This document shows, piece by piece, positions 1-64,000 of a DNA stretch of 64,000 nt (positions are counted from its first letter, which is position 1; each line of letters opens with the position of its first letter). Origin of the DNA: Bellilinea sp. (GTDB taxonomy: Bacteria > Chloroflexota > Anaerolineae > Anaerolineales > Anaerolineaceae); contig JBAZZG010000004.1 of assembly GCA_041658905.1 (NCBI GenBank), positions 147,091-211,090 of the forward strand, given 5' to 3'. The notes beneath the pieces are model-generated. The model saw nothing but the letters and a program-made list of their open reading frames with translations. It was not told where the DNA came from and made no database searches. Both the position numbers and the translations under genes were made by a program.

Positions 1-164
1 GGTGGTCAGTTCAAGCGATTGCTTGGCTGGCGTCGGGCCGGATGAGAAGTGCCCGTCGAAAAGCGCCGCCTTCCTTCTCCACCGATCCTATGGCAATCAA
101 ATTTCCCTCGTTCTTCTCCGTTCCGATCCGTCCTGGTTCGCCTGGTGCGAATTGCAGGTCGTTT

Positions 165-190
165 AACCGAAAGGTTTACCTTTCGGTTTT
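165..190 (+). terminator. Perfect 10-bp hairpin. Either the terminator of an off-window upstream gene or a leader attenuator ahead of ssnA
   Basis: AACCGAAAGG (165-174), loop TTTA, CCTTTCGGTT (179-188), then TTGTGTCGTT. It lies about 40 nt upstream of the ssnA start. The U-tract is weak. Confidence 0.35.
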
Positions 191-231
191 GTGTCGTTAA
201 ATTTCTGAGTGTTCGTTTCTGGAGGGCAGCC

Positions 232-1581
232 ATGATACTTACCAACGGAAAGATTATCACCTGGGAACAGCCCAATCGCATTCTTGAAGGGTATGCGCTG
301 CGAATTGCAGGAAATAAGATCGTTGAAATTACCGGGCAACCAGAAATCCTCGAAAAATACCCGCAGGAAGATCGGTTGGATGCGCATAGCCAATATATCA
401 TGCCTGGGAATATCTGCGCACACACTCACTTCTATGGAGCATTTTCGCGCGGTATGGGAATCCCGGGCCCGGCACCCAAGGATTTTCCTGAAATTCTGGG
501 TAAACTGTGGTGGTCATTGGATAAGGCTCTCACGCTGGATGACGTTCGCTATTCAGCGCTGGTATGTCTAATCGATGCGATTAAACATGGCACAACCACA
601 CTCATCGATCACCATGCTTCACCTAATGCGATCAGCGGTTCACTGTCGGAAATAGCGCTGGCAGTCAAGGAAGCCGGTGTTCGCACCTCGCTCTGCTACG
701 AAGTCACCGACCGCGAGGGGGAGCTGGGCACCAAAGATGGTATCGCCGAGAACGTCCGCTTTATCAACGCAGTAAAGGCGGAAAAAAACGGCAAACTGGC
801 AGCTACTTTTGGCCTGCATGCCAGCCTGACCCTGTCGGAAAAGACACTTGAGGCCTGCCGGGCTGCCTGTCCGGATGACGTCGGTTTCCATGTACACGTT
901 GCCGAACATCCGGTGGATGAATACGACAGCTTGCAAAAATGCGGTGAGCGGGTGGTGGACCGGCTGAAACGGCATGGTATTCTTGGTTCGCGCTCGATAG
1001 CGGTGCATGCCGTCCACGTCGATGTCCGTGAAATCGAATTATTGGCAGCCAGCCAGACCTGGGTGACCCATCAGCCGCGGTCGAACATGAATAATGCGGT
1101 TGGCATGTCTCAGCCGGAAGCTATGATGAGAGCGGGTATCAAGGTGTGCCTGGGGAACGATGGTTTCTCCAATCAGATGTGGCAGGAATGGAAGACCGCT
1201 TACCTGGCGCATAAACTATGGAACCATGACCCGCGCCGGATGTCCGGCACCGATGTGGTCCAGATGGCGGTTTACAATAATGCCTTGTTAGCGGAGCAGC
1301 AATTTGGCGTCGGGCCGATCGGTGTTCTGGCGCCGGGGGCGGAAGCGGACCTTATTTTTGTTGACTATCACCCCTTCACCGAGCTGACCGCCGGCAACTT
1401 GCCGTGGCATATCATTTTTGGCTTCCATGAGAGCATGGTCACTACCACCATGGTTAGTGGGCAAGTGCTCATGCACGACCGGCAGCTGCTCACATTGGAC
1501 GAAGAAAAAATTACGTACGAGGCGCGCAAGCTTTCCGCAGAAACGTGGAAGCGTTACAACGCGATCGCCCAAACCCATTAA
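232..1581 (+). CDS. ssnA: SsnA-type amidohydrolase (putative selenium-dependent hydroxylase-associated aminohydrolase)
   Basis: ATG at 232 is preceded by GGAGGG (221-226). The ORF-track start at 49 is a GTG that adds a 61-aa non-protein-like extension. The product has the amidohydrolase HxH motif (CAHTHF). Blocks IDHHASP and PRSNMNN, and a length of about 449 aa, match my recollection of E. coli SsnA. Confidence 0.8.
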   Translation: MILTNGKIITWEQPNRILEGYALRIAGNKIVEITGQPEILEKYPQEDRLDAHSQYIMPGNICAHTHFYGAFSRGMGIPGPAPKDFPEILGKLWWSLDKALTLDDVRYSALVCLIDAIKHGTTTLIDHHASPNAISGSLSEIALAVKEAGVRTSLCYEVTDREGELGTKDGIAENVRFINAVKAEKNGKLAATFGLHASLTLSEKTLEACRAACPDDVGFHVHVAEHPVDEYDSLQKCGERVVDRLKRHGILGSRSIAVHAVHVDVREIELLAASQTWVTHQPRSNMNNAVGMSQPEAMMRAGIKVCLGNDGFSNQMWQEWKTAYLAHKLWNHDPRRMSGTDVVQMAVYNNALLAEQQFGVGPIGVLAPGAEADLIFVDYHPFTELTAGNLPWHIIFGFHESMVTTTMVSGQVLMHDRQLLTLDEEKITYEARKLSAETWKRYNAIAQTH

Positions 1582-1599
1582 CTTCAGGGAGAACCCATT

Positions 1600-2277
1600 A
1601 TGACTGACACTACTGCAGAAAGATACACGATCGGAATTATTGGCGGTACCGGAAAAGAAGGTAAAGGGCTGGCATACCGCTGGGCAAAAGCCGGGCATAC
1701 GATCATCATCGGTTCGCGCCAGGCCGAAAAAGCTCAGGCTGCGGCCAATGATGTGAATCAAATGCTCGGCAAACAGGATGCAGTGACTGGCCTGGAAAAT
1801 GAAAAGGCCGCAATCCGCGCCGATATCGTCGTTCTGACGGTTCCCTTTGGCGTGCATGTGGATATGTGTGAGCTCTTAAAACCGTTTGTACAGGGTAAAA
1901 TCTTTATCGATGTTACCGTACCTCTGGTTCCTCCAAAAGTGGCCAGGGTGCAGATGCCGCCGGAAGGTAGCGCAGCGCAACAAGCGCAGGCGATTTTAGG
2001 CGATGGTGTGCAGGTGGTATCCGCGTTCCAAAATATTTCCTATGAACACCTCATCCATGACGATGAGGTGGCTTGCGATGTTTTAGTTTGCGGCCCGAAA
2101 GAGGCGCGCGAGAAAGTCATCGGCCTGGTCAAAGATGCGGGACTGGTCGGCTGGAGCGGCGGCGTGATTGAAAACTCGGTTGTAGTGGAAGGGTTAACCT
2201 CGGTTTTGATCGGTTTGAATAAACAATTTGGCATTCAGGATGCCGGTATTCGCATCACCGGCTTACCGCGTCAATAG
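1600..2277 (+). CDS. npdG: NADPH-dependent F420 reductase (Fno/NpdG family)
   Basis: N-terminal Rossmann motif IGIIGGTGKEGKGLA plus overall collinearity with Fno (…IVVLTVP…, C-terminal LNKQFG). AGGGAGAA RBS lies upstream. Confidence 0.8.
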   Translation: MTDTTAERYTIGIIGGTGKEGKGLAYRWAKAGHTIIIGSRQAEKAQAAANDVNQMLGKQDAVTGLENEKAAIRADIVVLTVPFGVHVDMCELLKPFVQGKIFIDVTVPLVPPKVARVQMPPEGSAAQQAQAILGDGVQVVSAFQNISYEHLIHDDEVACDVLVCGPKEAREKVIGLVKDAGLVGWSGGVIENSVVVEGLTSVLIGLNKQFGIQDAGIRITGLPRQ

Positions 2278-2293
2278 TCCGCTTGCAAAATTT

Positions 2294-3064
2294 ATGCAGC
2301 CCCTGATATTTACTCCCATTTCCGATATCCCGCTCATCCAACCAGGAGACGATCTGCCGGCCATCCTGCTCGAAAAAATGGCAGCAGACGGGGTGAAGCT
2401 GTTGGATGGCGATATCCTGGTGCTGGCGCAAAAGATCGTGTCAAAATCCGAAAACCGCCTGGTCAATCTGAATGAGGTGAAACCATCGCAGCGGGCAATA
2501 GAACTGGGCGAAGCAGCCGAAAAAGATCCTCGCTTGGTGGAACTGATGCTACAGGAAAGCCGCAGCGTGCTGCGCGTCCGACCGGGGACCATCATCGTCG
2601 AGCACAGGGCCGGGTTTGTGTGCGCCAATGCGGGTATTGACCATTCCAACGTCGAGGGACGCTACGGCAAGGCGGATGATTGGGTCTTGCTGCTGCCTGA
2701 AAACGCTGACGAATCGGCTGCCCGGATTCGTAGTTCGATTGAATCGCAGACGGGTGCGAAAATCGGGGTCATGATTATCGACTCGCATGGACGCGCCTGG
2801 CGGATTGGCACAGTTGGCATCTCGATTGGTTTCTCCGGAATGCCAGGTCTGGTAGATTTACGCGGACACCAGGATATGTTCGGGTACACCTTGCGGGTAA
2901 CGCAGGTGGCAGCGGCCGACGAGTTGGCTGGTTCAGCATCGCTGGTCATGGGACAGGCGGATGAGCGCGTTCCGGCGGTGCACGTTCGTGGCTTTCCATT
3001 CCCTTTGCGCGAGGGAAAATTTGATGAACTTCACCGGCCAATTGAATTGGACCTGTTCCGCTAA
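2294..3064 (+). CDS. cofE: Coenzyme F420-0:L-glutamate ligase (stand-alone CofE, no nitroreductase domain)
   Basis: Family-typical motifs IPLIQPGDDLP, ILVLAQKIVSKSE, CANAGID and MIIDSHGRAWR. I chose the start at ATG 2294, after the npdG stop. The ORF-track start at 2228 would overlap npdG by 50 nt. Confidence 0.85.
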   Translation: MQPLIFTPISDIPLIQPGDDLPAILLEKMAADGVKLLDGDILVLAQKIVSKSENRLVNLNEVKPSQRAIELGEAAEKDPRLVELMLQESRSVLRVRPGTIIVEHRAGFVCANAGIDHSNVEGRYGKADDWVLLLPENADESAARIRSSIESQTGAKIGVMIIDSHGRAWRIGTVGISIGFSGMPGLVDLRGHQDMFGYTLRVTQVAAADELAGSASLVMGQADERVPAVHVRGFPFPLREGKFDELHRPIELDLFR

Positions 3065-3075
3065 GGGAGCTTGCG

Positions 3076-3624
3076 ATGTACGCCATCATTACTGAACTGG
3101 CGAGTGAATCAGCGCGTGAAGTGGAGCAAATTCGGGGTGATGCTCTGGCCGGTTGCGGGCCCGATCCTGCCCCGCTTCAATGGCCGTTGCACCTCTCGTG
3201 GCAGGGTGCCGAATCCTATTATCTGGATGAGGTCGAACTGCGCATGCGCACAATCGCCAGGACTTTTGCTCCTGTCACTACCCGCATCAATGGTGTGGGC
3301 ATCTTCACCGGCGCAGAGCCAGTTGTTTACCTGTCCGTCACCCGCACACCGGCGTTATCTGCTTTGAATGCTACCCTTTGGGAGGCGTTGTCCCCTCTTG
3401 CCAGATCCGCCAACCGGTATTTTTCCCCGGAAGAATGGGTGCCGCATATCTCTATACTGTATGGCAAAGCGGAAATGAAGGAAGCAATCGCCTGTTTGGT
3501 TGCCAACCTCAGCACCGTGGAGCTGCGGATTGAAATCAAGCTGGATCACATTTATCTTGGGTATTTTCACGGCAATGACCATGGAGGCCTGTATCGTTTT
3601 CCACTGATCGGCAGTGAGGGATAA
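3076..3624 (+). CDS. 2H phosphoesterase superfamily protein (LigT / 2'-5' RNA ligase-like)
   Basis: Two H-x-S/T-type motifs at the expected spacing (HLSW near aa 39, HISIL near aa 124). GGGAG RBS is present. Size of 182 aa fits. The assignment is by motif only. Confidence 0.5.
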   Translation: MYAIITELASESAREVEQIRGDALAGCGPDPAPLQWPLHLSWQGAESYYLDEVELRMRTIARTFAPVTTRINGVGIFTGAEPVVYLSVTRTPALSALNATLWEALSPLARSANRYFSPEEWVPHISILYGKAEMKEAIACLVANLSTVELRIEIKLDHIYLGYFHGNDHGGLYRFPLIGSEG

Positions 3625-3746
3625 TCCCCATTCCCGGCCGAATCGAACCTTACGGTATAATTAAAGGGAAAAATCTGCTGACCGACCCCACCTGATTATT
3701 GTTTACAAATAAAGATCCTGTTTGAACCTGGAGGGTAGACACCGTA

Positions 3747-4361
3747 ATGAGCCTTTGGGCGATTGTACCGGTAAAACCGCTGCGAAAAGCGAAATCTGGT
3801 TTGTCAGACGTATTAACGGAAGATGAAAGAGCATTACTGATCTTTACCATGTTGAGTCAAACCCTGAGGACTTTGAAAGAAGTCCCGGCCATTGATCACA
3901 TTCTGGTTGTCAGCAGCGACTCGGCTGCCCTGGCGATGGCCCGGGAATACGACGCGCGGACACTGCAGGAGGACGGACAGCCTGATCTGAAAATCGCGTT
4001 GAAGAGGGCAGTGGTGGTGGCGAAGATGTACAATGCCGAGAGCTTGTTGATCCTGTCCGCCGACTTGCCGCTGGTCTCCCGCCGGGATATCGAGACGATG
4101 CTGTCGCTGGTAAAAGGAACACCTGCTATCGTTATCGCTCCCGACCGGCATAACGACGGAACCAACGCCATCTATATGAATCCGCCGGACATCATCGATT
4201 GCACCATCGGATCCGGCTCGTATGAAAAGAATTTAAAGAAGGCTCAAAGTAAGGGAATCCAGGTCGAATTATGCCATCTGACTACCCTGGGTCTTGACAT
4301 CGATAAGCCGGAAGACCTGGCTTTACTCCGCCAAATTGAAGCTTTTCAGGTAGATCCCTAG
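3747..4361 (+). CDS. cofC: 2-phospho-L-lactate / EPPG guanylyltransferase (CofC/FbiD)
   Basis: N-terminus [17 protein letters not shown], size of about 204 aa and a GGAGGG RBS. It is adjacent to cofE. Confidence 0.8.
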
Positions 4362-4420
4362 ACCTTTTCTACCACTGCGACCCAATATTCCACCCACAAC
4401 GCACAACACCCGGAGGTACC

Positions 4421-5419
4421 ATGAGTGAAAGAGTAGCACTTTATCTGCAGGATGCTCACGATCTTCGCGACGGACTGGATTATGTTCGTTATGCCGAGGA
4501 ACGCGGTTTTGAAGCGGTCTGGCAGGCCGAAAGCCGGCTGGTCCGGGATGCGATCGTTCCGATGGCCGCTTACGCTGCAGTCACGAAAACATTGAAAGTC
4601 GGATCCGGCGTCATCAACAACTGGACGCGTAATATCGGGTTGCTGGCTTCGACCTTTTTAACCCTGGACGATCTGGCTCCAGACCGCATCATTTGCGGTA
4701 TTGGCGCCTGGTGGGATCCACTCGCCAAAAACGTGGGTATCGATCGTAGAAAACCGCTGACCGCCATGCGCGAGACGGTAACTGTTCTGCGCCGCCTGCT
4801 GAACATGGAACGGGTCAGCTTTGATGGCGAGTTTGTCCATGTATCTGGGATCGAGCTGGATGTGGTTCACGGACGACGCGAACCGCGTAATGTGCCGATC
4901 ATGATTGGCGCTACCGGCGACAATATGATGGAAATGACCGGCGAAATTGGTGACGGTGTAGTATTGAATTATTGCGTGGAGCCAAGCTACAACAGTAAAG
5001 CGCTCGAACTGCTGGATGCCGGCGCCAAAAAATCCGGTCGCCGGGTTGACGACCTGGATCGACCGCAGTTGATCGTGTGTTCGGTAGATCTCGACCATGA
5101 CAAAGCAATTGACTCCACCCGCGGTTTGTTAACCCAATACCTGGCGCAGCAGCCACACATTGCAAAAGCCTCCGGAGTGTCGATGGATGTGGTTGCTCAA
5201 ATTCAGTCTATCCTGGGCTGGCCTGCTACCAAGGAGCAGATCGACAAGGCGAAACATCTGGTACCAGATGACCTGATTACCCGTATCACTGCCTCCGGTA
5301 CACCCGAAGAAGCCCGCGCCAAAGTGGCTGAATATCGTAAAAATGGCTGCACCTGCCCGATCCTCTACCCGGTCGGTGGAGATATCAAGGTGCTTATCGA
5401 TACCTTTGCGCAGCTATGA
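4421..5419 (+). CDS. LLM-class (luciferase-like) F420-dependent oxidoreductase
   Basis: Luciferase-like TIM-barrel N-terminus (…[17 protein letters not shown]…), 332 aa, resembling the Mer/F420-dependent LLM subfamily. GGAGG RBS is present. The substrate is unknown. Confidence 0.7.
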
Positions 5420-5895
5420 GGCAGAAACAAGCCAACGCTCGGCATTGCTTCGTGTGCGGGGTCGATAATCAATTTGGTTTACAACTAAAATTTTACGATA
5501 CGGCTCCCGGGCGTGTCGAAGCCAACTGGATGGTTTCGGAGCAATTTCAGGGGTTCCCCGGGATTGCTCACGGAGGAATTCTGGCGTCGGTGCTCGACGA
5601 GGCTGCCACTCGCACGGTGCTGGGCGCCAATGGTTCCCGGCGGATTGTGGTGACTGCATCGCTGGAGGTGCGTTACCGCAAACCGGTGCCGCTGAATACG
5701 CCGCTAAAGGTGATCGGTGAATTGACCGAAGATAAAGGTGAAATTATTCACGCAACGAGTAGAATAGAAAATGAACAGGGGCAGGTTTTAGCCAATGCGC
5801 GCGCACTCCTGATGGAGGCGCCCGCCGAACTGGCCGGCAAACTGGAATTGGACCCTGAAAATTGGAAAGTGTATCCTGATGGAGATGGAGCATGA
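5416..5895 (+). CDS. PaaI/4HBT-type hotdog-fold thioesterase
   Basis: [15 protein letters not shown] motif within a 159-aa hotdog-size protein. ATGA overlaps occur at both ends (5416-5419 and 5892-5895). Confidence 0.7.
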
Positions 5896-6650
5896 TTAAA
5901 GCCTACTATCGGCCAAAGGACTTGACAGAGGCAGTTGAAATTTTATCGCGCAGCGACGGCGAATACCGCCCGTTGGGCGGCGGAGTGGCCTTGAGCCATA
6001 AGTCTGCCCAAACGATCTCGGTTGTCGATCTGCAATCGCTCGGTCTGAACAGCCTGACACAGGAGGGCCAATTCCTGCAAATTGGGGCAACCACCACATT
6101 AGCGTCGCTGGCCAATTTGGACTATCTCCAACCCGGCCTAAAATCAGCCATCCGTTTGGAAGCCAATAACAATTTGCGCCAGCAGGCGACTGTCGCAGGT
6201 ACGTTGGTCTCCAGTGGAGGGCGATCCACCTTCGGGACTGTGCTGCTGGCACTCGACGCTTTGCTGCATTGGCTGCCGGTCGATCTGGATCAAGCGCTGG
6301 GCGAATGGTTAACGCTGCGCCAGGCTCCGGTGAAGGCTTTGCTCATCAATCGGATACAGTTCGCGCTGAACGCCAGCCTGGCTTTCGATACCATCGGACG
6401 TACTCCGGATGATTTGCCGGTCATTTGCGCCGCTGTTGCAAAATGGCCGTCCGGCCGTACCCGGGTTACCCTGGGGGGATTCGGTGCGGCGCCGATCCTG
6501 GCGCTGGATGCCCCTGAGCCAAGTGGAGCAGAAGTCGCGGTTCGCGATGCTTTGTCACGGGCAGCGGATCCATGGGCCAGCGCCGAGTACCGGCAAGAAG
6601 CCGGAGCCAGATTGGTGCTGCGACTGATGGGTCAGTTACAGCCGGTTTAG
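5892..6650 (+). CDS. Molybdenum hydroxylase FAD-binding subunit (YgfM/CoxM-like)
   Basis: Its 252 aa match the size of E. coli YgfM. The N-terminus (YYRPKDLTEAVEIL…PLGGG) is typical of the FAD_binding_5 domain. It lies directly upstream of the FeS-Moco fusion subunit. Confidence 0.7.
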   Translation: MIKAYYRPKDLTEAVEILSRSDGEYRPLGGGVALSHKSAQTISVVDLQSLGLNSLTQEGQFLQIGATTTLASLANLDYLQPGLKSAIRLEANNNLRQQATVAGTLVSSGGRSTFGTVLLALDALLHWLPVDLDQALGEWLTLRQAPVKALLINRIQFALNASLAFDTIGRTPDDLPVICAAVAKWPSGRTRVTLGGFGAAPILALDAPEPSGAEVAVRDALSRAADPWASAEYRQEAGARLVLRLMGQLQPV

Positions 6651-6668
6651 GCAAGATTCGTTTGCAAA

Positions 6669-9600
6669 ATGAAAGAAGCTTCTATGATGATTTACTTCAC
6701 GCTGAACGGCGATCTGGTCGAATGGGAAGCTGATCCATCCGAGTCGCTGCTCTCCGTTTTACGCCGGCACGGGATGTTTGGCGTCAAATCCGGTGGTTGC
6801 GCCAGGGGTGAATGCGGCGCCTGCACCGTGCTGTTGGATAAGAAACCTGTCAACTCATGTACCTTGCTGGCCGCTCAGGTTACCGGTCATCAGGTGGAGA
6901 CGATCGAAGCCATGGGCGAGCACCCCGAACAGGGATGGAAAAAAACCTCAGGGCTGCATCCGATCCAGCAGGCAATGGTGGAAAGCGGCGCCATTCAGTG
7001 CGGCTACTGCACGCCAGCTTTTGCACTGGCAGCCCGCGCGCTGATCGAGAAAAACCCGGATCCCAGCGAAGCCGAAGTCCGAGCGGCAATCTCCGGCATA
7101 CTTTGCCGCTGCACAGGCTATTTAAAGCCGGTCCAGGCCATTTTGCGCGCAGCTGCCGTTATGCGCGGTGAAACGGTTCCGCCGATCATGGGTACGCCCG
7201 AAACCGAGACGCAAGGTTGGCCGGTAAGCATGCCACTCCCCGGCGACCAACCGGAAAGCAGCGCTGGCCTGGCTGAAACCACCAGCCAGACCCAAGTGAT
7301 GCCAAAGATATGGACTTCACAGGATGCCAGGGAGAAACCCCGCACCCATATCGGCCGCCCCGAGGTGAAAGTGGATGCGGTCAAATTGGTGCAGGGCAAG
7401 CCGGCCTTCTCCGCGGATATCGAGAAGCGCGGTATGTTGGTAGCAAAAGTGCTGCATTCGCCGTTAGCCCACGCCTGGATCAAATCCATTGACCTGAGTG
7501 ATGCCCGCGCGCTGCCAGGTGTCGCCGCGGTTTTGTGCTACAAAGATATCCCGCGGGTTATCTATTCGACCGCCGGCCAATCTGACCCTATACCTGGACC
7601 GTTGGACGCTTTTTCGCTGGACCGGAAAGTGCGTTTTGTGGGTGACCGGGTAGCCTTTGTCGCGGCAGAGACTGCAGAAATTGCAGAACAGGCGCTGCGT
7701 TTGATCAGGGTCGAATACGAAGAGTTGCCCGCAATTCTGGATTCGCGCGAATCCATGCAGCCCGGGTCCGTCCGCATCCATGATGAGCCGGAGTTTGTAA
7801 ATTTTGCTGATTCCAATCCGACCAAAAACGTTGCTGCTGAAATTCGCATCGATATTGGCGATATCGAAAAGGGATTTGCCGAGGCTGACCGGATTTACGA
7901 GGAAGAATACACGGTACCCAAGGTGCAGCAGGCGCATATCGAACCGCACGTGGTGGTTACCTACTGGGATGAGGATGACCGGTTGGTCATTCGCACCAGC
8001 ACCCAGGTACCTTTCCATGCCCGCCGCATCCTTGCCCCAGTATTGGGCTTGCCGGTTAAACGCATCCGCGTGATTAAACCGCGCATTGGCGGCGGTTTCG
8101 GTGGCAAACAGGAAGTTTTGATCGAGGACGTGGCAGCCCATCTGACGATCGCCACCAGCCGCCCGGTCATCTATGAAACTTCCCGTGAGGAAGAATTTAT
8201 CGCCGCCCGGTCGCGCCACTCAATGCGCGTCCGCATGAAAACCGGCGTCAAACTGGATGGCACGATAACGGCCAACGCCATGTATGCGCTCTCTGACACC
8301 GGGGCCTACGGCTGCCATGCCCTGACGGTGACCGGCAATACCGGCCATAAAGCCATGGCGCTGTATGTCGGGGATGGACCCTACCGCTTATCGCCCAATA
8401 TTCGCTTCTATGCCGATGTGGTGTATACCAATACCCCGCCAGCCGGAGCGTTCCGCGGTTACGGGGTTCCGCAGGGATTTTGGCCGCTCGAACGGCAGAT
8501 CGAGCACATCGCCCGCGATCTTGGCCTGGACTCGATCGATTTCCGCCTGAAGAACACGCTGCGTTCCGGCGAGCTGCATCCCTTTAGCACAGCCTGGAGT
8601 GAAGGCCGCGATCCGCGCCCGGAAATTGTTCACACCGTCGGGCTGGAGGAGTGCGTCCGGCAAGCCAAGGCCGCCATTGGTTGGGATCAAAAATATCCGA
8701 ACGCCGAATGGCATGCTGTACCGGGCAAACCGCACTTGCGCCGTGGAATCGGTGTGGCAACCGTCATGCAAGGGACAGCTATCCCATATCTGGATATGGG
8801 CGGCGCCAGCATAAAAATGAACGACGATGGCTCGTTCAACCTGTTGGTCGGCGCCACCGATCTTGGCACAGGTTCCGATACGGTGCTGGCGCAAATGGCA
8901 GCCGAGGTGCTTGGCGTACCGGTAGATGACATTCTGGTTTATTCCTCGGATACTGACTTCACCCCCTTCGATAAGGGTGCGTATGCCTCCAGCACCACCT
9001 ATATCTCCGGCGCTGCGGTGGTTAGAGCGGCTGAAATGGCGGCAGAACGCATCAAAGTTCGTGCGGCCCGGTTGATCAATAAACAGGCTACGGGGCCGGA
9101 AGTAACTGAAGACGACATTGTGCTGGGTAACAAATACGCAAGCACGCGAGACGGCCGCGCAGTAACCATGCAGGAGATTGCCTTGAACGCGTTGCATCAT
9201 GACGACCAGGAACAAATTATGGGCACCGGGTCATATTATTCGCCGGTATCCCCGCCGCCCTTTGCCGCCCAGTTTGCCGAAGTCACGGTTGATGTGGAGA
9301 CCGGCAAGGTGGTCGTGGACCGGTTGGTAATGGCGGTCGATTCAGGCATCATTGTCAATCCGATCACCGCTTCTGGCCAGATTGAAGGCGGGATGACCCA
9401 GGCGTTGGGTTATGCGGTATGCGAGGAAATGGTGTATGATCAAAAAGGCCAGGCGCGCGAGACTGACCTGGATGATTACCATATCTTCCGGGCGGACGAG
9501 ATGCCGGCGCTCGAGACCATTTTCGTGCAGACCTACGAACCTTCACACCCATTCGGCGTCAAAGCCGTTGCTGAAATACCCATGGATGGCGTAGCGCCAG

Positions 9601-9701
9601 CCGTGGGAAACGCCATTTTGGACGCCTGCGGTGCTGAGGTTCTTGAAATTCCCGCCACGCCGGAAAGAATCTGGCGAGCATTGAAAAAAGTCACCCCTTA
9701 A
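6669..9701 (+). CDS. Xanthine dehydrogenase-family molybdenum hydroxylase, fused [2Fe-2S] + molybdopterin-binding subunit (XdhD-like)
   Basis: Two 2Fe-2S motifs (CARGECGACTV; QCGYCTPAF…CRCTGY), then a P/T/E-rich linker. Next come an Ald_Xan_dh hammerhead and the Moco loop PRIGGGFGGKQE, with a C-terminal AVAEIP containing a glutamate at the position of the family catalytic Glu. Alternative starts at 6684 or 6687 (MMIYFTLNG) are plausible. Confidence 0.85.
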   Translation: MKEASMMIYFTLNGDLVEWEADPSESLLSVLRRHGMFGVKSGGCARGECGACTVLLDKKPVNSCTLLAAQVTGHQVETIEAMGEHPEQGWKKTSGLHPIQQAMVESGAIQCGYCTPAFALAARALIEKNPDPSEAEVRAAISGILCRCTGYLKPVQAILRAAAVMRGETVPPIMGTPETETQGWPVSMPLPGDQPESSAGLAETTSQTQVMPKIWTSQDAREKPRTHIGRPEVKVDAVKLVQGKPAFSADIEKRGMLVAKVLHSPLAHAWIKSIDLSDARALPGVAAVLCYKDIPRVIYSTAGQSDPIPGPLDAFSLDRKVRFVGDRVAFVAAETAEIAEQALRLIRVEYEELPAILDSRESMQPGSVRIHDEPEFVNFADSNPTKNVAAEIRIDIGDIEKGFAEADRIYEEEYTVPKVQQAHIEPHVVVTYWDEDDRLVIRTSTQVPFHARRILAPVLGLPVKRIRVIKPRIGGGFGGKQEVLIEDVAAHLTIATSRPVIYETSREEEFIAARSRHSMRVRMKTGVKLDGTITANAMYALSDTGAYGCHALTVTGNTGHKAMALYVGDGPYRLSPNIRFYADVVYTNTPPAGAFRGYGVPQGFWPLERQIEHIARDLGLDSIDFRLKNTLRSGELHPFSTAWSEGRDPRPEIVHTVGLEECVRQAKAAIGWDQKYPNAEWHAVPGKPHLRRGIGVATVMQGTAIPYLDMGGASIKMNDDGSFNLLVGATDLGTGSDTVLAQMAAEVLGVPVDDILVYSSDTDFTPFDKGAYASSTTYISGAAVVRAAEMAAERIKVRAARLINKQATGPEVTEDDIVLGNKYASTRDGRAVTMQEIALNALHHDDQEQIMGTGSYYSPVSPPPFAAQFAEVTVDVETGKVVVDRLVMAVDSGIIVNPITASGQIEGGMTQALGYAVCEEMVYDQKGQARETDLDDYHIFRADEMPALETIFVQTYEPSHPFGVKAVAEIPMDGVAPAVGNAILDACGAEVLEIPATPERIWRALKKVTP

Positions 9702-9723
9702 TTGTGGAAAGAGGTATCGCAGC

Positions 9724-10515
9724 ATGGTGAATATTTATCAAGCGATTCTTGAATTGGAAGCCGACCATAAGGCTGGGGCGTTGTGTACGATTATCGGAGC
9801 CCAGGGGTCCACGCCGCGTCACGAGGGCAGCAAGATGCTGGTCTATGAGGATGGCAGCTTTATCGGCACGGTTGGGGGCGGCGAGGTCGAAAACCGGGTC
9901 AGGAAAGAGGCGGCCGAATCATTGGTGGATGGCAAGACCCGGTTGTTGAAATATCGAATGGTCGATCCAAAATCAGGCGATGCAGGGGTGTGCGGTGGAA
10001 CAATGGAGGTGTTTGTGGAACCGATGATTCCAAGCCCATTGATCGTGGTGATCGGGGGCGGGCATGTTGGAAAGGCTGTTGCGACCCTGGCAAAAACACT
10101 AAAATTTCGCGTAGCCATATCAGATGACCGTCCTGAATTTTGTACACCCGAGGCCAACCCGGACGCCGATGAGTTTTATTGCGTCCCAATGGAGAAACTA
10201 CCTGAAGCGTTGGATATCACACCTCAAACTTACCTGGTTTTAACGACCCGCGGCAGCAACGTGGATATTCAGGGACTGGCCCCGTTGCTGAAAACCAAAG
10301 CAGCTTATATTGGCATTATTGGCTCAAAACGCCGCTGGTTGGTAACCCGAAAAGCCTTGTTGGAGCAGGGGATCACAGAAGAGCGGTTGAATCAAGTTTA
10401 TTCGCCCATTGGATTGGAACTGAAAGCCGAAACGCCCGAGGAAATTGCGGTCAGCATTATCGCCGAAATCATTATGGTCCGGAACGGCGGGACCGGCGGC
10501 AAGATGAAAATTTGA
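9724..10515 (+). CDS. xdhC: XdhC/CoxI-family molybdenum hydroxylase maturation factor
   Basis: N-terminal XdhC_CoxI block (ALCTIIGAQGSTPRHEGSKMLV…GTVGGGEVE) and C-terminal Rossmann motif (VVIGGGHVGKAV). GAAAGAGG RBS is present. Confidence 0.8.
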   Translation: MVNIYQAILELEADHKAGALCTIIGAQGSTPRHEGSKMLVYEDGSFIGTVGGGEVENRVRKEAAESLVDGKTRLLKYRMVDPKSGDAGVCGGTMEVFVEPMIPSPLIVVIGGGHVGKAVATLAKTLKFRVAISDDRPEFCTPEANPDADEFYCVPMEKLPEALDITPQTYLVLTTRGSNVDIQGLAPLLKTKAAYIGIIGSKRRWLVTRKALLEQGITEERLNQVYSPIGLELKAETPEEIAVSIIAEIIMVRNGGTGGKMKI

Positions 10516-10525
10516 TGGAGTAGCT

Positions 10526-11950
10526 ATGTGGCATGACACGCTTACCGCAGCCAACATCGAAGATGTTTTACAGGTCCTGCATCAGAAAGGCGAAAAGGCC
10601 CGCATCATTGCCGGCGCAACCGATTTGATTCTGGAAATGGAACGCGGCGTGCGCAAAGGGATCGAATTGCTGGCCGATATCTCGCGCATCCCAGGCCAGG
10701 ATCAAATCACGCTGGATGAAGACGGGATCATCCATTTAGGACCGCTGGTCACCCACAATCACTGCGCAGCTTCAAAACTAATTCAGGAATCGGCTTTCCC
10801 ACTGGCGCGCGCTTGCTGGGAAGTAGGCTCACCCCAGATTCGCAATCGCGGCACAGTCGCTGGTAACTTGATCACAGCTTCTCCTGCCAATGACACCATC
10901 ACCCCACTGGTGGCATTGGGCGCGTCGGTGACGTTACGCTCCAGCTCTGGTACACGGAGCGTTCCGCTCGATCAGTTTTATCTGGGCGTGCGTCGGACGG
11001 TGATGCAGCCGGATGAAATGCTGGTGGATATCACGTTCCCGGCTCTTCAAGCCAATCAGCACGGCACGTTCGTCAAATTTGCCTTAAGGCGGGCGCAAGC
11101 CATCTCTCTGGTGAATGTTGCGGTGATCGTGACGATGAAAGGTGATAATGTTCAGGCCGCTGCAATCACCCTCGGGGCGGTGGCTCCAACCATCATCCAC
11201 GCTAAAGATGCCGAAGAATATCTGATTGGCCAGAAATTGACTCCGGAGGTCATTGCCGCCGCCGCGGCCAAAACGATGGGCGCTTCCCGCCCGATCTCGG
11301 ATGTGCGCGGTTCAGCTCAATACCGCCGCCGTATGGTCGAGGTGATTACCCGTCGGGCATTAACAGCGCTGGCAACCGGGCGGGAGAAAATGGAATTCCC
11401 GGTCAAACCGGTGCTGCTGCGTGGAAGCAGTAACGGTAAAATTACCTTCTTCGGGCCATCCGTGCTGCACACCCGGCAGGATGCTATCGTAACCACGATC
11501 AACGGAAAGGGTTATCGCTTCGAGAGCGGTCAAAATAAGACCTTGCTGCGCTTGCTGCGCGAAGAAGCCCAGTTGATCGGCACCAAGGAAGGCTGCGCTG
11601 AGGGTGAGTGCGGCGCCTGCACGGTCTTTTTAGACGGCGTGGCGGTAATGAGTTGCATGGTACCCGCAGCGCGGGCGCACGGCGCGGTGATCGTCACGGT
11701 GGAAGGATTGGCTGCGAACGGCTCCATGCACCCGGTGCAGCAGGCGTTTATCGAGCAAGGCGCCGTTCAATGCGGTTACTGCACTCCAGGATTTATCATG
11801 TCTGCCGCGAAATTGCTGGAAGAACGGCCCAATCCAAGCAAGAATGAAATCCAGCAAGCGCTTACAGGCAATTTGTGCAGGTGTACAGGGTACTATACGA
11901 TCATTCAGGCAGTCGAGCGCGCAGCACAATTGGGAACAGGGAGTAAATAA
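10526..11950 (+). CDS. Molybdenum hydroxylase fused FAD-binding + [2Fe-2S] subunit
   Basis: N-terminal FAD_binding_5/CO_deh_flav_C part (IIAGATDLILEM…SDVRGSAQYRR). C-terminal ferredoxin part (CAEGECGACTVFLDG, QCGYCTPGF, CRCTGY). Confidence 0.85.
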   Translation: MWHDTLTAANIEDVLQVLHQKGEKARIIAGATDLILEMERGVRKGIELLADISRIPGQDQITLDEDGIIHLGPLVTHNHCAASKLIQESAFPLARACWEVGSPQIRNRGTVAGNLITASPANDTITPLVALGASVTLRSSSGTRSVPLDQFYLGVRRTVMQPDEMLVDITFPALQANQHGTFVKFALRRAQAISLVNVAVIVTMKGDNVQAAAITLGAVAPTIIHAKDAEEYLIGQKLTPEVIAAAAAKTMGASRPISDVRGSAQYRRRMVEVITRRALTALATGREKMEFPVKPVLLRGSSNGKITFFGPSVLHTRQDAIVTTINGKGYRFESGQNKTLLRLLREEAQLIGTKEGCAEGECGACTVFLDGVAVMSCMVPAARAHGAVIVTVEGLAANGSMHPVQQAFIEQGAVQCGYCTPGFIMSAAKLLEERPNPSKNEIQQALTGNLCRCTGYYTIIQAVERAAQLGTGSK

Positions 11951-12315
11951 TGACCAAATATTCGAATTACAACCGTGGTCGTTCAAGAGAGGAAAAAGAA
12001 GCGATTCACCCCATCTGGCGCGGGGTCGGATTTATCTTCCTGATCCTGGCGCCGGTCATGGGCTATTATGGGTCATTAGTCCTGATCGAGGAGAATAAAG
12101 AAAAAGGCTGGTTCAACATCCCACCCGACCTGTTGGCTCCCGGCGCGGACCCTGATTTGTACTTAAAAATCGGGTTGACCATACTGTTGGGATTCCTCGT
12201 CTTTTTCGTTTTTCAATTTGTTGGAATCCTGATTTACCGCATGGTAGGCCCGGAACGGTATGGACCAATGGATATACCGCCGATTAGCGGCGGTAAAATC
12301 AAAAAGTCCCGTTAA
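11950..12315 (+). CDS. Small two-TM membrane protein, function unknown
   Basis: A TAATG overlap joins it to the upstream stop. Two clear hydrophobic helices (GVGFIFLILAPVMGYYGSLVLI; IGLTILLGFLVFFVFQFVGILIY). It fills the only gap between the FAD/FeS and Moco subunit genes. Confidence 0.55.
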   Translation: MTKYSNYNRGRSREEKEAIHPIWRGVGFIFLILAPVMGYYGSLVLIEENKEKGWFNIPPDLLAPGADPDLYLKIGLTILLGFLVFFVFQFVGILIYRMVGPERYGPMDIPPISGGKIKKSR

Positions 12316-12352
12316 TTTTGAAATTTGTAGCAAAACCAGGAGGTGGATGCCC

Positions 12353-14584
12353 ATGACGACCATCGGGCAATCTGTACCGCGCATCGATGCTGTAGGAAAA
12401 GTTAAAGGTGAAACATTGTATCCGGGTGATATTAACCTGGACAATCAGGCCTACCTTAAGATTTTGTTTTCGGGGCGGCCGCATGCCATCATTCGCAGCA
12501 TGAACACTGACAAAGCCAGATCGCTGCCCGGAGTATTAGCGGTTTTCACCGCTGAAGACGTCCCGGTGAATGAATATGGGTTAATCGTCAAGGACCAACC
12601 GGTTTTGTGCGGCCTCAATTCTACCAAGCCCTATGCGGAGAGGGTGCGTTTTGCCGCCGATAACGTCGCCCTGGTAGTCGCCGAGAGCGAAGAAATTGCT
12701 GCCGAAGCCTGCAACCTGATCGAGGTCGAGTATGAAGATTTACCGATCCTTACCGATCCGCGCATTGCTTTTCAGGAAGGGCAGCCGTTCATTCATCCGA
12801 ATCACGGCTCGAATGTTTTTGTCCATTACCGCATCCGCAAAGGGGATGCGAAAACTGCTTTAGCCAAGGCTGATGTGGTTATCGAAGGGTATTATGAAAC
12901 GCCAGCCCAGGAGCACGCCTACCTTCAACCTGAAGCCGGCATCAGCTTTGTAGACGAAAGTGGGGTCGTGACCGTTGTGGTCGGCGGGCAATGGACGCAT
13001 GAAGACCGCGAGCAGGTAGCCCATGCACTCGGCTTGCCCGAAGAAGAAGTACGCATCATCTACCCGGCCATCGGCGGCGCCTTTGGCGGTCGCGAGGATA
13101 TGTCTGTGCAGATCGTCCTGGCGCTGGCTGCCTGGAAGCTGCACCAACGCGGTATCAATCGGCCGGTAAAAACGATCTGGTCGCGGGAAGAGTCGATTAT
13201 CGGGCATCACAAACGCCACCCCTACTACCTTCACGCCACCTGGGGCGCGACCAGGGACGGCAAGGTGGTCGCTGCCGAGGTTGAGGTGATTTCTGATAGC
13301 GGCGCTTATGCTTATACCTCCTCCAAGGTACTCGGGAATGCCACCCTGATGTGCACCGGGCCGTACGAAATCCCGAACGTCAAAGTGGATGCCTATACGG
13401 TTTACACCAACAATATCCCAAACGGCGCATTTCGCGGCTTTGGCGGTCCGCAGGGAGCTTTCGCGGCCGAATCGCAGATGAATAAGCTGGCTCAGGCACT
13501 GGGGATGGATCCGGTCGAAATTCGGATGCGTAACCTGCTGGACGAGGGCAGTCTGTTGTCCGTTGGAACACCGCTGCCCAAAGGCGTCAGCATCAAGAAA
13601 GTAACAGCCGTCTGCGCGGAAGCAGCAGGTTGGGTGAAGGGTAAAGAAGGCTGGACTCGTCCCCAGGGTTACCTGGAAGATGTGCCCGGCAGCCCGCATT
13701 TGAAGCGTGGGATCGGATTTGCGTGTTCGTTTAAAAATGTAGGTTTCTCGTTCGGCGCACCCGAAAATTGCTGGGCAATCGTTGAATTGGAAGGGAATGG
13801 CGAAATCGAGGCTGCCAGGCTCTACCACGCAGGGGCTGAAGTTGGGCAGGGGTCGCATACCGTGTTTGCCCAGATGACCGCTGAGGCAGTCGGGCTGCCG
13901 CTGGAAAAAGTTCAGGTTATTGCTGCTGACACCGCGACGTCGCTTAATTCGGGCAGCGTCTCTGCATCGCGTATGACTTTTATGGCTGGCAATGCCATTC
14001 GGGGCGCAGCTGAACGCGCGCTGGAGAAATGGAATAACGAAGAGCGTCCAGCGCGCGCTGAATTCCAATATCGCCCGCCGCGAACCACACCTTTGGATCC
14101 GGAGACGGGAAAATCAGAGCCTAATTTTTCATACGGTTATGTCGCCGAAGCCATCGAGATGGAGGTGGACATCGAAACCGGACAGGTGCGTCTGGTGAAA
14201 GTCACCTGTGCAGACGATGTCGGGAAAGCAGTAAACCCGCTGTTGGTGCGTGGCCAGATCGAAGGAGCTGTCGTCCAGGCTGCTGGTTATGCTGTGTTGG
14301 AGAACTTTATCCAGCAGGACGGCCAGGTACAGACCAAGACACTCTCGACCTACCTGATCCCGACCATACTTGACATCCCTGACCAGGTTGAATCATTGAT
14401 TCTGGAATACCCGGATCCCATTGGTCCCTGGGGCGCGCGGGGCATGGGTGAGATGCCCTACCTGCCATTGGTACCAGCCGTGTCTGCCGGAATTCAACAC
14501 GCTACCGGGAAATGGTTTGACCAGTTCCCTTATACGCCGGAACGAATTCTGATGGGACTGGAAGAAACGGGCGATTCGAAATGA
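12353..14584 (+). CDS. Xanthine dehydrogenase-family molybdopterin-binding large subunit
   Basis: I chose the start at ATG 12353, with AGGAGGTGG at 12338-12346. ATG 12347 abuts the RBS, and the ORF-track start at 12260 overlaps the small membrane-protein gene. Motifs are IGQSVPRIDAVGKVKGE, AIGGAFGGRED and a C-terminal ARGMGEMP. Confidence 0.85.
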   Translation: MTTIGQSVPRIDAVGKVKGETLYPGDINLDNQAYLKILFSGRPHAIIRSMNTDKARSLPGVLAVFTAEDVPVNEYGLIVKDQPVLCGLNSTKPYAERVRFAADNVALVVAESEEIAAEACNLIEVEYEDLPILTDPRIAFQEGQPFIHPNHGSNVFVHYRIRKGDAKTALAKADVVIEGYYETPAQEHAYLQPEAGISFVDESGVVTVVVGGQWTHEDREQVAHALGLPEEEVRIIYPAIGGAFGGREDMSVQIVLALAAWKLHQRGINRPVKTIWSREESIIGHHKRHPYYLHATWGATRDGKVVAAEVEVISDSGAYAYTSSKVLGNATLMCTGPYEIPNVKVDAYTVYTNNIPNGAFRGFGGPQGAFAAESQMNKLAQALGMDPVEIRMRNLLDEGSLLSVGTPLPKGVSIKKVTAVCAEAAGWVKGKEGWTRPQGYLEDVPGSPHLKRGIGFACSFKNVGFSFGAPENCWAIVELEGNGEIEAARLYHAGAEVGQGSHTVFAQMTAEAVGLPLEKVQVIAADTATSLNSGSVSASRMTFMAGNAIRGAAERALEKWNNEERPARAEFQYRPPRTTPLDPETGKSEPNFSYGYVAEAIEMEVDIETGQVRLVKVTCADDVGKAVNPLLVRGQIEGAVVQAAGYAVLENFIQQDGQVQTKTLSTYLIPTILDIPDQVESLILEYPDPIGPWGARGMGEMPYLPLVPAVSAGIQHATGKWFDQFPYTPERILMGLEETGDSK

Positions 14585-14606
14585 ACTCAGGACTGGTGCA
14601 GGTATT

Positions 14607-15416
14607 ATGAGTCTGGTGGTGTGTATTCGTGGTGGTGGTGACCTGGGCAGTGGTGCGGCATTGCGTTTGCACCGCGCCGGGATGCGGGTTGTCGTTTGTG
14701 AACTGGCAAAGCCCCTGGTCGTCCGCCGGACAGTCGCCTTTGCCGAGGCAATCTATTCAGCGGAAATCACAATTGAAGGGGTACGCGCCAAATGCGTGTC
14801 TGGTCACGAAGAAGTTATAAAGGCCTGGGCTGAAGGTATCTTGCCAGTTATTGAAGACCCGAATCTGGCGCTTTTAACCTGGCTTAAACCGGATGTACTT
14901 GTCGACGCCCGACTTTTGAAAAAACCGGTGGAATTTCCATTGCAGCCATCTCCGTTGGTTATCGGACTTGGTCCGGGTTTTACCGTTGGGGTGAACTGCC
15001 ATGCGGTGGTCGAAACCAAACGCGGTCACAATTTGGGACGGGTGCACTGGCATGGCGCCGGTGAGCCCGATTCTGGAATTCCGGAGATGGTGCTCGGGTA
15101 TGTAGAGGAGCGCGTGTTGCGCGCACCGGTCGATGGCCATTTGAAAGGCCTGGTTACGATCGGCCAACGGGTGGTAAAAGGTCAACCGCTGGCTGAAGTT
15201 GACGGCCAATTGCTGACAGCCGGTTTCGATGGCGTGGTGCGCGGGCTGCTAGCTAACGATGTAGCCGTCAAACGCGGCATGAAAGTTGGCGATCTTGATC
15301 CACGCCTGGACGAAAACCTTGTTACCCTGGTCTCTGACAAATCTCTGGCAGTGGGAGGCGGGGTGCTGGAAGCTGTGCTCTCCCGTCCGGAACTGCGCGC
15401 CAGGTACAGCGGGTAA
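14607..15416 (+). CDS. yqeB: YqeB-family selenium-dependent molybdenum hydroxylase system protein
   Basis: N-terminus VVCIRGGGDLGSGAALRLHRAGMRVVVCELAKPLVVRRTVAFAEAIY matches my recollection of the short YqeB/EF2563 family (TIGR03309). It is adjacent to YqeC. Confidence 0.7.
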   Translation: MSLVVCIRGGGDLGSGAALRLHRAGMRVVVCELAKPLVVRRTVAFAEAIYSAEITIEGVRAKCVSGHEEVIKAWAEGILPVIEDPNLALLTWLKPDVLVDARLLKKPVEFPLQPSPLVIGLGPGFTVGVNCHAVVETKRGHNLGRVHWHGAGEPDSGIPEMVLGYVEERVLRAPVDGHLKGLVTIGQRVVKGQPLAEVDGQLLTAGFDGVVRGLLANDVAVKRGMKVGDLDPRLDENLVTLVSDKSLAVGGGVLEAVLSRPELRARYSG

Positions 15417-15425
15417 AGGTTGACC

Positions 15426-16766
15426 ATGCGGCTGCTTGAAGCACTCAGAGCCGGCAGTCAATCCAGAATCGCTTTCGTGGGGGCGGGGGGCAAAACGACA
15501 GCCATGTTTTCCCTGGCGCGCCAACTGGCTGCGCCGATGATTTGCCTGAATACTGCTCATCTGTCATTGGAACAGGCAAAACTCGCCGACAAACACCTGA
15601 TTGTTCAGGATCTGAGCGATGTCGAGCGTTTATTTCAGTCCCCGCTGGTTGGGGTAACCCTCATAACCGGGCCTGGCGACGGTCGCGGGCGGCTGATGGG
15701 ATTGCATACGGCTGCCGCTGAAAAAATCAAAGATCATGCAGATGAATATCATCTGCCCATCCTGGTCGAGGCGGATGGCTCGCGGATGCTGCCCCTCAAA
15801 GCGCCGGCGGCCCATGAGCCGCCCATACCTGCCTGGGTCGAACAAGTTGTGGTTGTCGCGGGCCTTTCTGCGTTGGGTAAGCCGCTCACCGGGCAGTGGG
15901 TGTATCAACCGGAGGTTTTTGCGCAGTTAAGCGGTGCACAGCCAGGGCAGCCAATCCTGACTCGGCACTTGGTGGCCACCTTGCTTCACCCCCAGGGCGG
16001 CTTGAAAAACATCCCGGCAGGAGCGCATCGGGCTGTGCTTGCCAACCAACTGGATGCATGTAACTTACCTGAGGATGATTTGTATCGCGAGTTGGCGGAC
16101 TTGACCCGCGAATTTGGGTTGGTTATGGCTGGGTCCGTCCAGAAGACCGCCGCGGAGCAGGTTAAATGGCGCTGTGAGCCTGTGGGAGGCGTTGTATTAG
16201 CTGCAGGTGAGTCAATACGCATGGGAACCGTCAAACAACTGCTACCGTGGCGTGGGAAGCCGTTGGTACGCCATGTGGCAGAGAAAGCGCTGGCTGCCGG
16301 GTTGGACCCGGTGGTGGTTGTCACCGGTGCTGCCGCGGAGGGTATTGAGAAGGCTGTGGATGGGCTGCCCGTGGAGCTGGTGTACAACCGCGATTGGGAA
16401 AGCGGGCAGGCCAGTTCGATCCGTGTCGGCATTCAAGTTTTGAAAGCCCGGTGCGGCGCCGCGGTTTTTTTGCTCAGCGACATGCCGCAGTTCCCGGTGA
16501 GCCTGATCGAGGCCGAATTGGAAATTCACCGGCGCGAATCGGTTGAGATTGTTGTTCCGCGGGTAAATGGTCAACGAACAAACCCGGTATTGTTTGACCG
16601 CTCCACCTTTGCCGAACTGGTTGGGTTGGTGGGGGACACGGGCGGGCGAGCCTTGTTTGACCGCCACCCGCTGCGCTGGCTGGATTTGGAAGATGCCCAG
16701 GATTTGCTGGACGTCGATACCCCGGCTGACTATCAGCGTTTGGTGGACGAGGGTGAGGATGGTTAA
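15426..16766 (+). CDS. yqeC: Fusion protein: YqeC-type selenium cofactor biosynthesis protein + MocA-like molybdenum cofactor cytidylyltransferase
   Basis: The N-terminal half has the YqeC-like P-loop IAFVGAGGKTTAMFSLA and …LVEADGSR… From about nt 16180 there is a MobA/MocA-like nucleotidyltransferase (VGGVVLAAGESIRMG…LPWRGKPLV…LSDMPQ). I prefer ATG 15426, with AAAGG 6 nt upstream. A TTG at 15420 is also possible. Confidence 0.7.
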   Translation: MRLLEALRAGSQSRIAFVGAGGKTTAMFSLARQLAAPMICLNTAHLSLEQAKLADKHLIVQDLSDVERLFQSPLVGVTLITGPGDGRGRLMGLHTAAAEKIKDHADEYHLPILVEADGSRMLPLKAPAAHEPPIPAWVEQVVVVAGLSALGKPLTGQWVYQPEVFAQLSGAQPGQPILTRHLVATLLHPQGGLKNIPAGAHRAVLANQLDACNLPEDDLYRELADLTREFGLVMAGSVQKTAAEQVKWRCEPVGGVVLAAGESIRMGTVKQLLPWRGKPLVRHVAEKALAAGLDPVVVVTGAAAEGIEKAVDGLPVELVYNRDWESGQASSIRVGIQVLKARCGAAVFLLSDMPQFPVSLIEAELEIHRRESVEIVVPRVNGQRTNPVLFDRSTFAELVGLVGDTGGRALFDRHPLRWLDLEDAQDLLDVDTPADYQRLVDEGEDG

Positions 16767-17358
16767 GGTTGCAGCGATTGTCCTCGCCGCCGGTGCATCC
16801 AGGCGCATGAAACAGGCAAAAATGACCCTGTCGTATAAGGGTAGCACGGTGTTGGGGACAGTGTTGACCGTCTTGCATAGTGCCGGGATCGATTCACTCA
16901 TTGTTGTGATCGGCGGCGCAAAAGATGGCGTTGAAATGACGCTGTCCGAACTGCCTTTTGAGGTTATCCGCGCTTATAACCCGGAGTACGAGCACACCGA
17001 AATGCTGGATTCACTGCAAATTGGAATGCAGCACCTTCCGGATGAAACGGATGCCTTTTTGATTGCATTGGGCGACCAGCCGCAGATTCAGGGGGAGGTT
17101 GTCCAGGCCATTTTGCAGGAATACACCAAGACCGGGAACAGCTTGATTATTCCAAGCTACCGGATGCGCCGCGGGCACCCCTGGATGGTAGGAAAAGTCC
17201 ATTGGGCAGACCTGAGAGATTTACATTCCGGTCAAACCATGCGCAATTTTATCCAGCAGTACCAAAAACAGATCCATTACCTGGTGGTTGATACCCAGAG
17301 TATTTTGGAAGATATGGACACCCCGGAAGATTACCAGCGCGCCATCGGTGAAGCCTAA
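16759..17358 (+). CDS. mocA: MocA-like nucleotidyltransferase (molybdenum cofactor cytidylyltransferase family), second copy
   Basis: The start ATG at 16759 overlaps the upstream stop by 8 nt (16759-16766, ATGGTTAA). N-terminus VAAIVLAAGASRRM and the motif ALGDQPQ. The ORF-track start at 16567 lies inside the upstream gene. Confidence 0.75.
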   Translation: MVKVAAIVLAAGASRRMKQAKMTLSYKGSTVLGTVLTVLHSAGIDSLIVVIGGAKDGVEMTLSELPFEVIRAYNPEYEHTEMLDSLQIGMQHLPDETDAFLIALGDQPQIQGEVVQAILQEYTKTGNSLIIPSYRMRRGHPWMVGKVHWADLRDLHSGQTMRNFIQQYQKQIHYLVVDTQSILEDMDTPEDYQRAIGEA

Positions 17359-17422
17359 TATTGTTAGCGCAATCGATTATCTATCATAAAAACTGCGCAT
17401 AGCCAATATTATAACTGTTATT

Positions 17423-18589
17423 TTATGGTTTACTGCTGTAAACCTCAAGTACAGCCCGGTAATAGTCTGAATCTGCCGGTGCGTCGAGGGTGAGGGGGAA
17501 GTCCGGGACGATCCCAGCGCCGGATACGAATGCCGGATTGGCAGGTAAGCTCCAGCGCGCAGATGTGACATGGATGGAAGAGCCATCGGTCAGGTCAAAT
17601 ACCAGTTGAATCGTGTCTTTCCCGTATGTTTGCTTACCAATAATGCTTGCCCGGCCCAACGCTTGCAGCGCTCCGGCGACGATTTCAGCCGAACTGGCTG
17701 TATTTTGATTGACCAGAATCAACAGAGGGAGGTCGGCATATTTCCCGTTGGTCAGGGTACGCGTGACTTGATCAGCGCGGTCGGGTTGATGTTGAGCAAT
17801 GATCGTCGAGCCGACTTTGGCGAACAATTTCACTACATCCACCCCGGCTTCGACCAGGCCGCCGCCATTATCGCGCAGGTCAAGTATAACGGCAGTGGCG
17901 CCTTGCGCCTTGACATCCTGGACGGCTGCGGAAATTTCGTCCGCGGTGGTCGCGGAGAACCCGGTAATTTTCACAACCCCCAGCGCTGGTTGCTCGGGAA
18001 GAATGAACCAGGTGACAGAGGGGATGCCAAACTCGCGCCGCTCGATGCTGAAGCTCACGGGTACAGTTTCGCCTTGCGGGGTAACGCGGATGGTAACCTT
18101 GCTGCCTACATCGCCGCGCAGCGCTGAGATGACGGTGTCATCCGGTGTGTCCGCACCAACCGTCAAGTCGTCCACGCTGAGCAGGCTGCTGCCAGACTGT
18201 ACGCCGGCTTCTGCTGCTGGCGAATTGGGATACGGGTAAACCCGCAGGGTTCCCAGAGTGTCTCGCTGCAGCGCTGCCCCTATCCCGCCGAATTTGCCCT
18301 CGAGCTGGTTGGATTCGAGTTCATGTTGGGACGGCTCGACAAAGACCGTGTAGGGGTCGTCATAGGCCTTGAGCAACCCGCGGATCATCTCGTACTCTGT
18401 AAATGGTGCGGCAGGTAAAGGTTTAAGTCCGTTCTTTTCCAGAATGTTGTAAGCCTGGTTGAATATTTCGAAATTAAATTGCGCGTAGCCACCGTTGGAA
18501 TAAAATCCAACCAAAAAAGCAACTAGAACCACTAAAACGGTAAACAAAACTGCTGCAACAGCCAGCCAGATGTCGATATGTCTTTTCAT
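17423..18589 (-). CDS. S41-family C-terminal processing peptidase with N-terminal membrane anchor and PDZ domain
   Basis: TM helix IWLAVAAVLFTVLVVLVAFLVGF. S41 catalytic region …LDLRDNGGG… and LILVNQNTASSAEIVAGALQ. Confidence 0.85.
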   Translation of the reverse strand: MKRHIDIWLAVAAVLFTVLVVLVAFLVGFYSNGGYAQFNFEIFNQAYNILEKNGLKPLPAAPFTEYEMIRGLLKAYDDPYTVFVEPSQHELESNQLEGKFGGIGAALQRDTLGTLRVYPYPNSPAAEAGVQSGSSLLSVDDLTVGADTPDDTVISALRGDVGSKVTIRVTPQGETVPVSFSIERREFGIPSVTWFILPEQPALGVVKITGFSATTADEISAAVQDVKAQGATAVILDLRDNGGGLVEAGVDVVKLFAKVGSTIIAQHQPDRADQVTRTLTNGKYADLPLLILVNQNTASSAEIVAGALQALGRASIIGKQTYGKDTIQLVFDLTDGSSIHVTSARWSLPANPAFVSGAGIVPDFPLTLDAPADSDYYRAVLEVYSSKP

Positions 18590-18670
18590 GCATTACCCCA
18601 GCGCTCATGGATGATGCCGGTCATAGGGGAGGAGCGAAGTATAATTTGTCGCAACATTGACGAGGAAAGC

Positions 18671-19522
18671 ATGGCTCCCATTTTATCCTTTAGTTACCTG
18701 AATGGCGATTATAGTTCCAGTTTCGTTTCAAATCCATTGGAATCAGATATCATTACGCTCGACCAAGCGAGCAATCTACTGCCTGCGGGGGCTTATACCA
18801 CGTTCAGAACCTACCAAAAATATTTTGCGCTGCATCTGAATGACCATTTAAGGCGGCTCGAGACGTCAAGCAAACTTGGTGGTCATCCGATCAGGTTGGA
18901 TGCTGACCAGTTGCGGCGTAACTTGCGAGTGGCACTGACGCAATATCCCGGTTCTGAAGCCCGTGTGCGATTAACCATCCCCTTCGGTTTGGATTATGAA
19001 ACCATTTATGTCCATGTAGGTGCATTATTTGTTCCAACCGCAGCCCAGCGCGCCAATGGCGTCAAAACGATCACCGCCCAAATGCAGCGCAATAACCCAT
19101 CCGCGAAGCTGTCCAATTTTATTCAATCCTCCCAGGAGGCGCGGCAGCGTTTGCAGGAAGGTTTTGAAGAAATATTGATGGTCGATGAAAGTGGGAATAT
19201 TCTTGAGGGGCTGACAAGCAACTTTTACGCAGTCATGGACGGAGAAATATGGACTGCCGGGCAAGGGGTGCTTTCCGGTATTACTCGCCAAATTGTTCTG
19301 CTACTGGCGGAAGACGCCGGTTATCCAGTGCAAATGGACGCGCCAAAACTATCTAATCTAATCCGTTTCACCGAGACATTTATCACCAGTACCAGCCGGG
19401 CAGTTCTTCCAGTTACCGAGATCAATCATGAACCGGTCGGGGACGGTAAACCTGGTCCGATTACCCGAAAATTGATGCAAATATATGAGCAGAAGGTCTT
19501 GGCCGAGGTCGAGCCGATTTAA
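18671..19522 (+). CDS. Class IV (fold type IV) aminotransferase / aminodeoxychorismate lyase-like
   Basis: I chose the start at ATG 18671 (MAPILSF…); the ORF-track start overlaps the divergent peptidase gene. Family block ILMVDESGNILEGLTSNFYAV…GITR. Confidence 0.7.
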   Translation: MAPILSFSYLNGDYSSSFVSNPLESDIITLDQASNLLPAGAYTTFRTYQKYFALHLNDHLRRLETSSKLGGHPIRLDADQLRRNLRVALTQYPGSEARVRLTIPFGLDYETIYVHVGALFVPTAAQRANGVKTITAQMQRNNPSAKLSNFIQSSQEARQRLQEGFEEILMVDESGNILEGLTSNFYAVMDGEIWTAGQGVLSGITRQIVLLLAEDAGYPVQMDAPKLSNLIRFTETFITSTSRAVLPVTEINHEPVGDGKPGPITRKLMQIYEQKVLAEVEPI

Positions 19523-19819
19523 CTATTCCAGCTCGCTGTCATCATCTTCTGGTGCAGCCGGGGGATAAGAATCCGGCGAAGGGTTCTCCAGTTGTCCATC
19601 TTCCAAAGCAGTCAGCAGTTCGTTGGCAGCCTGTACTTCGGATGCCAGCACAAGTACGCGCACCTCGCCGAGCGGCCCTACCGTCAGGCCGTAAACCGCG
19701 CCAGCGCTTTCACCTCGGGTAAGCACATGCAGACCAACCGCCTCCAACATCAAGCGAATCATATCGGCCTCCAATTGGCCGTTCGCGCTATAGACTTCGA
19801 TGTATTCAGGACTGGTCAT
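19523..19819 (-). CDS. DUF2007-like small protein (putative signal-transducing protein fold) with acidic tail
   Basis: A strong GGAGGA RBS lies 5 nt upstream of the ATG at 19819. The start overlaps the mrfB-like stop by 14 nt. The pattern …VYSANGQLEADMIRLMLEAVGL… is typical of DUF2007. Confidence 0.55.
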   Translation of the reverse strand: MTSPEYIEVYSANGQLEADMIRLMLEAVGLHVLTRGESAGAVYGLTVGPLGEVRVLVLASEVQAANELLTALEDGQLENPSPDSYPPAAPEDDDSELE

Positions 19820-21089
19820 GAGTTTCCTCCTCGGTTTCCACTGGCTCAGTGTTCGATCCCCGGCTATTCATTTTGCGCTGCAACCGCCCCTGTCTTTTTT
19901 GCAGTTCCGACAATGTGATTTTTTTGATATAGAGGGGTAGAACCTGGGTATCCAGGATATCGAAAGCTTTCTGTGTCCAGTATAAGGCGGTTTCGTACTC
20001 CCGGGCACGGTGCTCATAGTATTTGGCCAGTTCGACACAGGCGGGCAATTCTTGCAGGTCGGCAGCTTTTTGCCAGAGAGCTACTGCCTGCTCGAAATGG
20101 TATTCCTTGCGCGCCAGGTCAGCGTAGCGGTAAAGCGTCTGAATAAAAAAAGGACGTGGCAGACCGAGTAAAAGGCTGTGCTCGTATAACTGAACAGCCT
20201 GCTCACGACGTCCGGTGTCATTGTATAGCCTGGCAATCGCAATTAAATCAAGCCCTTCAGCAGCCAGCCAATCCATCGGGTTGCTCAACAGGTTGGATTG
20301 GTGTAAGAAAAGAGCTGCCAGCGACAGAATATCCATGCGGTTATGGTAAAACACGCCAGCCATGGGGCGGGAGTCGCCGCTTTTGAGGTAATTGAAATAC
20401 ATCTCCGGTATCATCCAGCCAGGAATCTCCTCCTGGCTGCGGGAAACGGCCAAAACGTCATGCTCGATGCTACCCAGGGAGCGGCTAGGCAGCCGGTTGC
20501 GCCAGATTCGTCGTGAAAGCGCTAGCAAATCAACATGTTGCATACTCGGAAAAGGCGATTGGAATGCGCTCAATGTGTGACGGGCATTGAGCAACGGAAT
20601 ATCAAATGATTTTCCGTTGTAGGTAACGATGGTTTGGAAGGGTGTCAATACTTCGTCCAGCGCTGCCAAAACCGCAGCCTCTTCGGATGGTTCGCGCAGG
20701 AAGAATTGTTGCAGCCGAAACCCGCCCGACTGCCACCAACCCAGGCCGATCATGAAGGCAAAAGTGCCGGTCCCACCGGCAAGACCCGAAGTTTCGGTAT
20801 CCAGAAAAATAAATTGATCGGCAGGTTTTTCATGCAGGGTAGGATAACCTGCCCATTCTCCCAGCAAGCTGTAATCGACCTTCTGGCTGAAGGGGATTAA
20901 CCCATGTTGGTAATCTGCCGGGAATTGTTTGTCCGCCAGGAATGCCGACCCGAACGGTGTGGTGTGTTCGGCGCCCGGAACAACCTCTTCGATGGGAACG
21001 CGGTCGGATGGCTTCTCAGACTTTTTTACCTGAGAGGTGCCGACTTGTACACCAAGGGATTTCAAACGATCGAGCAGTGATTGGTCCAT
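19806..21089 (-). CDS. mrfB: YprB/MrfB-like RNase H-fold (DEDD) exonuclease with C-terminal TPR region
   Basis: Exo I motif FIFLDTETSGL, followed by TPR-like helical repeats at the C-terminus. It lies immediately downstream of the YprA/MrfA-like helicase, as in B. subtilis mrfAB. Confidence 0.7.
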   Translation of the reverse strand: MDQSLLDRLKSLGVQVGTSQVKKSEKPSDRVPIEEVVPGAEHTTPFGSAFLADKQFPADYQHGLIPFSQKVDYSLLGEWAGYPTLHEKPADQFIFLDTETSGLAGGTGTFAFMIGLGWWQSGGFRLQQFFLREPSEEAAVLAALDEVLTPFQTIVTYNGKSFDIPLLNARHTLSAFQSPFPSMQHVDLLALSRRIWRNRLPSRSLGSIEHDVLAVSRSQEEIPGWMIPEMYFNYLKSGDSRPMAGVFYHNRMDILSLAALFLHQSNLLSNPMDWLAAEGLDLIAIARLYNDTGRREQAVQLYEHSLLLGLPRPFFIQTLYRYADLARKEYHFEQAVALWQKAADLQELPACVELAKYYEHRAREYETALYWTQKAFDILDTQVLPLYIKKITLSELQKRQGRLQRKMNSRGSNTEPVETEEETHDQS

Positions 21090-21103
21090 ATCCTCACGGG
21101 AGA

Positions 21104-23632
21104 TTATACCGGAAGCGGCAGCCCATTCAACAAATGCAGGATCGCTAATGTTTCTTGTTTGCCGCCGGCAACGTTTTCACCTGATACCCCGACACACGAG
21201 GGACAGCCGTCCTGGCAGGTGCAATCGGATACCAATTCCAGCGCTGCTTTCATCAACTCCGAATGAATCCGGTAGATATTCTCGCTCAATCCGATACCGG
21301 CTGGGACGTTATCATAGAGAATGACCACCGGCAGGTCTTCTGTCAGGTTGGATTCGGGTAGAAAATGGGCGCCAAGGTCATTGGGATCGCACATAATGAA
21401 CAACGGCGCCAGGTGACCGAGCGCGTACGCCAACCCGGACATTCCGCTGCGCATGCGTACCAGCATTTCGGCCTGGCGGTGGCAGGTGGGACAAAGCGTA
21501 ACCAGATTATCGAGCAGGTTGGCGGTGATAAATGATGTAAACTGCCGGAAGGGGATTTTATGGTGAACGTGGTGCGCAATCCCGTTTTCTGGCCGTCCGC
21601 AGTTTTGACAGACATAGCCGTCCCGCTGACGAGCGAGTGCGCGTTGTTGATCCCAGTTGTTACCGTAATTATTCGGTGATCCGGTCCAAAGACTGACCTC
21701 ATCGAGCTGCTTTATCGCCTTGCGTGAAAGCGCCAGCCAATATCCAACTGTCCGCAGCGTGGTGGTTGGCATGGTCAATTCTTCAGCGCCAAGATTTTCA
21801 TTGGAATACCAGCGTGTCTTGCGGAAGCCGGTCACGCGGGTGGTTACTTCGACCTCGCCCAAGTGAATGACTCCTGCTGGAACCGGATCGCTGCGGAACA
21901 GGTCCACTTTTTCAATTTGCTCGTCAATCAGCGGTTCCGTGAAGTAATCGCTGTCAACCGTCTTCAAGATGGCCAGACCTTCTTCCAGGTCGAGGGACTC
22001 CACCTGGAAGGTGCGCGCCTGGTGTAGATAGATAGCGTGCGGATGTACCATCCAATGGGCGCTGGCAGTATCGACCATGCCGATGGTGGTCAATTGACCA
22101 TCTTCATCAGTGCGCAGCCGGACAACGCCCGGGGTAGTGGTGCGCAGGGATACATTTTGCGCCGGATACTGATCGGCGGTCCAGAAGTAACGCCCGCCTG
22201 ACAGATGCAGCTCGCCCATCTGTGATAGCGCATCTAGGTATTGACCCACAACCTCTGCCGGCAGCTTGCCGTAGCGTTCATTTGGATTAAACGGCAACTC
22301 AAAAGCAGCACAGCGCAGGTGCTGCAGCAGGATCAACGGGTTGTCCGGGTTGATCAACGCTCGTTCCGGTGACCGCTCCAGCAAGTACTCGGGGTGGTTG
22401 ACCAGAAACTGGTCGATCGGGTTTGGGGTAGCCACCAGCATACCCACGGCGGGCTCGAGTTTGCGCCCGGCCCGACCGGACTGCTGGCGAGTGGCTGCAA
22501 TCGTGCCAGGGTATCCCAGGATGACCACGGCGTCCATCGAGCCGATATCCACCCCTAGTTCGAGCGCGTTAGTGGATGCCACTGCCCGGGCAGCGCCGGT
22601 TTTCAATGCATTTTCGATCTGGCGGCGGTCTTCGGGCAGGTAACCACTGCGGTAGGCGTATAAATCGGCAGAAATCGCGGGATGATTGTCACGCAGATAC
22701 CGCAAGCTGACCTCTGCTGCTCGGCGGGTTTGCGCAAAGATCAGCGTCTGCACCTGGTAAGTTAACAGGTCGCCGGTGAGTCGCATACCCTCCGACATCG
22801 CGCTGCGCCGGATTCCAAGGTCAACATTGACCAGCGGCGGGTTGTAAATGATGAAATTCCGTTCACCGTGCGGAGCGCCGTCCACATCGATCACGGTGAC
22901 ATTTTCTTCCAACATTTGGCTGGCAAATTCCTGGGGATTGGAAATCGTCGCTGAAGTAAAAATAAACTGTGGGTGAGCCCCGTAAAATGCGCAAATGCGC
23001 TTGAGCCGACGCAGTACATTGGCGATGTGCGACCCAAACACGCCACGATAAGCGTGAATTTCATCGATTACCACGAAACGCAAGCTGTGCAGGTAGTCCA
23101 CCCAGAGGGTATGATGCGGCAGCACAGCCATGTGCAGCATGTCTGGATTGGAGAGAAGAATGCGGGCATTTTTACGAATGGTCGAGCGTTGATGGGATGG
23201 GGTATCCCCATCGTATATGGATATTTTTGATTTGATTTCAGGTGTCGCAAGCTGCGTCAATGCCCGCTGCTGGTCCTGTGCCAGTGCCTTGGTCGGGAAG
23301 AGCAGCAGAGCACTGACCTCATCTGGAAACTTTTCCACATTGTTGAGAATGGGCAGCTGGTAGCACAGCGATTTTCCACTGGCGGTGCCGGTAGAAATGA
23401 CCACATGTTTACCATCCCTGATTTCGCGGTAGGCCAGCGCCTGATGAGCGTACAACTGCTCGATGCCGCGCTGGCGCAGTTGGCTGGCAAGCTCCAGGGT
23501 TAAATCCGATGGGATTTGCGCCAGGCTGGCAGGGGCGGCGGGTTGCACCACCCATTGCGAAATGCTTTGCTGGATGGTGGGGTCGGTGCGCCAGATATTG
23601 AGAAGAGCCTGCAATCGGTTTGGCATATCCAT
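21104..23632 (-). CDS. mrfA: YprA/MrfA-like DEAD/DEAH-box helicase with C-terminal DUF1998 zinc domain
   Basis: Walker A TGTASGKS and a VIDEIH DExH box, with helicase C motifs (…QQSGRAGR). The C-terminal Cys clusters CQNCG…CPTCH and CTCQDGCPSC are typical of DUF1998. Confidence 0.8.
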   Translation of the reverse strand: MDMPNRLQALLNIWRTDPTIQQSISQWVVQPAAPASLAQIPSDLTLELASQLRQRGIEQLYAHQALAYREIRDGKHVVISTGTASGKSLCYQLPILNNVEKFPDEVSALLLFPTKALAQDQQRALTQLATPEIKSKISIYDGDTPSHQRSTIRKNARILLSNPDMLHMAVLPHHTLWVDYLHSLRFVVIDEIHAYRGVFGSHIANVLRRLKRICAFYGAHPQFIFTSATISNPQEFASQMLEENVTVIDVDGAPHGERNFIIYNPPLVNVDLGIRRSAMSEGMRLTGDLLTYQVQTLIFAQTRRAAEVSLRYLRDNHPAISADLYAYRSGYLPEDRRQIENALKTGAARAVASTNALELGVDIGSMDAVVILGYPGTIAATRQQSGRAGRKLEPAVGMLVATPNPIDQFLVNHPEYLLERSPERALINPDNPLILLQHLRCAAFELPFNPNERYGKLPAEVVGQYLDALSQMGELHLSGGRYFWTADQYPAQNVSLRTTTPGVVRLRTDEDGQLTTIGMVDTASAHWMVHPHAIYLHQARTFQVESLDLEEGLAILKTVDSDYFTEPLIDEQIEKVDLFRSDPVPAGVIHLGEVEVTTRVTGFRKTRWYSNENLGAEELTMPTTTLRTVGYWLALSRKAIKQLDEVSLWTGSPNNYGNNWDQQRALARQRDGYVCQNCGRPENGIAHHVHHKIPFRQFTSFITANLLDNLVTLCPTCHRQAEMLVRMRSGMSGLAYALGHLAPLFIMCDPNDLGAHFLPESNLTEDLPVVILYDNVPAGIGLSENIYRIHSELMKAALELVSDCTCQDGCPSCVGVSGENVAGGKQETLAILHLLNGLPLPV

Positions 23633-23771
23633 TACTTTTACCCCATCTTTTCAAGGCTTTCAAGGGAGGGGATGAATATAATAAATGGATCATCCATCTG
23701 CGGGGTGGGAAATAACGTAACGCCATACTTAGTGCCAGTCCGTCGCATCCTGATCTTATCGAGGAAAACTT

Positions 23772-25061
23772 ATGAAACCAGTTGGTCGATACCGTTGGTT
23801 CGTTCTGGGCATTTTCTTTATTTTTATGCTGCTGCATCAAGCCGATAAGCTGCTCATCGGCCCGTTGACCACGCCGATTATGGAGCAATTTCAAATCGAT
23901 GAAGCCAAAATGGGCCTGGTATTTTCGGGCGCCATTCTGGTAGGAGCCATTTTTTACCCATTGTGGGGGTATTTGTACGACCGATTCTCTCGGGCAAAAC
24001 TGCTGGCGCTGGCCTCCTTCATCTGGGGTGCAACCACATGGATTTCAGCCGTTGCCCGCACATTTCCCGTCTTTCTCGGGTCGCGGGCCTCGACCGGCAT
24101 CGACGATTCGTCATATCCAGGCATATACAGCCTGATTTCCGATTATTTCCCGCCCAAAGTTCGCGGGAAGGTATATGGAATCTTGCAAATTGCCCAACCA
24201 CTGGGTTATATGGCGGGCATGCTTCTAGCGCTGATGCTGGTTGGTAAGATTGGCTGGCAGGGCATCTTTTTCATCACAGGTTCGCTGGGAATTTTCCTGG
24301 CCGTGGTCATTTTCTTCTTTATTAAGGATGCGCCACGCGGAAAAGCTGAACCAGAGATGGAGAACATCGAGCAGATCACCACCTACAAATTCTCCTGGAA
24401 AACTGCGCGGGAACTGTTCAAAAAGAAGAGCCTGTTGTTTTTATTCACCCAGGGCTTTGTGGGCGTTTTCCCCTGGCAGGTAATTACATTCTGGTTCTTC
24501 CGCTATCTGGAGACTGAGCGCAACTTTTCGGACAGCCAGGTGATGATCACCATGGTAATCTCGATCCTTTTCCTGGCGGCAGGCTACCCGATTGGCGGAG
24601 TGCTGGGCGATACCTTCTTCAAAAAGAACCCGCGCGGTCGTTTGCTGGTAAGCGCGGGTGGGATTCTGGTGGGTGCGATCATGCTCGGCATATCTCTGTC
24701 GATTCCCAATGAAAGCACCACTCTTTTCACGATTTCGATGGCCATCACCGCGATCTTTATCCCGTTTGCATCGCCGAACGTACTATCGACAATCTATGAC
24801 GTGACGTTGCCTGAAGTGCGCTCCACCTCCAATTCCATTCAGTATCTGATCGAACAGGGTGGGTCTGCCGTGGCGCCGGCTTTGGCGGGAGCGATTGCAG
24901 TGCAGTACAGCCTGCATAGCGCCATTCTGTATATTTCAGTTGGCGCGTGGATTCTCTGCTTTCTCTTCATCCTGGGAGCAGCCTATTTCCTGCCAGGTGA
25001 TATCAAAACGCTGCGCGATCAAATGAGCGAACGGGCAGCGCTGGAAACGAGCAACATATGA
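23772..25061 (+). CDS. MFS transporter
   Basis: About 12 predicted TM helices in 429 aa. The loop between TM2 and TM3 (YDRFSRAKLL) is MFS-typical. GAGGAAA RBS is present. Confidence 0.8.
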   Translation: MKPVGRYRWFVLGIFFIFMLLHQADKLLIGPLTTPIMEQFQIDEAKMGLVFSGAILVGAIFYPLWGYLYDRFSRAKLLALASFIWGATTWISAVARTFPVFLGSRASTGIDDSSYPGIYSLISDYFPPKVRGKVYGILQIAQPLGYMAGMLLALMLVGKIGWQGIFFITGSLGIFLAVVIFFFIKDAPRGKAEPEMENIEQITTYKFSWKTARELFKKKSLLFLFTQGFVGVFPWQVITFWFFRYLETERNFSDSQVMITMVISILFLAAGYPIGGVLGDTFFKKNPRGRLLVSAGGILVGAIMLGISLSIPNESTTLFTISMAITAIFIPFASPNVLSTIYDVTLPEVRSTSNSIQYLIEQGGSAVAPALAGAIAVQYSLHSAILYISVGAWILCFLFILGAAYFLPGDIKTLRDQMSERAALETSNI

Positions 25062-25816
25062 TCGGACCGCGTACCATCCTGTTTTTCCTGGTGACTTTAT
25101 TTCTTGGCTGGCTGGCCGGGGTGCTGCTTAATTACCTGGCTGACGTTCTCCCGCAGACTCGCTCGTTTTCGGCTGCCAAATGCCACTCCTGTGGAACCAA
25201 CCGCTCATTCCTGGATTTATTCTGGATGCGCCGCTGCCACTCCTGCCAGGCAGGGCGTACTCGCCGTGCCTGGATTGTTCAAATCAGCGCGTTGAGCGCG
25301 GTTCCATTGTTGGGCATCTTGCCGCCGCCGGCGCTCGGGTTCTGGATTGCGCTTTTAGTTTTCCTGTACTTTGGCGTTGTTTTTATTATCGATGTCGAGC
25401 ACCGTGCCATCCTGCATGAGGTCAGCCTGGTTGGAGCGATCCTGGCAATTCCTTTCGGCTTATGGCTCAACGGCTGGTCGAAGACCCTTCTTGGATTCGC
25501 GGTTGGGTTTGGCGTCATGCTTGGCTTGTATTATTTCGGCATTCTGTTCAACCGCTGGATGTCGAAGGCACGCGGACAGGAAATTGACGAAGTTGCGCTG
25601 GGTTTTGGCGATGTCAACCTGAGCGGCATTCTTGGCATTGCCCTGGGTTGGCCGCGCATCATCGTTTGCCTGTTTTCAGCCATCGTACTGGGCGGCCTGT
25701 TGAGCGGGTTGTATATCCTGGTGATGATTTTGCGCAAAAAATACCAGGCATTCACAGCTATCCCCTACGCGCCGTTTCTCATCATCGCGGCTGTGGTGTT
25801 GTTGTACATGGCGTGA
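25058..25816 (+). CDS. A24-family prepilin peptidase-like membrane protein
   Basis: N-terminal four-Cys region (CHSCG…CHSC). Polytopic membrane body with conserved Asp contexts (FIIDVEH, GFGDVNL). Its start overlaps the MFS gene stop (ATGA). Confidence 0.7.
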   Translation: MIGPRTILFFLVTLFLGWLAGVLLNYLADVLPQTRSFSAAKCHSCGTNRSFLDLFWMRRCHSCQAGRTRRAWIVQISALSAVPLLGILPPPALGFWIALLVFLYFGVVFIIDVEHRAILHEVSLVGAILAIPFGLWLNGWSKTLLGFAVGFGVMLGLYYFGILFNRWMSKARGQEIDEVALGFGDVNLSGILGIALGWPRIIVCLFSAIVLGGLLSGLYILVMILRKKYQAFTAIPYAPFLIIAAVVLLYMA

Positions 25817-25832
25817 CTTGAGTTGGCATCAA

Positions 25833-25985
25833 GGTAGGTTGGGTTGAGGGGGTAAGAATGTTGATTTATAAGTTCATTGAATTGCCCCGAAACCCAACGC
25901 CTCGACCAAATCCGGTGCTGTTGGGTTTCGGGCTGCAAACGATGCGACAAGCAATGCACACCTGCCTTGCCCTCAACCCAACCTA
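25833..25985 (+). other. Nested inverted-repeat element (candidate structured RNA or MITE-like repeat)
   Basis: The outer inverted repeat is a perfect 17 bp (25833-25849 / 25969-25985). The inner one is 13 bp (25885-25897 / 25919-25931). All four arms share the core GTTGGGTT or AACCCAAC. Confidence 0.4.
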
Positions 25986-26005
25986 CAAATGCTGTGATGA
26001 TATAT

Positions 26006-26035
26006 CAAAAGAGCAGGCGCTTAAGCCTGCTCTTT
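26006..26035. terminator. Bidirectional intrinsic terminator between the MFS/peptidase operon and pckA
   Basis: AAAAGAGCAGGC (26006-26017), loop GCTTAA, GCCTGCTCTTTT (26024-26035). The A-tract and T-tract are symmetric. It lies between convergent genes. Confidence 0.7.
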
Positions 26036-26058
26036 TGCGTTCTAACAACTTTCGCCAG

Positions 26059-27666
26059 CTACGACCCGCGCGGTCCGTTGACTGCAGCCCCCATGGGCAC
26101 CTGATCGGCGAATTTCACGAAATTCTTTTCAAAGCGGGCAATCAGGTTTTTAGCCTGGACTTCGTAAGCTTTCTTGTCCGCCCAGGTCGATTGGGGATCG
26201 AGGACGTCTGACGGCACGCCTGGGCAGCTTTCCGGAATCCACAAGCCAAAAAATGGATCCTGATGGAAAGCGACATCGTTCAAACCATGATTTAACGCGG
26301 CATGGATTATGGCGCGCGTGTAGGGCAGCTTGAAGCGTGATCCGACCCCGTAAGGTCCGCCCGTCCAACCGGTGTTGACCAGCCAGACAGTCGAATTGTG
26401 ACGGGCAATTCTTTCACCCAACAGGTTAGCATACACCTGCGGGTACAGTGGCAGGAACGGCGAACCGAAGCAAGTAGAGAAGGTAGCTTCGGGCTCACTA
26501 CCCAGCCCGGTTTCGGTGCCGGCAAGCTTGGAGGTGTAGCCGGACAGGAAGTAATACATCGCCTGATCTGCCGTCAGGCGTGCCAGCGGAGGCAGGACGC
26601 CAAATGCATCGGCAGTCAGAAAGAAAACATTATCCGGGTGTCCTGCGTACCCGGCTTCCACATGATTGGGGACAAAATGCAGCGGGTAAGCGCCGCGGGT
26701 GTTTTCGGTGATGCGGTCGGAGTCAAAGTCCACCTGACGCGTGACCGGGTCATAATCTACGTTTTCAAGTACAGCGCCAAACCGGCGCGTGGCAGACCAG
26801 ATGATGGGTTCATAATTCGGGTTCAGGCGGATTGTTTTGGCATAACAGCCACCCTCAAAATTGAAGACTCCTTCGTCAGCCCAGCCGTGCTCATCGTCGC
26901 CGATCAGCTGACGTTCTGGGTCGGATGACAGGGTGGTTTTGCCGGTGCCACTCAGTCCAAAAAAGAGCGCTGTATCGCCACTTTTGCCAACGTTGGCAGA
27001 GCAGTGCATGGAAAGCACGCCTTTCAGCGGCAGCAGGTAGTTCATGATGGTGAAAATCGATTTCTTGATCTCGCCGGCATAACCGGTGCCGCACACCAGA
27101 ATGATTTGCTTTACCAGATCAACAACGACCGCCGTTTCGCTGTGGGTGCCGTCGATTTCAGGGGTTGCTTTGAAATCTTCGGCCTGAATGACGGTGTACT
27201 GCGGGACATGACCGGCTAATTGATCCTGCGGAAGGCGGATGAACAAGTTTTGTGCAAATAGGTTATGCCAGGCTTTTTCGGTGATCACCCGAATGGGTAA
27301 ACTGTAATTGGGGTGTGCCCCTACGCGCAAATCCTGCACAAAAACATCCCGACCCTGGTAGTAGGCCAGCATTTTCTGGTAGAGCTGGTCAAATTTTTCC
27401 GGCGAAATAGGGGTGTTAACCTTTCCCCAGCAAATGGGTTTGTCGCTTAGTTCCGGGTGCTGGACGACAAATTTATCGTTAGGCGACCGGCCAGTATGCT
27501 TGCCGGTGCTGGCGATCAAAGCGCCGTCAGCCGACAATTTGCCCTCGAATCGGCAGACCGCTTCTTCAACCAGGCATGCCGGTGAATAATTCCAGTATTC
27601 GTTCGATAAATTCTTGAGTCCGTGGTTTTCCAGCCCATATTTACTGGGCGTTCCATGGATTGGCAT
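26059..27666 (-). CDS. pckA: Phosphoenolpyruvate carboxykinase (ATP)
   Basis: Kinase-1a motif FFGLSGTGKTTLS. Family-wide collinearity across 535 aa. AGGAGGTG RBS is present. Confidence 0.95.
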   Translation of the reverse strand: MPIHGTPSKYGLENHGLKNLSNEYWNYSPACLVEEAVCRFEGKLSADGALIASTGKHTGRSPNDKFVVQHPELSDKPICWGKVNTPISPEKFDQLYQKMLAYYQGRDVFVQDLRVGAHPNYSLPIRVITEKAWHNLFAQNLFIRLPQDQLAGHVPQYTVIQAEDFKATPEIDGTHSETAVVVDLVKQIILVCGTGYAGEIKKSIFTIMNYLLPLKGVLSMHCSANVGKSGDTALFFGLSGTGKTTLSSDPERQLIGDDEHGWADEGVFNFEGGCYAKTIRLNPNYEPIIWSATRRFGAVLENVDYDPVTRQVDFDSDRITENTRGAYPLHFVPNHVEAGYAGHPDNVFFLTADAFGVLPPLARLTADQAMYYFLSGYTSKLAGTETGLGSEPEATFSTCFGSPFLPLYPQVYANLLGERIARHNSTVWLVNTGWTGGPYGVGSRFKLPYTRAIIHAALNHGLNDVAFHQDPFFGLWIPESCPGVPSDVLDPQSTWADKKAYEVQAKNLIARFEKNFVKFADQVPMGAAVNGPRGS

Positions 27667-27701
27667 ACTAACACCTCCTGAAATCGTTTTAGTTTAAGGG
27701 A

Positions 27702-30197
27702 TTACTGGCCGATAATTTTAGGGAACCAGTACCATATCACATCGGATGCGGGTTTACCGTGAATTGAGGCTGAGGTATCTTGCAAGGCTGCAGGTGGGTA
27801 ATAACCAACCGAAACGACGCCATTGATCCAGGAACGGGTAATCATGGCGTTGAATGCGGCATTGTAAATGTCTGCCTGCTCCTGCAGGTCAACTTGAACT
27901 TCAGGCAGATCGGGAGTAGGCTGATTGAGCAAGTCAAAAGGCAGGCATTGATCCGTGATTTGAACGCAGCCGCTGGCTGCTCCGTCAGCTGAGGGGTAGT
28001 CCAGTGCCAGGATAACGGGTATCCCGGTTTCTTCAACGAGGGGCAGGACATTCGTATCGAGCAAGGTCGCAAAGGAATCTTGCAACTCCGCCTCGGTTGG
28101 ATCGTTGACTTCGGTCAACCGGGCATTGAACACGAGATATAGGGCATCAAATTGGTCCAAATCCGCGGGCAGCGGCGTTGCCGGAAAGGGGTAGGGGAGC
28201 GCCCAGGCAATTTGACCGGCGTACCGGCCGCGGATTTCGGTAACCAGACTCTGCCAGCGTTCCCCTGCATTATCAGGCACGCCTGAAGGCTCGACATTTG
28301 GCAGCATGCCGTCAGGCAGCGCGGGTGTGACATCCGGACCGCCCAGGATGAGCATGGAGGCCTGGGTTTGAGCTGCCAGGTCGGCGTGATGCAACGCAAA
28401 GGTGCGGTAGCTGCTGAACCATTTATCCCACCAACCGGCATCCGGGATGGCCTCGTTCCAAATGCCATTTGCCAACATGTCTGCCTGGAGGCGGGGGAAA
28501 ATTGCTGATTGTAATCCTGCTTGACTCGCGTTTTGAATGGCTGCAGTAGTATCCGTCCACAGGGCGTCGCGCCCGGCAACTGGTTCAATCACCGGTGGGT
28601 TCGCCCGGGTATAGCTCCAGGTTGGGGTGAAGATTACCCAGTTCGCGCCAAGAGATTTGATTTTTTGCAGCCCATTTGCGAAGTACGGCTGCCAAACCGG
28701 ACTGTAATTTGGGTTGAACTCGACACCTGCGAAGAAATTGGGTCCAACAGCGGTTATTTCTGGCGCGATTATGGTGGTCGAATTGGTGAAGGACGACCAA
28801 TTAGCCCAGGAGTTGATGGTGTCCTGGACGTTTTGGCCTTCCGCGATGAGCGTGATGGTTTTACCCTGGCTGGACAAACCGTGCGTGCTGCTGTCGTCGG
28901 CAACGCCGCACTGATCATTACGGCAGTAGCGGTATTTTAGTTCACTAAAAAAGTCGAGCGGGCCATTGAGCACATATAGCCACTGATTGTTGCCCAACGG
29001 CCACATTGGAATAGGCGCAGTCCAACCAAAGGGATTAAATTGGATGGACACAATGTCTTCTGGCAGGGTGTCTGACGGCACAGTTACTGTAAACGTTACC
29101 GGCGCGTAGGTGCCACTTTTCCAACTTTCAATTATGTCTGTTACCGTCAGATCTGCGTCAGGCACGATCAATTGTCGGGTGCGGAAGGACCCATTGGCAT
29201 AATGCTCAGAATTCCAGAAACCATCGCCCAATGTGTATTTGTAGCGTAAATCCAACCCGGTTGGTAATTCGAGGGTCAGGGAGTAGATATCCTCGGCGAT
29301 GGTTGGCATAATCGGCGCGCGGGATGCAATCACGCTCATGCCGCCATCCAGATCAGCGAAAGTGTTGCCAAGCGCATAACTGGAACCAACCAGCCGCAGT
29401 GGCAAGCCTTTGACCTCACCGGCTGGGATTTGCGCCACGAAAGTCACTTTAACCAACTTTGCCATTTCCACGAACAAAGGCGCCGGCGTTGTTGCGTTCT
29501 CCGCAACGACCGCACCTTGCTGAAAGGTCCTGAAAAGGCCGTCCAGGCTGGCGGCGACCAGGTTGTGCGTTCCGGGGATTAAACCTTCCAGCAGGAAAGA
29601 ACCATCGGAGGCGGTGAAGGTTTGGCTCCCAGCTGCGGTCACCAGGGCTGAAGGGATGGGAGTGTTGGTTGCAGCGTCGATTACCCGCCCGGTGATCCGA
29701 CCGGTGGGGCCAGCATAATGTGCATCCGTCCATCCGGCAACGACATCCTCCACAACCGATGGTCCTCCCACCTGGAACATGCGATAACGTACTTGCTGCC
29801 CGCCGGCAGTGTATTCCACGGCAGACCGTTCACTGGTACGGATGTAGCGGTATTTGACCAGCGAACCGAGCGCGATCGGGATATTGATTTCGAACTGATT
29901 TTCGCCAGAAGGCGTCATCTCATAGCGTTTTGGATTGAGCGCCAGGCCAGTGACTTCATCCAGAATTTCCAAGGTAACAGTTTCCTCGGACGGATTAGCT
30001 GGAACCAGCGCGCGAAAGGTGATCGTGCCCAGCGCTGATTTCGCATCCGGCTGGACTGGCGGCTCGATCGGAGTTTCTTTTTGAAAACCGGGCAAGTTGA
30101 TTCCGCCAGTGCATCCCGCGGCCAGACTTGTTAGTACCATTACAGTTATGAACAACAAAAAGAGCTTTTGGATACGATGATTTTCTCTGAAGTTCAT
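27702..30197 (-). CDS. Large secreted lipoprotein with a CarboxypepD_reg-like domain, three beta-sandwich (CBM-like) repeats and a C-terminal putative glycosidase-like region
   Basis: Lipobox LAAGC. GRITGRVIDAATNTPIPSALVTAAG…DGSFLLEGLIPGTH matches the carboxypeptidase-regulatory-like fold. Three modules end in KYRY / RYKY / KYRY. The function of the C-terminal half is not assignable by eye. Confidence 0.55.
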   Translation of the reverse strand: MNFRENHRIQKLFLLFITVMVLTSLAAGCTGGINLPGFQKETPIEPPVQPDAKSALGTITFRALVPANPSEETVTLEILDEVTGLALNPKRYEMTPSGENQFEINIPIALGSLVKYRYIRTSERSAVEYTAGGQQVRYRMFQVGGPSVVEDVVAGWTDAHYAGPTGRITGRVIDAATNTPIPSALVTAAGSQTFTASDGSFLLEGLIPGTHNLVAASLDGLFRTFQQGAVVAENATTPAPLFVEMAKLVKVTFVAQIPAGEVKGLPLRLVGSSYALGNTFADLDGGMSVIASRAPIMPTIAEDIYSLTLELPTGLDLRYKYTLGDGFWNSEHYANGSFRTRQLIVPDADLTVTDIIESWKSGTYAPVTFTVTVPSDTLPEDIVSIQFNPFGWTAPIPMWPLGNNQWLYVLNGPLDFFSELKYRYCRNDQCGVADDSSTHGLSSQGKTITLIAEGQNVQDTINSWANWSSFTNSTTIIAPEITAVGPNFFAGVEFNPNYSPVWQPYFANGLQKIKSLGANWVIFTPTWSYTRANPPVIEPVAGRDALWTDTTAAIQNASQAGLQSAIFPRLQADMLANGIWNEAIPDAGWWDKWFSSYRTFALHHADLAAQTQASMLILGGPDVTPALPDGMLPNVEPSGVPDNAGERWQSLVTEIRGRYAGQIAWALPYPFPATPLPADLDQFDALYLVFNARLTEVNDPTEAELQDSFATLLDTNVLPLVEETGIPVILALDYPSADGAASGCVQITDQCLPFDLLNQPTPDLPEVQVDLQEQADIYNAAFNAMITRSWINGVVSVGYYPPAALQDTSASIHGKPASDVIWYWFPKIIGQ

Positions 30198-30236
30198 CTT
30201 GTTGCCTCTTTGATAATGGCAAAAGAAAAACCCTCG

Positions 30237-30701
30237 TTATGATTGGGTCGCCGAGGGTGTGTCTCTTGAGGGCGTCGCGACAAATTTCTGCCGAATTTCC
30301 TGTTGGCGGTTGGCCAGGCTGCCTAATACGCCGTTCACAAAACGCGGCGTGCTATCAGCGCCAAAATACTTGGCCATCTCGATGGCTTCGTTGATCGCCA
30401 CTTTAATCGGAGTTACGTCAGCAACTGCAAACTCCCACAACGCAATTCGCAAAATATTCCGGTCGATCACCGCGACCTGGTCCATCGGCCACTCGGGTGC
30501 GTGTTCTGCAATAAAATGATCCAGGGTAGCTGAGATCGGCAAAACGCCCATGATAATCTGCTGTGCGAATTCGACCAGGGCGGGATCAAGCTCGTCTTCT
30601 GCAAGGCGTTCTTGAAGCACTATACCGGGTGGATGATTGGTCAAATCACATTCGTACAGGACCTGCAAGGCGATACTTCGTGCCTTGGTTCGCGGTTTCA
30701 T
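30237..30701 (-). CDS. nusB: Transcription antitermination factor NusB
   Basis: N-terminus ARSIALQVLYECD and …RNILRIALWE…, 154 aa. Confidence 0.9.
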   Translation of the reverse strand: MKPRTKARSIALQVLYECDLTNHPPGIVLQERLAEDELDPALVEFAQQIIMGVLPISATLDHFIAEHAPEWPMDQVAVIDRNILRIALWEFAVADVTPIKVAINEAIEMAKYFGADSTPRFVNGVLGSLANRQQEIRQKFVATPSRDTPSATQS

Positions 30702-30775
30702 ATAAATATTAGGCTTTATAAAGTTCCGTCGTTATGAGAACTGCAGAAAGCAGTTTTAAAGCCTTCAAGCCGAAC

Positions 30776-31132
30776 TCAGGCTTCGGTTTGAGCGACATAG
30801 TCGATGTCTTCGACATGGACATTGACTCTGCCGACTTCCATGCCAACCATCTCGGAAATGGCGCGGGTGACCTGCGCCTGGATGTTGTGCCCAACTTCGC
30901 GCACGTTAAGATCAGGCTTGAGCACGACATAGACATCGGCGTACGCCACATTACCTTCGACCGACACTTTGATGCCTTCGCTGGTGTTTTTATTGAAAAA
31001 TCTTTCCACTTCGGTCGGGTTGGTCGCTAGCCGGCTGATGCCAGGGACGCTTAACACGGTCAACCTGACGATGGTGACCAGTACTTCGGGCGCGATAGTG
31101 GTTTTTCCAGGCGGTCGGATTGGGTCGGTCAT
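30776..31132 (-). CDS. Asp23/Gls24-family envelope stress protein
   Basis: Asp23 signature GKTTIAPEVLVTIVRLTVLSVPGI… and …VNVHVEDI. The Asp23-nusB adjacency is common. Confidence 0.85.
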   Translation of the reverse strand: MTDPIRPPGKTTIAPEVLVTIVRLTVLSVPGISRLATNPTEVERFFNKNTSEGIKVSVEGNVAYADVYVVLKPDLNVREVGHNIQAQVTRAISEMVGMEVGRVNVHVEDIDYVAQTEA

Positions 31133-31222
31133 GCATCCTCCAAATTGCTCAATGATCGCTCATTTTTTACCATTATAACTCACAAAATTATCATGGTGTA
31201 TCCAAAGAAACCCCACGATTAA

Positions 31223-31996
31223 TTACTGGGTTACTCGCTGGATGAAAGCCAGTGTGTCTTGGTAAATCTGGTTGTATTCTCTGCCAAGCAGAAGGGTATG
31301 TCCGGAATTCTCCAGCCAGACCAACTTCTTATCCGGACTGCCCAGTTGATTCAAGACCACTTTTGCGCCATCAGGATCAATAGTGCCATCCAGTTTACCC
31401 TGAAAGATTAAAGCCGGCTGCCGGACTGATTTTAGCTCCCGCCTGACTTGCTGCTGCAGCCAAAAAAATTGCGCGACGGCCGGAATGGGCAAAACGTTGT
31501 ACCCTTGCCAGGGCAGGATATCAGCGGGAGGTGAGGAATTTTCATCTTGCAGGTAGTATTTGGGCTGGATTTTGACAAAAGGCGCCAGCAGCACTGCGCG
31601 CCATTGACCGCTGACATGAATCGCCGGCGCAAAGGTTACAACTCCGGCAATTTCCGGGTACATGCTGGCCAGATGCAGCGCCAGTAAGGCGCCCATCGAT
31701 TCACCTCCAACCACAACCCTGCGCGTCCTTGTTTTCAAGGACTGGTAAGCCTGGTCTGCGGTTCTAAGCCAGTCTGCCTTGTGCACCTTTAGGGCATCCT
31801 CGGGTCGCGTGCCATGACCCGGCAGCAAAGGCGCCATCACGCTGTAACCCGCCCGGTGGAGGAATTCTGCCAGCGGGCGTACCTCGACAGTCGTTGAGGT
31901 AAACCCGTGAGAAAGCAGTACGCCCGTATCGCTCGAACCATTAAGCGAAAACGTGCTGCCGTCGAGCTGAGGATTTTCGAAGATGGGTCTGGTCAT
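31223..31996 (-). CDS. Alpha/beta hydrolase (carboxylesterase / lysophospholipase-like)
   Basis: Oxyanion HGF, nucleophile elbow GESMG and a C-terminal …SGH. I chose the start at ATG 31996, with AGGAAG 8 nt upstream. The ORF-track start at 32023 is a TTG. Confidence 0.75.
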   Translation of the reverse strand: MTRPIFENPQLDGSTFSLNGSSDTGVLLSHGFTSTTVEVRPLAEFLHRAGYSVMAPLLPGHGTRPEDALKVHKADWLRTADQAYQSLKTRTRRVVVGGESMGALLALHLASMYPEIAGVVTFAPAIHVSGQWRAVLLAPFVKIQPKYYLQDENSSPPADILPWQGYNVLPIPAVAQFFWLQQQVRRELKSVRQPALIFQGKLDGTIDPDGAKVVLNQLGSPDKKLVWLENSGHTLLLGREYNQIYQDTLAFIQRVTQ

Positions 31997-32030
31997 GAAG
32001 GGGACTTCCTGATTGTCTGACAACCTGAGA

Positions 32031-32741
32031 TTAAATGCGGAAATAGCTGTGCCCGCCGCAGATGTGCCGCGGTTTTAAGGCCATCTGGCGTTCAAAAGCT
32101 TCTCTGGCTCGCACTTCGTCCCAGCAGTTCGGGCCGTGCGCAGGGGAGGGGGCATTGTGGCGTTTGATGATCGAATCGCCCGCGAACAGAATTTGACGTT
32201 CGGATTGGTAGAATGACAAATGCCCTGGCGTGTGACCGGCTGAATCCAGTACTTGCAAACCGCCAAGGAGTGGCAATCTTTGCCCTGGTTCGATTATTTG
32301 CTCAACCGGTACGGCGGCAGCCGTAAACAGGGGAAGAGCAACGCTAAATAGCAACCGGTCGAAGGCATTACGGGGTTTCAGCTCACGAGACATCCTGCCG
32401 CTGCGGATAGCGGCTGCTTCGAGTGCGCTGGCGGCAACCGGGCAGTGGTAAGTTCCAACTAATTGTTTCGCGGATCCGTAGTGATCACCGTCAGCATGTG
32501 TGATCAGGATCAGGTTGAGCACAGCTTGGTGGTTCACGTTGGTGATCGTCCGGATAAGTGAACGCCAAAATATGGGCAGCCCCGTGTCGATCAGCGTGAT
32601 CTGACCGTTTTCTACGATCAGATACTGGTAGATCGATGCGCTGGAATGCATAAATACGCCTGGAATGATCTGCTGCATGGCTGAATTATAGTTCAAGCCA
32701 TTTATTGGAGTAATGGCTAGCAGGGGGATGGGTAATTCCAT
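32031..32741 (-). CDS. MBL-fold metallo-hydrolase
   Basis: LILITHADGDHYG (an HxHxDH-type variant) and a downstream GHTPGH. The start is uncertain; an internal ATG at 32678 is also plausible, and neither has a clear RBS. Confidence 0.75.
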   Translation of the reverse strand: MELPIPLLAITPINGLNYNSAMQQIIPGVFMHSSASIYQYLIVENGQITLIDTGLPIFWRSLIRTITNVNHQAVLNLILITHADGDHYGSAKQLVGTYHCPVAASALEAAAIRSGRMSRELKPRNAFDRLLFSVALPLFTAAAVPVEQIIEPGQRLPLLGGLQVLDSAGHTPGHLSFYQSERQILFAGDSIIKRHNAPSPAHGPNCWDEVRAREAFERQMALKPRHICGGHSYFRI

Positions 32742-32873
32742 ATTTCGAATGTTCCGCTAATCTTTTCGCTCCTCTTTATGCAAATATTTGTGTAAATGAT
32801 TGTAGAACGCTGCAAAGCACATTTCTCCAGACATCACCCGGGCAGGGGGATTAAAATATACGCAATAAACATT

Positions 32874-32905
32874 ATGCTTTCGATAAGTATTATTATCGAA
32901 AGCAT
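32874..32905. promoter_or_regulatory. 13-bp perfect palindrome (candidate operator) in an AT-rich divergent intergenic region
   Basis: ATGCTTTCGATAA (32874-32886), spacer GTATTA, TTATCGAAAGCAT (32893-32905). Confidence 0.3.
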
Positions 32906-33211
32906 TCAGATATGCGCATAAGCCCCTTTTCAGATGCCCCCACCGAATAATTTCCAGTAATCAGTAGACTATTTTTACTAATGGTTTTTTCGGGCTTTTC
33001 TCTTGAAAAATTAAAATATTATTTCGCTAGAAAGATTTCGATGTGATTTAGATACCCGGTTCCCCTTCTTAAAACCTTGATAATCTTTCAACCTGATCTC
33101 ATTCAAAAACATGAGTTAGCCAATATTATGTTTATTATTTTCTGTCTTCCTATATAATTAAGGTACCCGCTACCAAAAAAACATAGAATTTCGTACCAAG
33201 GATAACTGGCA

Positions 33212-33952
33212 ATGGACAGTCCTTTCTTATTCAAACCTGGAAAGCCGATTGTAACAGTCGGGTGTATCTTTGGCACACCGCTGGCTTTTCAGGGATTCAA
33301 CTGGCTGCCGTTGAACCAGGTGCTCGCTTGGACGCTTTTTACCAGACAGGCTATGAAAGACCATGCTGATTGGACTAGATGGCGGCATTTGCTGTTGGGC
33401 GGGCTGAAAATGATTGTTCTGCTTGGATCGGAATGGTGCCACAATATTGCCCATGTGGCCGTTGCTCGAGGGATCGGACAGCCCGTCGATGGCATACGAA
33501 TTATCGCTGGGATGCCGGTTCTACTCTACAAAGAACCGGAACACCCATCTATTGCCCCTCGTCAGCATATTCTCCGGTCGCTGGGCGGACCGCTATGCAA
33601 CGCCGTCCTGCTGCTTGTTTCGAAGGTATTCCAGCAAATAACCCCTCCTGAATCACCCGCAAGGGAAGTTATGAATGTCGCTTCTGGCATGAATACATTT
33701 ATCACCTTCGCCTCGCTTACACCTGTTCCTGAGTTTGACGGCGGACCAATATTGAAGTGGTCATTGATTTCACATGGATATTCACCTGAACGGGCAAGCC
33801 AGGTATCTATTCGCGCAAATCGTTTGATTGGGTTTGGTTTGTTAGGCGCAACTGCGGTTTCAATCAAAAACCACAGTTGGCTGCTCGCTCTGATCTATTC
33901 CTTTCTGGGTGTTCTTTCTCTGGCAACCGGCTATGGCAGGACGAAGGCTTAG
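33212..33952 (+). CDS. M50 (site-2 protease)-like membrane protein with a degenerate zinc motif
   Basis: Polytopic membrane protein. HNIAH at 33440-33454 occupies the position of HExxH. The downstream LTPVPEFDGGPIL resembles the S2P NxxPxxxLDG motif. Confidence 0.45.
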   Translation: MDSPFLFKPGKPIVTVGCIFGTPLAFQGFNWLPLNQVLAWTLFTRQAMKDHADWTRWRHLLLGGLKMIVLLGSEWCHNIAHVAVARGIGQPVDGIRIIAGMPVLLYKEPEHPSIAPRQHILRSLGGPLCNAVLLLVSKVFQQITPPESPAREVMNVASGMNTFITFASLTPVPEFDGGPILKWSLISHGYSPERASQVSIRANRLIGFGLLGATAVSIKNHSWLLALIYSFLGVLSLATGYGRTKA

Positions 33953-34016
33953 GCTTTTTCAGCCTGACTATGTGGTGCTGTAATCCCAATATATTAATCT
34001 ATACGAAATTTACAAC

Positions 34017-35138
34017 CTACCCTGCCAGGCTAATTCCGATTAAACGACCAATTCCAAAGGTGATGGCGGCTGCCAGCAGTCCAAAAATCATCATGCGCGC
34101 ACCTGAATAGAGTACAGAACGGCCCGTGAAAAGCGTAATGGCGGTGCCGATGAGAAACAGCCCAACGGTGCTGAGAAGGATGGCGACCAGAATCGCCTGA
34201 TTACCCGTCAGAAAGATAAATGGCGCAACCGGAATGATTGCTCCAATGGCAAAAAGCACAAATGAGGTAATGGCTGCTGTCCAGGCAGATCCCCCCAGTT
34301 CTTCAGGATCGATCCCAAGTTCTTCGCGGGCCATGACATCTACGGCAGAATCGCGATTTGATAGGATTTGCGCGGCCATTTGCTGGGCTTGAGCAACCGG
34401 TACACCGCGCGCTTCATAAATTAATGCCAATTCTTCTGCTTCTTCCTCCGGCGCTTGATCGATCTCCTCGGTCTCGATTTTGATCTGGTTCGCGTACAGT
34501 TCACGCGAGGATTGCACCGACAGCCATTCACCCAGCGCCATGGATGATGCGCCTGCCAATAACCCGGCCATGCCGGCGATCAATATACCCTTGTTATCGA
34601 CCGCGGCTCCGGCTACACCCATCACCAGGCTAAGGTTGCTCACCAGGCCATCATTGGCGCCCAGCACCGCTGCGCGCAGCGCATTTCCCCCAGTAGACCG
34701 GTGACGGCCTTCCATGAGCGCCAGCGAACTGCCTTCCATCCCGCCGCTGTTTGATTTTTGAATTTGATCCAGGAGCAGCCCGTGGGATTGCTCTTGCATG
34801 GCCATGCCCCGCGCCATGCCAACCCGGGCATAGGATGCTACACCGGTTTTTTCTTTGGCTTGCAGGCTTGGCAATATTAGCTCAGGTCCAACCTTGCGCG
34901 CCAGCCAGATTAACACTTTGGTACGCCATTCCGGCACAAATGGCTTGAAGCCCACCCCCGCCTCGGTAAGCAGTTCTTCCCATTTCTCGGCATGTTTAAT
35001 TTCAACGGCTGCCATCCGGTTGTACACCTCCGCTATGCGGCCATCTTTTTGCATTTCTGCCAGCGAGCGGTACGTGAACGCGCTGTTGCGCTCGTCTTCG
35101 CGAAAGTTTTTGTACATCTCAATGGTTTTTGCGTCCAT
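34017..35138 (-). CDS. VIT1/CCC1-family iron/manganese transporter with N-terminal ferritin-like domain
   Basis: I chose the start at ATG 35138, with GGAGGG 6 nt upstream. The N-terminal part is rubrerythrin/ferritin-like (…ERNSAFTYRSLAE…). The VIT1 core has GANDGLVSNLSLVMGVAGA plus C-terminal TM helices. Confidence 0.8.
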   Translation of the reverse strand: MDAKTIEMYKNFREDERNSAFTYRSLAEMQKDGRIAEVYNRMAAVEIKHAEKWEELLTEAGVGFKPFVPEWRTKVLIWLARKVGPELILPSLQAKEKTGVASYARVGMARGMAMQEQSHGLLLDQIQKSNSGGMEGSSLALMEGRHRSTGGNALRAAVLGANDGLVSNLSLVMGVAGAAVDNKGILIAGMAGLLAGASSMALGEWLSVQSSRELYANQIKIETEEIDQAPEEEAEELALIYEARGVPVAQAQQMAAQILSNRDSAVDVMAREELGIDPEELGGSAWTAAITSFVLFAIGAIIPVAPFIFLTGNQAILVAILLSTVGLFLIGTAITLFTGRSVLYSGARMMIFGLLAAAITFGIGRLIGISLAG

Positions 35139-35194
35139 AATTTCCCTCCAGTGGTTATTGTACTCCCGACCTTTGAACCGTCTGTCCTTGAATA

Positions 35195-36193
35195 ATGTGC
35201 GATAATTTCTGTATGTCACCATCCACCATAAGCCAGTCCATCACTGCCTACCTGGATAGCGTTCGCCTGTCGCGCAGCCTGAACACCTACCGGACTTACC
35301 GCAATGGACTGCAAGCCTTTGCGCTGGCCCTGAAAGCAAATGGCTTCGATTGCGATAAAGCCGCCATTAACACCCTGCGCGAAGATGCCATCGTCTGGTT
35401 TTCAGACGCCCTAAAAGATTTGGCATCCACCAGTGAGCGGCTGTATTTGACCGCGGCGACCAGCTTTTTTGAATATCTCGCCGCCGAGAATCTGGCGGAG
35501 ATCAATCTGCCGCGCATCCGCCTTTTGATCCGCCAACGCGCCCGTCGCCCTGGCGTGCGCTTGCCGCAATTTCCGAACGACGATATCGAGCAGGTGCTAA
35601 ATCATATGCTTGCGCTTGGAGAGCAGCCGGTCGGTGATAAGCTGCAGCATTTACGCGACCTGCGAGATCGGGCCTTCCTGATCACCCTGGCAGATACCGG
35701 ATTACGCGTCCATGAAGCCTGCAAACTGGTGCGCGGTGATCTCGACTGGAATGAGCAGCGCGCCATAATTATTGGCAAGGGCAACCGGCAGGATGTGGTG
35801 CGCTTTTCAGATCGCTCGATCCAGGCAATCAAACGCTACCTGCAAGCCCGCGCGCGCATTGATGGCGGAAGCGGGCGCGAACTGGTTCGGTTGCCGCTCT
35901 TTGCCCGCCACGACCGCGGCGCTGGAGCCAAAACCAAACCGATTACAACCACCACTGGACGCAACATCGTTGCCGAACGGGTTGCCCAGACGCTTGGCCC
36001 AGGCGCGGTTGGCACCATCACACCGCATTCTTTCAGACATTATTTTGTGACGCGCGTACTGCGCAGCTCTGGTAATCTTAAATTAGCTCAGGAATTGGCT
36101 CGCCATCGCAACATTGCTGTCACTCAGCGCTACGCCCATCTGTCCAACGATGAATTGGATCGCGGGTTTCGTGAAGCGATGGATAAGAAATAG
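35195..36193 (+). CDS. Tyrosine site-specific recombinase (XerC/XerD family)
   Basis: N-terminal SAM-like domain. The catalytic region contains TGLRVHEACKL, …HSFRH… and RHRNIAVTQRYAHL (R-H-R-Y set). The start is 35195 or 35213. Confidence 0.8.
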   Translation: MCDNFCMSPSTISQSITAYLDSVRLSRSLNTYRTYRNGLQAFALALKANGFDCDKAAINTLREDAIVWFSDALKDLASTSERLYLTAATSFFEYLAAENLAEINLPRIRLLIRQRARRPGVRLPQFPNDDIEQVLNHMLALGEQPVGDKLQHLRDLRDRAFLITLADTGLRVHEACKLVRGDLDWNEQRAIIIGKGNRQDVVRFSDRSIQAIKRYLQARARIDGGSGRELVRLPLFARHDRGAGAKTKPITTTTGRNIVAERVAQTLGPGAVGTITPHSFRHYFVTRVLRSSGNLKLAQELARHRNIAVTQRYAHLSNDELDRGFREAMDKK

Positions 36194-36340
36194 GTTTATC
36201 GTTAAATCCCCCTCCCCTTTTCCAAAATAGCTTCACAAATTCGTGCCATTATTAAGTGCCTTGGAATAAGACTTCTTGTATAATTTTTTGTATTCCGATT
36301 GGATTTGTCGTCAAATTAGTGACAGGAGAGGCTGACAGGC

Positions 36341-37552
36341 ATGGATAAGACTCGTTACGACATCGTAATCATTGGCGGCGGAATTGTTGGTCTGGCGACA
36401 GCTATGGCTTTAACGCAGCGGACAAAATCATCTATTTTGGTTCTTGAAGCGGAAAACCGGCTGGCCTTCCATCAAACCGGTAATAACAGCGGGGTCATTC
36501 ACAGCGGAATTTACTACAAACCCGGGTCGCTTAAAGCTGATAACTGTGTGCGTGGCCGCCTGGCGCTCTATAAATTCTGCGAAGACCACAACATTGCCCA
36601 TGAACACTGCGGCAAAATTATTGTTGCGCTCCATGACAGCGAGCTGCCAGCCCTGGAAACCCTGGAAAAACGTGGCGTGGCCAACGGATTGGAAGGGATT
36701 CGCCGGTTAACAGCCAGTGAAATCAAGGATTACGAGCCGTATGCCACCGGAGTTGCCGGTCTGGTTGTACCGCAAACCGGTATTGTCGATTATGTGGCGG
36801 TTGTCCATAAATATGCTGATCAGGTGAAAGAGGCTGGCGGAGAAATTCGGACGAATTCGAGGGTGACCGGTTTCAAAAAGATCGGCGATGAATTTGTCTT
36901 AACCACCCCCTCCGGTGAAGTCACCTGCACGGCGCTGATTAACTGCGGCGGACTTCAATCTGACCGGATCGCTAAAATGTGCGGCGTTGACCCGGGGTTG
37001 CAAATCATCCCTTTCCGCGGCGAATATTACGATATTGCTGAAGAAAAACGCGATCTGGTGAAAAATCTCATCTATCCGGTGCCCGATCCGCGCTTCCCAT
37101 TCCTGGGTGTTCATTTCACCCGCCGGGTCACCGGCGGCATCGAAGCCGGACCGAACGCAGTATTGGCCTTCAAGCGTGAAGGTTACAAAATGTTCTCGAT
37201 CTCAGCTCCGGACATGGCCCAATACCTCTTTTACGGCGGTTTTTGGCGGATGGCTTCCAAATATTGGAAGATCGCCATCGGTGAATATTACCGCTCGTTT
37301 TCCAAAAAAGCATTCGTCGAAGCGTTGCGTAAACTGGTCCCTGATCTCGATATTAATGATTTGACCCGCGGTGGAGCTGGTGTGCGTGCTCAAGCGCTCA
37401 CTCCTGACGGTTCGCTTGTCGATGATTTTCGTATTGTCGAAGCCAAAAATATGGTGCATGTTCTCAACGCCCCCTCCCCGGCCGCAACTGCATCGATCGC
37501 CATTGGCCAGTCGATTGCGGAAATGGCGCAAAAGAATTTTGGGCTAAAGTAA
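36341..37552 (+). CDS. lhgO: L-2-hydroxyglutarate oxidase/dehydrogenase (FAD)
   Basis: YDIVIIGGGIVGLATA, HQTGNNSGVIHSGIYYKPGSLKA, PFRGEY, IYPVPDP and NAPSPAATAS are collinear with my recollection of E. coli LhgO. Confidence 0.85.
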   Translation: MDKTRYDIVIIGGGIVGLATAMALTQRTKSSILVLEAENRLAFHQTGNNSGVIHSGIYYKPGSLKADNCVRGRLALYKFCEDHNIAHEHCGKIIVALHDSELPALETLEKRGVANGLEGIRRLTASEIKDYEPYATGVAGLVVPQTGIVDYVAVVHKYADQVKEAGGEIRTNSRVTGFKKIGDEFVLTTPSGEVTCTALINCGGLQSDRIAKMCGVDPGLQIIPFRGEYYDIAEEKRDLVKNLIYPVPDPRFPFLGVHFTRRVTGGIEAGPNAVLAFKREGYKMFSISAPDMAQYLFYGGFWRMASKYWKIAIGEYYRSFSKKAFVEALRKLVPDLDINDLTRGGAGVRAQALTPDGSLVDDFRIVEAKNMVHVLNAPSPAATASIAIGQSIAEMAQKNFGLK

Positions 37553-37861
37553 GATCGTTTCTTACCGGCTGATAAAAATGGCGAGTTAATCTACCTGGAT
37601 CATTTCGAATCCAGCGTTCTATGCTGTTTGGAGTCTCTCGCAGCCCTATGTGCAGGGTTGTTTTATTCACATATCCGGTGGGCGTTGATGGTTGATGGTT
37701 TTTTGTGTTAGTGGTAAATGTGTGAAATTTTATATTAAGTTATTGGCTACACGCATTTTTGTATTCAGCTTTCGTCAATCCGCTGCCTATGCTGCATTGG
37801 ATAGTTTCTTGAGTTTATGGTTTAATAACCCCAATCAAAAACGCTACCTGGGAGGGAATCC

Positions 37862-38839
37862 ATGAAATATCGTCATCTTGGTAAGGCTGGAATTAAATTA
37901 AGCGCGCTTTCTCTCGGCGCCTGGGTCACTTATGGTGGACAGGTCGGCCAGGAAATTGCTGAAAAATGCATGCTCGCAGCATACGATGCCGGCGTCAATT
38001 TCTTTGACAACGCCGAAGCGTACGCCGATGGCAATGCCGAAATTGTGATGGGGAATGTTATCAAGAAGTTGGCATGGCGGCGTGAAGACCTGGTCGTCTC
38101 GACAAAGATCTTTTGGGGCGGCAAAGGCCCCAACGATCGCGGTTTATCCCACAAGCACATCATCGAAGGTGTCAATAACGCCCTGCGCCGCCTGCAGATG
38201 GATTATGTCGATCTGGTCTTCTGCCACCGCCCTGATCCAGAGACCCCTATTGAGGAAACTGTGCGGGCGATGGATGTGGTCATAAAACAAGGAAAAGCCT
38301 TCTACTGGGGCACCTCGGAATGGAGTGCGGGTGAAATCTTGCGGGCTGATGGCATTGCCCGACAGTACGGCCTCACCCCCCCCAGCATGGAGCAGCCGCA
38401 ATACAACATGTTTCACCGTAACATCTTCGAGATCGAATATGATCCGATTTTTAAGCAATTGGGGTACGGTACCACCATCTGGAGCCCACTGGCCTCCGGC
38501 GTATTATCCGGTAAATACGCCAACGGAATCCCCGCGGACAGCCGCGCCGCACTGCCTGGTTTTGATTGGCTGCAAGAGCGCCAAATTTCCACTGAAAGAA
38601 TCGAAAAGGTTAAACATTTGTCGGTTATCGCAGCTGAACTGGGCTGTACCATGTCGCAACTGGCATTGGCTTGGTGTTTAAAGAACCCAAACGTCAGCAC
38701 GGTCATCACCGGCGCTTCCCGTCCGGAACAGGTGGTAGAAAACATGAAAGCTATAGACGTCGAGGATAAATTGACGCCAGAAATCATGGAGAAAATCGAA
38801 CTCGTGCTCGGGAATAAGCCCGAGCGGTATATCGCCTAA
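37862..38839 (+). CDS. Aldo/keto reductase, Kv-beta-subunit-like subfamily
   Basis: [21 protein letters not shown]…[11 protein letters not shown]…, 325 aa. GGAGGG RBS is present. Confidence 0.9.
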
Positions 38840-38865
38840 CCCGTATCCGTTCCGTTGCCACACAT

Positions 38866-38902
38866 AAAAAAAGCGAGACCATTTCTGGCCTCGCTTTTTT
38901 TT
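38866..38902. terminator. Bidirectional intrinsic terminator
   Basis: A-run 38866-38872, stem GCGAGACC / GGCCTCGC (one mismatch), loop ATTTCT, T-run 38895-38902. It lies between convergent genes. Confidence 0.6.
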
Positions 38903-38916
38903 GAAACGCAAAAAAA

Positions 38917-39642
38917 TTAGACCAGGACTTCTTCCGGGGCGCGCATGACTTCATTGGCCTTGATAACTTCATCGGGCACATTGAAGTCGAGTTCAGTACC
39001 GGTCATCTGCTGGACATATTTCTTGATCATCTGATCCCAGTACTTCTTGGTGACATAGTAAACGCGGGCGCCACCCAGTTCATGTTGTACATCCGGCCAG
39101 GGGTAGGACGGCTGCGCCATACCAATGCCCCAGCGTTTCCAGCCGTTGTAGCTTTCGTAGGTGGCCCACCATTCCTTATTGCCAAGAATTTCAAAGCCGT
39201 AGTAGGCTTTTGCGTAATACATGACCGCGCCGATGCGGCCGCCGCGAATGAGAGCCATGGTGTGCAGGCTGATATTGATATCTTCGTTCATCAACCGGCC
39301 GTTTGCGAAACCAGCCCACAAGCCGTCAATTAGACCCACCAGGGTGTAGGGATCCTTTAGACGCTTGCGGTACCAGCCGAGAACTTCTGAATAGACGCGG
39401 GCGCCGACAATGTCGTAGAAGTCGTGGTCGACATCCAGAAATTTCTTCAGATAGTCCAGCATCAAAGGAGCTTCTTCCAATTTCGCTTCGCGAATCAGAA
39501 GAGTCCGGCCGTCTTTCAGCTTGACCTGGCAAGCTGGCCAGGGTTTGAGGTTCAGGGCAGGACCTTGAAGAATGGCTTCAATTTCTTCAGCATCGAACTC
39601 AACGGTGGGTTGCGATGCTTTTTCAGGAAGGGGTACACGCAT
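38917..39642 (-). CDS. Hypothetical protein, operonic with the cyclase-family gene (possible acyltransferase-like fold; not assignable by eye)
   Basis: Strong GAGGAGA RBS 8 nt upstream. 241 aa. The gap to the upstream cyclase gene is 32 nt. I recognise no diagnostic motif. Confidence 0.5.
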   Translation of the reverse strand: MRVPLPEKASQPTVEFDAEEIEAILQGPALNLKPWPACQVKLKDGRTLLIREAKLEEAPLMLDYLKKFLDVDHDFYDIVGARVYSEVLGWYRKRLKDPYTLVGLIDGLWAGFANGRLMNEDINISLHTMALIRGGRIGAVMYYAKAYYGFEILGNKEWWATYESYNGWKRWGIGMAQPSYPWPDVQHELGGARVYYVTKKYWDQMIKKYVQQMTGTELDFNVPDEVIKANEVMRAPEEVLV

Positions 39643-39674
39643 TTTGAGGTCTCCTCTATAAATATTTGGCGAAA

Positions 39675-40556
39675 TTACGCCAGGTTTGCTTTAGAAATCG
39701 CGTTGAGGCTCTCAACATGTTTCTGGTTGGTAGCGTCACCGAATTTCGTCTTGGGAAGATCGGCTTTCTTCTTCATCATGTCTTCGTACTCATTGTCATC
39801 CACGATGGCGACGCAGCGGCCAATACTGGCCTCACCGTCAACGAAGCGCCATGGGAAGAAACCGATAGGAACGCGGCGGTTGAGGATGAGATCCAGGTCA
39901 CCGCCAATACACTCGGCATGAATGATCCCGTAGGGGAACATTTCAAGATGCATCAGTTGGTATTTCGAATCATCGTAGAATTCACCGATGCTCATGCCAA
40001 GTTTTTTCTTGAATACTTTTTCTGCCTGCCGCGTCTGCCGGGGCATCCAATCGCGGATGATGGTATTCATCGGGTGATCAGCGCTGCCGCAGTCCAGGCC
40101 GATCCAGCGAATATGCTTGGCTTTGCAAAAATCAGCAAATTCTCGGTCAGGCCCTGGATGCATCACCATGTAGCGAATTTCATTCGCTGTCGGCTGATCC
40201 CAGCCAAAATGATGGTAACCGGTGTGGATGATGAGAATGTCTCCATCTTTGACCTCAACCCGGTCGGTGATCATTTTGCTGGTGTAAACGTCGTAATCGC
40301 CGCACACATCAGAAAGATCAACTACAGCAGCGTCATGAACCAGGAAATCCATCGGCAGCGAAGCCATGTCGCGCCCCGGGGTATGGAAGTGAATCTCACC
40401 GTCCATGTGCGTACCAAGATGGTTCGAGTGAGTCACGACTTGTCCGTTTGCGCCGTTGGGGGCCAAACGCTTGAAGTATTTAACCTGCAGGGGCTCATAG
40501 GTAGGCCACGGTGGGGTACCGATGCCAAGGGGAATGGTTAAGTCAATAAACTTCAT
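39675..40556 (-). CDS. Cyclase-family protein (kynurenine formamidase / isatin hydrolase-like metal hydrolase)
   Basis: The HxGTHxDxxxH motif is present as HSNHLGTHMDGEIHF. AAGGAGA RBS is present. The equally long ORF on the + strand has no motifs. Confidence 0.8.
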   Translation of the reverse strand: MKFIDLTIPLGIGTPPWPTYEPLQVKYFKRLAPNGANGQVVTHSNHLGTHMDGEIHFHTPGRDMASLPMDFLVHDAAVVDLSDVCGDYDVYTSKMITDRVEVKDGDILIIHTGYHHFGWDQPTANEIRYMVMHPGPDREFADFCKAKHIRWIGLDCGSADHPMNTIIRDWMPRQTRQAEKVFKKKLGMSIGEFYDDSKYQLMHLEMFPYGIIHAECIGGDLDLILNRRVPIGFFPWRFVDGEASIGRCVAIVDDNEYEDMMKKKADLPKTKFGDATNQKHVESLNAISKANLA

Positions 40557-40651
40557 ACTAAGTCTCCTTTCAATGGACGGAATGAATATTTTGAAATCCG
40601 CTGTGACGTTCCGCGGGGGTTTCCGTTTAGGATAGTGACCGGTTAACTAAA

Positions 40652-40681
40652 TCTCCCCTGTTTAGACAGTTACAGGGGAGA
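40652..40681. other. Perfect 10-bp hairpin/palindrome in a divergent 303-bp intergenic region
   Basis: TCTCCCCTGT (40652-40661), 10-nt loop, ACAGGGGAGA (40672-40681). No U-tract follows on either strand. Confidence 0.3.
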
Positions 40682-40859
40682 CCGGGTATGGCTCAACAAG
40701 GCTGTTTGTAGCCGAAATAATCCATGAAGAACATCAACCAGGCGTGCATCATCGAAATTATTCCTCGGGTCACTGGACAGTAAAGTATTTAACACAACAA
40801 AAAGATGGAATGGGTCGGTAAGGCTTTACCTTTAGAAATTATCTACTAAAATAAGGAGC

Positions 40860-41816
40860 GTGTCAACTGATGAACCTCACATAGATTGTCTAACAACCGG
40901 CAGAAACACGCCTGGTTTTACCCTGTCCGCAGCTTCGATTGGCCATCCTGCGGTTGATGTTTTGGCCCAGGGGAAAAACTTTGTCATCCGGGGAGTGACT
41001 TCTCGCGGCATCTTTGTTTCGGTTGATGAAAAGACGATTATCTTTCTTTCCAGGGAGCGATTCAAAGGACCCTTGATCGTCAATCTTCCCTGGGAACCGG
41101 TCGTTCTGGATCAAATCGCGATTAAGGCGGATGGGAAGGTTTGCCCGCGGGGCTTCAGGTTTTCATACCCTGATTTGTTCATCGATGTCTCTTCCGCAGA
41201 AACCTGGTCTGCGTTGAGTCAATGGAACCCAATTCCCCCGCCGGGATCGACGCCAAACCACTCCCAAATTTCTTCTTTTCTGAATTTGCTCCAATCCAGG
41301 GTGCCTACTCCAAACGAGCTGGTTGCGGCTGCACTCCAGGCCATTAACCCGGCTGCCCTCCCCCGGCCGGACGAGGGCGGTGAAACTGCAAAATATATCA
41401 ACCTGGCTTACCTGGCCGTTAAAACCTACGACTTGGCTGCCTTGCAACCTGTAGTATTCTATCTGGCAGGTCGCGGTCGCGGACTCACACCCTCAGGGGA
41501 TGATTTCTTGCTCGGATTGGTATACGGCTTATTCATGTTCCCCTACCGCTTCCAAGCCATCCGGGAAGATGCATCCGCCATGATCGTTGCCACCGTCAAA
41601 AAACGCTCAACCTTGATTAGCGCCAACCTGGTCGAATGCGCCGCTGCCGGCGAGATTGACGAACGCCTTGGAGCAGCCTTTCAGGCCCTGCTTCACCCCG
41701 ACTACCCGCCTGAAGCAGCCATGCGCGGGATATTGGGCTGGGGTAGTTCATCCGGCATGGATGCGACTGCTGGGATGGCGGTTATCATGGCTGCTGAGAG
41801 AAAATTAAATGATTAA
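40860..41816 (+). CDS. DUF2877 / AllH-like protein
   Basis: The motif LAGRGRGLTPSGDDFLLGLVYG matches my recollection of the DUF2877 (oxamate carbamoyltransferase AllH-like) signature. GTG is the only available start, and AAGGAG lies only 1 nt upstream, so the start context is atypical. Confidence 0.5.
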   Translation: MSTDEPHIDCLTTGRNTPGFTLSAASIGHPAVDVLAQGKNFVIRGVTSRGIFVSVDEKTIIFLSRERFKGPLIVNLPWEPVVLDQIAIKADGKVCPRGFRFSYPDLFIDVSSAETWSALSQWNPIPPPGSTPNHSQISSFLNLLQSRVPTPNELVAAALQAINPAALPRPDEGGETAKYINLAYLAVKTYDLAALQPVVFYLAGRGRGLTPSGDDFLLGLVYGLFMFPYRFQAIREDASAMIVATVKKRSTLISANLVECAAAGEIDERLGAAFQALLHPDYPPEAAMRGILGWGSSSGMDATAGMAVIMAAERKLND

Positions 41817-41836
41817 TGTATTGGCTATACGCAATT

Positions 41837-43348
41837 TCAGGAAGAGGATCTAAAATATTTGGATTGCAATTCGCTAAATGGATAACCAGGCGCTTCGGTA
41901 AACACTGACCAGAATTCTTCGGCGCTCGATATTTTTCGATAATCCCGCTGCAAGTAACGCTGCATGGCGGCATTGTACGCCTCGACCCCCGTTTGCTCTC
42001 GCAGCTCGAACAAAAATTGGGCTGAACGTAGATAGACGGCATTCCGGTATGCGATGTAAGAAGGATAATCATAAATGGGCAGATCTATATACCCGACCGG
42101 CTGGTAAAAATCCACCCGGTATGCCCACCACCAGTCAACCTGGTCAGGATAATAGGCTTCAAGGTATTGCAATTCGGCAAATGTTGCCAGACCTTCGTCG
42201 AGCCAGGGTTCACGCGCCTGATCGCTTCCGACTGCTCCAAACCACCATTGGTGCGCCATCTCGTGTACGGTGATGATAGATAAATAACCATTTATCGTCC
42301 CATCATACAGGTCATAAAACCCCTTACTGACGAAATACAGACCGTCAAACTCCATACCGTCCAAAAAGTCCGCCTGGACGATACTGACTTGCTGATTCAC
42401 TAACGGCCCAAACAACTCTGTATACAAAGCGGCTGCCTGGGCAGCATACTCCAACACCGCCTGGTTTGGGATGCGGCTATTTGGAAAGGCGTAGGCCTTA
42501 ATCGTGATACCGGCTGCTTCGGTTTCCAACAATTCGTAATCCGGGCTGATAGAGACCGCGAACGTGCGCGCCTGCTGCATTGCGAACTGATACCGATTTT
42601 CTATACGGACTGCTGCGCTGCTGGCTGCCACGACCAGCGGAATAGGATTGCCGGTAATTTCGAGCTGGACATTGAAATCTGCCGCGGGATAAACCAGCGA
42701 CTCACCAAAAATGGGCGGGGTATGCACGATCCACTGGTTCTGATCGTCCAGCGGAGGGATGAAGGCATACCAGTCAACCAGGTTGAGCTGTCGCTCGGTA
42801 TACCCGTAGGGCTGCGGTTTGTACATCTCCGACGGCGGCGGGATTGCCGGAAGCAGAATGTCGTATCTTAAGAGCACCTGCAGAGGCACATTCGATGGTA
42901 AGCGCTCTGGCAATTCAAACTGCAGTTGATTGCCAACCAGGGTGAATTCTTCGATCAGGGCTTGATCAACGGTGATGCTTTTCAACGTGAAACCACCGGG
43001 GTATCGGTTCGGCTCCACCACCAGAACCAACACCTGTACATCTACCGGCAGGAAGCTGAGCGTGACTGTCTGCTCAATTTCAACGGTTTTGTGGCTGTAA
43101 TCCAATCGGGCAACGATGTCATAATTCAGGTGGTATTCAGCGGGGCCATCCGGAGTTGGCGTAACCGCGTCGGTCGGAACAGGTGTCGGCGATTCGGCTT
43201 CAGTCGCAACTGGCGAGATTTCGATTGTCGGGCTGTCGGGCAAAGGCGTGTCAGAAATTCGGTTGGATTCAGCTACCTTCCCGCAGCCAGTCGCAGCCAG
43301 GGCCAGGAAAACAACAATGGCGATGTAGAGCAGGTCGTGTCTTTTCAT
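41837..43348 (-). CDS. M1-family zinc metallopeptidase lipoprotein
   Basis: HEMAHQWWF plus the downstream WLDEGLATF (the gluzincin third ligand). Lipobox LAATGC. I chose the start at ATG 43348 (MKRHDLL…). Confidence 0.85.
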   Translation of the reverse strand: MKRHDLLYIAIVVFLALAATGCGKVAESNRISDTPLPDSPTIEISPVATEAESPTPVPTDAVTPTPDGPAEYHLNYDIVARLDYSHKTVEIEQTVTLSFLPVDVQVLVLVVEPNRYPGGFTLKSITVDQALIEEFTLVGNQLQFELPERLPSNVPLQVLLRYDILLPAIPPPSEMYKPQPYGYTERQLNLVDWYAFIPPLDDQNQWIVHTPPIFGESLVYPAADFNVQLEITGNPIPLVVAASSAAVRIENRYQFAMQQARTFAVSISPDYELLETEAAGITIKAYAFPNSRIPNQAVLEYAAQAAALYTELFGPLVNQQVSIVQADFLDGMEFDGLYFVSKGFYDLYDGTINGYLSIITVHEMAHQWWFGAVGSDQAREPWLDEGLATFAELQYLEAYYPDQVDWWWAYRVDFYQPVGYIDLPIYDYPSYIAYRNAVYLRSAQFLFELREQTGVEAYNAAMQRYLQRDYRKISSAEEFWSVFTEAPGYPFSELQSKYFRSSS

Positions 43349-43451
43349 AATTGCATGTGGCTGCCGATTTCCGTGTTCAATCGAAAAACCAATCCCCACA
43401 GCGCACAGTATAATTGACCAATGGAATTAAGTCTAACCATCCTGAGGAGCC

Positions 43452-44189
43452 ATGACGACCCCACTTTGCTTCGACACACTCATGATCCTGGCTCGTCCAG
43501 GCGCCGGCAAATCTGAAATCATCGATTTTCTGAAACGGACTCCGCCCGATCAACGGCTAGAGACCTTCCATATCGGGCAAGTCACTGAGTTTGATGACTT
43601 CCCCCTGTTGTGGACCTGGTTCGAGGAAGATGCCATCCTTGAACGGCTGGGGTATCCCCGTCTGCACACCGATTCGGACGGTTACTTTATCGGCGTGCAT
43701 CTCTGGGATTTATTGACGGAAAGCTTATGCCTGAATCACGCAAAATGGCTGCGCGATCGTAGGCATGATACCCTATGCCATACCGCACTGATCGAATTTT
43801 CTCGCGGCAGCGAACATGGCGGGTATCGACGCGCATTCCAACACATCACGCCCGCGGTAGCCAGCCGGGCTGCAATTTTGTATGTTAATGTGTCCTGGCA
43901 GGAGTCGCTGCGTAAAAACCGTAAGCGGTTTAATCCCAACCGCCCCGACAGCATTTTGGAACATGGCATTGAGGATCAAAAATTAGAACGACTCTACCGT
44001 GAGGTTGATTGGGAGCAGGTATCAGCCCAGTATCCTGATTACATCACAATCCAAGGCATCAAAGTTCCGTATGTGGTCTTCGAAAACGAAGATGACGTGA
44101 CCACCAGCCGGGGTGATGTGCTGGCAGCCCGCCTCAATACTACTTTGGCGAATTTGTGGGAAACCTGGCGTAAATCCCGCAGCGAATAA
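43452..44189 (+). CDS. P-loop NTPase/kinase-like hypothetical protein
   Basis: Walker A LARPGAGKSE near the N-terminus. 245 aa. No further diagnostic motif. Confidence 0.45.
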   Translation: MTTPLCFDTLMILARPGAGKSEIIDFLKRTPPDQRLETFHIGQVTEFDDFPLLWTWFEEDAILERLGYPRLHTDSDGYFIGVHLWDLLTESLCLNHAKWLRDRRHDTLCHTALIEFSRGSEHGGYRRAFQHITPAVASRAAILYVNVSWQESLRKNRKRFNPNRPDSILEHGIEDQKLERLYREVDWEQVSAQYPDYITIQGIKVPYVVFENEDDVTTSRGDVLAARLNTTLANLWETWRKSRSE

Positions 44190-44190
44190 T

Positions 44191-46047
44191 TTATTCGACT
44201 TCGAGTAGTTCTTTCGCCTTTTTTGTCAGCTTGCCACGCTCTTCGGTATTCAGAATGCGTTTCCGAATGCGGAAATTGATCGGGGTGATCTCGAGCAGTT
44301 CGTCCTCCGCCAGGTACTCTAGCGCCTCATCCAGGCTCATTTGCCGCGGTGGTGTTAGTCGAACTTCGATATCTTTGTTAGAAGAGCGCATGTTAGTCAG
44401 GTGTTTTTTCTTGCAGACATTGACCGGCAGGTCAAGCGGCCGCAGCGTCTCGCCAACCACCATGCCTTCATAAACTTCTACGCCGGGACCGAGAAATAAG
44501 ACGCCGCGTTCTTCGGCGTTCTTTAATCCAAAATTAGTGGTCGTGCCGGCTTCCCAGGCGACAATGGAACTGGAATTGCGACCGGGCAGGTTTCCTACCA
44601 ATGGGTGGTAGCCATTGAACATCGAGTGCATCACGCCATTGCCGCGGGTGGCGGTCAAGAACTGGTAGCGGAAACCCAACAAACCGCGCGTCGGAATGAT
44701 ATAGGTCAGGTGAACGGTGGTATCCGGATTGTTGATCAGGTCGATCATTTGACCTTTCCGGGTACCAAGCATTTCAACCACGACACCGACGGTGTCACCG
44801 CTGGTCTCTATATGCACTTCTTCGAATGGCTCAAGCAATTCGCCGTCGTCGCCCACACGCATAATCGCCTCAGGACGCGATACCTGAAATTCAAAGCCTT
44901 CGCGCCGCATCGTTTCAACCAAAATGGCCAGGTGCAACTCCCCCCTACCCGACACCAGGAAGGTGTCGGCCGCTTCGGTTTCAGCTACACGCAAAGCGAC
45001 GTTGTTGCGCAATTCCAGCAGCAAACGATCGCGCAGTTTACGGGATGTGCTCCACTTGCCTTCTCGACCAGTAAATGGCGAGGTGTTGACCCCAAACGTC
45101 ATGCGGACGGTCGGTTCCTCAACGTGGATCGGCGGCAGCGCAATCGGATTTTCAGGATCGGCCAACGTTTCGCCGATTTCAATACCTTCAAGTCCAGAAA
45201 TAACGACGATGTCCCCCGCACTGGCTTCTTCAATATCCACTTTTTGTAGCCCCTGGAAGGCGAACAGGTAGCGGGCCCGTTCTGGCACAATCGAACCGTC
45301 GATTTTCATGCGCGCCAGCGCTTGTCCGGCCTGCACTTTTCCAGCGAAAATACGGCCAATGCTGGTTACTCCGCGGTAATCATCGTATCCAAGGCTGGTC
45401 ACCAGGAATTGCAGCGGCGCGCTCAAATCCACTTTCGGGCATGGCACCCGACGTAAGATGGCGTTGAACAGCGGCTGAAGATCAGGCCCCATTTCTTCGG
45501 TCAAGCCGGCCTGTCCGGTAATGCCATTGGCATAAATCACCGGGAAGTCCGCTTGCTCATCGGTAGCGCCCAGCTCAATAAACAGATCGAAGGTAGCGTT
45601 CAGGCTACTGGCAGCATCAGCGTCTTTGCGGTCCATTTTGTTGATGACCACCACTGCTTTGTGTCCCATCTCCAACGCTTTTTTGAGAACAAAGCGGGTT
45701 TGCGGCATCGGCCCTTCAGCAGCATCCACCAAGAGCAGGACCCCGTCAACCATGTTCATCACCCGCTCGACCTCACCGCCAAAATCGGCGTGGCCTGGAG
45801 TATCAACGATGTTAATTTTTACGATTTGCCCGGTTTCCGGGTCTGGGATGGTAATGGCCGTGTTTTTGGCGAGGATAGTAATACCGCGTTCGCGCTCCAG
45901 GTCATTCGAATCCATGACGCGGTCTTGCACGGTCTGGTTTTCCCGAAAAACGCGCGCCTGGCGCAGCAAACCGTCCACCAGCGTTGTTTTTCCATGGTCA
46001 ACATGCGCAATAATCGCAATATTGCGAAGATCCGTTCGTTCAATCAT
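44191..46047 (-). CDS. typA: Translational GTPase TypA/BipA
   Basis: G1 [10 protein letters not shown]3 DTPGH, G4 NKMD. Overall EF-G-like architecture, 618 aa. Confidence 0.95.
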
Positions 46048-46152
46048 TTATGCCTACCTGTACTAAACTCGCATCATGCGAGGAATATACAAACCCGAAA
46101 GCCTGTTTCAAAACGACAAGGTGTAATTATAAGTCCTGAACATCAAAATGAA

Positions 46153-46184
46153 CAGGTCGCAATTTGGACAGGTCGCAATTTGGA
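46153..46184. repeat. Tandem direct repeat, 2 x 16 bp (CAGGTCGCAATTTGGA)
   Basis: Exact copies at 46153-46168 and 46169-46184. Confidence 0.9.
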
Positions 46185-46281
46185 TTGCAATTTTAACGAA
46201 CATTGTCATTCTGAAACTGGCACCTTTTCCAGTTGAAAAGATCAGTGCTACGTCGCAATTTGTAAACATGAGATGGGCATA

Positions 46282-46442
46282 GATTGCTTCAGTCGGCCTA
46301 GCGACTCCGTCGCAATGACCGTTCGGATTGTCATGACGAGGAACGAAGCCATCTGCGCTTATCGGCAATAACGGTCGTGAATGGAAGTTGGTGTTGTTAT
46401 CGCCTGCATGGATTGCTTCACGCTTCGCTCTATCGCAGTGAC
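46282..46442. repeat. Three degenerate copies of a short dispersed palindromic-type repeat (GATKGCTTC…TCRYCAWTGAC)
   Basis: Copy 1 at 46282-46319 (+), copy 2 at 46330-46354 (inverted), copy 3 at 46411-46442 (+). The octamer GTCGCAAT occurs four times between 46157 and 46316. Confidence 0.6.
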
Positions 46443-46459
46443 GCTCTATAAGCGAAGCA

Positions 46460-47314
46460 TTATCGATGAATTCCTTTACGCAGCAGCAGCAGGTAAATGC
46501 CAAAGATGATCAGGCCAATGGAGCCGGTGTTGGCTATAAAAGACGTGGCGTTCTTGGGATCACCACTAATGTAAAGCCCCCACCCCACCATGGCTAAAAT
46601 CCCGGTCGGGATCAGCGGCCACCATACGAATTTGGCGGTCACTACCCGCGAGAAAAGGATGATCAAAGCCCAGCCGATGGCAAAAATGGCCAGCATGATG
46701 CCGGTTTTGGCCAACGGATTCAGTCCCATCGCAGTGCCCCAGGCCAGATAAATCCCGGGACCGGTCGTAACCATCAAACTTCCGGGAATGATCAGCCCAA
46801 AGAGCCGCCAATAAACACCCCAGACGAGAAGAACGATCCCGGTACCCGAGACAACCCATAGAACAAAATCGATGACGCGCAAATCAGACAATAAAAATGC
46901 GATGCCGGTCGAAAATATAATCCCGGCGGGTACCAGCGCCCACCATGCCGGTTTTACCAGTATCTTTCGTGACAAATAAGCAATCGCAACCCAACCGGTC
47001 GCGAAAAAGACTAACAACCAGCCGATATCATGGGCTAAAGGCCTGTTGAATAATGAACTCATACCGACAAAGCCACCCATCCCGGCACCTAGCAGCAAAC
47101 CGCCGATCACCAGGAATAAAAACCGCTGCATCCGTAACGCTTCTACCAGAAAGAATATTCCAAAAATAGGCGCAAACGCCAATAACAGCCAGCCGGTTTT
47201 GAGGTACTGGTCGGCCAACACCAGAATACCAACGGCGACCATCACAATGCCGATCAGGTATAAAACCCCGGGGTGAGAATTCTTTGTGTGATTATCAGTT
47301 GTTTCGCGTTCCAT
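46460..47314 (-). CDS. Polytopic membrane protein, last gene of the HK-RR operon
   Basis: About 8 TM helices with internally duplicated W-W-x-L-x-P-x-G-I segments. It lies 25 nt downstream of the response regulator gene. Confidence 0.6.
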   Translation of the reverse strand: MERETTDNHTKNSHPGVLYLIGIVMVAVGILVLADQYLKTGWLLLAFAPIFGIFFLVEALRMQRFLFLVIGGLLLGAGMGGFVGMSSLFNRPLAHDIGWLLVFFATGWVAIAYLSRKILVKPAWWALVPAGIIFSTGIAFLLSDLRVIDFVLWVVSGTGIVLLVWGVYWRLFGLIIPGSLMVTTGPGIYLAWGTAMGLNPLAKTGIMLAIFAIGWALIILFSRVVTAKFVWWPLIPTGILAMVGWGLYISGDPKNATSFIANTGSIGLIIFGIYLLLLRKGIHR

Positions 47315-47339
47315 CGTGTGAGCCTGTCCGTTGAGCTGG

Positions 47340-47996
47340 TTATATTATTCCGTATTCACGAGCCTTTAAAACCGCCTGCATCCGATCGCGTGCCTCCAAC
47401 TTGGATAAGATGCTGGTCAGATGGTTTTTAACGGTGCCTTCAGCGATCACCAGCATATCCGCTATTTCTTTATTGCTGGCGCCAGTCGCCACCTGCCGCA
47501 GCACTTCCAGCTCACGGGTGGATAGCTCGGATGCCAGTTCGACGATTTGCGCCCGTGGGGTGCGCGTCATGCGTTTGAATTCGGACATGACCTTGGCAGT
47601 AATGGACGGCTGCATAAAATACTCGCCGCGCGACGCCGCGCGAATGGCTTCGCATAATTTGTCCGAGGTGACATCCTTCAACAGATAGCCAACTGCTCCG
47701 GCGCGCAGGCCGTCAAACACCGTCTCGTCATCGTCGAAAGTGGTCAGCACGATCACCCGCAGGTTGGGGAACAAACCATGCAGCCGGCGCGTGGCGGTGA
47801 CGCCGTCCATCACTGGCATACGCAGATCCATTAAAACCACATCCGGTTTGGTGGTGGCTGCCAGGCGCAACGCTTCCTCCCCATTGGCAGCTTCGCTTAC
47901 GACCTGAAAATCCGGCTGGACTTCCAGTAAGGTGCGCAGCCCTTCACGGAACAATGACTGGTCGTCAACCAGTAAAACTTTGATGATTTGATTCAT
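47340..47996 (-). CDS. NarL/LuxR-family response regulator
   Basis: Receiver domain (VLLVDDQ…VVLMDLRMP). C-terminal LuxR HTH (LSTRELEVLRQVATGASNKEIADML). Confidence 0.9.
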   Translation of the reverse strand: MNQIIKVLLVDDQSLFREGLRTLLEVQPDFQVVSEAANGEEALRLAATTKPDVVLMDLRMPVMDGVTATRRLHGLFPNLRVIVLTTFDDDETVFDGLRAGAVGYLLKDVTSDKLCEAIRAASRGEYFMQPSITAKVMSEFKRMTRTPRAQIVELASELSTRELEVLRQVATGASNKEIADMLVIAEGTVKNHLTSILSKLEARDRMQAVLKAREYGII

Positions 47997-49177
47997 GCCG
48001 GCACCTTAATGTCAAATGCAAAACCGCCTTGTTTGGATGGTCCAATTTCCATCGTCCCGCCTACACTGCTGACCCGCTCTTTCATCCCAAGCAAACCAAA
48101 ACCTTCCTTGTAGTCGTCGGGGCCAATGCCGTTGTCTTCGACATCCAACACAACGCAATCCGCTTGCGAATAATCCAGGGTTATCCACATGCGCGAGGCC
48201 TTTGCATGGATGCAGGCATTACTAATGCCCTCCTGCGCTGCCCGGTAGAGGGTCCAGCGGGTCTGAGGGTTGAAATTACGCTCTTCCCCTTGTATGATCA
48301 ACTCCGGCACTATTCCAGCGTTCCTGGCGCCTTCCAGCAAGCCGCGGATCATTTCTGCCAACGGTTGATGCCCGTCCACAGGTGAGCGCAACGCAGCCAC
48401 GGAATGACGCACATCCGCCAGGGCTTCCTGGGTCAGATTTTGGGCTTTGGTCAGAATTGTTTTGGCGCGCTTCTGGTCATTGGCCGAAACCGCCGATGCT
48501 GCTTGAATTTGCATGTGGATGGTAGTCAAATAATGGCCCAATCCGTCATGAATCTCGCGGGCCAGGCGGTTGCGTTCCTTCGCGGTCGCCAGGTCCTCCG
48601 CCTGCAAGGCAAACTCCCTCAGCCGTAGATTGGCCTCCGTCAGCTCTTTCAACAGGCGCTCTACTTCCCGGCGCGAGGCTTCTTCGTTCAAAGCCATCTG
48701 GGTAAACACCACGATAAACACTACCCCGGCAGTAAAAATGGGTAAACCCTGCCAGACCACTTCCACGGATCCGCTGTAGGCGTATACGGCCATCACATAA
48801 GCCAGCATGATCACAATGTGAGCAATATATCCTGTGCCGCGCGGCAAGAGCACCACTGCGTGCCCAGCCAGCGGCATCAGCACCAGCGCGTTAAAACCCG
48901 CGCCCTTACCCAGAAAGACGATCAACCCACCCACGACAATTTGGATGGCAAAATAGAACAAAGAGAAGGGAACTGATTTACTCCTGGCGCAAAAGGCATA
49001 GCCGTATATCCCAATCGCCAAATAGGCCGTCCCCAGGCCAATCAGGATGACGATTTTGAATGGCGCGGTCTCCTGTAGCGAGCTGAAAGTCGCAAAATAG
49101 GACGCCAACACAACGACAGCAAAAGCCAGGTCTGCATCTCCGCCTGTCCGGATTATCGATGGGTTGGTGCGGTTCAT
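47993..49177 (-). CDS. Sensor histidine kinase (HisKA_3 / NarX-type) with 5-TM sensor
   Basis: H-box LAREIHDGLGHYLT. ATPase boxes (DNGIG, GFGLLGMKER). An ATGA overlap joins it to the RR gene. Confidence 0.85.
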   Translation of the reverse strand: MNRTNPSIIRTGGDADLAFAVVVLASYFATFSSLQETAPFKIVILIGLGTAYLAIGIYGYAFCARSKSVPFSLFYFAIQIVVGGLIVFLGKGAGFNALVLMPLAGHAVVLLPRGTGYIAHIVIMLAYVMAVYAYSGSVEVVWQGLPIFTAGVVFIVVFTQMALNEEASRREVERLLKELTEANLRLREFALQAEDLATAKERNRLAREIHDGLGHYLTTIHMQIQAASAVSANDQKRAKTILTKAQNLTQEALADVRHSVAALRSPVDGHQPLAEMIRGLLEGARNAGIVPELIIQGEERNFNPQTRWTLYRAAQEGISNACIHAKASRMWITLDYSQADCVVLDVEDNGIGPDDYKEGFGLLGMKERVSSVGGTMEIGPSKQGGFAFDIKVPA

Positions 49178-49366
49178 AGAGTTAATTATAGCACCCGGGT
49201 ACCGCTGGTTATGCTTGCCAGCCCGGTCGTCAAGTCCTATTTTTATTCATGACTTGCCAGGCCTGAATGGGACTGCGTATATGACTCAAATCACTACCAT
49301 TTAGGTCGGGTTTGGTTAAAGTTTTATAGGACAAAAAATAATCTACCAAATTACCGGGATGGGACA

Positions 49367-50878
49367 ATGAATATACTGATGCTCTACCCAAAATTTCCAG
49401 ATACCTTCTGGAGTTTCAAGCACGCAATCGAATTTATCTCTAGAAAAGCCACAACGCCACCGCTCGGGTTGGTGACGATTGCCTCGTTGTTACCCGCGGA
49501 GTGGAATAAAAAGTTAGTGGATATTAATATACAAGCCTTGCGACAAAGCGATATTGATTGGGCAGACCTGGTCTTCATCAGTGCGATGAGTGTGCAGCGA
49601 GCGTCCGTTGTTGAACTGGTGCAACGCTGCAAAAGCCGCGGGAAAACCATTGTGGCAGGCGGTCCTTTATTCACCGGCGAATATGACCAGTTTACCGAAA
49701 TTGACTATTTTATTTTGAATGAAGGCGAAATCACCTTGCCGCCTTTTCTGTCGGATTTTGCCAAAGGGCAGGCGAAAAAAGTTTATTCCACCGCTGACTA
49801 TGCGGATATCCAGACCACGCCGTTGCCTGAGTGGAGTCTGTTGAAATTTTCCGCATACGAATCGATGGCGATCCAATTTTCGCGTGGCTGTCCATACGAC
49901 TGCGACTTTTGCAACGTCACCGCGCTGCTGGGGCACCGCCCACGCACCAAGACCGCTACCCAGTTGATCGCCGAGCTGGATGCGCTCTATCAGTTGGGTT
50001 GGCGGCGGAATATTTTCATGGTGGACGACAACTTCATCGGCAATAAAAAAGTGCTTAAGCAGGAAATCCTACCCGCGCTGATCGAGTGGCGCCAGGGCAA
50101 AACCGGCTGCCAGTTCATTACCGAGGCTTCGATCAACTTGTCCGATGATCCAGAATTAATGGATTTACTGGTGAAAGCCGGCTTCTTTTCCGTATTCATT
50201 GGCATCGAAACCCCTGAAGAAGCGTCGCTAACCGAATGCAACAAGAAGCAAAATCAACACCGCAATATGCTCGACAGCGTCCACAGGATGCAGAACGCCG
50301 GTTTACAAGTGATGGCGGGCTTCATCGTCGGGTTTGACAATGACAATCCCGGTACTTTTCAACGCCAGATCGAATTCATTCAACAATCTGGCATCGTAAC
50401 CGCCATGGTCGGCTTACTCCAGGCGCCGTTCGGCACTCGTCTATACAGTCGCATGGAGCAGGAAGGACGCTTGATCCGCCAAATGAGCGGCGACAACACG
50501 GACGGTACCTCGAATATCGTGCCACGCCTCGATGTTGACATACTGCAGCGCGGCTACCGCAACGTCATTCAATCTATCTATTCGTCCAAGATGTTTTACG
50601 AGCGGGTTAAGACATTTTTGATCCATTACAACCCGGGAAAGGCCCCGGTAAACCTCCACATCAACGAGATACAGGCGTTTTTCAGATCCATCTGGCGCAT
50701 TGGCATCCTTGGCTCGTCCCGCAAATATTATTGGGATCTTTTCTTTTGGACATTAACGCATTACCCGAAAAAGTTCGCCCTGGCAATTACCATGACGATT
50801 TACGGCTACCATTTCCAAAAAATCAGTGCAAAGGCAGTTACCCGGTCGATCCACCAACCCATCAGCCAGCCGGCATGA
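49367..50878 (+). CDS. B12-binding domain radical SAM protein with DUF4070-like C-terminus
   Basis: N-terminal cobalamin-binding-like region (LMLYPKFP…PPLGLVTIASLLP). Radical SAM motif RGCPYDCDFC. Confidence 0.85.
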   Translation: MNILMLYPKFPDTFWSFKHAIEFISRKATTPPLGLVTIASLLPAEWNKKLVDINIQALRQSDIDWADLVFISAMSVQRASVVELVQRCKSRGKTIVAGGPLFTGEYDQFTEIDYFILNEGEITLPPFLSDFAKGQAKKVYSTADYADIQTTPLPEWSLLKFSAYESMAIQFSRGCPYDCDFCNVTALLGHRPRTKTATQLIAELDALYQLGWRRNIFMVDDNFIGNKKVLKQEILPALIEWRQGKTGCQFITEASINLSDDPELMDLLVKAGFFSVFIGIETPEEASLTECNKKQNQHRNMLDSVHRMQNAGLQVMAGFIVGFDNDNPGTFQRQIEFIQQSGIVTAMVGLLQAPFGTRLYSRMEQEGRLIRQMSGDNTDGTSNIVPRLDVDILQRGYRNVIQSIYSSKMFYERVKTFLIHYNPGKAPVNLHINEIQAFFRSIWRIGILGSSRKYYWDLFFWTLTHYPKKFALAITMTIYGYHFQKISAKAVTRSIHQPISQPA

Positions 50879-50910
50879 AGAAAATTATCGATTACCACAG
50901 AAACAGTGTT

Positions 50911-50942
50911 CCTCTCCCCGTTTATATTACGGCGGGGAGAGG
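50911..50942. terminator. Hairpin between the convergent rSAM and phnE genes (candidate terminator)
   Basis: CCTCTCCCCG (50911-50920), 12-nt loop, CGGGGAGAGG (50933-50942). No strong U-tract. Confidence 0.35.
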
Positions 50943-51006
50943 TTAGGTGAGGGGCACATTATTACTGCGTCGAGCTCGTCAAACAGGCTGCTTCTTACTG
51001 CGTGCC

Positions 51007-52833
51007 TTAAATGGCTTTCTCGCGCAATCGCGAACTCAGGTAGTCCATCGAGGCAACCACCAGAGCAATGGCCAGCATTTGTAAGCTGGCACCCCGATAG
51101 TTGAGCAGGTTGATATTCTGGTAAAGCAGGAAACCAATTCCGCCGCCTCCTGCAAAACCGATGATGGTGGACATGCGGACATTGATGTCCCAGCGGTACA
51201 TGGTAAAAGAAATGTACGGTGGGATGATTTGCGGCACCACGGCATAAACGATGGACTGCAATCGGTTCGCACCCGTGGCAGTAACTGCCTCCATCGGGCC
51301 CGGCAGGATGCTTTCGACCTGCTCGGAATACAGTTTGGCAAGCGCAGCGATGGTATGCAGCGAAAGCGCCAAAACTCCCGCGAACGGACCGATCCCTACC
51401 CACACGACGAAGACGATTACCCACACCAGTGCCTCGATCGACCGCAGGGCATTAAAAACCGTGCGGGCAATGTAATACAGTACGATCCCAACCGGCAAAT
51501 CATCCTTCGGAGCCATTCGCGCAGAAGTAACCAGCCCGATAACGGCGCCTATGACTCCCGGCCAGTAGATCGTGACTGCCAGATTATCAAACTGGTAGAA
51601 CCAGTTTAAGCTTTGCATGATCAAAATGGCCAATACAGCCCCGGCCAACATTGACAGCAGCACGCTGAGGGCCTTCGCAGCCGGCTTATTTACGTGTGAG
51701 GTGATGACCTTTCCAGTGCGGTCCCCGATGGATGAGAATATCCCGGCAGCCAAAGCCGCGGTAATCACCACAATAGACATGCCCAGGATGTCACCCATAT
51801 CGGAGATAAAGGTTCCCAAAAAGCCAAAGGAATCCAATTTCGGAGCAAGATAGTCGCCGAGCTGAATAACAATTTTCGTCAGGAATTGCAATCCCAAAAT
51901 CCCGATCAACACGGAAACAATCAGGCCTAGCATGCGCAGGATGCGGGTTTTGACAGATGGTCTGGTCAGTTCCGCCTGCGGCAGCGCCCAGCGCGCCAGC
52001 GGAAAAGCAATAGCCGGAGCGGCCACTAGACCGGCAATATTCCCGGCCAAACTTCGAGAAATTAAATCTGCAAGCTGACTGCCGTATTTGGACAGCCCGA
52101 TGCCGATAAAAACACCCAAAGGGATTAAGAGCAAATTGAGTGCGATCGAAATCAAGGGACTCTTAACGTCCTTCATCAAGTTTTTTGCAGCGATGAAAGA
52201 GAGCGGTATGGCAAACAACGTACCCAGGGTGGTTGCCAGTAATGCCAGGAATACGGTTTCAACGATCTTATCCCAGGTATCCACCGCTGTTTGCGAAATC
52301 TTTGGAGCGCCAACATTGGTTCTTGTTATGGTTCGAATGGTCTGGGTAGCGGTATCCGGGCGCGCCGGGATGCGTATTTCGGCTGTAAATTCCCCATTCG
52401 CGTCGGTTTCAAAATCCCCGACCCCCAGATTCACCTGCGATGTCGGGATGAAGGTGATTGGCCCGGATGTCTTCGGCTGGAAATTGAACCCTTTTACCGT
52501 GACCATTGTCCGTGGATCAGCGCAGGCTGGTTCAATCGTGATATACGGACCCAATTGATCTACCTCTGGGGCAGTAAAGCCGCCGGCGGGGCACGGAACC
52601 ATAAATTGCTGTGTAATTACAACTTGCGTTTTTTCATAAGTTAAAAGATCAGGTTTGGCCAGTGCACGCAGGATGCGCGTCAACTGCTGCTGCCGGCGTG
52701 GGTTGCGCGTTTCATCCAGATTGACTTTGGTAACCTGAAAACCGAAGGCATAAATAATGATGACTGCAATAACCGCCAGCCCAACACCCAGTGAGCGCAA
52801 TATTTGTTTGAGATTTTTCATAGTGTCACTCAC
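51007..52833 (-). CDS. phnE: Phosphonate ABC transporter permease PhnE, enlarged form
   Basis: The C-terminus (YRWDINVRMSTIIGFAGGGGIGFLL…) and the TLGTLFAIPLSFIAAKNL block are PhnE-typical. The GTG start at 52833 overlaps the phnC stop (GTGA); ATG 52821 is an alternative. Confidence 0.8.
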   Translation of the reverse strand: MSDTMKNLKQILRSLGVGLAVIAVIIIYAFGFQVTKVNLDETRNPRRQQQLTRILRALAKPDLLTYEKTQVVITQQFMVPCPAGGFTAPEVDQLGPYITIEPACADPRTMVTVKGFNFQPKTSGPITFIPTSQVNLGVGDFETDANGEFTAEIRIPARPDTATQTIRTITRTNVGAPKISQTAVDTWDKIVETVFLALLATTLGTLFAIPLSFIAAKNLMKDVKSPLISIALNLLLIPLGVFIGIGLSKYGSQLADLISRSLAGNIAGLVAAPAIAFPLARWALPQAELTRPSVKTRILRMLGLIVSVLIGILGLQFLTKIVIQLGDYLAPKLDSFGFLGTFISDMGDILGMSIVVITAALAAGIFSSIGDRTGKVITSHVNKPAAKALSVLLSMLAGAVLAILIMQSLNWFYQFDNLAVTIYWPGVIGAVIGLVTSARMAPKDDLPVGIVLYYIARTVFNALRSIEALVWVIVFVVWVGIGPFAGVLALSLHTIAALAKLYSEQVESILPGPMEAVTATGANRLQSIVYAVVPQIIPPYISFTMYRWDINVRMSTIIGFAGGGGIGFLLYQNINLLNYRGASLQMLAIALVVASMDYLSSRLREKAI

Positions 52834-53582
52834 CCTACCCGCTCAGCATCGCGGCCGTAAATGTCTTTGAATTTTTGATCGTCGATTTCCTGCGGCAGTC
52901 CATCAAACACCAAGCGACCTTCGTTCAAGGCAATTACCCGGTCGGCGTAACGATGAACCAAATCCAGGAAATGCAGACTGCACAACACAGTCACCCCTTC
53001 TTCATGATTGATTTGTTCCAGGTAGGCCATAATGCTGTGGGCTAACACTGGATCCAAGCTGGCGACCGGCTCATCTGCCAGGATCATTTCAGGATCCTGC
53101 ATCATGGCGCGGGCAATCCCCACCCGTTGCTGCTGGCCGCCGCTGAGTTCATCAGCGCGGTTTTGGGCCTTATCGGCAATGCTAACCCGTCCGAGTTCGT
53201 GCATCGCCTTGTCGAGGTCGCTTTTTGGGAATTTATTAATCAGGCTCCAGAACGGATTGACATAACCCAGCCTGCCAGCCAGGACATTCGTCAAAACACT
53301 CGAACGGGCAACGAGATTAAAATGTTGGAAAACCATGCCGATTTTCCGGCGGATAAATCTCATGTCCTCTTCTGAAGCGGCAGTAACATCGACATCGTTC
53401 CAGAAAATCTTTCCACCAGTTGGCTCAACCAGACGATTGATGCAGCGTAAGAGCGTTGATTTCCCCGAGCCGCTCAGGCCAATTACAGCCAAAAATTGAC
53501 CTTTTGGAACATCAAAACTGACGTCCTTCAATGCCTGGACACCGCCATCATATTGCTTGTCTAGGTTTTGAACTGTTAGCAT
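52830..53582 (-). CDS. phnC: Phosphonate ABC transporter ATP-binding protein
   Basis: Walker [10 protein letters not shown], signature LSGGQQQR, Walker B ILADEP. AAAGGA RBS is present. Confidence 0.9.
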
Positions 53583-53642
53583 GGAGTTGTCCTTTGATGT
53601 GTGTAATTTATGCTTTATTTTACCTTACAAATATTTTAAACA

Positions 53643-53674
53643 AATAACGGGCAGATTAAACTCTGCCCGTTATT
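53643..53674 (-). terminator. Intercistronic hairpin/attenuator between phnD and phnC
   Basis: A 13-bp stem (AATAACGGGCAGA / TCTGCCCGTTATT) with a 6-nt loop. On the minus strand it is followed by TTTGTTTAAAATATTTG. Confidence 0.5.
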
Positions 53675-53691
53675 GACTTGGACTACATGGA

Positions 53692-54813
53692 TTATTGACC
53701 GAGGCTTTCGAAGGTGATGCCGTTCGCCTCAACCATCTGGCGAACAAAGTCGTAGTCGGCGTCAAGCGCAGGGCTCAGGCCAGACCAGCCGTAGAAATCC
53801 TCAGATCCGATGGATTCTTTCCAGGCATCTGTCTCAGCGAAAGCGGCCAGAGCCGCTTCGATAGTGGTGCGCGTCTCGGCGGGGAAATCGGGGCCGAAGG
53901 ACAGCGTGTCATTCGGGATGTCGGGAGACAGAGTCAGGATGCGAAGCTTCTGGACCACATCCGGTGCTTCCTCGCGGATGTTATTGCGAGCATCCAGCAG
54001 TACGTATCCGTCACAAACAATGTTCTTGCCGTCATCACTCAGCTTGCAATTTTCGATGACCGCGTCGGGCATGTCAGGGGCATCGCCCTTCTTCCATTTC
54101 TCAACGCCATCAGGTACAGCATACGGGCTGTAGAAAGTGGTTGCGAAGTCAACCTCGCCATTATAGACGGCTTTTACAGCCTGCGGGTGACCGCCGGTGG
54201 CGATGGATTCGCTGGGTTCGATACCAGCTGCTTTGAGCATGGCCAGCGGGAACATGTAGCCGGAGGTCGAACCGGCGTCGGTGTAGCCCCATTTCTTGCC
54301 TGCCAAATCTTCGATCGACTGGATGTCGCTGTCGCGTGCTACCAGGAACTGAGCCCAGTACACGTCCCAACCGCGGCGGACCGCTTTGAAGGCAACGTCC
54401 ACGCCGCACAGTTCATTGGCGAAGACATATCCGAGCGCGGGGATAAAGCCCATGGTGTCAGCCGGGGAGGCGCACATCTCTTCGATGGTGGCGGCGTAGG
54501 AAGTCGGAACGCTCACCTCAAAGGTCAGGCCAGTAGCTTCATTCAATGCTGCCGCCATCAATTCACCACCGGTGACGATCACATTCGCGTCGACTGATGG
54601 AACAAACAACACTTTGATGGGGTGTTCCGGGCTGCCGATTGGGGGTTCAGGAACAGCGGTCGGTTCTGGAGCCTTTGTAGGGATGAGTACAGGGGCGGGC
54701 TCATCGGTAGGCGCAACTGTTGGAGTCGCAGCCGGCTGGCAGGCAGCCAGTACGAACGACGCTAACAAGAGCACGGAAAGTACAATGTACAAACTCCGGC
54801 GATTGAAGTGCAT
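53692..54813 (-). CDS. phnD: Phosphate/phosphite/phosphonate ABC transporter substrate-binding lipoprotein
   Basis: Lipobox LAAC followed by a P/T/A-rich linker. The body resembles the PhnD family (…YTDAGSTSGY…). It is operonic with phnC and phnE. Confidence 0.8.
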   Translation of the reverse strand: MHFNRRSLYIVLSVLLLASFVLAACQPAATPTVAPTDEPAPVLIPTKAPEPTAVPEPPIGSPEHPIKVLFVPSVDANVIVTGGELMAAALNEATGLTFEVSVPTSYAATIEEMCASPADTMGFIPALGYVFANELCGVDVAFKAVRRGWDVYWAQFLVARDSDIQSIEDLAGKKWGYTDAGSTSGYMFPLAMLKAAGIEPSESIATGGHPQAVKAVYNGEVDFATTFYSPYAVPDGVEKWKKGDAPDMPDAVIENCKLSDDGKNIVCDGYVLLDARNNIREEAPDVVQKLRILTLSPDIPNDTLSFGPDFPAETRTTIEAALAAFAETDAWKESIGSEDFYGWSGLSPALDADYDFVRQMVEANGITFESLGQ

Positions 54814-54844
54814 CTATTCTTCTCCTTTTGGTTGATTGGGAAAT

Positions 54845-54859
54845 CCTGTCTTTGACAGG
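54845..54859. promoter_or_regulatory. Palindrome CCTGTC-TTT-GACAGG just downstream of the predicted phnD promoter
   Basis: Perfect 6-bp arms lying roughly +5 to +20 relative to the predicted -10. It contains a CTGTCA half-site. Confidence 0.3.
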
Positions 54860-54870
54860 TTTGATAATCT

Positions 54871-54899
54871 ACTATACTCGCTTTTTTAAAACATGTAAA
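54871..54899 (-). promoter_or_regulatory. Sigma-70-type promoter for phnDCE
   Basis: On the minus strand, TTTACA (54899-54894), an exactly 17-nt spacer, then TATAGT (54876-54871). It lies about 58 nt upstream of the phnD ATG. Confidence 0.45.
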
Positions 54900-54937
54900 G
54901 TTTGGAATACCTTAAAAATTTCGGTGAAAATCTTAAA

Positions 54938-54965
54938 GAAGCAGGCCAGTGAGACGGCCTGCTTC
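54938..54965 (-). terminator. Intrinsic terminator of the sugar ABC operon
   Basis: GAAGCAGGCC / GGCCTGCTTC perfect 10-bp stem with an 8-nt loop. On the minus strand it is followed by TTTAAGATTTTC. Confidence 0.55.
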
Positions 54966-54984
54966 CCGAAAACTGACCAGACCT

Positions 54985-56418
54985 TTACTTGATCTGGGCC
55001 AACTGGTCGGCCAAAATCTCATTGGCCTTGATATTTACCGCATTCAACAGCGAGACCACATCGCCGCCGTCCACAATCGCAGCCATAGTGGCCTCGATTT
55101 CGTCACGGACAAAGTCGTAACCAGGCACAGGCGGTTCGAAGTGTGAGTAAGCCAGCATATCGAACGCGGTTTTGTAGGCTGGATCAGATGCAAAGTAATC
55201 GGCCATCTTGTCAGCCACGCTTGCCCGAACCGGGAAGTACTGCGAAACCTTTGCCCACTTAGCTTGAACATCAGCGTTAGTGTAATACTCGAGGAACAGG
55301 AAAGCAGCCAGTTCTCGCTCTGGAGTGGTCTTCGGAACGGAAACTGAAGCTCCGTACACATTCATGACGGGCTCCGAGGTGGTGTGCGGAATGGCCGCAA
55401 CCGACCAGGCGAAGTTGGCGCCTTCGCTGGCGGCCTGGTTGTAGAAGGGCAGACCGGAACTTGATCCGACTGTGAATAGCAGGGAACCGTTGCCAAAATC
55501 AGTCTGATCGCCGTAAGCTTCGGTGACCTGGCGGGCGCAGCCGTTATCAAACAGATCTTTCAGGAAGGTCATGGCAGCCACGCCGGCTTCGCTGTTGTAG
55601 GTGAAGGCATTGCCCTCGTAATCATACACATCGCCGCCAAAGGCGAAGGTCCAGGAAGCAAAGCGGGAAGCATCCACCGACAGTTCGTAGCCGATGCTGC
55701 CTTCAACCGTCGCTTTGGAGAAGGGAGTGGTTGATGCTTTGCAGGCCATTTCCTTGAATTCTTCCGGCGTGGCCGGGGGAGCGTCGTAACCCAATTCCTT
55801 CAGCCAGTCGCTGTTGTAGTACATCACTTCCATGGAACGATTGGGGGGCAGCGCCAGACGGGCATTGTCGAAATTTGGGAAGACATCCTGCGCCCAGAAG
55901 CCTGGGAAGAAGTCCTTCTGGTCTACTTCAGAAATGCCCCATTTCGGGCTATTGACCAGCGGGTTCAGGTCGAGCAGGCCTTCGGTAAGCTGATAGGTTG
56001 CGGCCTGGTTCTGGTAGGCAACCACCAGATCGGGGACATCCGGGGTGTTCAGGATGGGCAGCATTTTGGTGAAAATGTCGCCATACGAACCCTGGTACTC
56101 AGCGGTAACCGTGATACCCCATTCATTGGTGTTGTTGAACTCATGCACGATTTCCAACAACGCAGTTTCACGGTCTTTGGTGTGCTGATGCCAGAAGACG
56201 ATCTGTTGCCCGCTCGGGTCCACATCAGCCCACTCATCGGCAGGAGCAGGCTCTTCGGTCACAACTGGCGCTTCAGCCTTGGTGGGCGCAACTGCCGGCG
56301 GCTGAACTTCTTCCGTTGTTACCGGCTCGGGAGTTGTTGTGGCAGCCGGGACGCAGGCGGCCATTACGAAGGCAGCTACCATCAGGATTGCGATGATCGC
56401 AAAAAATTTGTTCCTCAT
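54985..56418 (-). CDS. Carbohydrate ABC transporter substrate-binding lipoprotein (family 1 SBP)
   Basis: I chose the start at ATG 56418 (MRNKFF…, lipobox MAAC, GGAGGA RBS). A T/E/P/A-rich linker is followed by an SBP_bac_1-like body. Confidence 0.85.
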   Translation of the reverse strand: MRNKFFAIIAILMVAAFVMAACVPAATTTPEPVTTEEVQPPAVAPTKAEAPVVTEEPAPADEWADVDPSGQQIVFWHQHTKDRETALLEIVHEFNNTNEWGITVTAEYQGSYGDIFTKMLPILNTPDVPDLVVAYQNQAATYQLTEGLLDLNPLVNSPKWGISEVDQKDFFPGFWAQDVFPNFDNARLALPPNRSMEVMYYNSDWLKELGYDAPPATPEEFKEMACKASTTPFSKATVEGSIGYELSVDASRFASWTFAFGGDVYDYEGNAFTYNSEAGVAAMTFLKDLFDNGCARQVTEAYGDQTDFGNGSLLFTVGSSSGLPFYNQAASEGANFAWSVAAIPHTTSEPVMNVYGASVSVPKTTPERELAAFLFLEYYTNADVQAKWAKVSQYFPVRASVADKMADYFASDPAYKTAFDMLAYSHFEPPVPGYDFVRDEIEATMAAIVDGGDVVSLLNAVNIKANEILADQLAQIK

Positions 56419-56488
56419 CTTTTCCTCCATAAAAAGTGTAGGGGTTGAATTTGGTAACGGAAAAGGTTCCGTAAGCCACAAAGAAGAT

Positions 56489-57394
56489 TTATCCCTTCAA
56501 TCCGGTTGTCGCTATGCCCTGAGTGAATTGCTTTTGTGTCAGGAAATAAATGACCAGAATGGGGATCAGGGTGATGACCGCGCCTGCCATGAGCAGGTGC
56601 GTTTCCGGCCCGGCTTCAGAGACGAAAGTCCACAGACCCACCATCAGTGGACGCCAGGTCTCACGGGTGGTGACCAGCAGCGGCCAGGCAAATGCGTTCC
56701 AGGAACCGATAAAACCAAAAAGCAACACAGTCATAATCGGCGCTTTGGAAATCGGTAAACAAATCTGGGTCAGGAAGCGAAAATGGTTCGCCCCGTCGAT
56801 TTGAGCGGCATCCCACAACTCATGCGGGATTTGCGCAAAAAACTGTTTCAGCAGGAAAATGCTGAAGGCGTTTGCCATAAAAGGGACGGCCAGCGCTTGC
56901 AACGAATTGAGCCAGGAGCCGCCCGGCAGCGGGATGATCGTGCCGCGTACCAGCATTAAATTGGGCAGCCAGGTGATGGTTTCCGGAATCATCATGGTAC
57001 TGAGTAGAATCGCAAAAATAGCATTCCGGCCTTTAAACTTGATGCGTCCAAAAGCATAGCCTGCCAGGATGGAGGTTGTCAGCAGTCCGATCAAAGTGAC
57101 GCCGGTGATAATGACACTATTCCAGAAGTACCGGGCGAACTTGGCTTCATTCCAGGCTTGAATGTAATTAATGAACTGCGGAACAGCCGGGAGCCATTTG
57201 CGGTTAATGGTTTCGCCAAGCGTCATCAATGATGTCGAAATCATCCAAAAGAACGGGATGAGGGCCAAGAATGCCCCTATGATCAAAACTAAATAGGTCA
57301 AACTCTGGCTGCCAGTACGCGATCCGCGGGCAACCTTTCGAATATCTTTTCTTTCTGTTTGTTTTACTTCAAGGCCGGTGGTGAGATCAGCCAT
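56489..57394 (-). CDS. Carbohydrate ABC transporter permease (MalG-like)
   Basis: EAA-loop region (…WDAAQIDGANHFRFLTQICLPISKAP…). The start at 57394 overlaps the upstream stop. Confidence 0.9.
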   Translation of the reverse strand: MADLTTGLEVKQTERKDIRKVARGSRTGSQSLTYLVLIIGAFLALIPFFWMISTSLMTLGETINRKWLPAVPQFINYIQAWNEAKFARYFWNSVIITGVTLIGLLTTSILAGYAFGRIKFKGRNAIFAILLSTMMIPETITWLPNLMLVRGTIIPLPGGSWLNSLQALAVPFMANAFSIFLLKQFFAQIPHELWDAAQIDGANHFRFLTQICLPISKAPIMTVLLFGFIGSWNAFAWPLLVTTRETWRPLMVGLWTFVSEAGPETHLLMAGAVITLIPILVIYFLTQKQFTQGIATTGLKG

Positions 57395-58556
57395 AAAACA
57401 CCCTTTCCCCCAGAAACTTGTTTTGGGCAAGCGTTAATCCCAAAATGATCAAAAACAGAACGATGGATTGAGACGCAGCGTACCCGAAATTATTTTGCGC
57501 ATAAAAAACATCGAAGATCTGGACGCTGGCAGTGACGACCGTATTTTGCGCATTGGGAGTTGCCATGACATAAAGGTGGTTGAAGGCTTTAAAGGTGCCA
57601 ATGAAAGACACCAGAAAAAGGTAGAACGATACAGGCGAAAGAAGCGGTATCGTCACATTTTTGAATGCATTCCACCCGTTCGCGCCGTCGATTTCAGCCG
57701 CCTCATACAATTCCTTGGGAATTCCCCCCAGCCCGGCCAGAAAAATGACGGTGTTATAGCCAAAAAACGACCAGATCCCAAAAAGGATGATTGTCCCAAG
57801 CGCCAGGCTGGGACCGGCAGCAATTCCATCCAATTTCAGCCCGAGAAACACTTCCGACATGGCTTTCGGTTCGAACAGCCATTTCAACGGTCCGGCATTG
57901 AACCAGGAGAGGAGAATATTCGCCAGCGAAGTTTCGCGGGATGAGAAGATGGTGCGGAAAACAACCGCAGTAGTCACCACCGGGGTGACATACGGCAAAA
58001 AATAAATCATGCGGAAGACTTCTTTGCCGTGGATTTTCTGATAAAGCAGATAGGCGAAAACCATGCCAATCCCCAGTTGGAGCGGCACCGTCCCTACGGC
58101 GTAGAAAATCGTTATGATGAGTGAGTTAAGAAAATCTTCGTCCCCGGCGGCGATCATTTTGCCCCACCCCATGGACATAATGGTGCCGGCAACGATCAAA
58201 ACGATTGCCGCAATGATTTGCATAATTCGAATTAAGTTGGAACTGGACTTAAACGCGCGCGTCCACAGCCAGTAAGCCAGCCCGAGCAAGCCCAATCCCC
58301 CAATGAAAATTGCGAATCCACCCCAATCGCCGAATATTTTTGTGTAATTGACCAGACCCGTGAAATCGCCTTTTCGGATGCGCCAATTAAACAGGCTCAT
58401 ATAGAGCGAATAGACGATTGGGAAAAGCCCAAAAACCAAAATGATAATGACCGCAGGCGCAACAAAGGCATAACCGGTAAGGTTCTCTTGCAACGCGCGC
58501 AGGGAAAAGACATTCCTTTTTGTGATTTTTGGGTTCACATCGGCCGTTGACGCCAC
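57387..58556 (-). CDS. Carbohydrate ABC transporter permease (MalF-like)
   Basis: EAA loop (YEAAEIDGANGWNAFKNVTIPLLSP). GTG start with GGGAGGG 5 nt upstream. Confidence 0.9.
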   Translation of the reverse strand: MASTADVNPKITKRNVFSLRALQENLTGYAFVAPAVIIILVFGLFPIVYSLYMSLFNWRIRKGDFTGLVNYTKIFGDWGGFAIFIGGLGLLGLAYWLWTRAFKSSSNLIRIMQIIAAIVLIVAGTIMSMGWGKMIAAGDEDFLNSLIITIFYAVGTVPLQLGIGMVFAYLLYQKIHGKEVFRMIYFLPYVTPVVTTAVVFRTIFSSRETSLANILLSWFNAGPLKWLFEPKAMSEVFLGLKLDGIAAGPSLALGTIILFGIWSFFGYNTVIFLAGLGGIPKELYEAAEIDGANGWNAFKNVTIPLLSPVSFYLFLVSFIGTFKAFNHLYVMATPNAQNTVVTASVQIFDVFYAQNNFGYAASQSIVLFLIILGLTLAQNKFLGERVFYG

Positions 58557-58649
58557 TTATTCCCTCCCGATTTCGTGCCTGCCGCAATAGTCCATATTAT
58601 GACAGCCTTTTTAGAATTAGCCCGTATTTTTTTGGTTAAGAAATTGTTA

Positions 58650-60512
58650 TTATTTGAGGAAGTTTAAATACAACAATACCGGATCATGGTCGCTGGTCCG
58701 TTGGCTGGCTAAAAATTCGGCGTTCAAGTGCACGATATCAACATCACTCAGCAAATTCTCCAGCGGTTTGGTGACCAGGATATGGTCAAGTACCTGAGAA
58801 TTTCCTTCGTAAACGTAGGTGTACTGCTCCTCAGCGGGCAGCAGCTCAACCACGTCCGTCAGGCTACTCCCCTTCAAGGCGATCAAGGGTTCCGAGAATT
58901 GGAAATCATTCATATCGCCGGCAACCACAACCAGTGCTTCATGATCCAGCACCTGAATTTGAGCGACAAAGCGCTGAATAATGGCGGCCTGTTGAATCCG
59001 TTGCCTTTCAGAATCCAATCTTGGCGGTTGATATAGCCCGTATAGAGCTGTATCGCCGCCTTTTGAATTCAGATGTGCGCCGATGACGATAATTTTATGG
59101 CCCTGGAAACTAAATTCGCCGACCAGCGGCTTCCGGCTATCATAAAAAGCTCCAGCATTGGGTTGGATTCGCCCAGGCGATTGGGTCAATTCGATATCAC
59201 CAGCATCCGCTACGGGTTCCGCTCCCGCGGATGAATTTCCTCCACGGTCAATGAATTGCAATCCCCGGTCAGTGCGGAAAAGAAACCCGACCCGGATGTT
59301 TCCTCCCAGTTCTCCCCCATCCTGGTTGTCCGCTGGCGGGATATCGCGGAATTGATATTCGGGGCCGCCAGCTTCCATAATCGCATCGATCAATAAGCGG
59401 TAGGTCTCGTTGGCATCCACTGTGCCGTCATCGAGCACCCCATTGTTATCCTGTATTTCTTCCAGCACCAGGATGTCCGGCGATTTCAAATGATTGACAA
59501 TTTGATTGGCCAAATCCGAGAAATGAGTTGGGTTATCACGCGCATCCAGGTTTTCCACATTGTAACTGGCGATGACCAATTCCCCTTCTTCGGCTGGCCG
59601 CGCCTTTTCTGGGGCCAGCTTACCCCGAATGAAACTCGCCTTCATGATGGGCTGAAATTTATAGTTGCCAAAGGAGTAATCCAAAATGCCAATCACCGGC
59701 GTCGCCAATTGGTCACCCGTAATAGCGTCCGGGACCGGGCGCAGGCTGTCGTCCAGTAATAACCGTTCAGGATTTTGGTCATCTATACGCAATGACAATC
59801 CGCCGCGAGCGGTAAATGGCCCAGCCTGTATAATTCCATCGGGAAGGATGGCGGTTTCATTATAGGCATTGGATGCCGCTACCACTACCGCAGAGTTAAT
59901 TTGCAGCAGCATGGATTCAAGACTCTCATAAAAATCAAGCCCATCCTGTTGCGGATTGAATTGCCTTCCGCCGTCGTCATCGATCACTTCGGTTGGGGGT
60001 ACGCGTCCGCCAGCCCCAATCAGGGTTGGGGTGGGCAAGTCATTTCCGGATGAAATGATTTCGACTTCGGGCTCGACAATATGGGTGATCGGTTGATTAT
60101 TGCTCTCCAACCCTCCCGGGTAAAACTCTTCGACCTTCCCGCTCACCTGGACGGCATCACCGGGTCGCGCTCGCGGCACGACATCTGTGAAGACAAATAT
60201 CGCCTCCGAGGTGCCTTCATCCCCATCGGGATTGGGATCTTGCATGTAGAACCCATCCGCGCGAAAAGCGGTAACGATTCCCGCAACATCTGTGACGGTA
60301 TTCCCTTCTAGCGGCGACCGCAAACCGGCACCCTGGATGGCATGGATTCGGTCCCCTGCAACGATATCAAACTGCGACACCGCAGCCGGAACTGAATTTT
60401 CCTCAATGGTTTCCAACACTTTTGATGGCGTTGGGGCGCCGCAGCCAGCGGCAAGTGCCAAAACAGCGAATATTAGCCCCGCCTGGTGCTGCCTGTGAAC
60501 CATATGGGTCAT
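58650..60512 (-). CDS. ExeM/NucH-family extracellular nuclease lipoprotein (endonuclease/exonuclease/phosphatase fold)
   Basis: I chose the start at ATG 60512, downstream of GGAGGGG. Lipobox LAAGC. The N-terminal OB-like module (…IVTAFRADGFYMQDPNPDGDEGTSEAIFVF) is followed by an EEP domain (…ASYNVENL… and C-terminal SDHDPV). Confidence 0.75.
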   Translation of the reverse strand: MTHMVHRQHQAGLIFAVLALAAGCGAPTPSKVLETIEENSVPAAVSQFDIVAGDRIHAIQGAGLRSPLEGNTVTDVAGIVTAFRADGFYMQDPNPDGDEGTSEAIFVFTDVVPRARPGDAVQVSGKVEEFYPGGLESNNQPITHIVEPEVEIISSGNDLPTPTLIGAGGRVPPTEVIDDDGGRQFNPQQDGLDFYESLESMLLQINSAVVVAASNAYNETAILPDGIIQAGPFTARGGLSLRIDDQNPERLLLDDSLRPVPDAITGDQLATPVIGILDYSFGNYKFQPIMKASFIRGKLAPEKARPAEEGELVIASYNVENLDARDNPTHFSDLANQIVNHLKSPDILVLEEIQDNNGVLDDGTVDANETYRLLIDAIMEAGGPEYQFRDIPPADNQDGGELGGNIRVGFLFRTDRGLQFIDRGGNSSAGAEPVADAGDIELTQSPGRIQPNAGAFYDSRKPLVGEFSFQGHKIIVIGAHLNSKGGDTALYGLYQPPRLDSERQRIQQAAIIQRFVAQIQVLDHEALVVVAGDMNDFQFSEPLIALKGSSLTDVVELLPAEEQYTYVYEGNSQVLDHILVTKPLENLLSDVDIVHLNAEFLASQRTSDHDPVLLYLNFLK

Positions 60513-60603
60513 ACGACGCTTTTCCCCTCCAAGTTGATACACTATTCTAGCAAATCCAGTTACCAGGTAAAAGTAATATCTCTCGGGTGGAACTGGTTAC
60601 TTT

Positions 60604-60626
60604 ATTCCACCATCTATAATTCCACC
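60604..60626 (+). promoter_or_regulatory. Direct repeat ATTCCACC x2 (15-nt period) embracing a TATAAT hexamer upstream of glpK
   Basis: ATTCCACC at 60604-60611 and 60619-60626. TATAAT at 60615-60620. Confidence 0.3.
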
Positions 60627-60671
60627 TTCCTATAAAATGAAAGACACCGTTTTCCTTTTGCAGAGATTACC

Positions 60672-62168
60672 ATGAGAAAATTAATCGCCGCCATTGACCA
60701 GGGCACCACCAGCACGCGCTGTATTTTATTTGATTCTGCCGGAAAAATCGTCGCGCGGGATCAAAAAGAACACCGCCAGATATTTCCACGCCCGGGCTGG
60801 GTTGAGCATGACCCCCTGGAAATTCTGAATCACGCCCGTGAAGTCGTCCTTAACGCGTTGGCAAAATCCGGTTGTTCCGCAACCGACCTGGCAGCAATTG
60901 GCATAACCAACCAGCGGGAGACCACGGTGGTCTGGGACCGCCGTACCGGGAAACCTTACACCAATGCCATTGTCTGGCAGGATACCCGTACAGCCGAGAT
61001 TTGTGATCAAATGATAGCTTCTGACGGTCAGGATCGGTTTCGCGAACAAACCGGGCTGCCATTAGCGACTTATTTTTCAGGGCCGAAAATCCAATGGGTA
61101 TTGAATAATATTCCCGCCGTCCGACAAGACGCCGAACGCGGAAATGCTCTTTTCGGCACGATCGATTCCTGGTTGATCTGGAACCTGACTGGTGGGCCTG
61201 ATCATGGAGTGCATGTCACCGATGTGACCAATGCCTCCCGCACCATGTTGATGAACTTGCGTACGCTCGACTGGGACCCGGAAATCCTCGAAATCCTGGA
61301 CATCCCCCGCAGTATGTTGCCGAAAATCGAGTCCTCTGCCCAGGTTTATGGCCATGCTGATTTTCTAGGTGGCTTGCCCATAGCCAGCGACCTGGGCGAC
61401 CAGCAGGCTGCACTATTTGGCCAGGCTTGTTTCGCGCCCGGGGAAGCCAAAAACACCTACGGAACCGGCTGCTTTATGCTGCTCAATACCGGCACCGAGA
61501 TTATTCCCAGTAAAAACGGGCTGCTGACGACGCTGGGCTACAAAATAGGCTCAGCGCCGGCAGTTTATTGCCTGGAAGGCTCGATTGCCATCGCCGGCGC
61601 GTTGGTGCAATGGCTGCGCGATAACTTACAACTCATTTCATCCTCTTCTGATATTGAACCCCTGGCCCGCAGCGTTGCGGATAACGGCGGGATGTATATT
61701 GTTCCCGCTTTTTCCGGTCTGTTCGCTCCCTATTGGCGCAGCGATGCGCGCGGAGTGATGGTCGGGTTGACGCAATTCATCAACCGCGGGCATATTGCCC
61801 GGGCAGTGCTGGAAGCGACCGCCTTCCAAACGCGTGAGGTGGTGGACGCCATGGAAACCGATTCGGGTGTTCGTTTGACCACGCTCAAGGTGGACGGTGG
61901 TATGGTTATAAATGACTTATTGATGCAGTTCCAGGCCGACATACTCGATGTTCCGGTTGTCCGCCCGGTGATCACCGAGACGACCGCACTCGGCGCGGCC
62001 TATGCAGCCGGACTGGTGGTTGGCTACTGGAAAGACCTCGACAGCCTTCGCGGACAATGGGGCGCTGATCGTCAATGGTCGCCTACAATGAATAATGCCA
62101 CCCGGAACCATCTTTACGCAGGCTGGAAGAAGGCAGTGACCCGCACGCTGAATTGGATCGAATCATGA
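60672..62168 (+). CDS. glpK: Glycerol kinase
   Basis: [28 protein letters not shown] and …[10 protein letters not shown]…, 498 aa. Confidence 0.95.
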
Positions 62169-63349
62169 AAACTACTCAACCCAGTGCAATTGTCATCGGC
62201 GCCGGCTTTACCGGCTGCGCCTTAGCCTATGACCTGGCACAGCGTGGCTTTTTGGTCACAGTTGTAGAACGCGGCGAACTGGCTTCCGGTACCTCAGGCC
62301 GAACGCATGGACTGCTGCATTCCGGCGCACGTTATTGCGTTACGGATGCCGATGCGGCTATTGAATGCATCCAGGAAAATATGATCTTGCGGCGCATTGC
62401 CAAACAGTGTATCGAGTACAACGGCGGCTATTTCGTCGCGCTGGACGATGCTGACCTGGGGTATGTGCCAGCTTTTTTCCAGGGCGCCCAGAATTGCGGC
62501 ATCCCGGTGGAAGAAATCGACGTCCAACGCGCGCTTGAAGCCGAACCTGCCTTGAATCCTAAAATATTAGTCGCCTACCAGGTACCCGACGCCGCTTTCG
62601 ATCCTTTGCGGTTGGCCATGGCTTTTGCGGCCAGTGCCCGGCAACAAGGCGCAGAATTTAAGACTTTTCATGATGTGGTTGGGTTCCTGAGAGACGGCAA
62701 TGGGAATATCTGTGGGGTCTCCGCGGTAAATCGGCACGCCGGTCAGCCGGTTGATTTCCATGCGGATATCACCATCAATGCAACCGGCGCCTGGGCCGGT
62801 AAAGTGGCAGAGCTTACCGGGATTCCCGTACCGGTGCGTCCAACCCCCGGTGTGATGGTGGCTTATGAAAAGCGCGTTACGCAGCGAGTGATCAACCGAC
62901 TGTGCGAACCGGACGACGGCGATATCTTGCTGCCGCAGCGCCGCATGGCGGTAATCGGCACCACCTCTTTCGAGGTTGAAGACGCGGATTACATACCCGT
63001 TTACACCGATCAGATCAAGGAAATGCATAAGCGGGCTGCGCTGCTGGTGCCTGAATTGGAGAATATCAAAATGCGGGGGGCTTACATGTCGGCCCGCCCG
63101 CTGATTGGCGGCATGATGAGCGGGCGCAGCCTTTCGCGCACTTTCAAATGTTACGACCATCGAACAGACGATGGAGTGGACGGCCTGGTTACGGTAACTG
63201 GCGGTAAAGCCACAACTTGCCGGGCGATGGCCGAAAAAACGGCAGATCTGGTGTGCCAGAAGTTGGGATGGCAGCGCACCTGTGAAACCGCGCAGCACAC
63301 GCTGGCTGACTACCACCTGTATTATCAAGCTGCCGAGGTAACAGCATGA
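62165..63349 (+). CDS. glpA: FAD-dependent glycerol-3-phosphate dehydrogenase, GlpA-like but short (no C-terminal BFD-like domain)
   Basis: The start ATG at 62165 overlaps the glpK stop (ATGA). The dinucleotide fold is [19 protein letters not shown]. 394 aa. Confidence 0.7.
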
Positions 63350-64000
63350 CCGAACAACTTTGGCAAGTCCACTTCAAGGTACGCCGCCAACGCACGGGCG
63401 GTAAACCTTATGTTCAAACCTTTACCCTCGAAGTCGATCCTGAGGAATATATCCTGGACGCAGTGGAACGCATTTGGGCTTTCCATGACCGCACTCTCAC
63501 CTACCGGCATGCCTGCCACCACTCAACCTGCGGCGCCTGCGGTATGCGCGTCAACGGCCGCGAAAAGCTGACCTGCATCACCACCATCCGCTCGGTGACC
63601 CAAAATGGCGGCACCGTACGGATCGATCCGCTGCGCAACTTTCCGGTCGTCAGCGACCTGGTGGTAGATATGGGTCATTTCTTTTTACGGATGGATAAGT
63701 CGGGATTTAACTCGGTAGCGCCGGTTGCAGCAGCCTGCTTGCCGTATGAACAGCCCCAATCAGCGGAGAGCTCAACCGGCCGTAAGCCAGAAAGGCTGGT
63801 CGATTGCATCGAATGCGGGCTGTGCATTTCAGTCTGCCCGGCTGCCAACACCGACAAAGAATATGTTGGCCCCGCAGTCCTGGCATCGCTCCATCTCATG
63901 TATAGTCAGAATCCGTCTCAGGAATTCATCAACCAGGCGGACGACCATACCGGGCTCTGGCGCTGTCACAGCGCATACGAATGCACGGAAGTCTGCCCAT
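63346..64000 (+). CDS. Succinate dehydrogenase/fumarate reductase-type iron-sulfur subunit (SdhB/FrdB-like), 3'-truncated by the window end
   Basis: Not in the ORF track because no stop is reached. ATG 63346 overlaps the glpA-like stop (ATGA). My translation is open to the window end and contains CHHSTCGACGMRVNGREKLTC (2Fe-2S), CIECGLCISVCP (4Fe-4S) and CHSAYECTEVCP (3Fe-4S-type). Confidence 0.75.
   Translation, partial: MTEQLWQVHFKVRRQRTGGKPYVQTFTLEVDPEEYILDAVERIWAFHDRTLTYRHACHHSTCGACGMRVNGREKLTCITTIRSVTQNGGTVRIDPLRNFPVVSDLVVDMGHFFLRMDKSGFNSVAPVAAACLPYEQPQSAESSTGRKPERLVDCIECGLCISVCPAANTDKEYVGPAVLASLHLMYSQNPSQEFINQADDHTGLWRCHSAYECTEVCP

Follow-up and report, generated by a model that had tools for sequence, protein, structure and literature searches.

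A probable F420-linked variant of the reductive urate pathway encoded in a 16-gene block of Anaerolineales

Introduction

A block of 16 genes from a member of the Anaerolineales probably encodes a local version of the upper reductive purine/urate (“yanthine” or 2,8-dioxopurine) pathway, merged with a module for the supply and recharging of coenzyme F420, in which an F420-class LLM oxidoreductase would replace YgfK or UacX. Selenium- and molybdenum-dependent purine enzymes would thus lie beside F420 genes because an F420-using reductase probably replaces the usual ring-reducing enzyme. The block was analysed within a stretch of 64 kb, termed the window. Its source is an anaerobic Chloroflexi bacterium of the Anaerolineales (Bellilinea-like).

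The Escherichia coli genes ygeW-ygeX-ygeY-hyuA-yqeA, yqeB-yqeC-mocA and ygfK-ssnA-ygfM-xdhD encode a reductive route of uric acid breakdown by way of 2,8-dioxopurine, which was elucidated in 2025 for E. coli as well as for Clostridium (Li et al. 2025, PMC12507026; Liu et al. 2025, bioRxiv 10.1101/2025.04.24.650524). In the variant of C. difficile and C. sporogenes the PydA-like UacX replaces YgfK; the dearomatising reductase is therefore interchangeable, whereas SsnA and the selenium-dependent hydroxylases are constant. Li et al. (2025, PMC12507026) had already made the same proposal: in their network of SsnA neighbourhoods they noted a “putative F420-dependent reductase, PF00296” beside Chloroflexota SsnA, reporting only its co-occurrence within 15 genes of SsnA, and the window is an example of this type of gene cluster. 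A preliminary description of the same DNA stands as regards gene content, F420 genes and their linkage. Its statement that no such system had been described was overstated in view of the reductase already flagged, and its generic framing as a selenium-dependent hydroxylase marker set is outdated, since the E. coli locus encodes the reductive urate pathway. Beyond Li et al. (2025), we describe the embedded genes for F420 synthesis and recharge, the breadth of order conservation, the missing downstream genes, a subclade that carries the canonical reductase together with the LLM protein, and the genomic contexts of distant LLM relatives.

Layout and gene content of the block

According to the ORF listing and start refinement, all 16 genes lie co-directionally on the + strand between positions 232 and 17358, as had been noted before, and the intergenic gaps measure -8 to +122 nt, the widest extending from 3624 to 3747. 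The downstream neighbour is an S41 peptidase gene on the - strand (17423-18589), and a divergently transcribed M20 dipeptidase gene is located upstream of the window start. The genes are listed below, with model scores given as above or below the respective cut-off.

232-1581, + strand: SsnA, amidohydrolase (NF005540, 520 above 444; TIGR03314, 484 above 455.5)
1600-2277, + strand: Fno/NpdG, NADPH:F420 oxidoreductase (TIGR01915, 202 above 149.8; PF03807 F420_oxidored)
2294-3064, + strand: CofE, F420-0:gamma-glutamyl ligase (TIGR01916, 259 above 180.65)
3076-3624, + strand: 2H phosphoesterase, LigT-like (PF13563, 60 above 27; both HxS motifs)
3747-4361, + strand: CofC, guanylyltransferase of F420 tail synthesis (TIGR03552, 151 above 105)
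4421-5419, + strand: Mer-like F420-class LLM protein, putative F420H2-dependent 2,8-dioxopurine reductase (PF00296, 213 bits)
5416-5895, + strand: hotdog-fold (4HBT/PaaI-like) protein with an N-terminal CxxC (PF03061, 43 above 20.6)
5892-6650, + strand: short FAD-binding subunit, YgfM-like (PF00941; best family TIGR03312, 66 below 241)
6669-9701, + strand: [2Fe-2S]-molybdopterin fusion of the XdhD type (TIGR03313, 681 below 1102)
9724-10515, + strand: XdhC-like Moco insertion chaperone (TIGR02964, 120 below 162)
10526-11950, + strand: FAD plus [2Fe-2S] fusion subunit of a second XDH-family enzyme (one protein matching both XdhB-type and XdhC(FeS)-type models)
11950-12315, + strand: protein of 121 aa predicted to contain two membrane helices, encoded between the subunit genes of the second XDH
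12347-14584, + strand: Mo subunit of the second XDH-family enzyme (best family PucD, 580 below 784)
14607-15416, + strand: YqeB, selenium-cofactor marker (TIGR03309, 302 above 220)
15420-16766, + strand: YqeC-MocA fusion (TIGR03172, 137 above 73, residues 17-215; TIGR03310, 159.5 below 186, residues 257-441)
16759-17358, + strand: second MocA-type Moco cytidylyltransferase (TIGR03310, 137.9 below 186)

Family models and comparisons with E. coli agree that this content corresponds to the yqeB-yqeC-mocA-(ygfK)-ssnA-ygfM-xdhD set minus YgfK. SsnA (34% identical to its E. coli counterpart), YqeB and YqeC exceed the NCBIfam trusted cut-offs; so do Fno/NpdG, CofE and CofC, which identifies the F420 genes as genuine. 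The ATG of ssnA at 232 is preceded by a GGAGG ribosome-binding site, that of the second Mo subunit at 12347 by AGGAGG, and the second mocA start at 16759 has GAGG upstream; alternative starts of cofE lie at 2228 and 2240.

Molybdenum hydroxylases and their maturation

The block shares with the E. coli locus SsnA, an XdhD-type fusion, a YgfM-type FAD subunit, a second XDH, YqeB, YqeC and MocA. Alignment of the short FAD subunit with E. coli YgfM covers both proteins in full (27% identity, E 8e-17), and the [2Fe-2S]-molybdopterin fusion is collinear with XdhD over 956 aa at 36% identity. This fusion also retains the XdhD-only loop with the equivalent of E606 (AWSEGRDP against AIGEGKAP), which neither XdhA nor the second Mo subunit shows on sequence comparison. 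We propose the fusion as a urate to 2,8-dioxopurine reductase (DOPDH), and the second XDH-family enzyme as a xanthine/hypoxanthine dehydrogenase. The presence of two XDH-family enzymes in the window speaks for a purine pathway, as the defined pathway uses two selenium-dependent hydroxylases, XDH and DOPDH.

The two loci differ in several respects. YqeB is split in the window: the XdhC-like protein matches residues 1-259 of E. coli YqeB (37% identity) and hence its N-terminal half, whereas the window YqeB matches residues 270-524 (45% identity), the C-terminal half. YqeC forms a fusion with MocA; additional genes encode a 2H phosphoesterase, a hotdog protein and a small membrane protein; fno, cofE and cofC are embedded, and a Mer-like F420 LLM protein is present instead of YgfK, for which tblastn found no homologue in the 64-kb window. 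Moreover, HyuA, YgeW/UacY, YgeX, YgeY and YqeA are encoded neither in the window nor within ±10 kb in 80 related loci, and the absence of these downstream genes near the locus counts against a purine pathway.

The F420 genes

CofC, CofE and Fno score above the equivalog thresholds, as in bacterial F420 operons (cofC/fbiD, cofD/fbiA and cofE/fbiB with Fno), but in the window they are bracketed by catabolic enzymes. Neither cofD nor any FO synthase gene was found in the 64-kb window, which likewise weighs against the proposed pathway, and the FbiB C-terminal-like nitroreductase domain is missing as well; a 2H phosphoesterase occupies that position. Most relatives carry CofD (TIGR01819, 301 above 257), and the nitroreductase domain occurs in 30 relatives.

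Proposed pathway

The substrates and directions of electron flow outlined here are predicted from homologous enzymes of E. coli and C. sporogenes and from the LLM protein, which would account for the only step otherwise without an enzyme. The second XDH-family enzyme (10526-14584) would convert hypoxanthine or xanthine to urate, and the XdhD/YgfM-type enzyme (5892-9701) would remove the 6-oxo group of urate to yield 2,8-dioxopurine. Both hydroxylases would receive a cytidylylated, selenium-bearing Moco through the two copies of MocA, the XdhC-like chaperone, YqeB and YqeC. The LLM protein (4421-5419) may then reduce the purine ring with hydride from F420H2, a dearomatisation accomplished by YgfK in E. 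coli and by UacX in C. difficile. SsnA (232-1581), whose role in opening the ring of the reduced purine is adopted from Li et al. (2025, PMC12507026), would hydrolyse the unstable product immediately and thereby pull the reaction forward. Finally, Fno (1600-2277) would regenerate F420H2 from NADPH, and CofC and CofE, together with CofD in most relatives, would build the F420 tail. The earlier suggestion, F420 as reductant in a later step of purine-type catabolism, is the best-supported reading; this step would correspond to ring dearomatisation, in the place of YgfK.

The LLM oxidoreductase

The top NCBIfam matches of the LLM protein are all F420-LLM families, and its six nearest PDB chains are all F420-dependent Mer proteins (E down to 1e-37), which places it in the F420 class by its closest families and solved structures. 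Its score falls under the cut-off of every curated F420-LLM subfamily, a point against the purine reading; its position in one tightly packed, co-directional block with Fno, CofE and CofC is a point in favour.

Mer, the methylene-tetrahydromethanopterin reductase, provides both the closest curated family and the closest structures (PDB 8QQ8, 1Z69, 1EZW, 1F07), with which the protein shares a luciferase-like TIM barrel and the F420 class, and JGI names many orthologues accordingly. The LLM protein could hence belong to C1 metabolism, as a true methylene-tetrahydromethanopterin (or methylene-tetrahydrofolate) reductase of the Mer type, or serve F420 synthesis as a dehydro-F420-0 reductase, and in either case be unrelated to purines. 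This alternative would fit the location of cofC beside the LLM gene in 72 of 75 loci and the lack of the FbiB C-terminal domain in the window. We consider both functions very improbable: the Mer scores are far below the cut-offs (170 against 276; 169 against 349), and no other H4MPT or C1 genes were found nearby. The protein also differs from Mer in being bacterial and in its predicted substrate. Furthermore, the LLM protein and the FbiB C-terminal domain coexist in 30 loci, and therefore, the former is no replacement for the latter.

The surroundings of more distant relatives argue in the same direction. A relative of 42% identity neighbours an SsnA-like amidohydrolase, a three-subunit XDH, a hydantoinase (TIGR02033, 445 above 393) and an M20 hydrolase; one of 47% lies beside HyuA-like and SsnA-like genes; one of 48% shares a stop/start overlap with a TRZ/ATZ amidohydrolase; and one of 46% has an 8-oxoguanine deaminase plus F420 genes alongside. 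Some of these relatives lack F420-biosynthesis neighbours, yet occur with XDH, hydantoinase and SsnA-like genes, contexts that lend independent support to a role as purine reductase. The predicted enzyme, a TIM-barrel protein supplied with hydride by F420H2, would differ from Clostridium UacX, an FMN/FeS enzyme thought to be fed by ferredoxin.

Conservation in related loci

Family assignments, gene order and the conservation of that order can be read directly from the genomes. The LLM protein is 80-98% identical in the best 80 of at least 588 matching stretches from Anaerolineales-type genomes, and these 80 loci, selected by LLM similarity, served as the sample. Of the 57 loci with 8 kb or more of upstream sequence, 53-54 retain the order SsnA-Fno-CofE-(CofD)-CofC-LLM, and the adjacency of CofC and the LLM protein in 72 of 75 loci likewise speaks for the proposed pathway. 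Linkage of the F420 genes to ssnA and XDH genes is therefore a feature of Anaerolineales rather than of one genome, and its recurrence in dozens of related genomes indicates more than chance.

In 33 of 49 loci, XDH Mo subunits are encoded no more than 8-10 kb away, on either side of the core and in several different arrangements, and this variety in two thirds of the loci argues for selection over frozen synteny. The core also persists in the remaining 16 loci, about one third, that have no XDH gene so near, which weakens the purine assignment. SsnA-Fno-CofE-CofD-CofC-LLM might accordingly be a self-contained F420 operon, in which SsnA and the LLM protein act on another N-heterocycle (e.g., a pterin, flavin or pyrimidine derivative), while the XDH and selenium-maturation genes are inherited neighbours in some lineages without shared function. 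The downstream uricolytic genes missing everywhere sampled would agree with such an operon, as would the core-enzyme-like conservation of the LLM protein (median identity 84%, compared to 63% for SsnA and 66-72% for XDH subunits), a comparison biased by the choice of loci through LLM similarity. We nevertheless judge this explanation rather unlikely, given that SsnA exceeds the equivalog cut-off of its family, in which the characterised enzyme uses reduced 2,8-dioxopurine as substrate, that XDH genes flank the core in such varied ways, and that distant LLM relatives keep purine-type neighbours without F420-biosynthesis genes.

Neither YgfK nor UacX is encoded in the window or, for most of the 80 loci, within ±10 kb, a point in favour of the proposed replacement. 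Five loci (L052, L060, L062, L073 and L080) harbour a DPD/YgfK-like fusion of ~840 aa between CofC and the LLM protein, comprising a GltD-like domain, a PreA/DHODH-like domain and two [4Fe-4S] clusters; it is followed by a second true SsnA directly upstream of the LLM gene (NF005540, 547-550 above 444), a neighbourhood that favours the proposed pathway. Two reductases in one operon suggest that they are not redundant, in which case the LLM protein does something else: it might reduce another purine or intermediate, or work oxidatively and yield F420H2, with dearomatisation left to the fusion or to a protein encoded elsewhere. Such a role within the purine pathway seems unlikely to us, because no DPD/YgfK-like reductase lies within reach in the window or in most of the other loci, and the E. 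coli pathway comprises only two redox steps, the other being covered by the XdhD-type enzyme. In L062, the LLM gene is kept and the first ssnA lost, a pattern compatible with the LLM protein working with the second SsnA.

Additional genes and the ssnA leader

Three genes of the block were absent from the preliminary description. The 2H phosphoesterase is found in 22 related loci, and the hotdog protein, whose gene overlaps each neighbour by 4 nt, in 17. The 121-aa protein has no match in Pfam or NCBIfam; it is conserved in 21 loci, always between the subunits of the second XDH, carries the motifs HPIWRGVG and RYGPxDxP and reaches a Kyte-Doolittle hydropathy maximum of 2.6 over 19 residues.

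Reading and folding of the 5' leader of ssnA revealed one further feature:

165-190, + strand: terminator-like hairpin, AACCGAAAGG-TTTA-CCTTTCGGTT, then TTGTG

An Rfam search of the hairpin returned no family match. As judged by its form, it is a possible candidate attenuator; the hairpin is identical in loci L001 and L004, and L006 carries a different hairpin plus a T-run.

Organization of the gene block

All 16 genes between positions 232 and 17358 lie on the + strand; this co-directional arrangement, proposed in the preliminary description, is borne out by the ORF listing and by start refinement. Intergenic distances range from -8 to +122 nt, with overlapping genes at four junctions (LLM/hotdog, hotdog/FAD subunit, FAD-FeS/orf121 and YqeC-MocA/MocA). 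Downstream, the block borders on an S41 peptidase gene on the - strand. Upstream, just outside the window, an M20 dipeptidase gene is transcribed divergently, and housekeeping genes come after it. Three genes of the block, coding for a 2H phosphoesterase, a hotdog-fold protein and a 121-aa membrane ORF, were absent from the preliminary description.

Features of the block
232-17358, + strand: 16-gene block
3076-3624, + strand: 2H phosphoesterase (LigT-like, both HxS motifs intact), inside the run of F420 genes
4421-5419, + strand: Mer-like luciferase-like oxidoreductase (LLM)
5416-5895, + strand: hotdog-fold protein (4HBT/PaaI-like, N-terminal CxxC)
6669-9701, + strand: XdhD-type FeS-Moco fusion
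10526-11950, + strand: FAD-FeS fusion of a second xanthine dehydrogenase-type enzyme (XDH)
11950-12315, + strand: 121-aa ORF with two predicted membrane helices
12347-14584, + strand: Mo subunit of the second XDH

The window is Anaerolineales (Chloroflexota) DNA. Its LLM shares 98% identity with a protein on a contig of “Chloroflexi bacterium 1MN72D_53_20”; identity over the best 80 matching stretches is otherwise 80-92%, and almost all of them carry labels such as Anaerolineales, Anaerolineaceae or Bellilinea. Contigs of GCA_054640995.1 carry an identical copy of SsnA.

Promoter and terminator scans gave counts no different from those in shuffled sequence and are thus uninformative on operon structure. 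Rfam gave no match in window positions 1-20000 or in the ssnA leader, and hence these regions contain no known riboswitch, purine or other. About 40 nt before the ssnA start, in a leader without an upstream co-directional gene, a strong hairpin is followed by a T-rich tail (165-190, + strand). The same hairpin occurs in the related loci L001 and L004, and L006 has a different hairpin with a T-run; the element may be a transcription attenuator.

A proposed upper purine pathway without the known reductase

The corresponding gene set of E. coli and Clostridium was shown by two groups in 2025 to encode an anaerobic reductive urate pathway (Li et al. 2025, PMC12507026; Liu et al. 2025, bioRxiv 10.1101/2025.04.24.650524). 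According to these studies, XDH forms urate, XdhD-YgfM (termed DOPDH) reduces urate to 2,8-dioxopurine, YgfK or the PydA-like UacX dearomatises 2,8-dioxopurine, and SsnA then opens the ring, which is required to pull the unfavourable reduction forward. Both hydroxylases of the pathway are SelD-dependent (same sources).

Protein families in the block were assigned by the trusted cut-offs of NCBIfam, where a score above the cut-off counts as a pass. The models for YqeB, YqeC and SsnA, which the preliminary description had singled out as able to overturn its assignment, all pass.

Table. NCBIfam models passed by proteins of the block (protein; model; score > cut-off)
SsnA; NF005540; 520 > 444
SsnA; TIGR03314; 484 > 455.5
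YqeB; TIGR03309; 302 > 220
YqeC (N-terminal domain of the YqeC-MocA fusion); TIGR03172; 137 > 73
Fno/NpdG; TIGR01915; 202 > 150
CofE; TIGR01916; 259 > 181
CofC; TIGR03552; 151 > 105

The two MocA domains score slightly under the cut-off. Compared with the E. coli locus, YqeB is split and YqeC is fused to MocA: the two halves of E. coli YqeB are encoded by separate genes, the N-terminal one being matched by an XdhC-like protein and the C-terminal one by YqeB of the window. YqeB and YqeC are markers of the selenium-dependent molybdenum hydroxylase trait (marker set of Haft and Self), and two XDH-family molybdenum hydroxylases lie in the same block as these markers. The 1010-aa FeS-Moco fusion is 36% identical to and collinear with E. 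coli XdhD, and the 252-aa FAD protein and YgfM align over their full lengths; fusion and FAD protein score under the cut-offs of the respective models (TIGR03313, 681<1102; TIGR03312, 66<241). The fusion also carries an XdhD-only loop with the equivalent of Glu606, a residue proposed to orient urate (Li et al. 2025, PMC12507026), and this loop is missing in E. coli XdhA and in the second Mo subunit of the window. The second XDH comprises the FAD-FeS fusion and a PucD-like Mo subunit.

The 121-aa ORF, which has the conserved motifs HPIWRGVG and RYGPxDxP and matches no Pfam or NCBIfam family, always lies between the FAD-FeS and Mo subunits of the second XDH (21 loci). It may be a membrane tether of this enzyme, or an accessory subunit. 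The hotdog gene shares 4 nt with each of its neighbours, LLM and the YgfM-like FAD subunit. It recurs in 17 related loci, and a hotdog gene also accompanies a 46%-identity LLM relative in L091; a role of the hotdog protein in a purine pathway is not evident.

Compared with the urate pathway of E. coli and Clostridium, the window has genes for all upper-pathway components, with the XdhD/YgfM-type pair as the candidate urate reductase, except the dearomatising reductase, and E. coli YgfK finds no tblastn match in it. At the slot of the missing reductase, the window instead carries an F420-class oxidoreductase (LLM), an F420 recharge enzyme and F420 tail-synthesis genes.

The F420 genes and the LLM oxidoreductase

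Fno, CofE and CofC pass the cut-offs of their models (see table). By tblastn, cofD/FbiA is absent from the whole 64-kb window. In 45/56 related loci cofD is located between cofE and cofC (TIGR01819, 301>257; for example L003:8397-9371), and it is missing at the site before cofC in the window lineage (3625-3746) and in ten other loci. FO synthase (CofG/CofH or FbiC) occurs neither among annotated window ORFs of at least 150 aa nor among the ORF families that recur in the 80 related loci. Besides cofD, the CofE-CofC interval of the relatives harbours an FbiB C-terminal-like nitroreductase domain (30 loci), a 2H phosphoesterase (22 loci) and a PPOX-class F420 enzyme (TIGR03618; 18 loci). The phosphoesterase and the nitroreductase domain occur together in only 5 loci; the phosphoesterase may act in F420 tail chemistry.

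LLM contains a luciferase-like TIM-barrel domain (PF00296, 213 bits). Its best 15 NCBIfam families are F420-LLM families, led by Mer, with every score below cut-off, and its closest PDB chains are Mer (six), followed by FGD (two), Adf and fHMAD. By sequence kinship LLM is an F420-class enzyme in a group of its own, outside every characterised subfamily, since the nearest families and structures are F420-dependent and all cut-offs failed. An identification as Mer itself is rejected, as the scores fall far under the equivalog cut-offs (170<276 and 169<349); the score against Rv3093c is likewise low (123<214). A second candidate role, replacement of a missing FbiB-C dehydro-F420 reductase, is rejected because LLM and the FbiB-C domain coexist in 30 loci.

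Orthologues of LLM cluster very tightly, at 80% identity or more. A database search with LLM gave over 8000 scoring clusters, and among the matches listed identity is at least 86%; the next full-length relatives in a 50%-identity representative library reach at most 51%. The closest of these, P0121 (51%), lies on a 1.9-kb contig without gene context. An AlphaFold2 model of LLM, built from a 24-sequence alignment of at least 86% identity, had a mean pLDDT of 50.5 and was too poor to use.

Conservation of the linkage

The preliminary description had left room for the F420 genes being adjacent in this genome only. This is ruled out by a comparison of 80 LLM-bearing loci with +/-10 kb of flank, which were analysed by tblastn with the window proteins and by clustering of all ORFs. 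Among loci with enough flank, CofC is directly upstream of LLM in 72/75, and SsnA, Fno and CofE are near LLM in 53/57, 54/57 and 54/57, respectively; an XDH Mo subunit occurs within 8-10 kb in 33/49. The XDH genes vary in placement: some loci have them downstream, like the window, others ahead of SsnA, and others on either side. Clusters of this type thus include the F420 genes as a stable element.

Median identity across the related loci is 84% for LLM, 72% for XdhD, 63% for SsnA, 59% for Fno and 48% for CofC, and the ranges between the window and L003-L080 are 80-88% (LLM), 56-73% (SsnA), 42-69% (Fno) and 31-63% (CofC); the excess conservation of LLM is partly a bias, since the loci were chosen on LLM similarity. 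In 18 relatives, a gene for a DHH-family Mn-dependent pyrophosphatase, not found in the window, is inserted between the XdhD-type gene and xdhC (L003:14834-16180), and in 13 loci a Nudix hydrolase gene immediately precedes ssnA.

F420 as a proposed hydride source for purine reduction

In the most economical reading, LLM would pass a hydride from F420H2 to 2,8-dioxopurine, and SsnA would trap the product. Chemical reasoning suggests that this step would be an imine-type reduction at C6=N1; imine-type reductions are a reaction type known for F420-dependent LLMs. We consider this mechanism of F420-linked purine reduction rather probable. More tentatively, LLM could be the first F420H2-dependent purine-ring (2,8-dioxopurine) reductase, with F420 made largely for purine dearomatisation in anaerobic Anaerolineales and with steps after SsnA that may also differ from the E. 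coli/Clostridium route. On that reading, the synthesis and recharge genes would be built into a catabolic operon because F420 is made largely for this purpose, and the later steps may differ because genes for a hydantoinase, YgeW, YgeX and YgeY are missing beside the cluster.

F420 is familiar from methanogenesis, actinobacterial redox stress and antibiotic synthesis. The locus suggests a concrete job for the cofactor in abundant anaerobic Chloroflexi, namely to supply the hydride for breaking purine aromaticity. If true, this would be a third, cofactor-distinct solution to the hardest step of the urate pathway, next to NADH/YgfK and ferredoxin/UacX. According to a 2021 review on F420, no experiments have addressed what the cofactor does in non-actinobacterial producers such as Chloroflexi; the words purine and xanthine are absent from this review. 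In the literature searched, only Li et al. 2025 (two versions) tie F420 to SsnA or purine degradation, and the core idea is thus already published as a bioinformatic remark (PMC12507026). The interpretation in the preliminary description is partly supported: the function suggested there is probably right, and its claim of novelty was overstated given this precedent. New here are the embedding of F420 synthesis and recharge genes in the operon, how widely the synteny extends and how it varies, the loop signature of XdhD, the splitting of YqeB and the fusion of YqeC to MocA, the absence of the lower pathway, a subclade that has both reductase types, and the gene contexts of distant LLM relatives. 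The layout is unusual in uniting cofactor synthesis, recharge, a cofactor-using enzyme and Mo/Se maturation factors, and the block therefore represents a compact unit for heterologous reconstitution. The anaerobic urate pathway is also relevant to engineered uricolytic probiotics.

Lower pathway and a subclade with both reductase types

HyuA, YgeW or UacY, YgeY, YgeX and YqeA are all absent from the window, and at a query coverage of at least 50% none was found within +/-10 kb of the 80 loci, save one YgeY match in a single locus. Among ORFs of at least 150 aa between 17.4 and 64 kb there is no selD, cofD, cofG/H, hyuA or ygeW/X/Y; SelD is likewise missing among the annotated ORFs of this size in the entire window, and the annotated ORFs of the 46 kb outside the block include nothing for selenium, F420 or purine-ring cleavage. 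Genes for the downstream enzymes may lie in other parts of the genome. The divergent M20 peptidase gene upstream of the block was considered as a YgeY equivalent and rejected, because its product is of the dipeptidase type (NF006053, 525>441). The gene keeps its housekeeping neighbours, among them DUF1385 and YbeY, in a single subclade and therefore looks like inherited synteny.

Five related loci (L052, L060, L062, L073 and L080), and only these, carry a DPD/YgfK-like fusion of ~840 aa together with a second genuine SsnA, inserted between cofC and LLM (L073:5453-9315). The fusion combines a GltD/YgfK-like FAD domain, a PreA/DHODH-like FMN domain and two [4Fe-4S] clusters. As Chloroflexota were described as being without YgfK/UacX-type enzymes (Li et al. 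2025, PMC12507026), this subclade is an exception to the rule. The presence of the fusion and a second SsnA in the same operon indicates that the canonical module was drawn there, which supports a shared pathway; possibly, LLM is not simply redundant with the fusion.

Distant relatives of LLM

Four relatives outside the tight group, with 42-48% identity to the window LLM, are found in the following contexts.

Table. Gene contexts of distant LLM relatives (relative; identity to window LLM; context)
P0124; 48%; stop/start overlap with a TRZ/ATZ amidohydrolase
P0125; 47%; neighbours are a HyuA-like protein (E 2e-70) and an SsnA-like protein (30%)
P0128; 46%; order Fno-CofE-nitroreductase-CofD-CofC-LLM, with 8-oxoguanine deaminase (680 > 532), Nudix and hotdog genes upstream and XdhC downstream
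P0132 (21 contigs); 42%; GntR regulator, LLM, amidohydrolase (best family SsnA), three-subunit XDH, dihydropyrimidinase/hydantoinase, M20 hydrolase

The hydantoinase of the P0132 cluster passes TIGR02033 (445>393) and is 38% identical to E. coli HyuA. The neighbourhoods of these relatives lend independent support to the proposed role of LLM and point to a “reduce, then hydrolyse an N-heterocycle” pairing as a trait of the whole LLM clade, beyond the window lineage. At L092:10001-19192 (also in L093 and L094; 48% GC), a 42%-identity LLM heads a cluster of SsnA-like, XDH, hydantoinase and M20 genes, with no F420 biosynthesis genes in view.

Further genes in the window

Positions 39675-41816 encode a putative cyclase (PF04199) on the - strand and, on the + strand, a 318-aa protein with a C-terminal AllH domain and no partner subunits nearby. 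AllH, a subunit of oxamate carbamoyltransferase, belongs to anaerobic allantoin/purine-end-product metabolism. At 19806-23632 (- strand), an 842-aa helicase of the DEAD/DEAH type, which bears an MrfA Zn-binding domain and has an HNH nuclease domain inserted, adjoins a 427-aa exonuclease of the RNase_H_2 superfamily; the two look like an MrfAB-type DNA repair pair, in which the HNH insertion is unusual.
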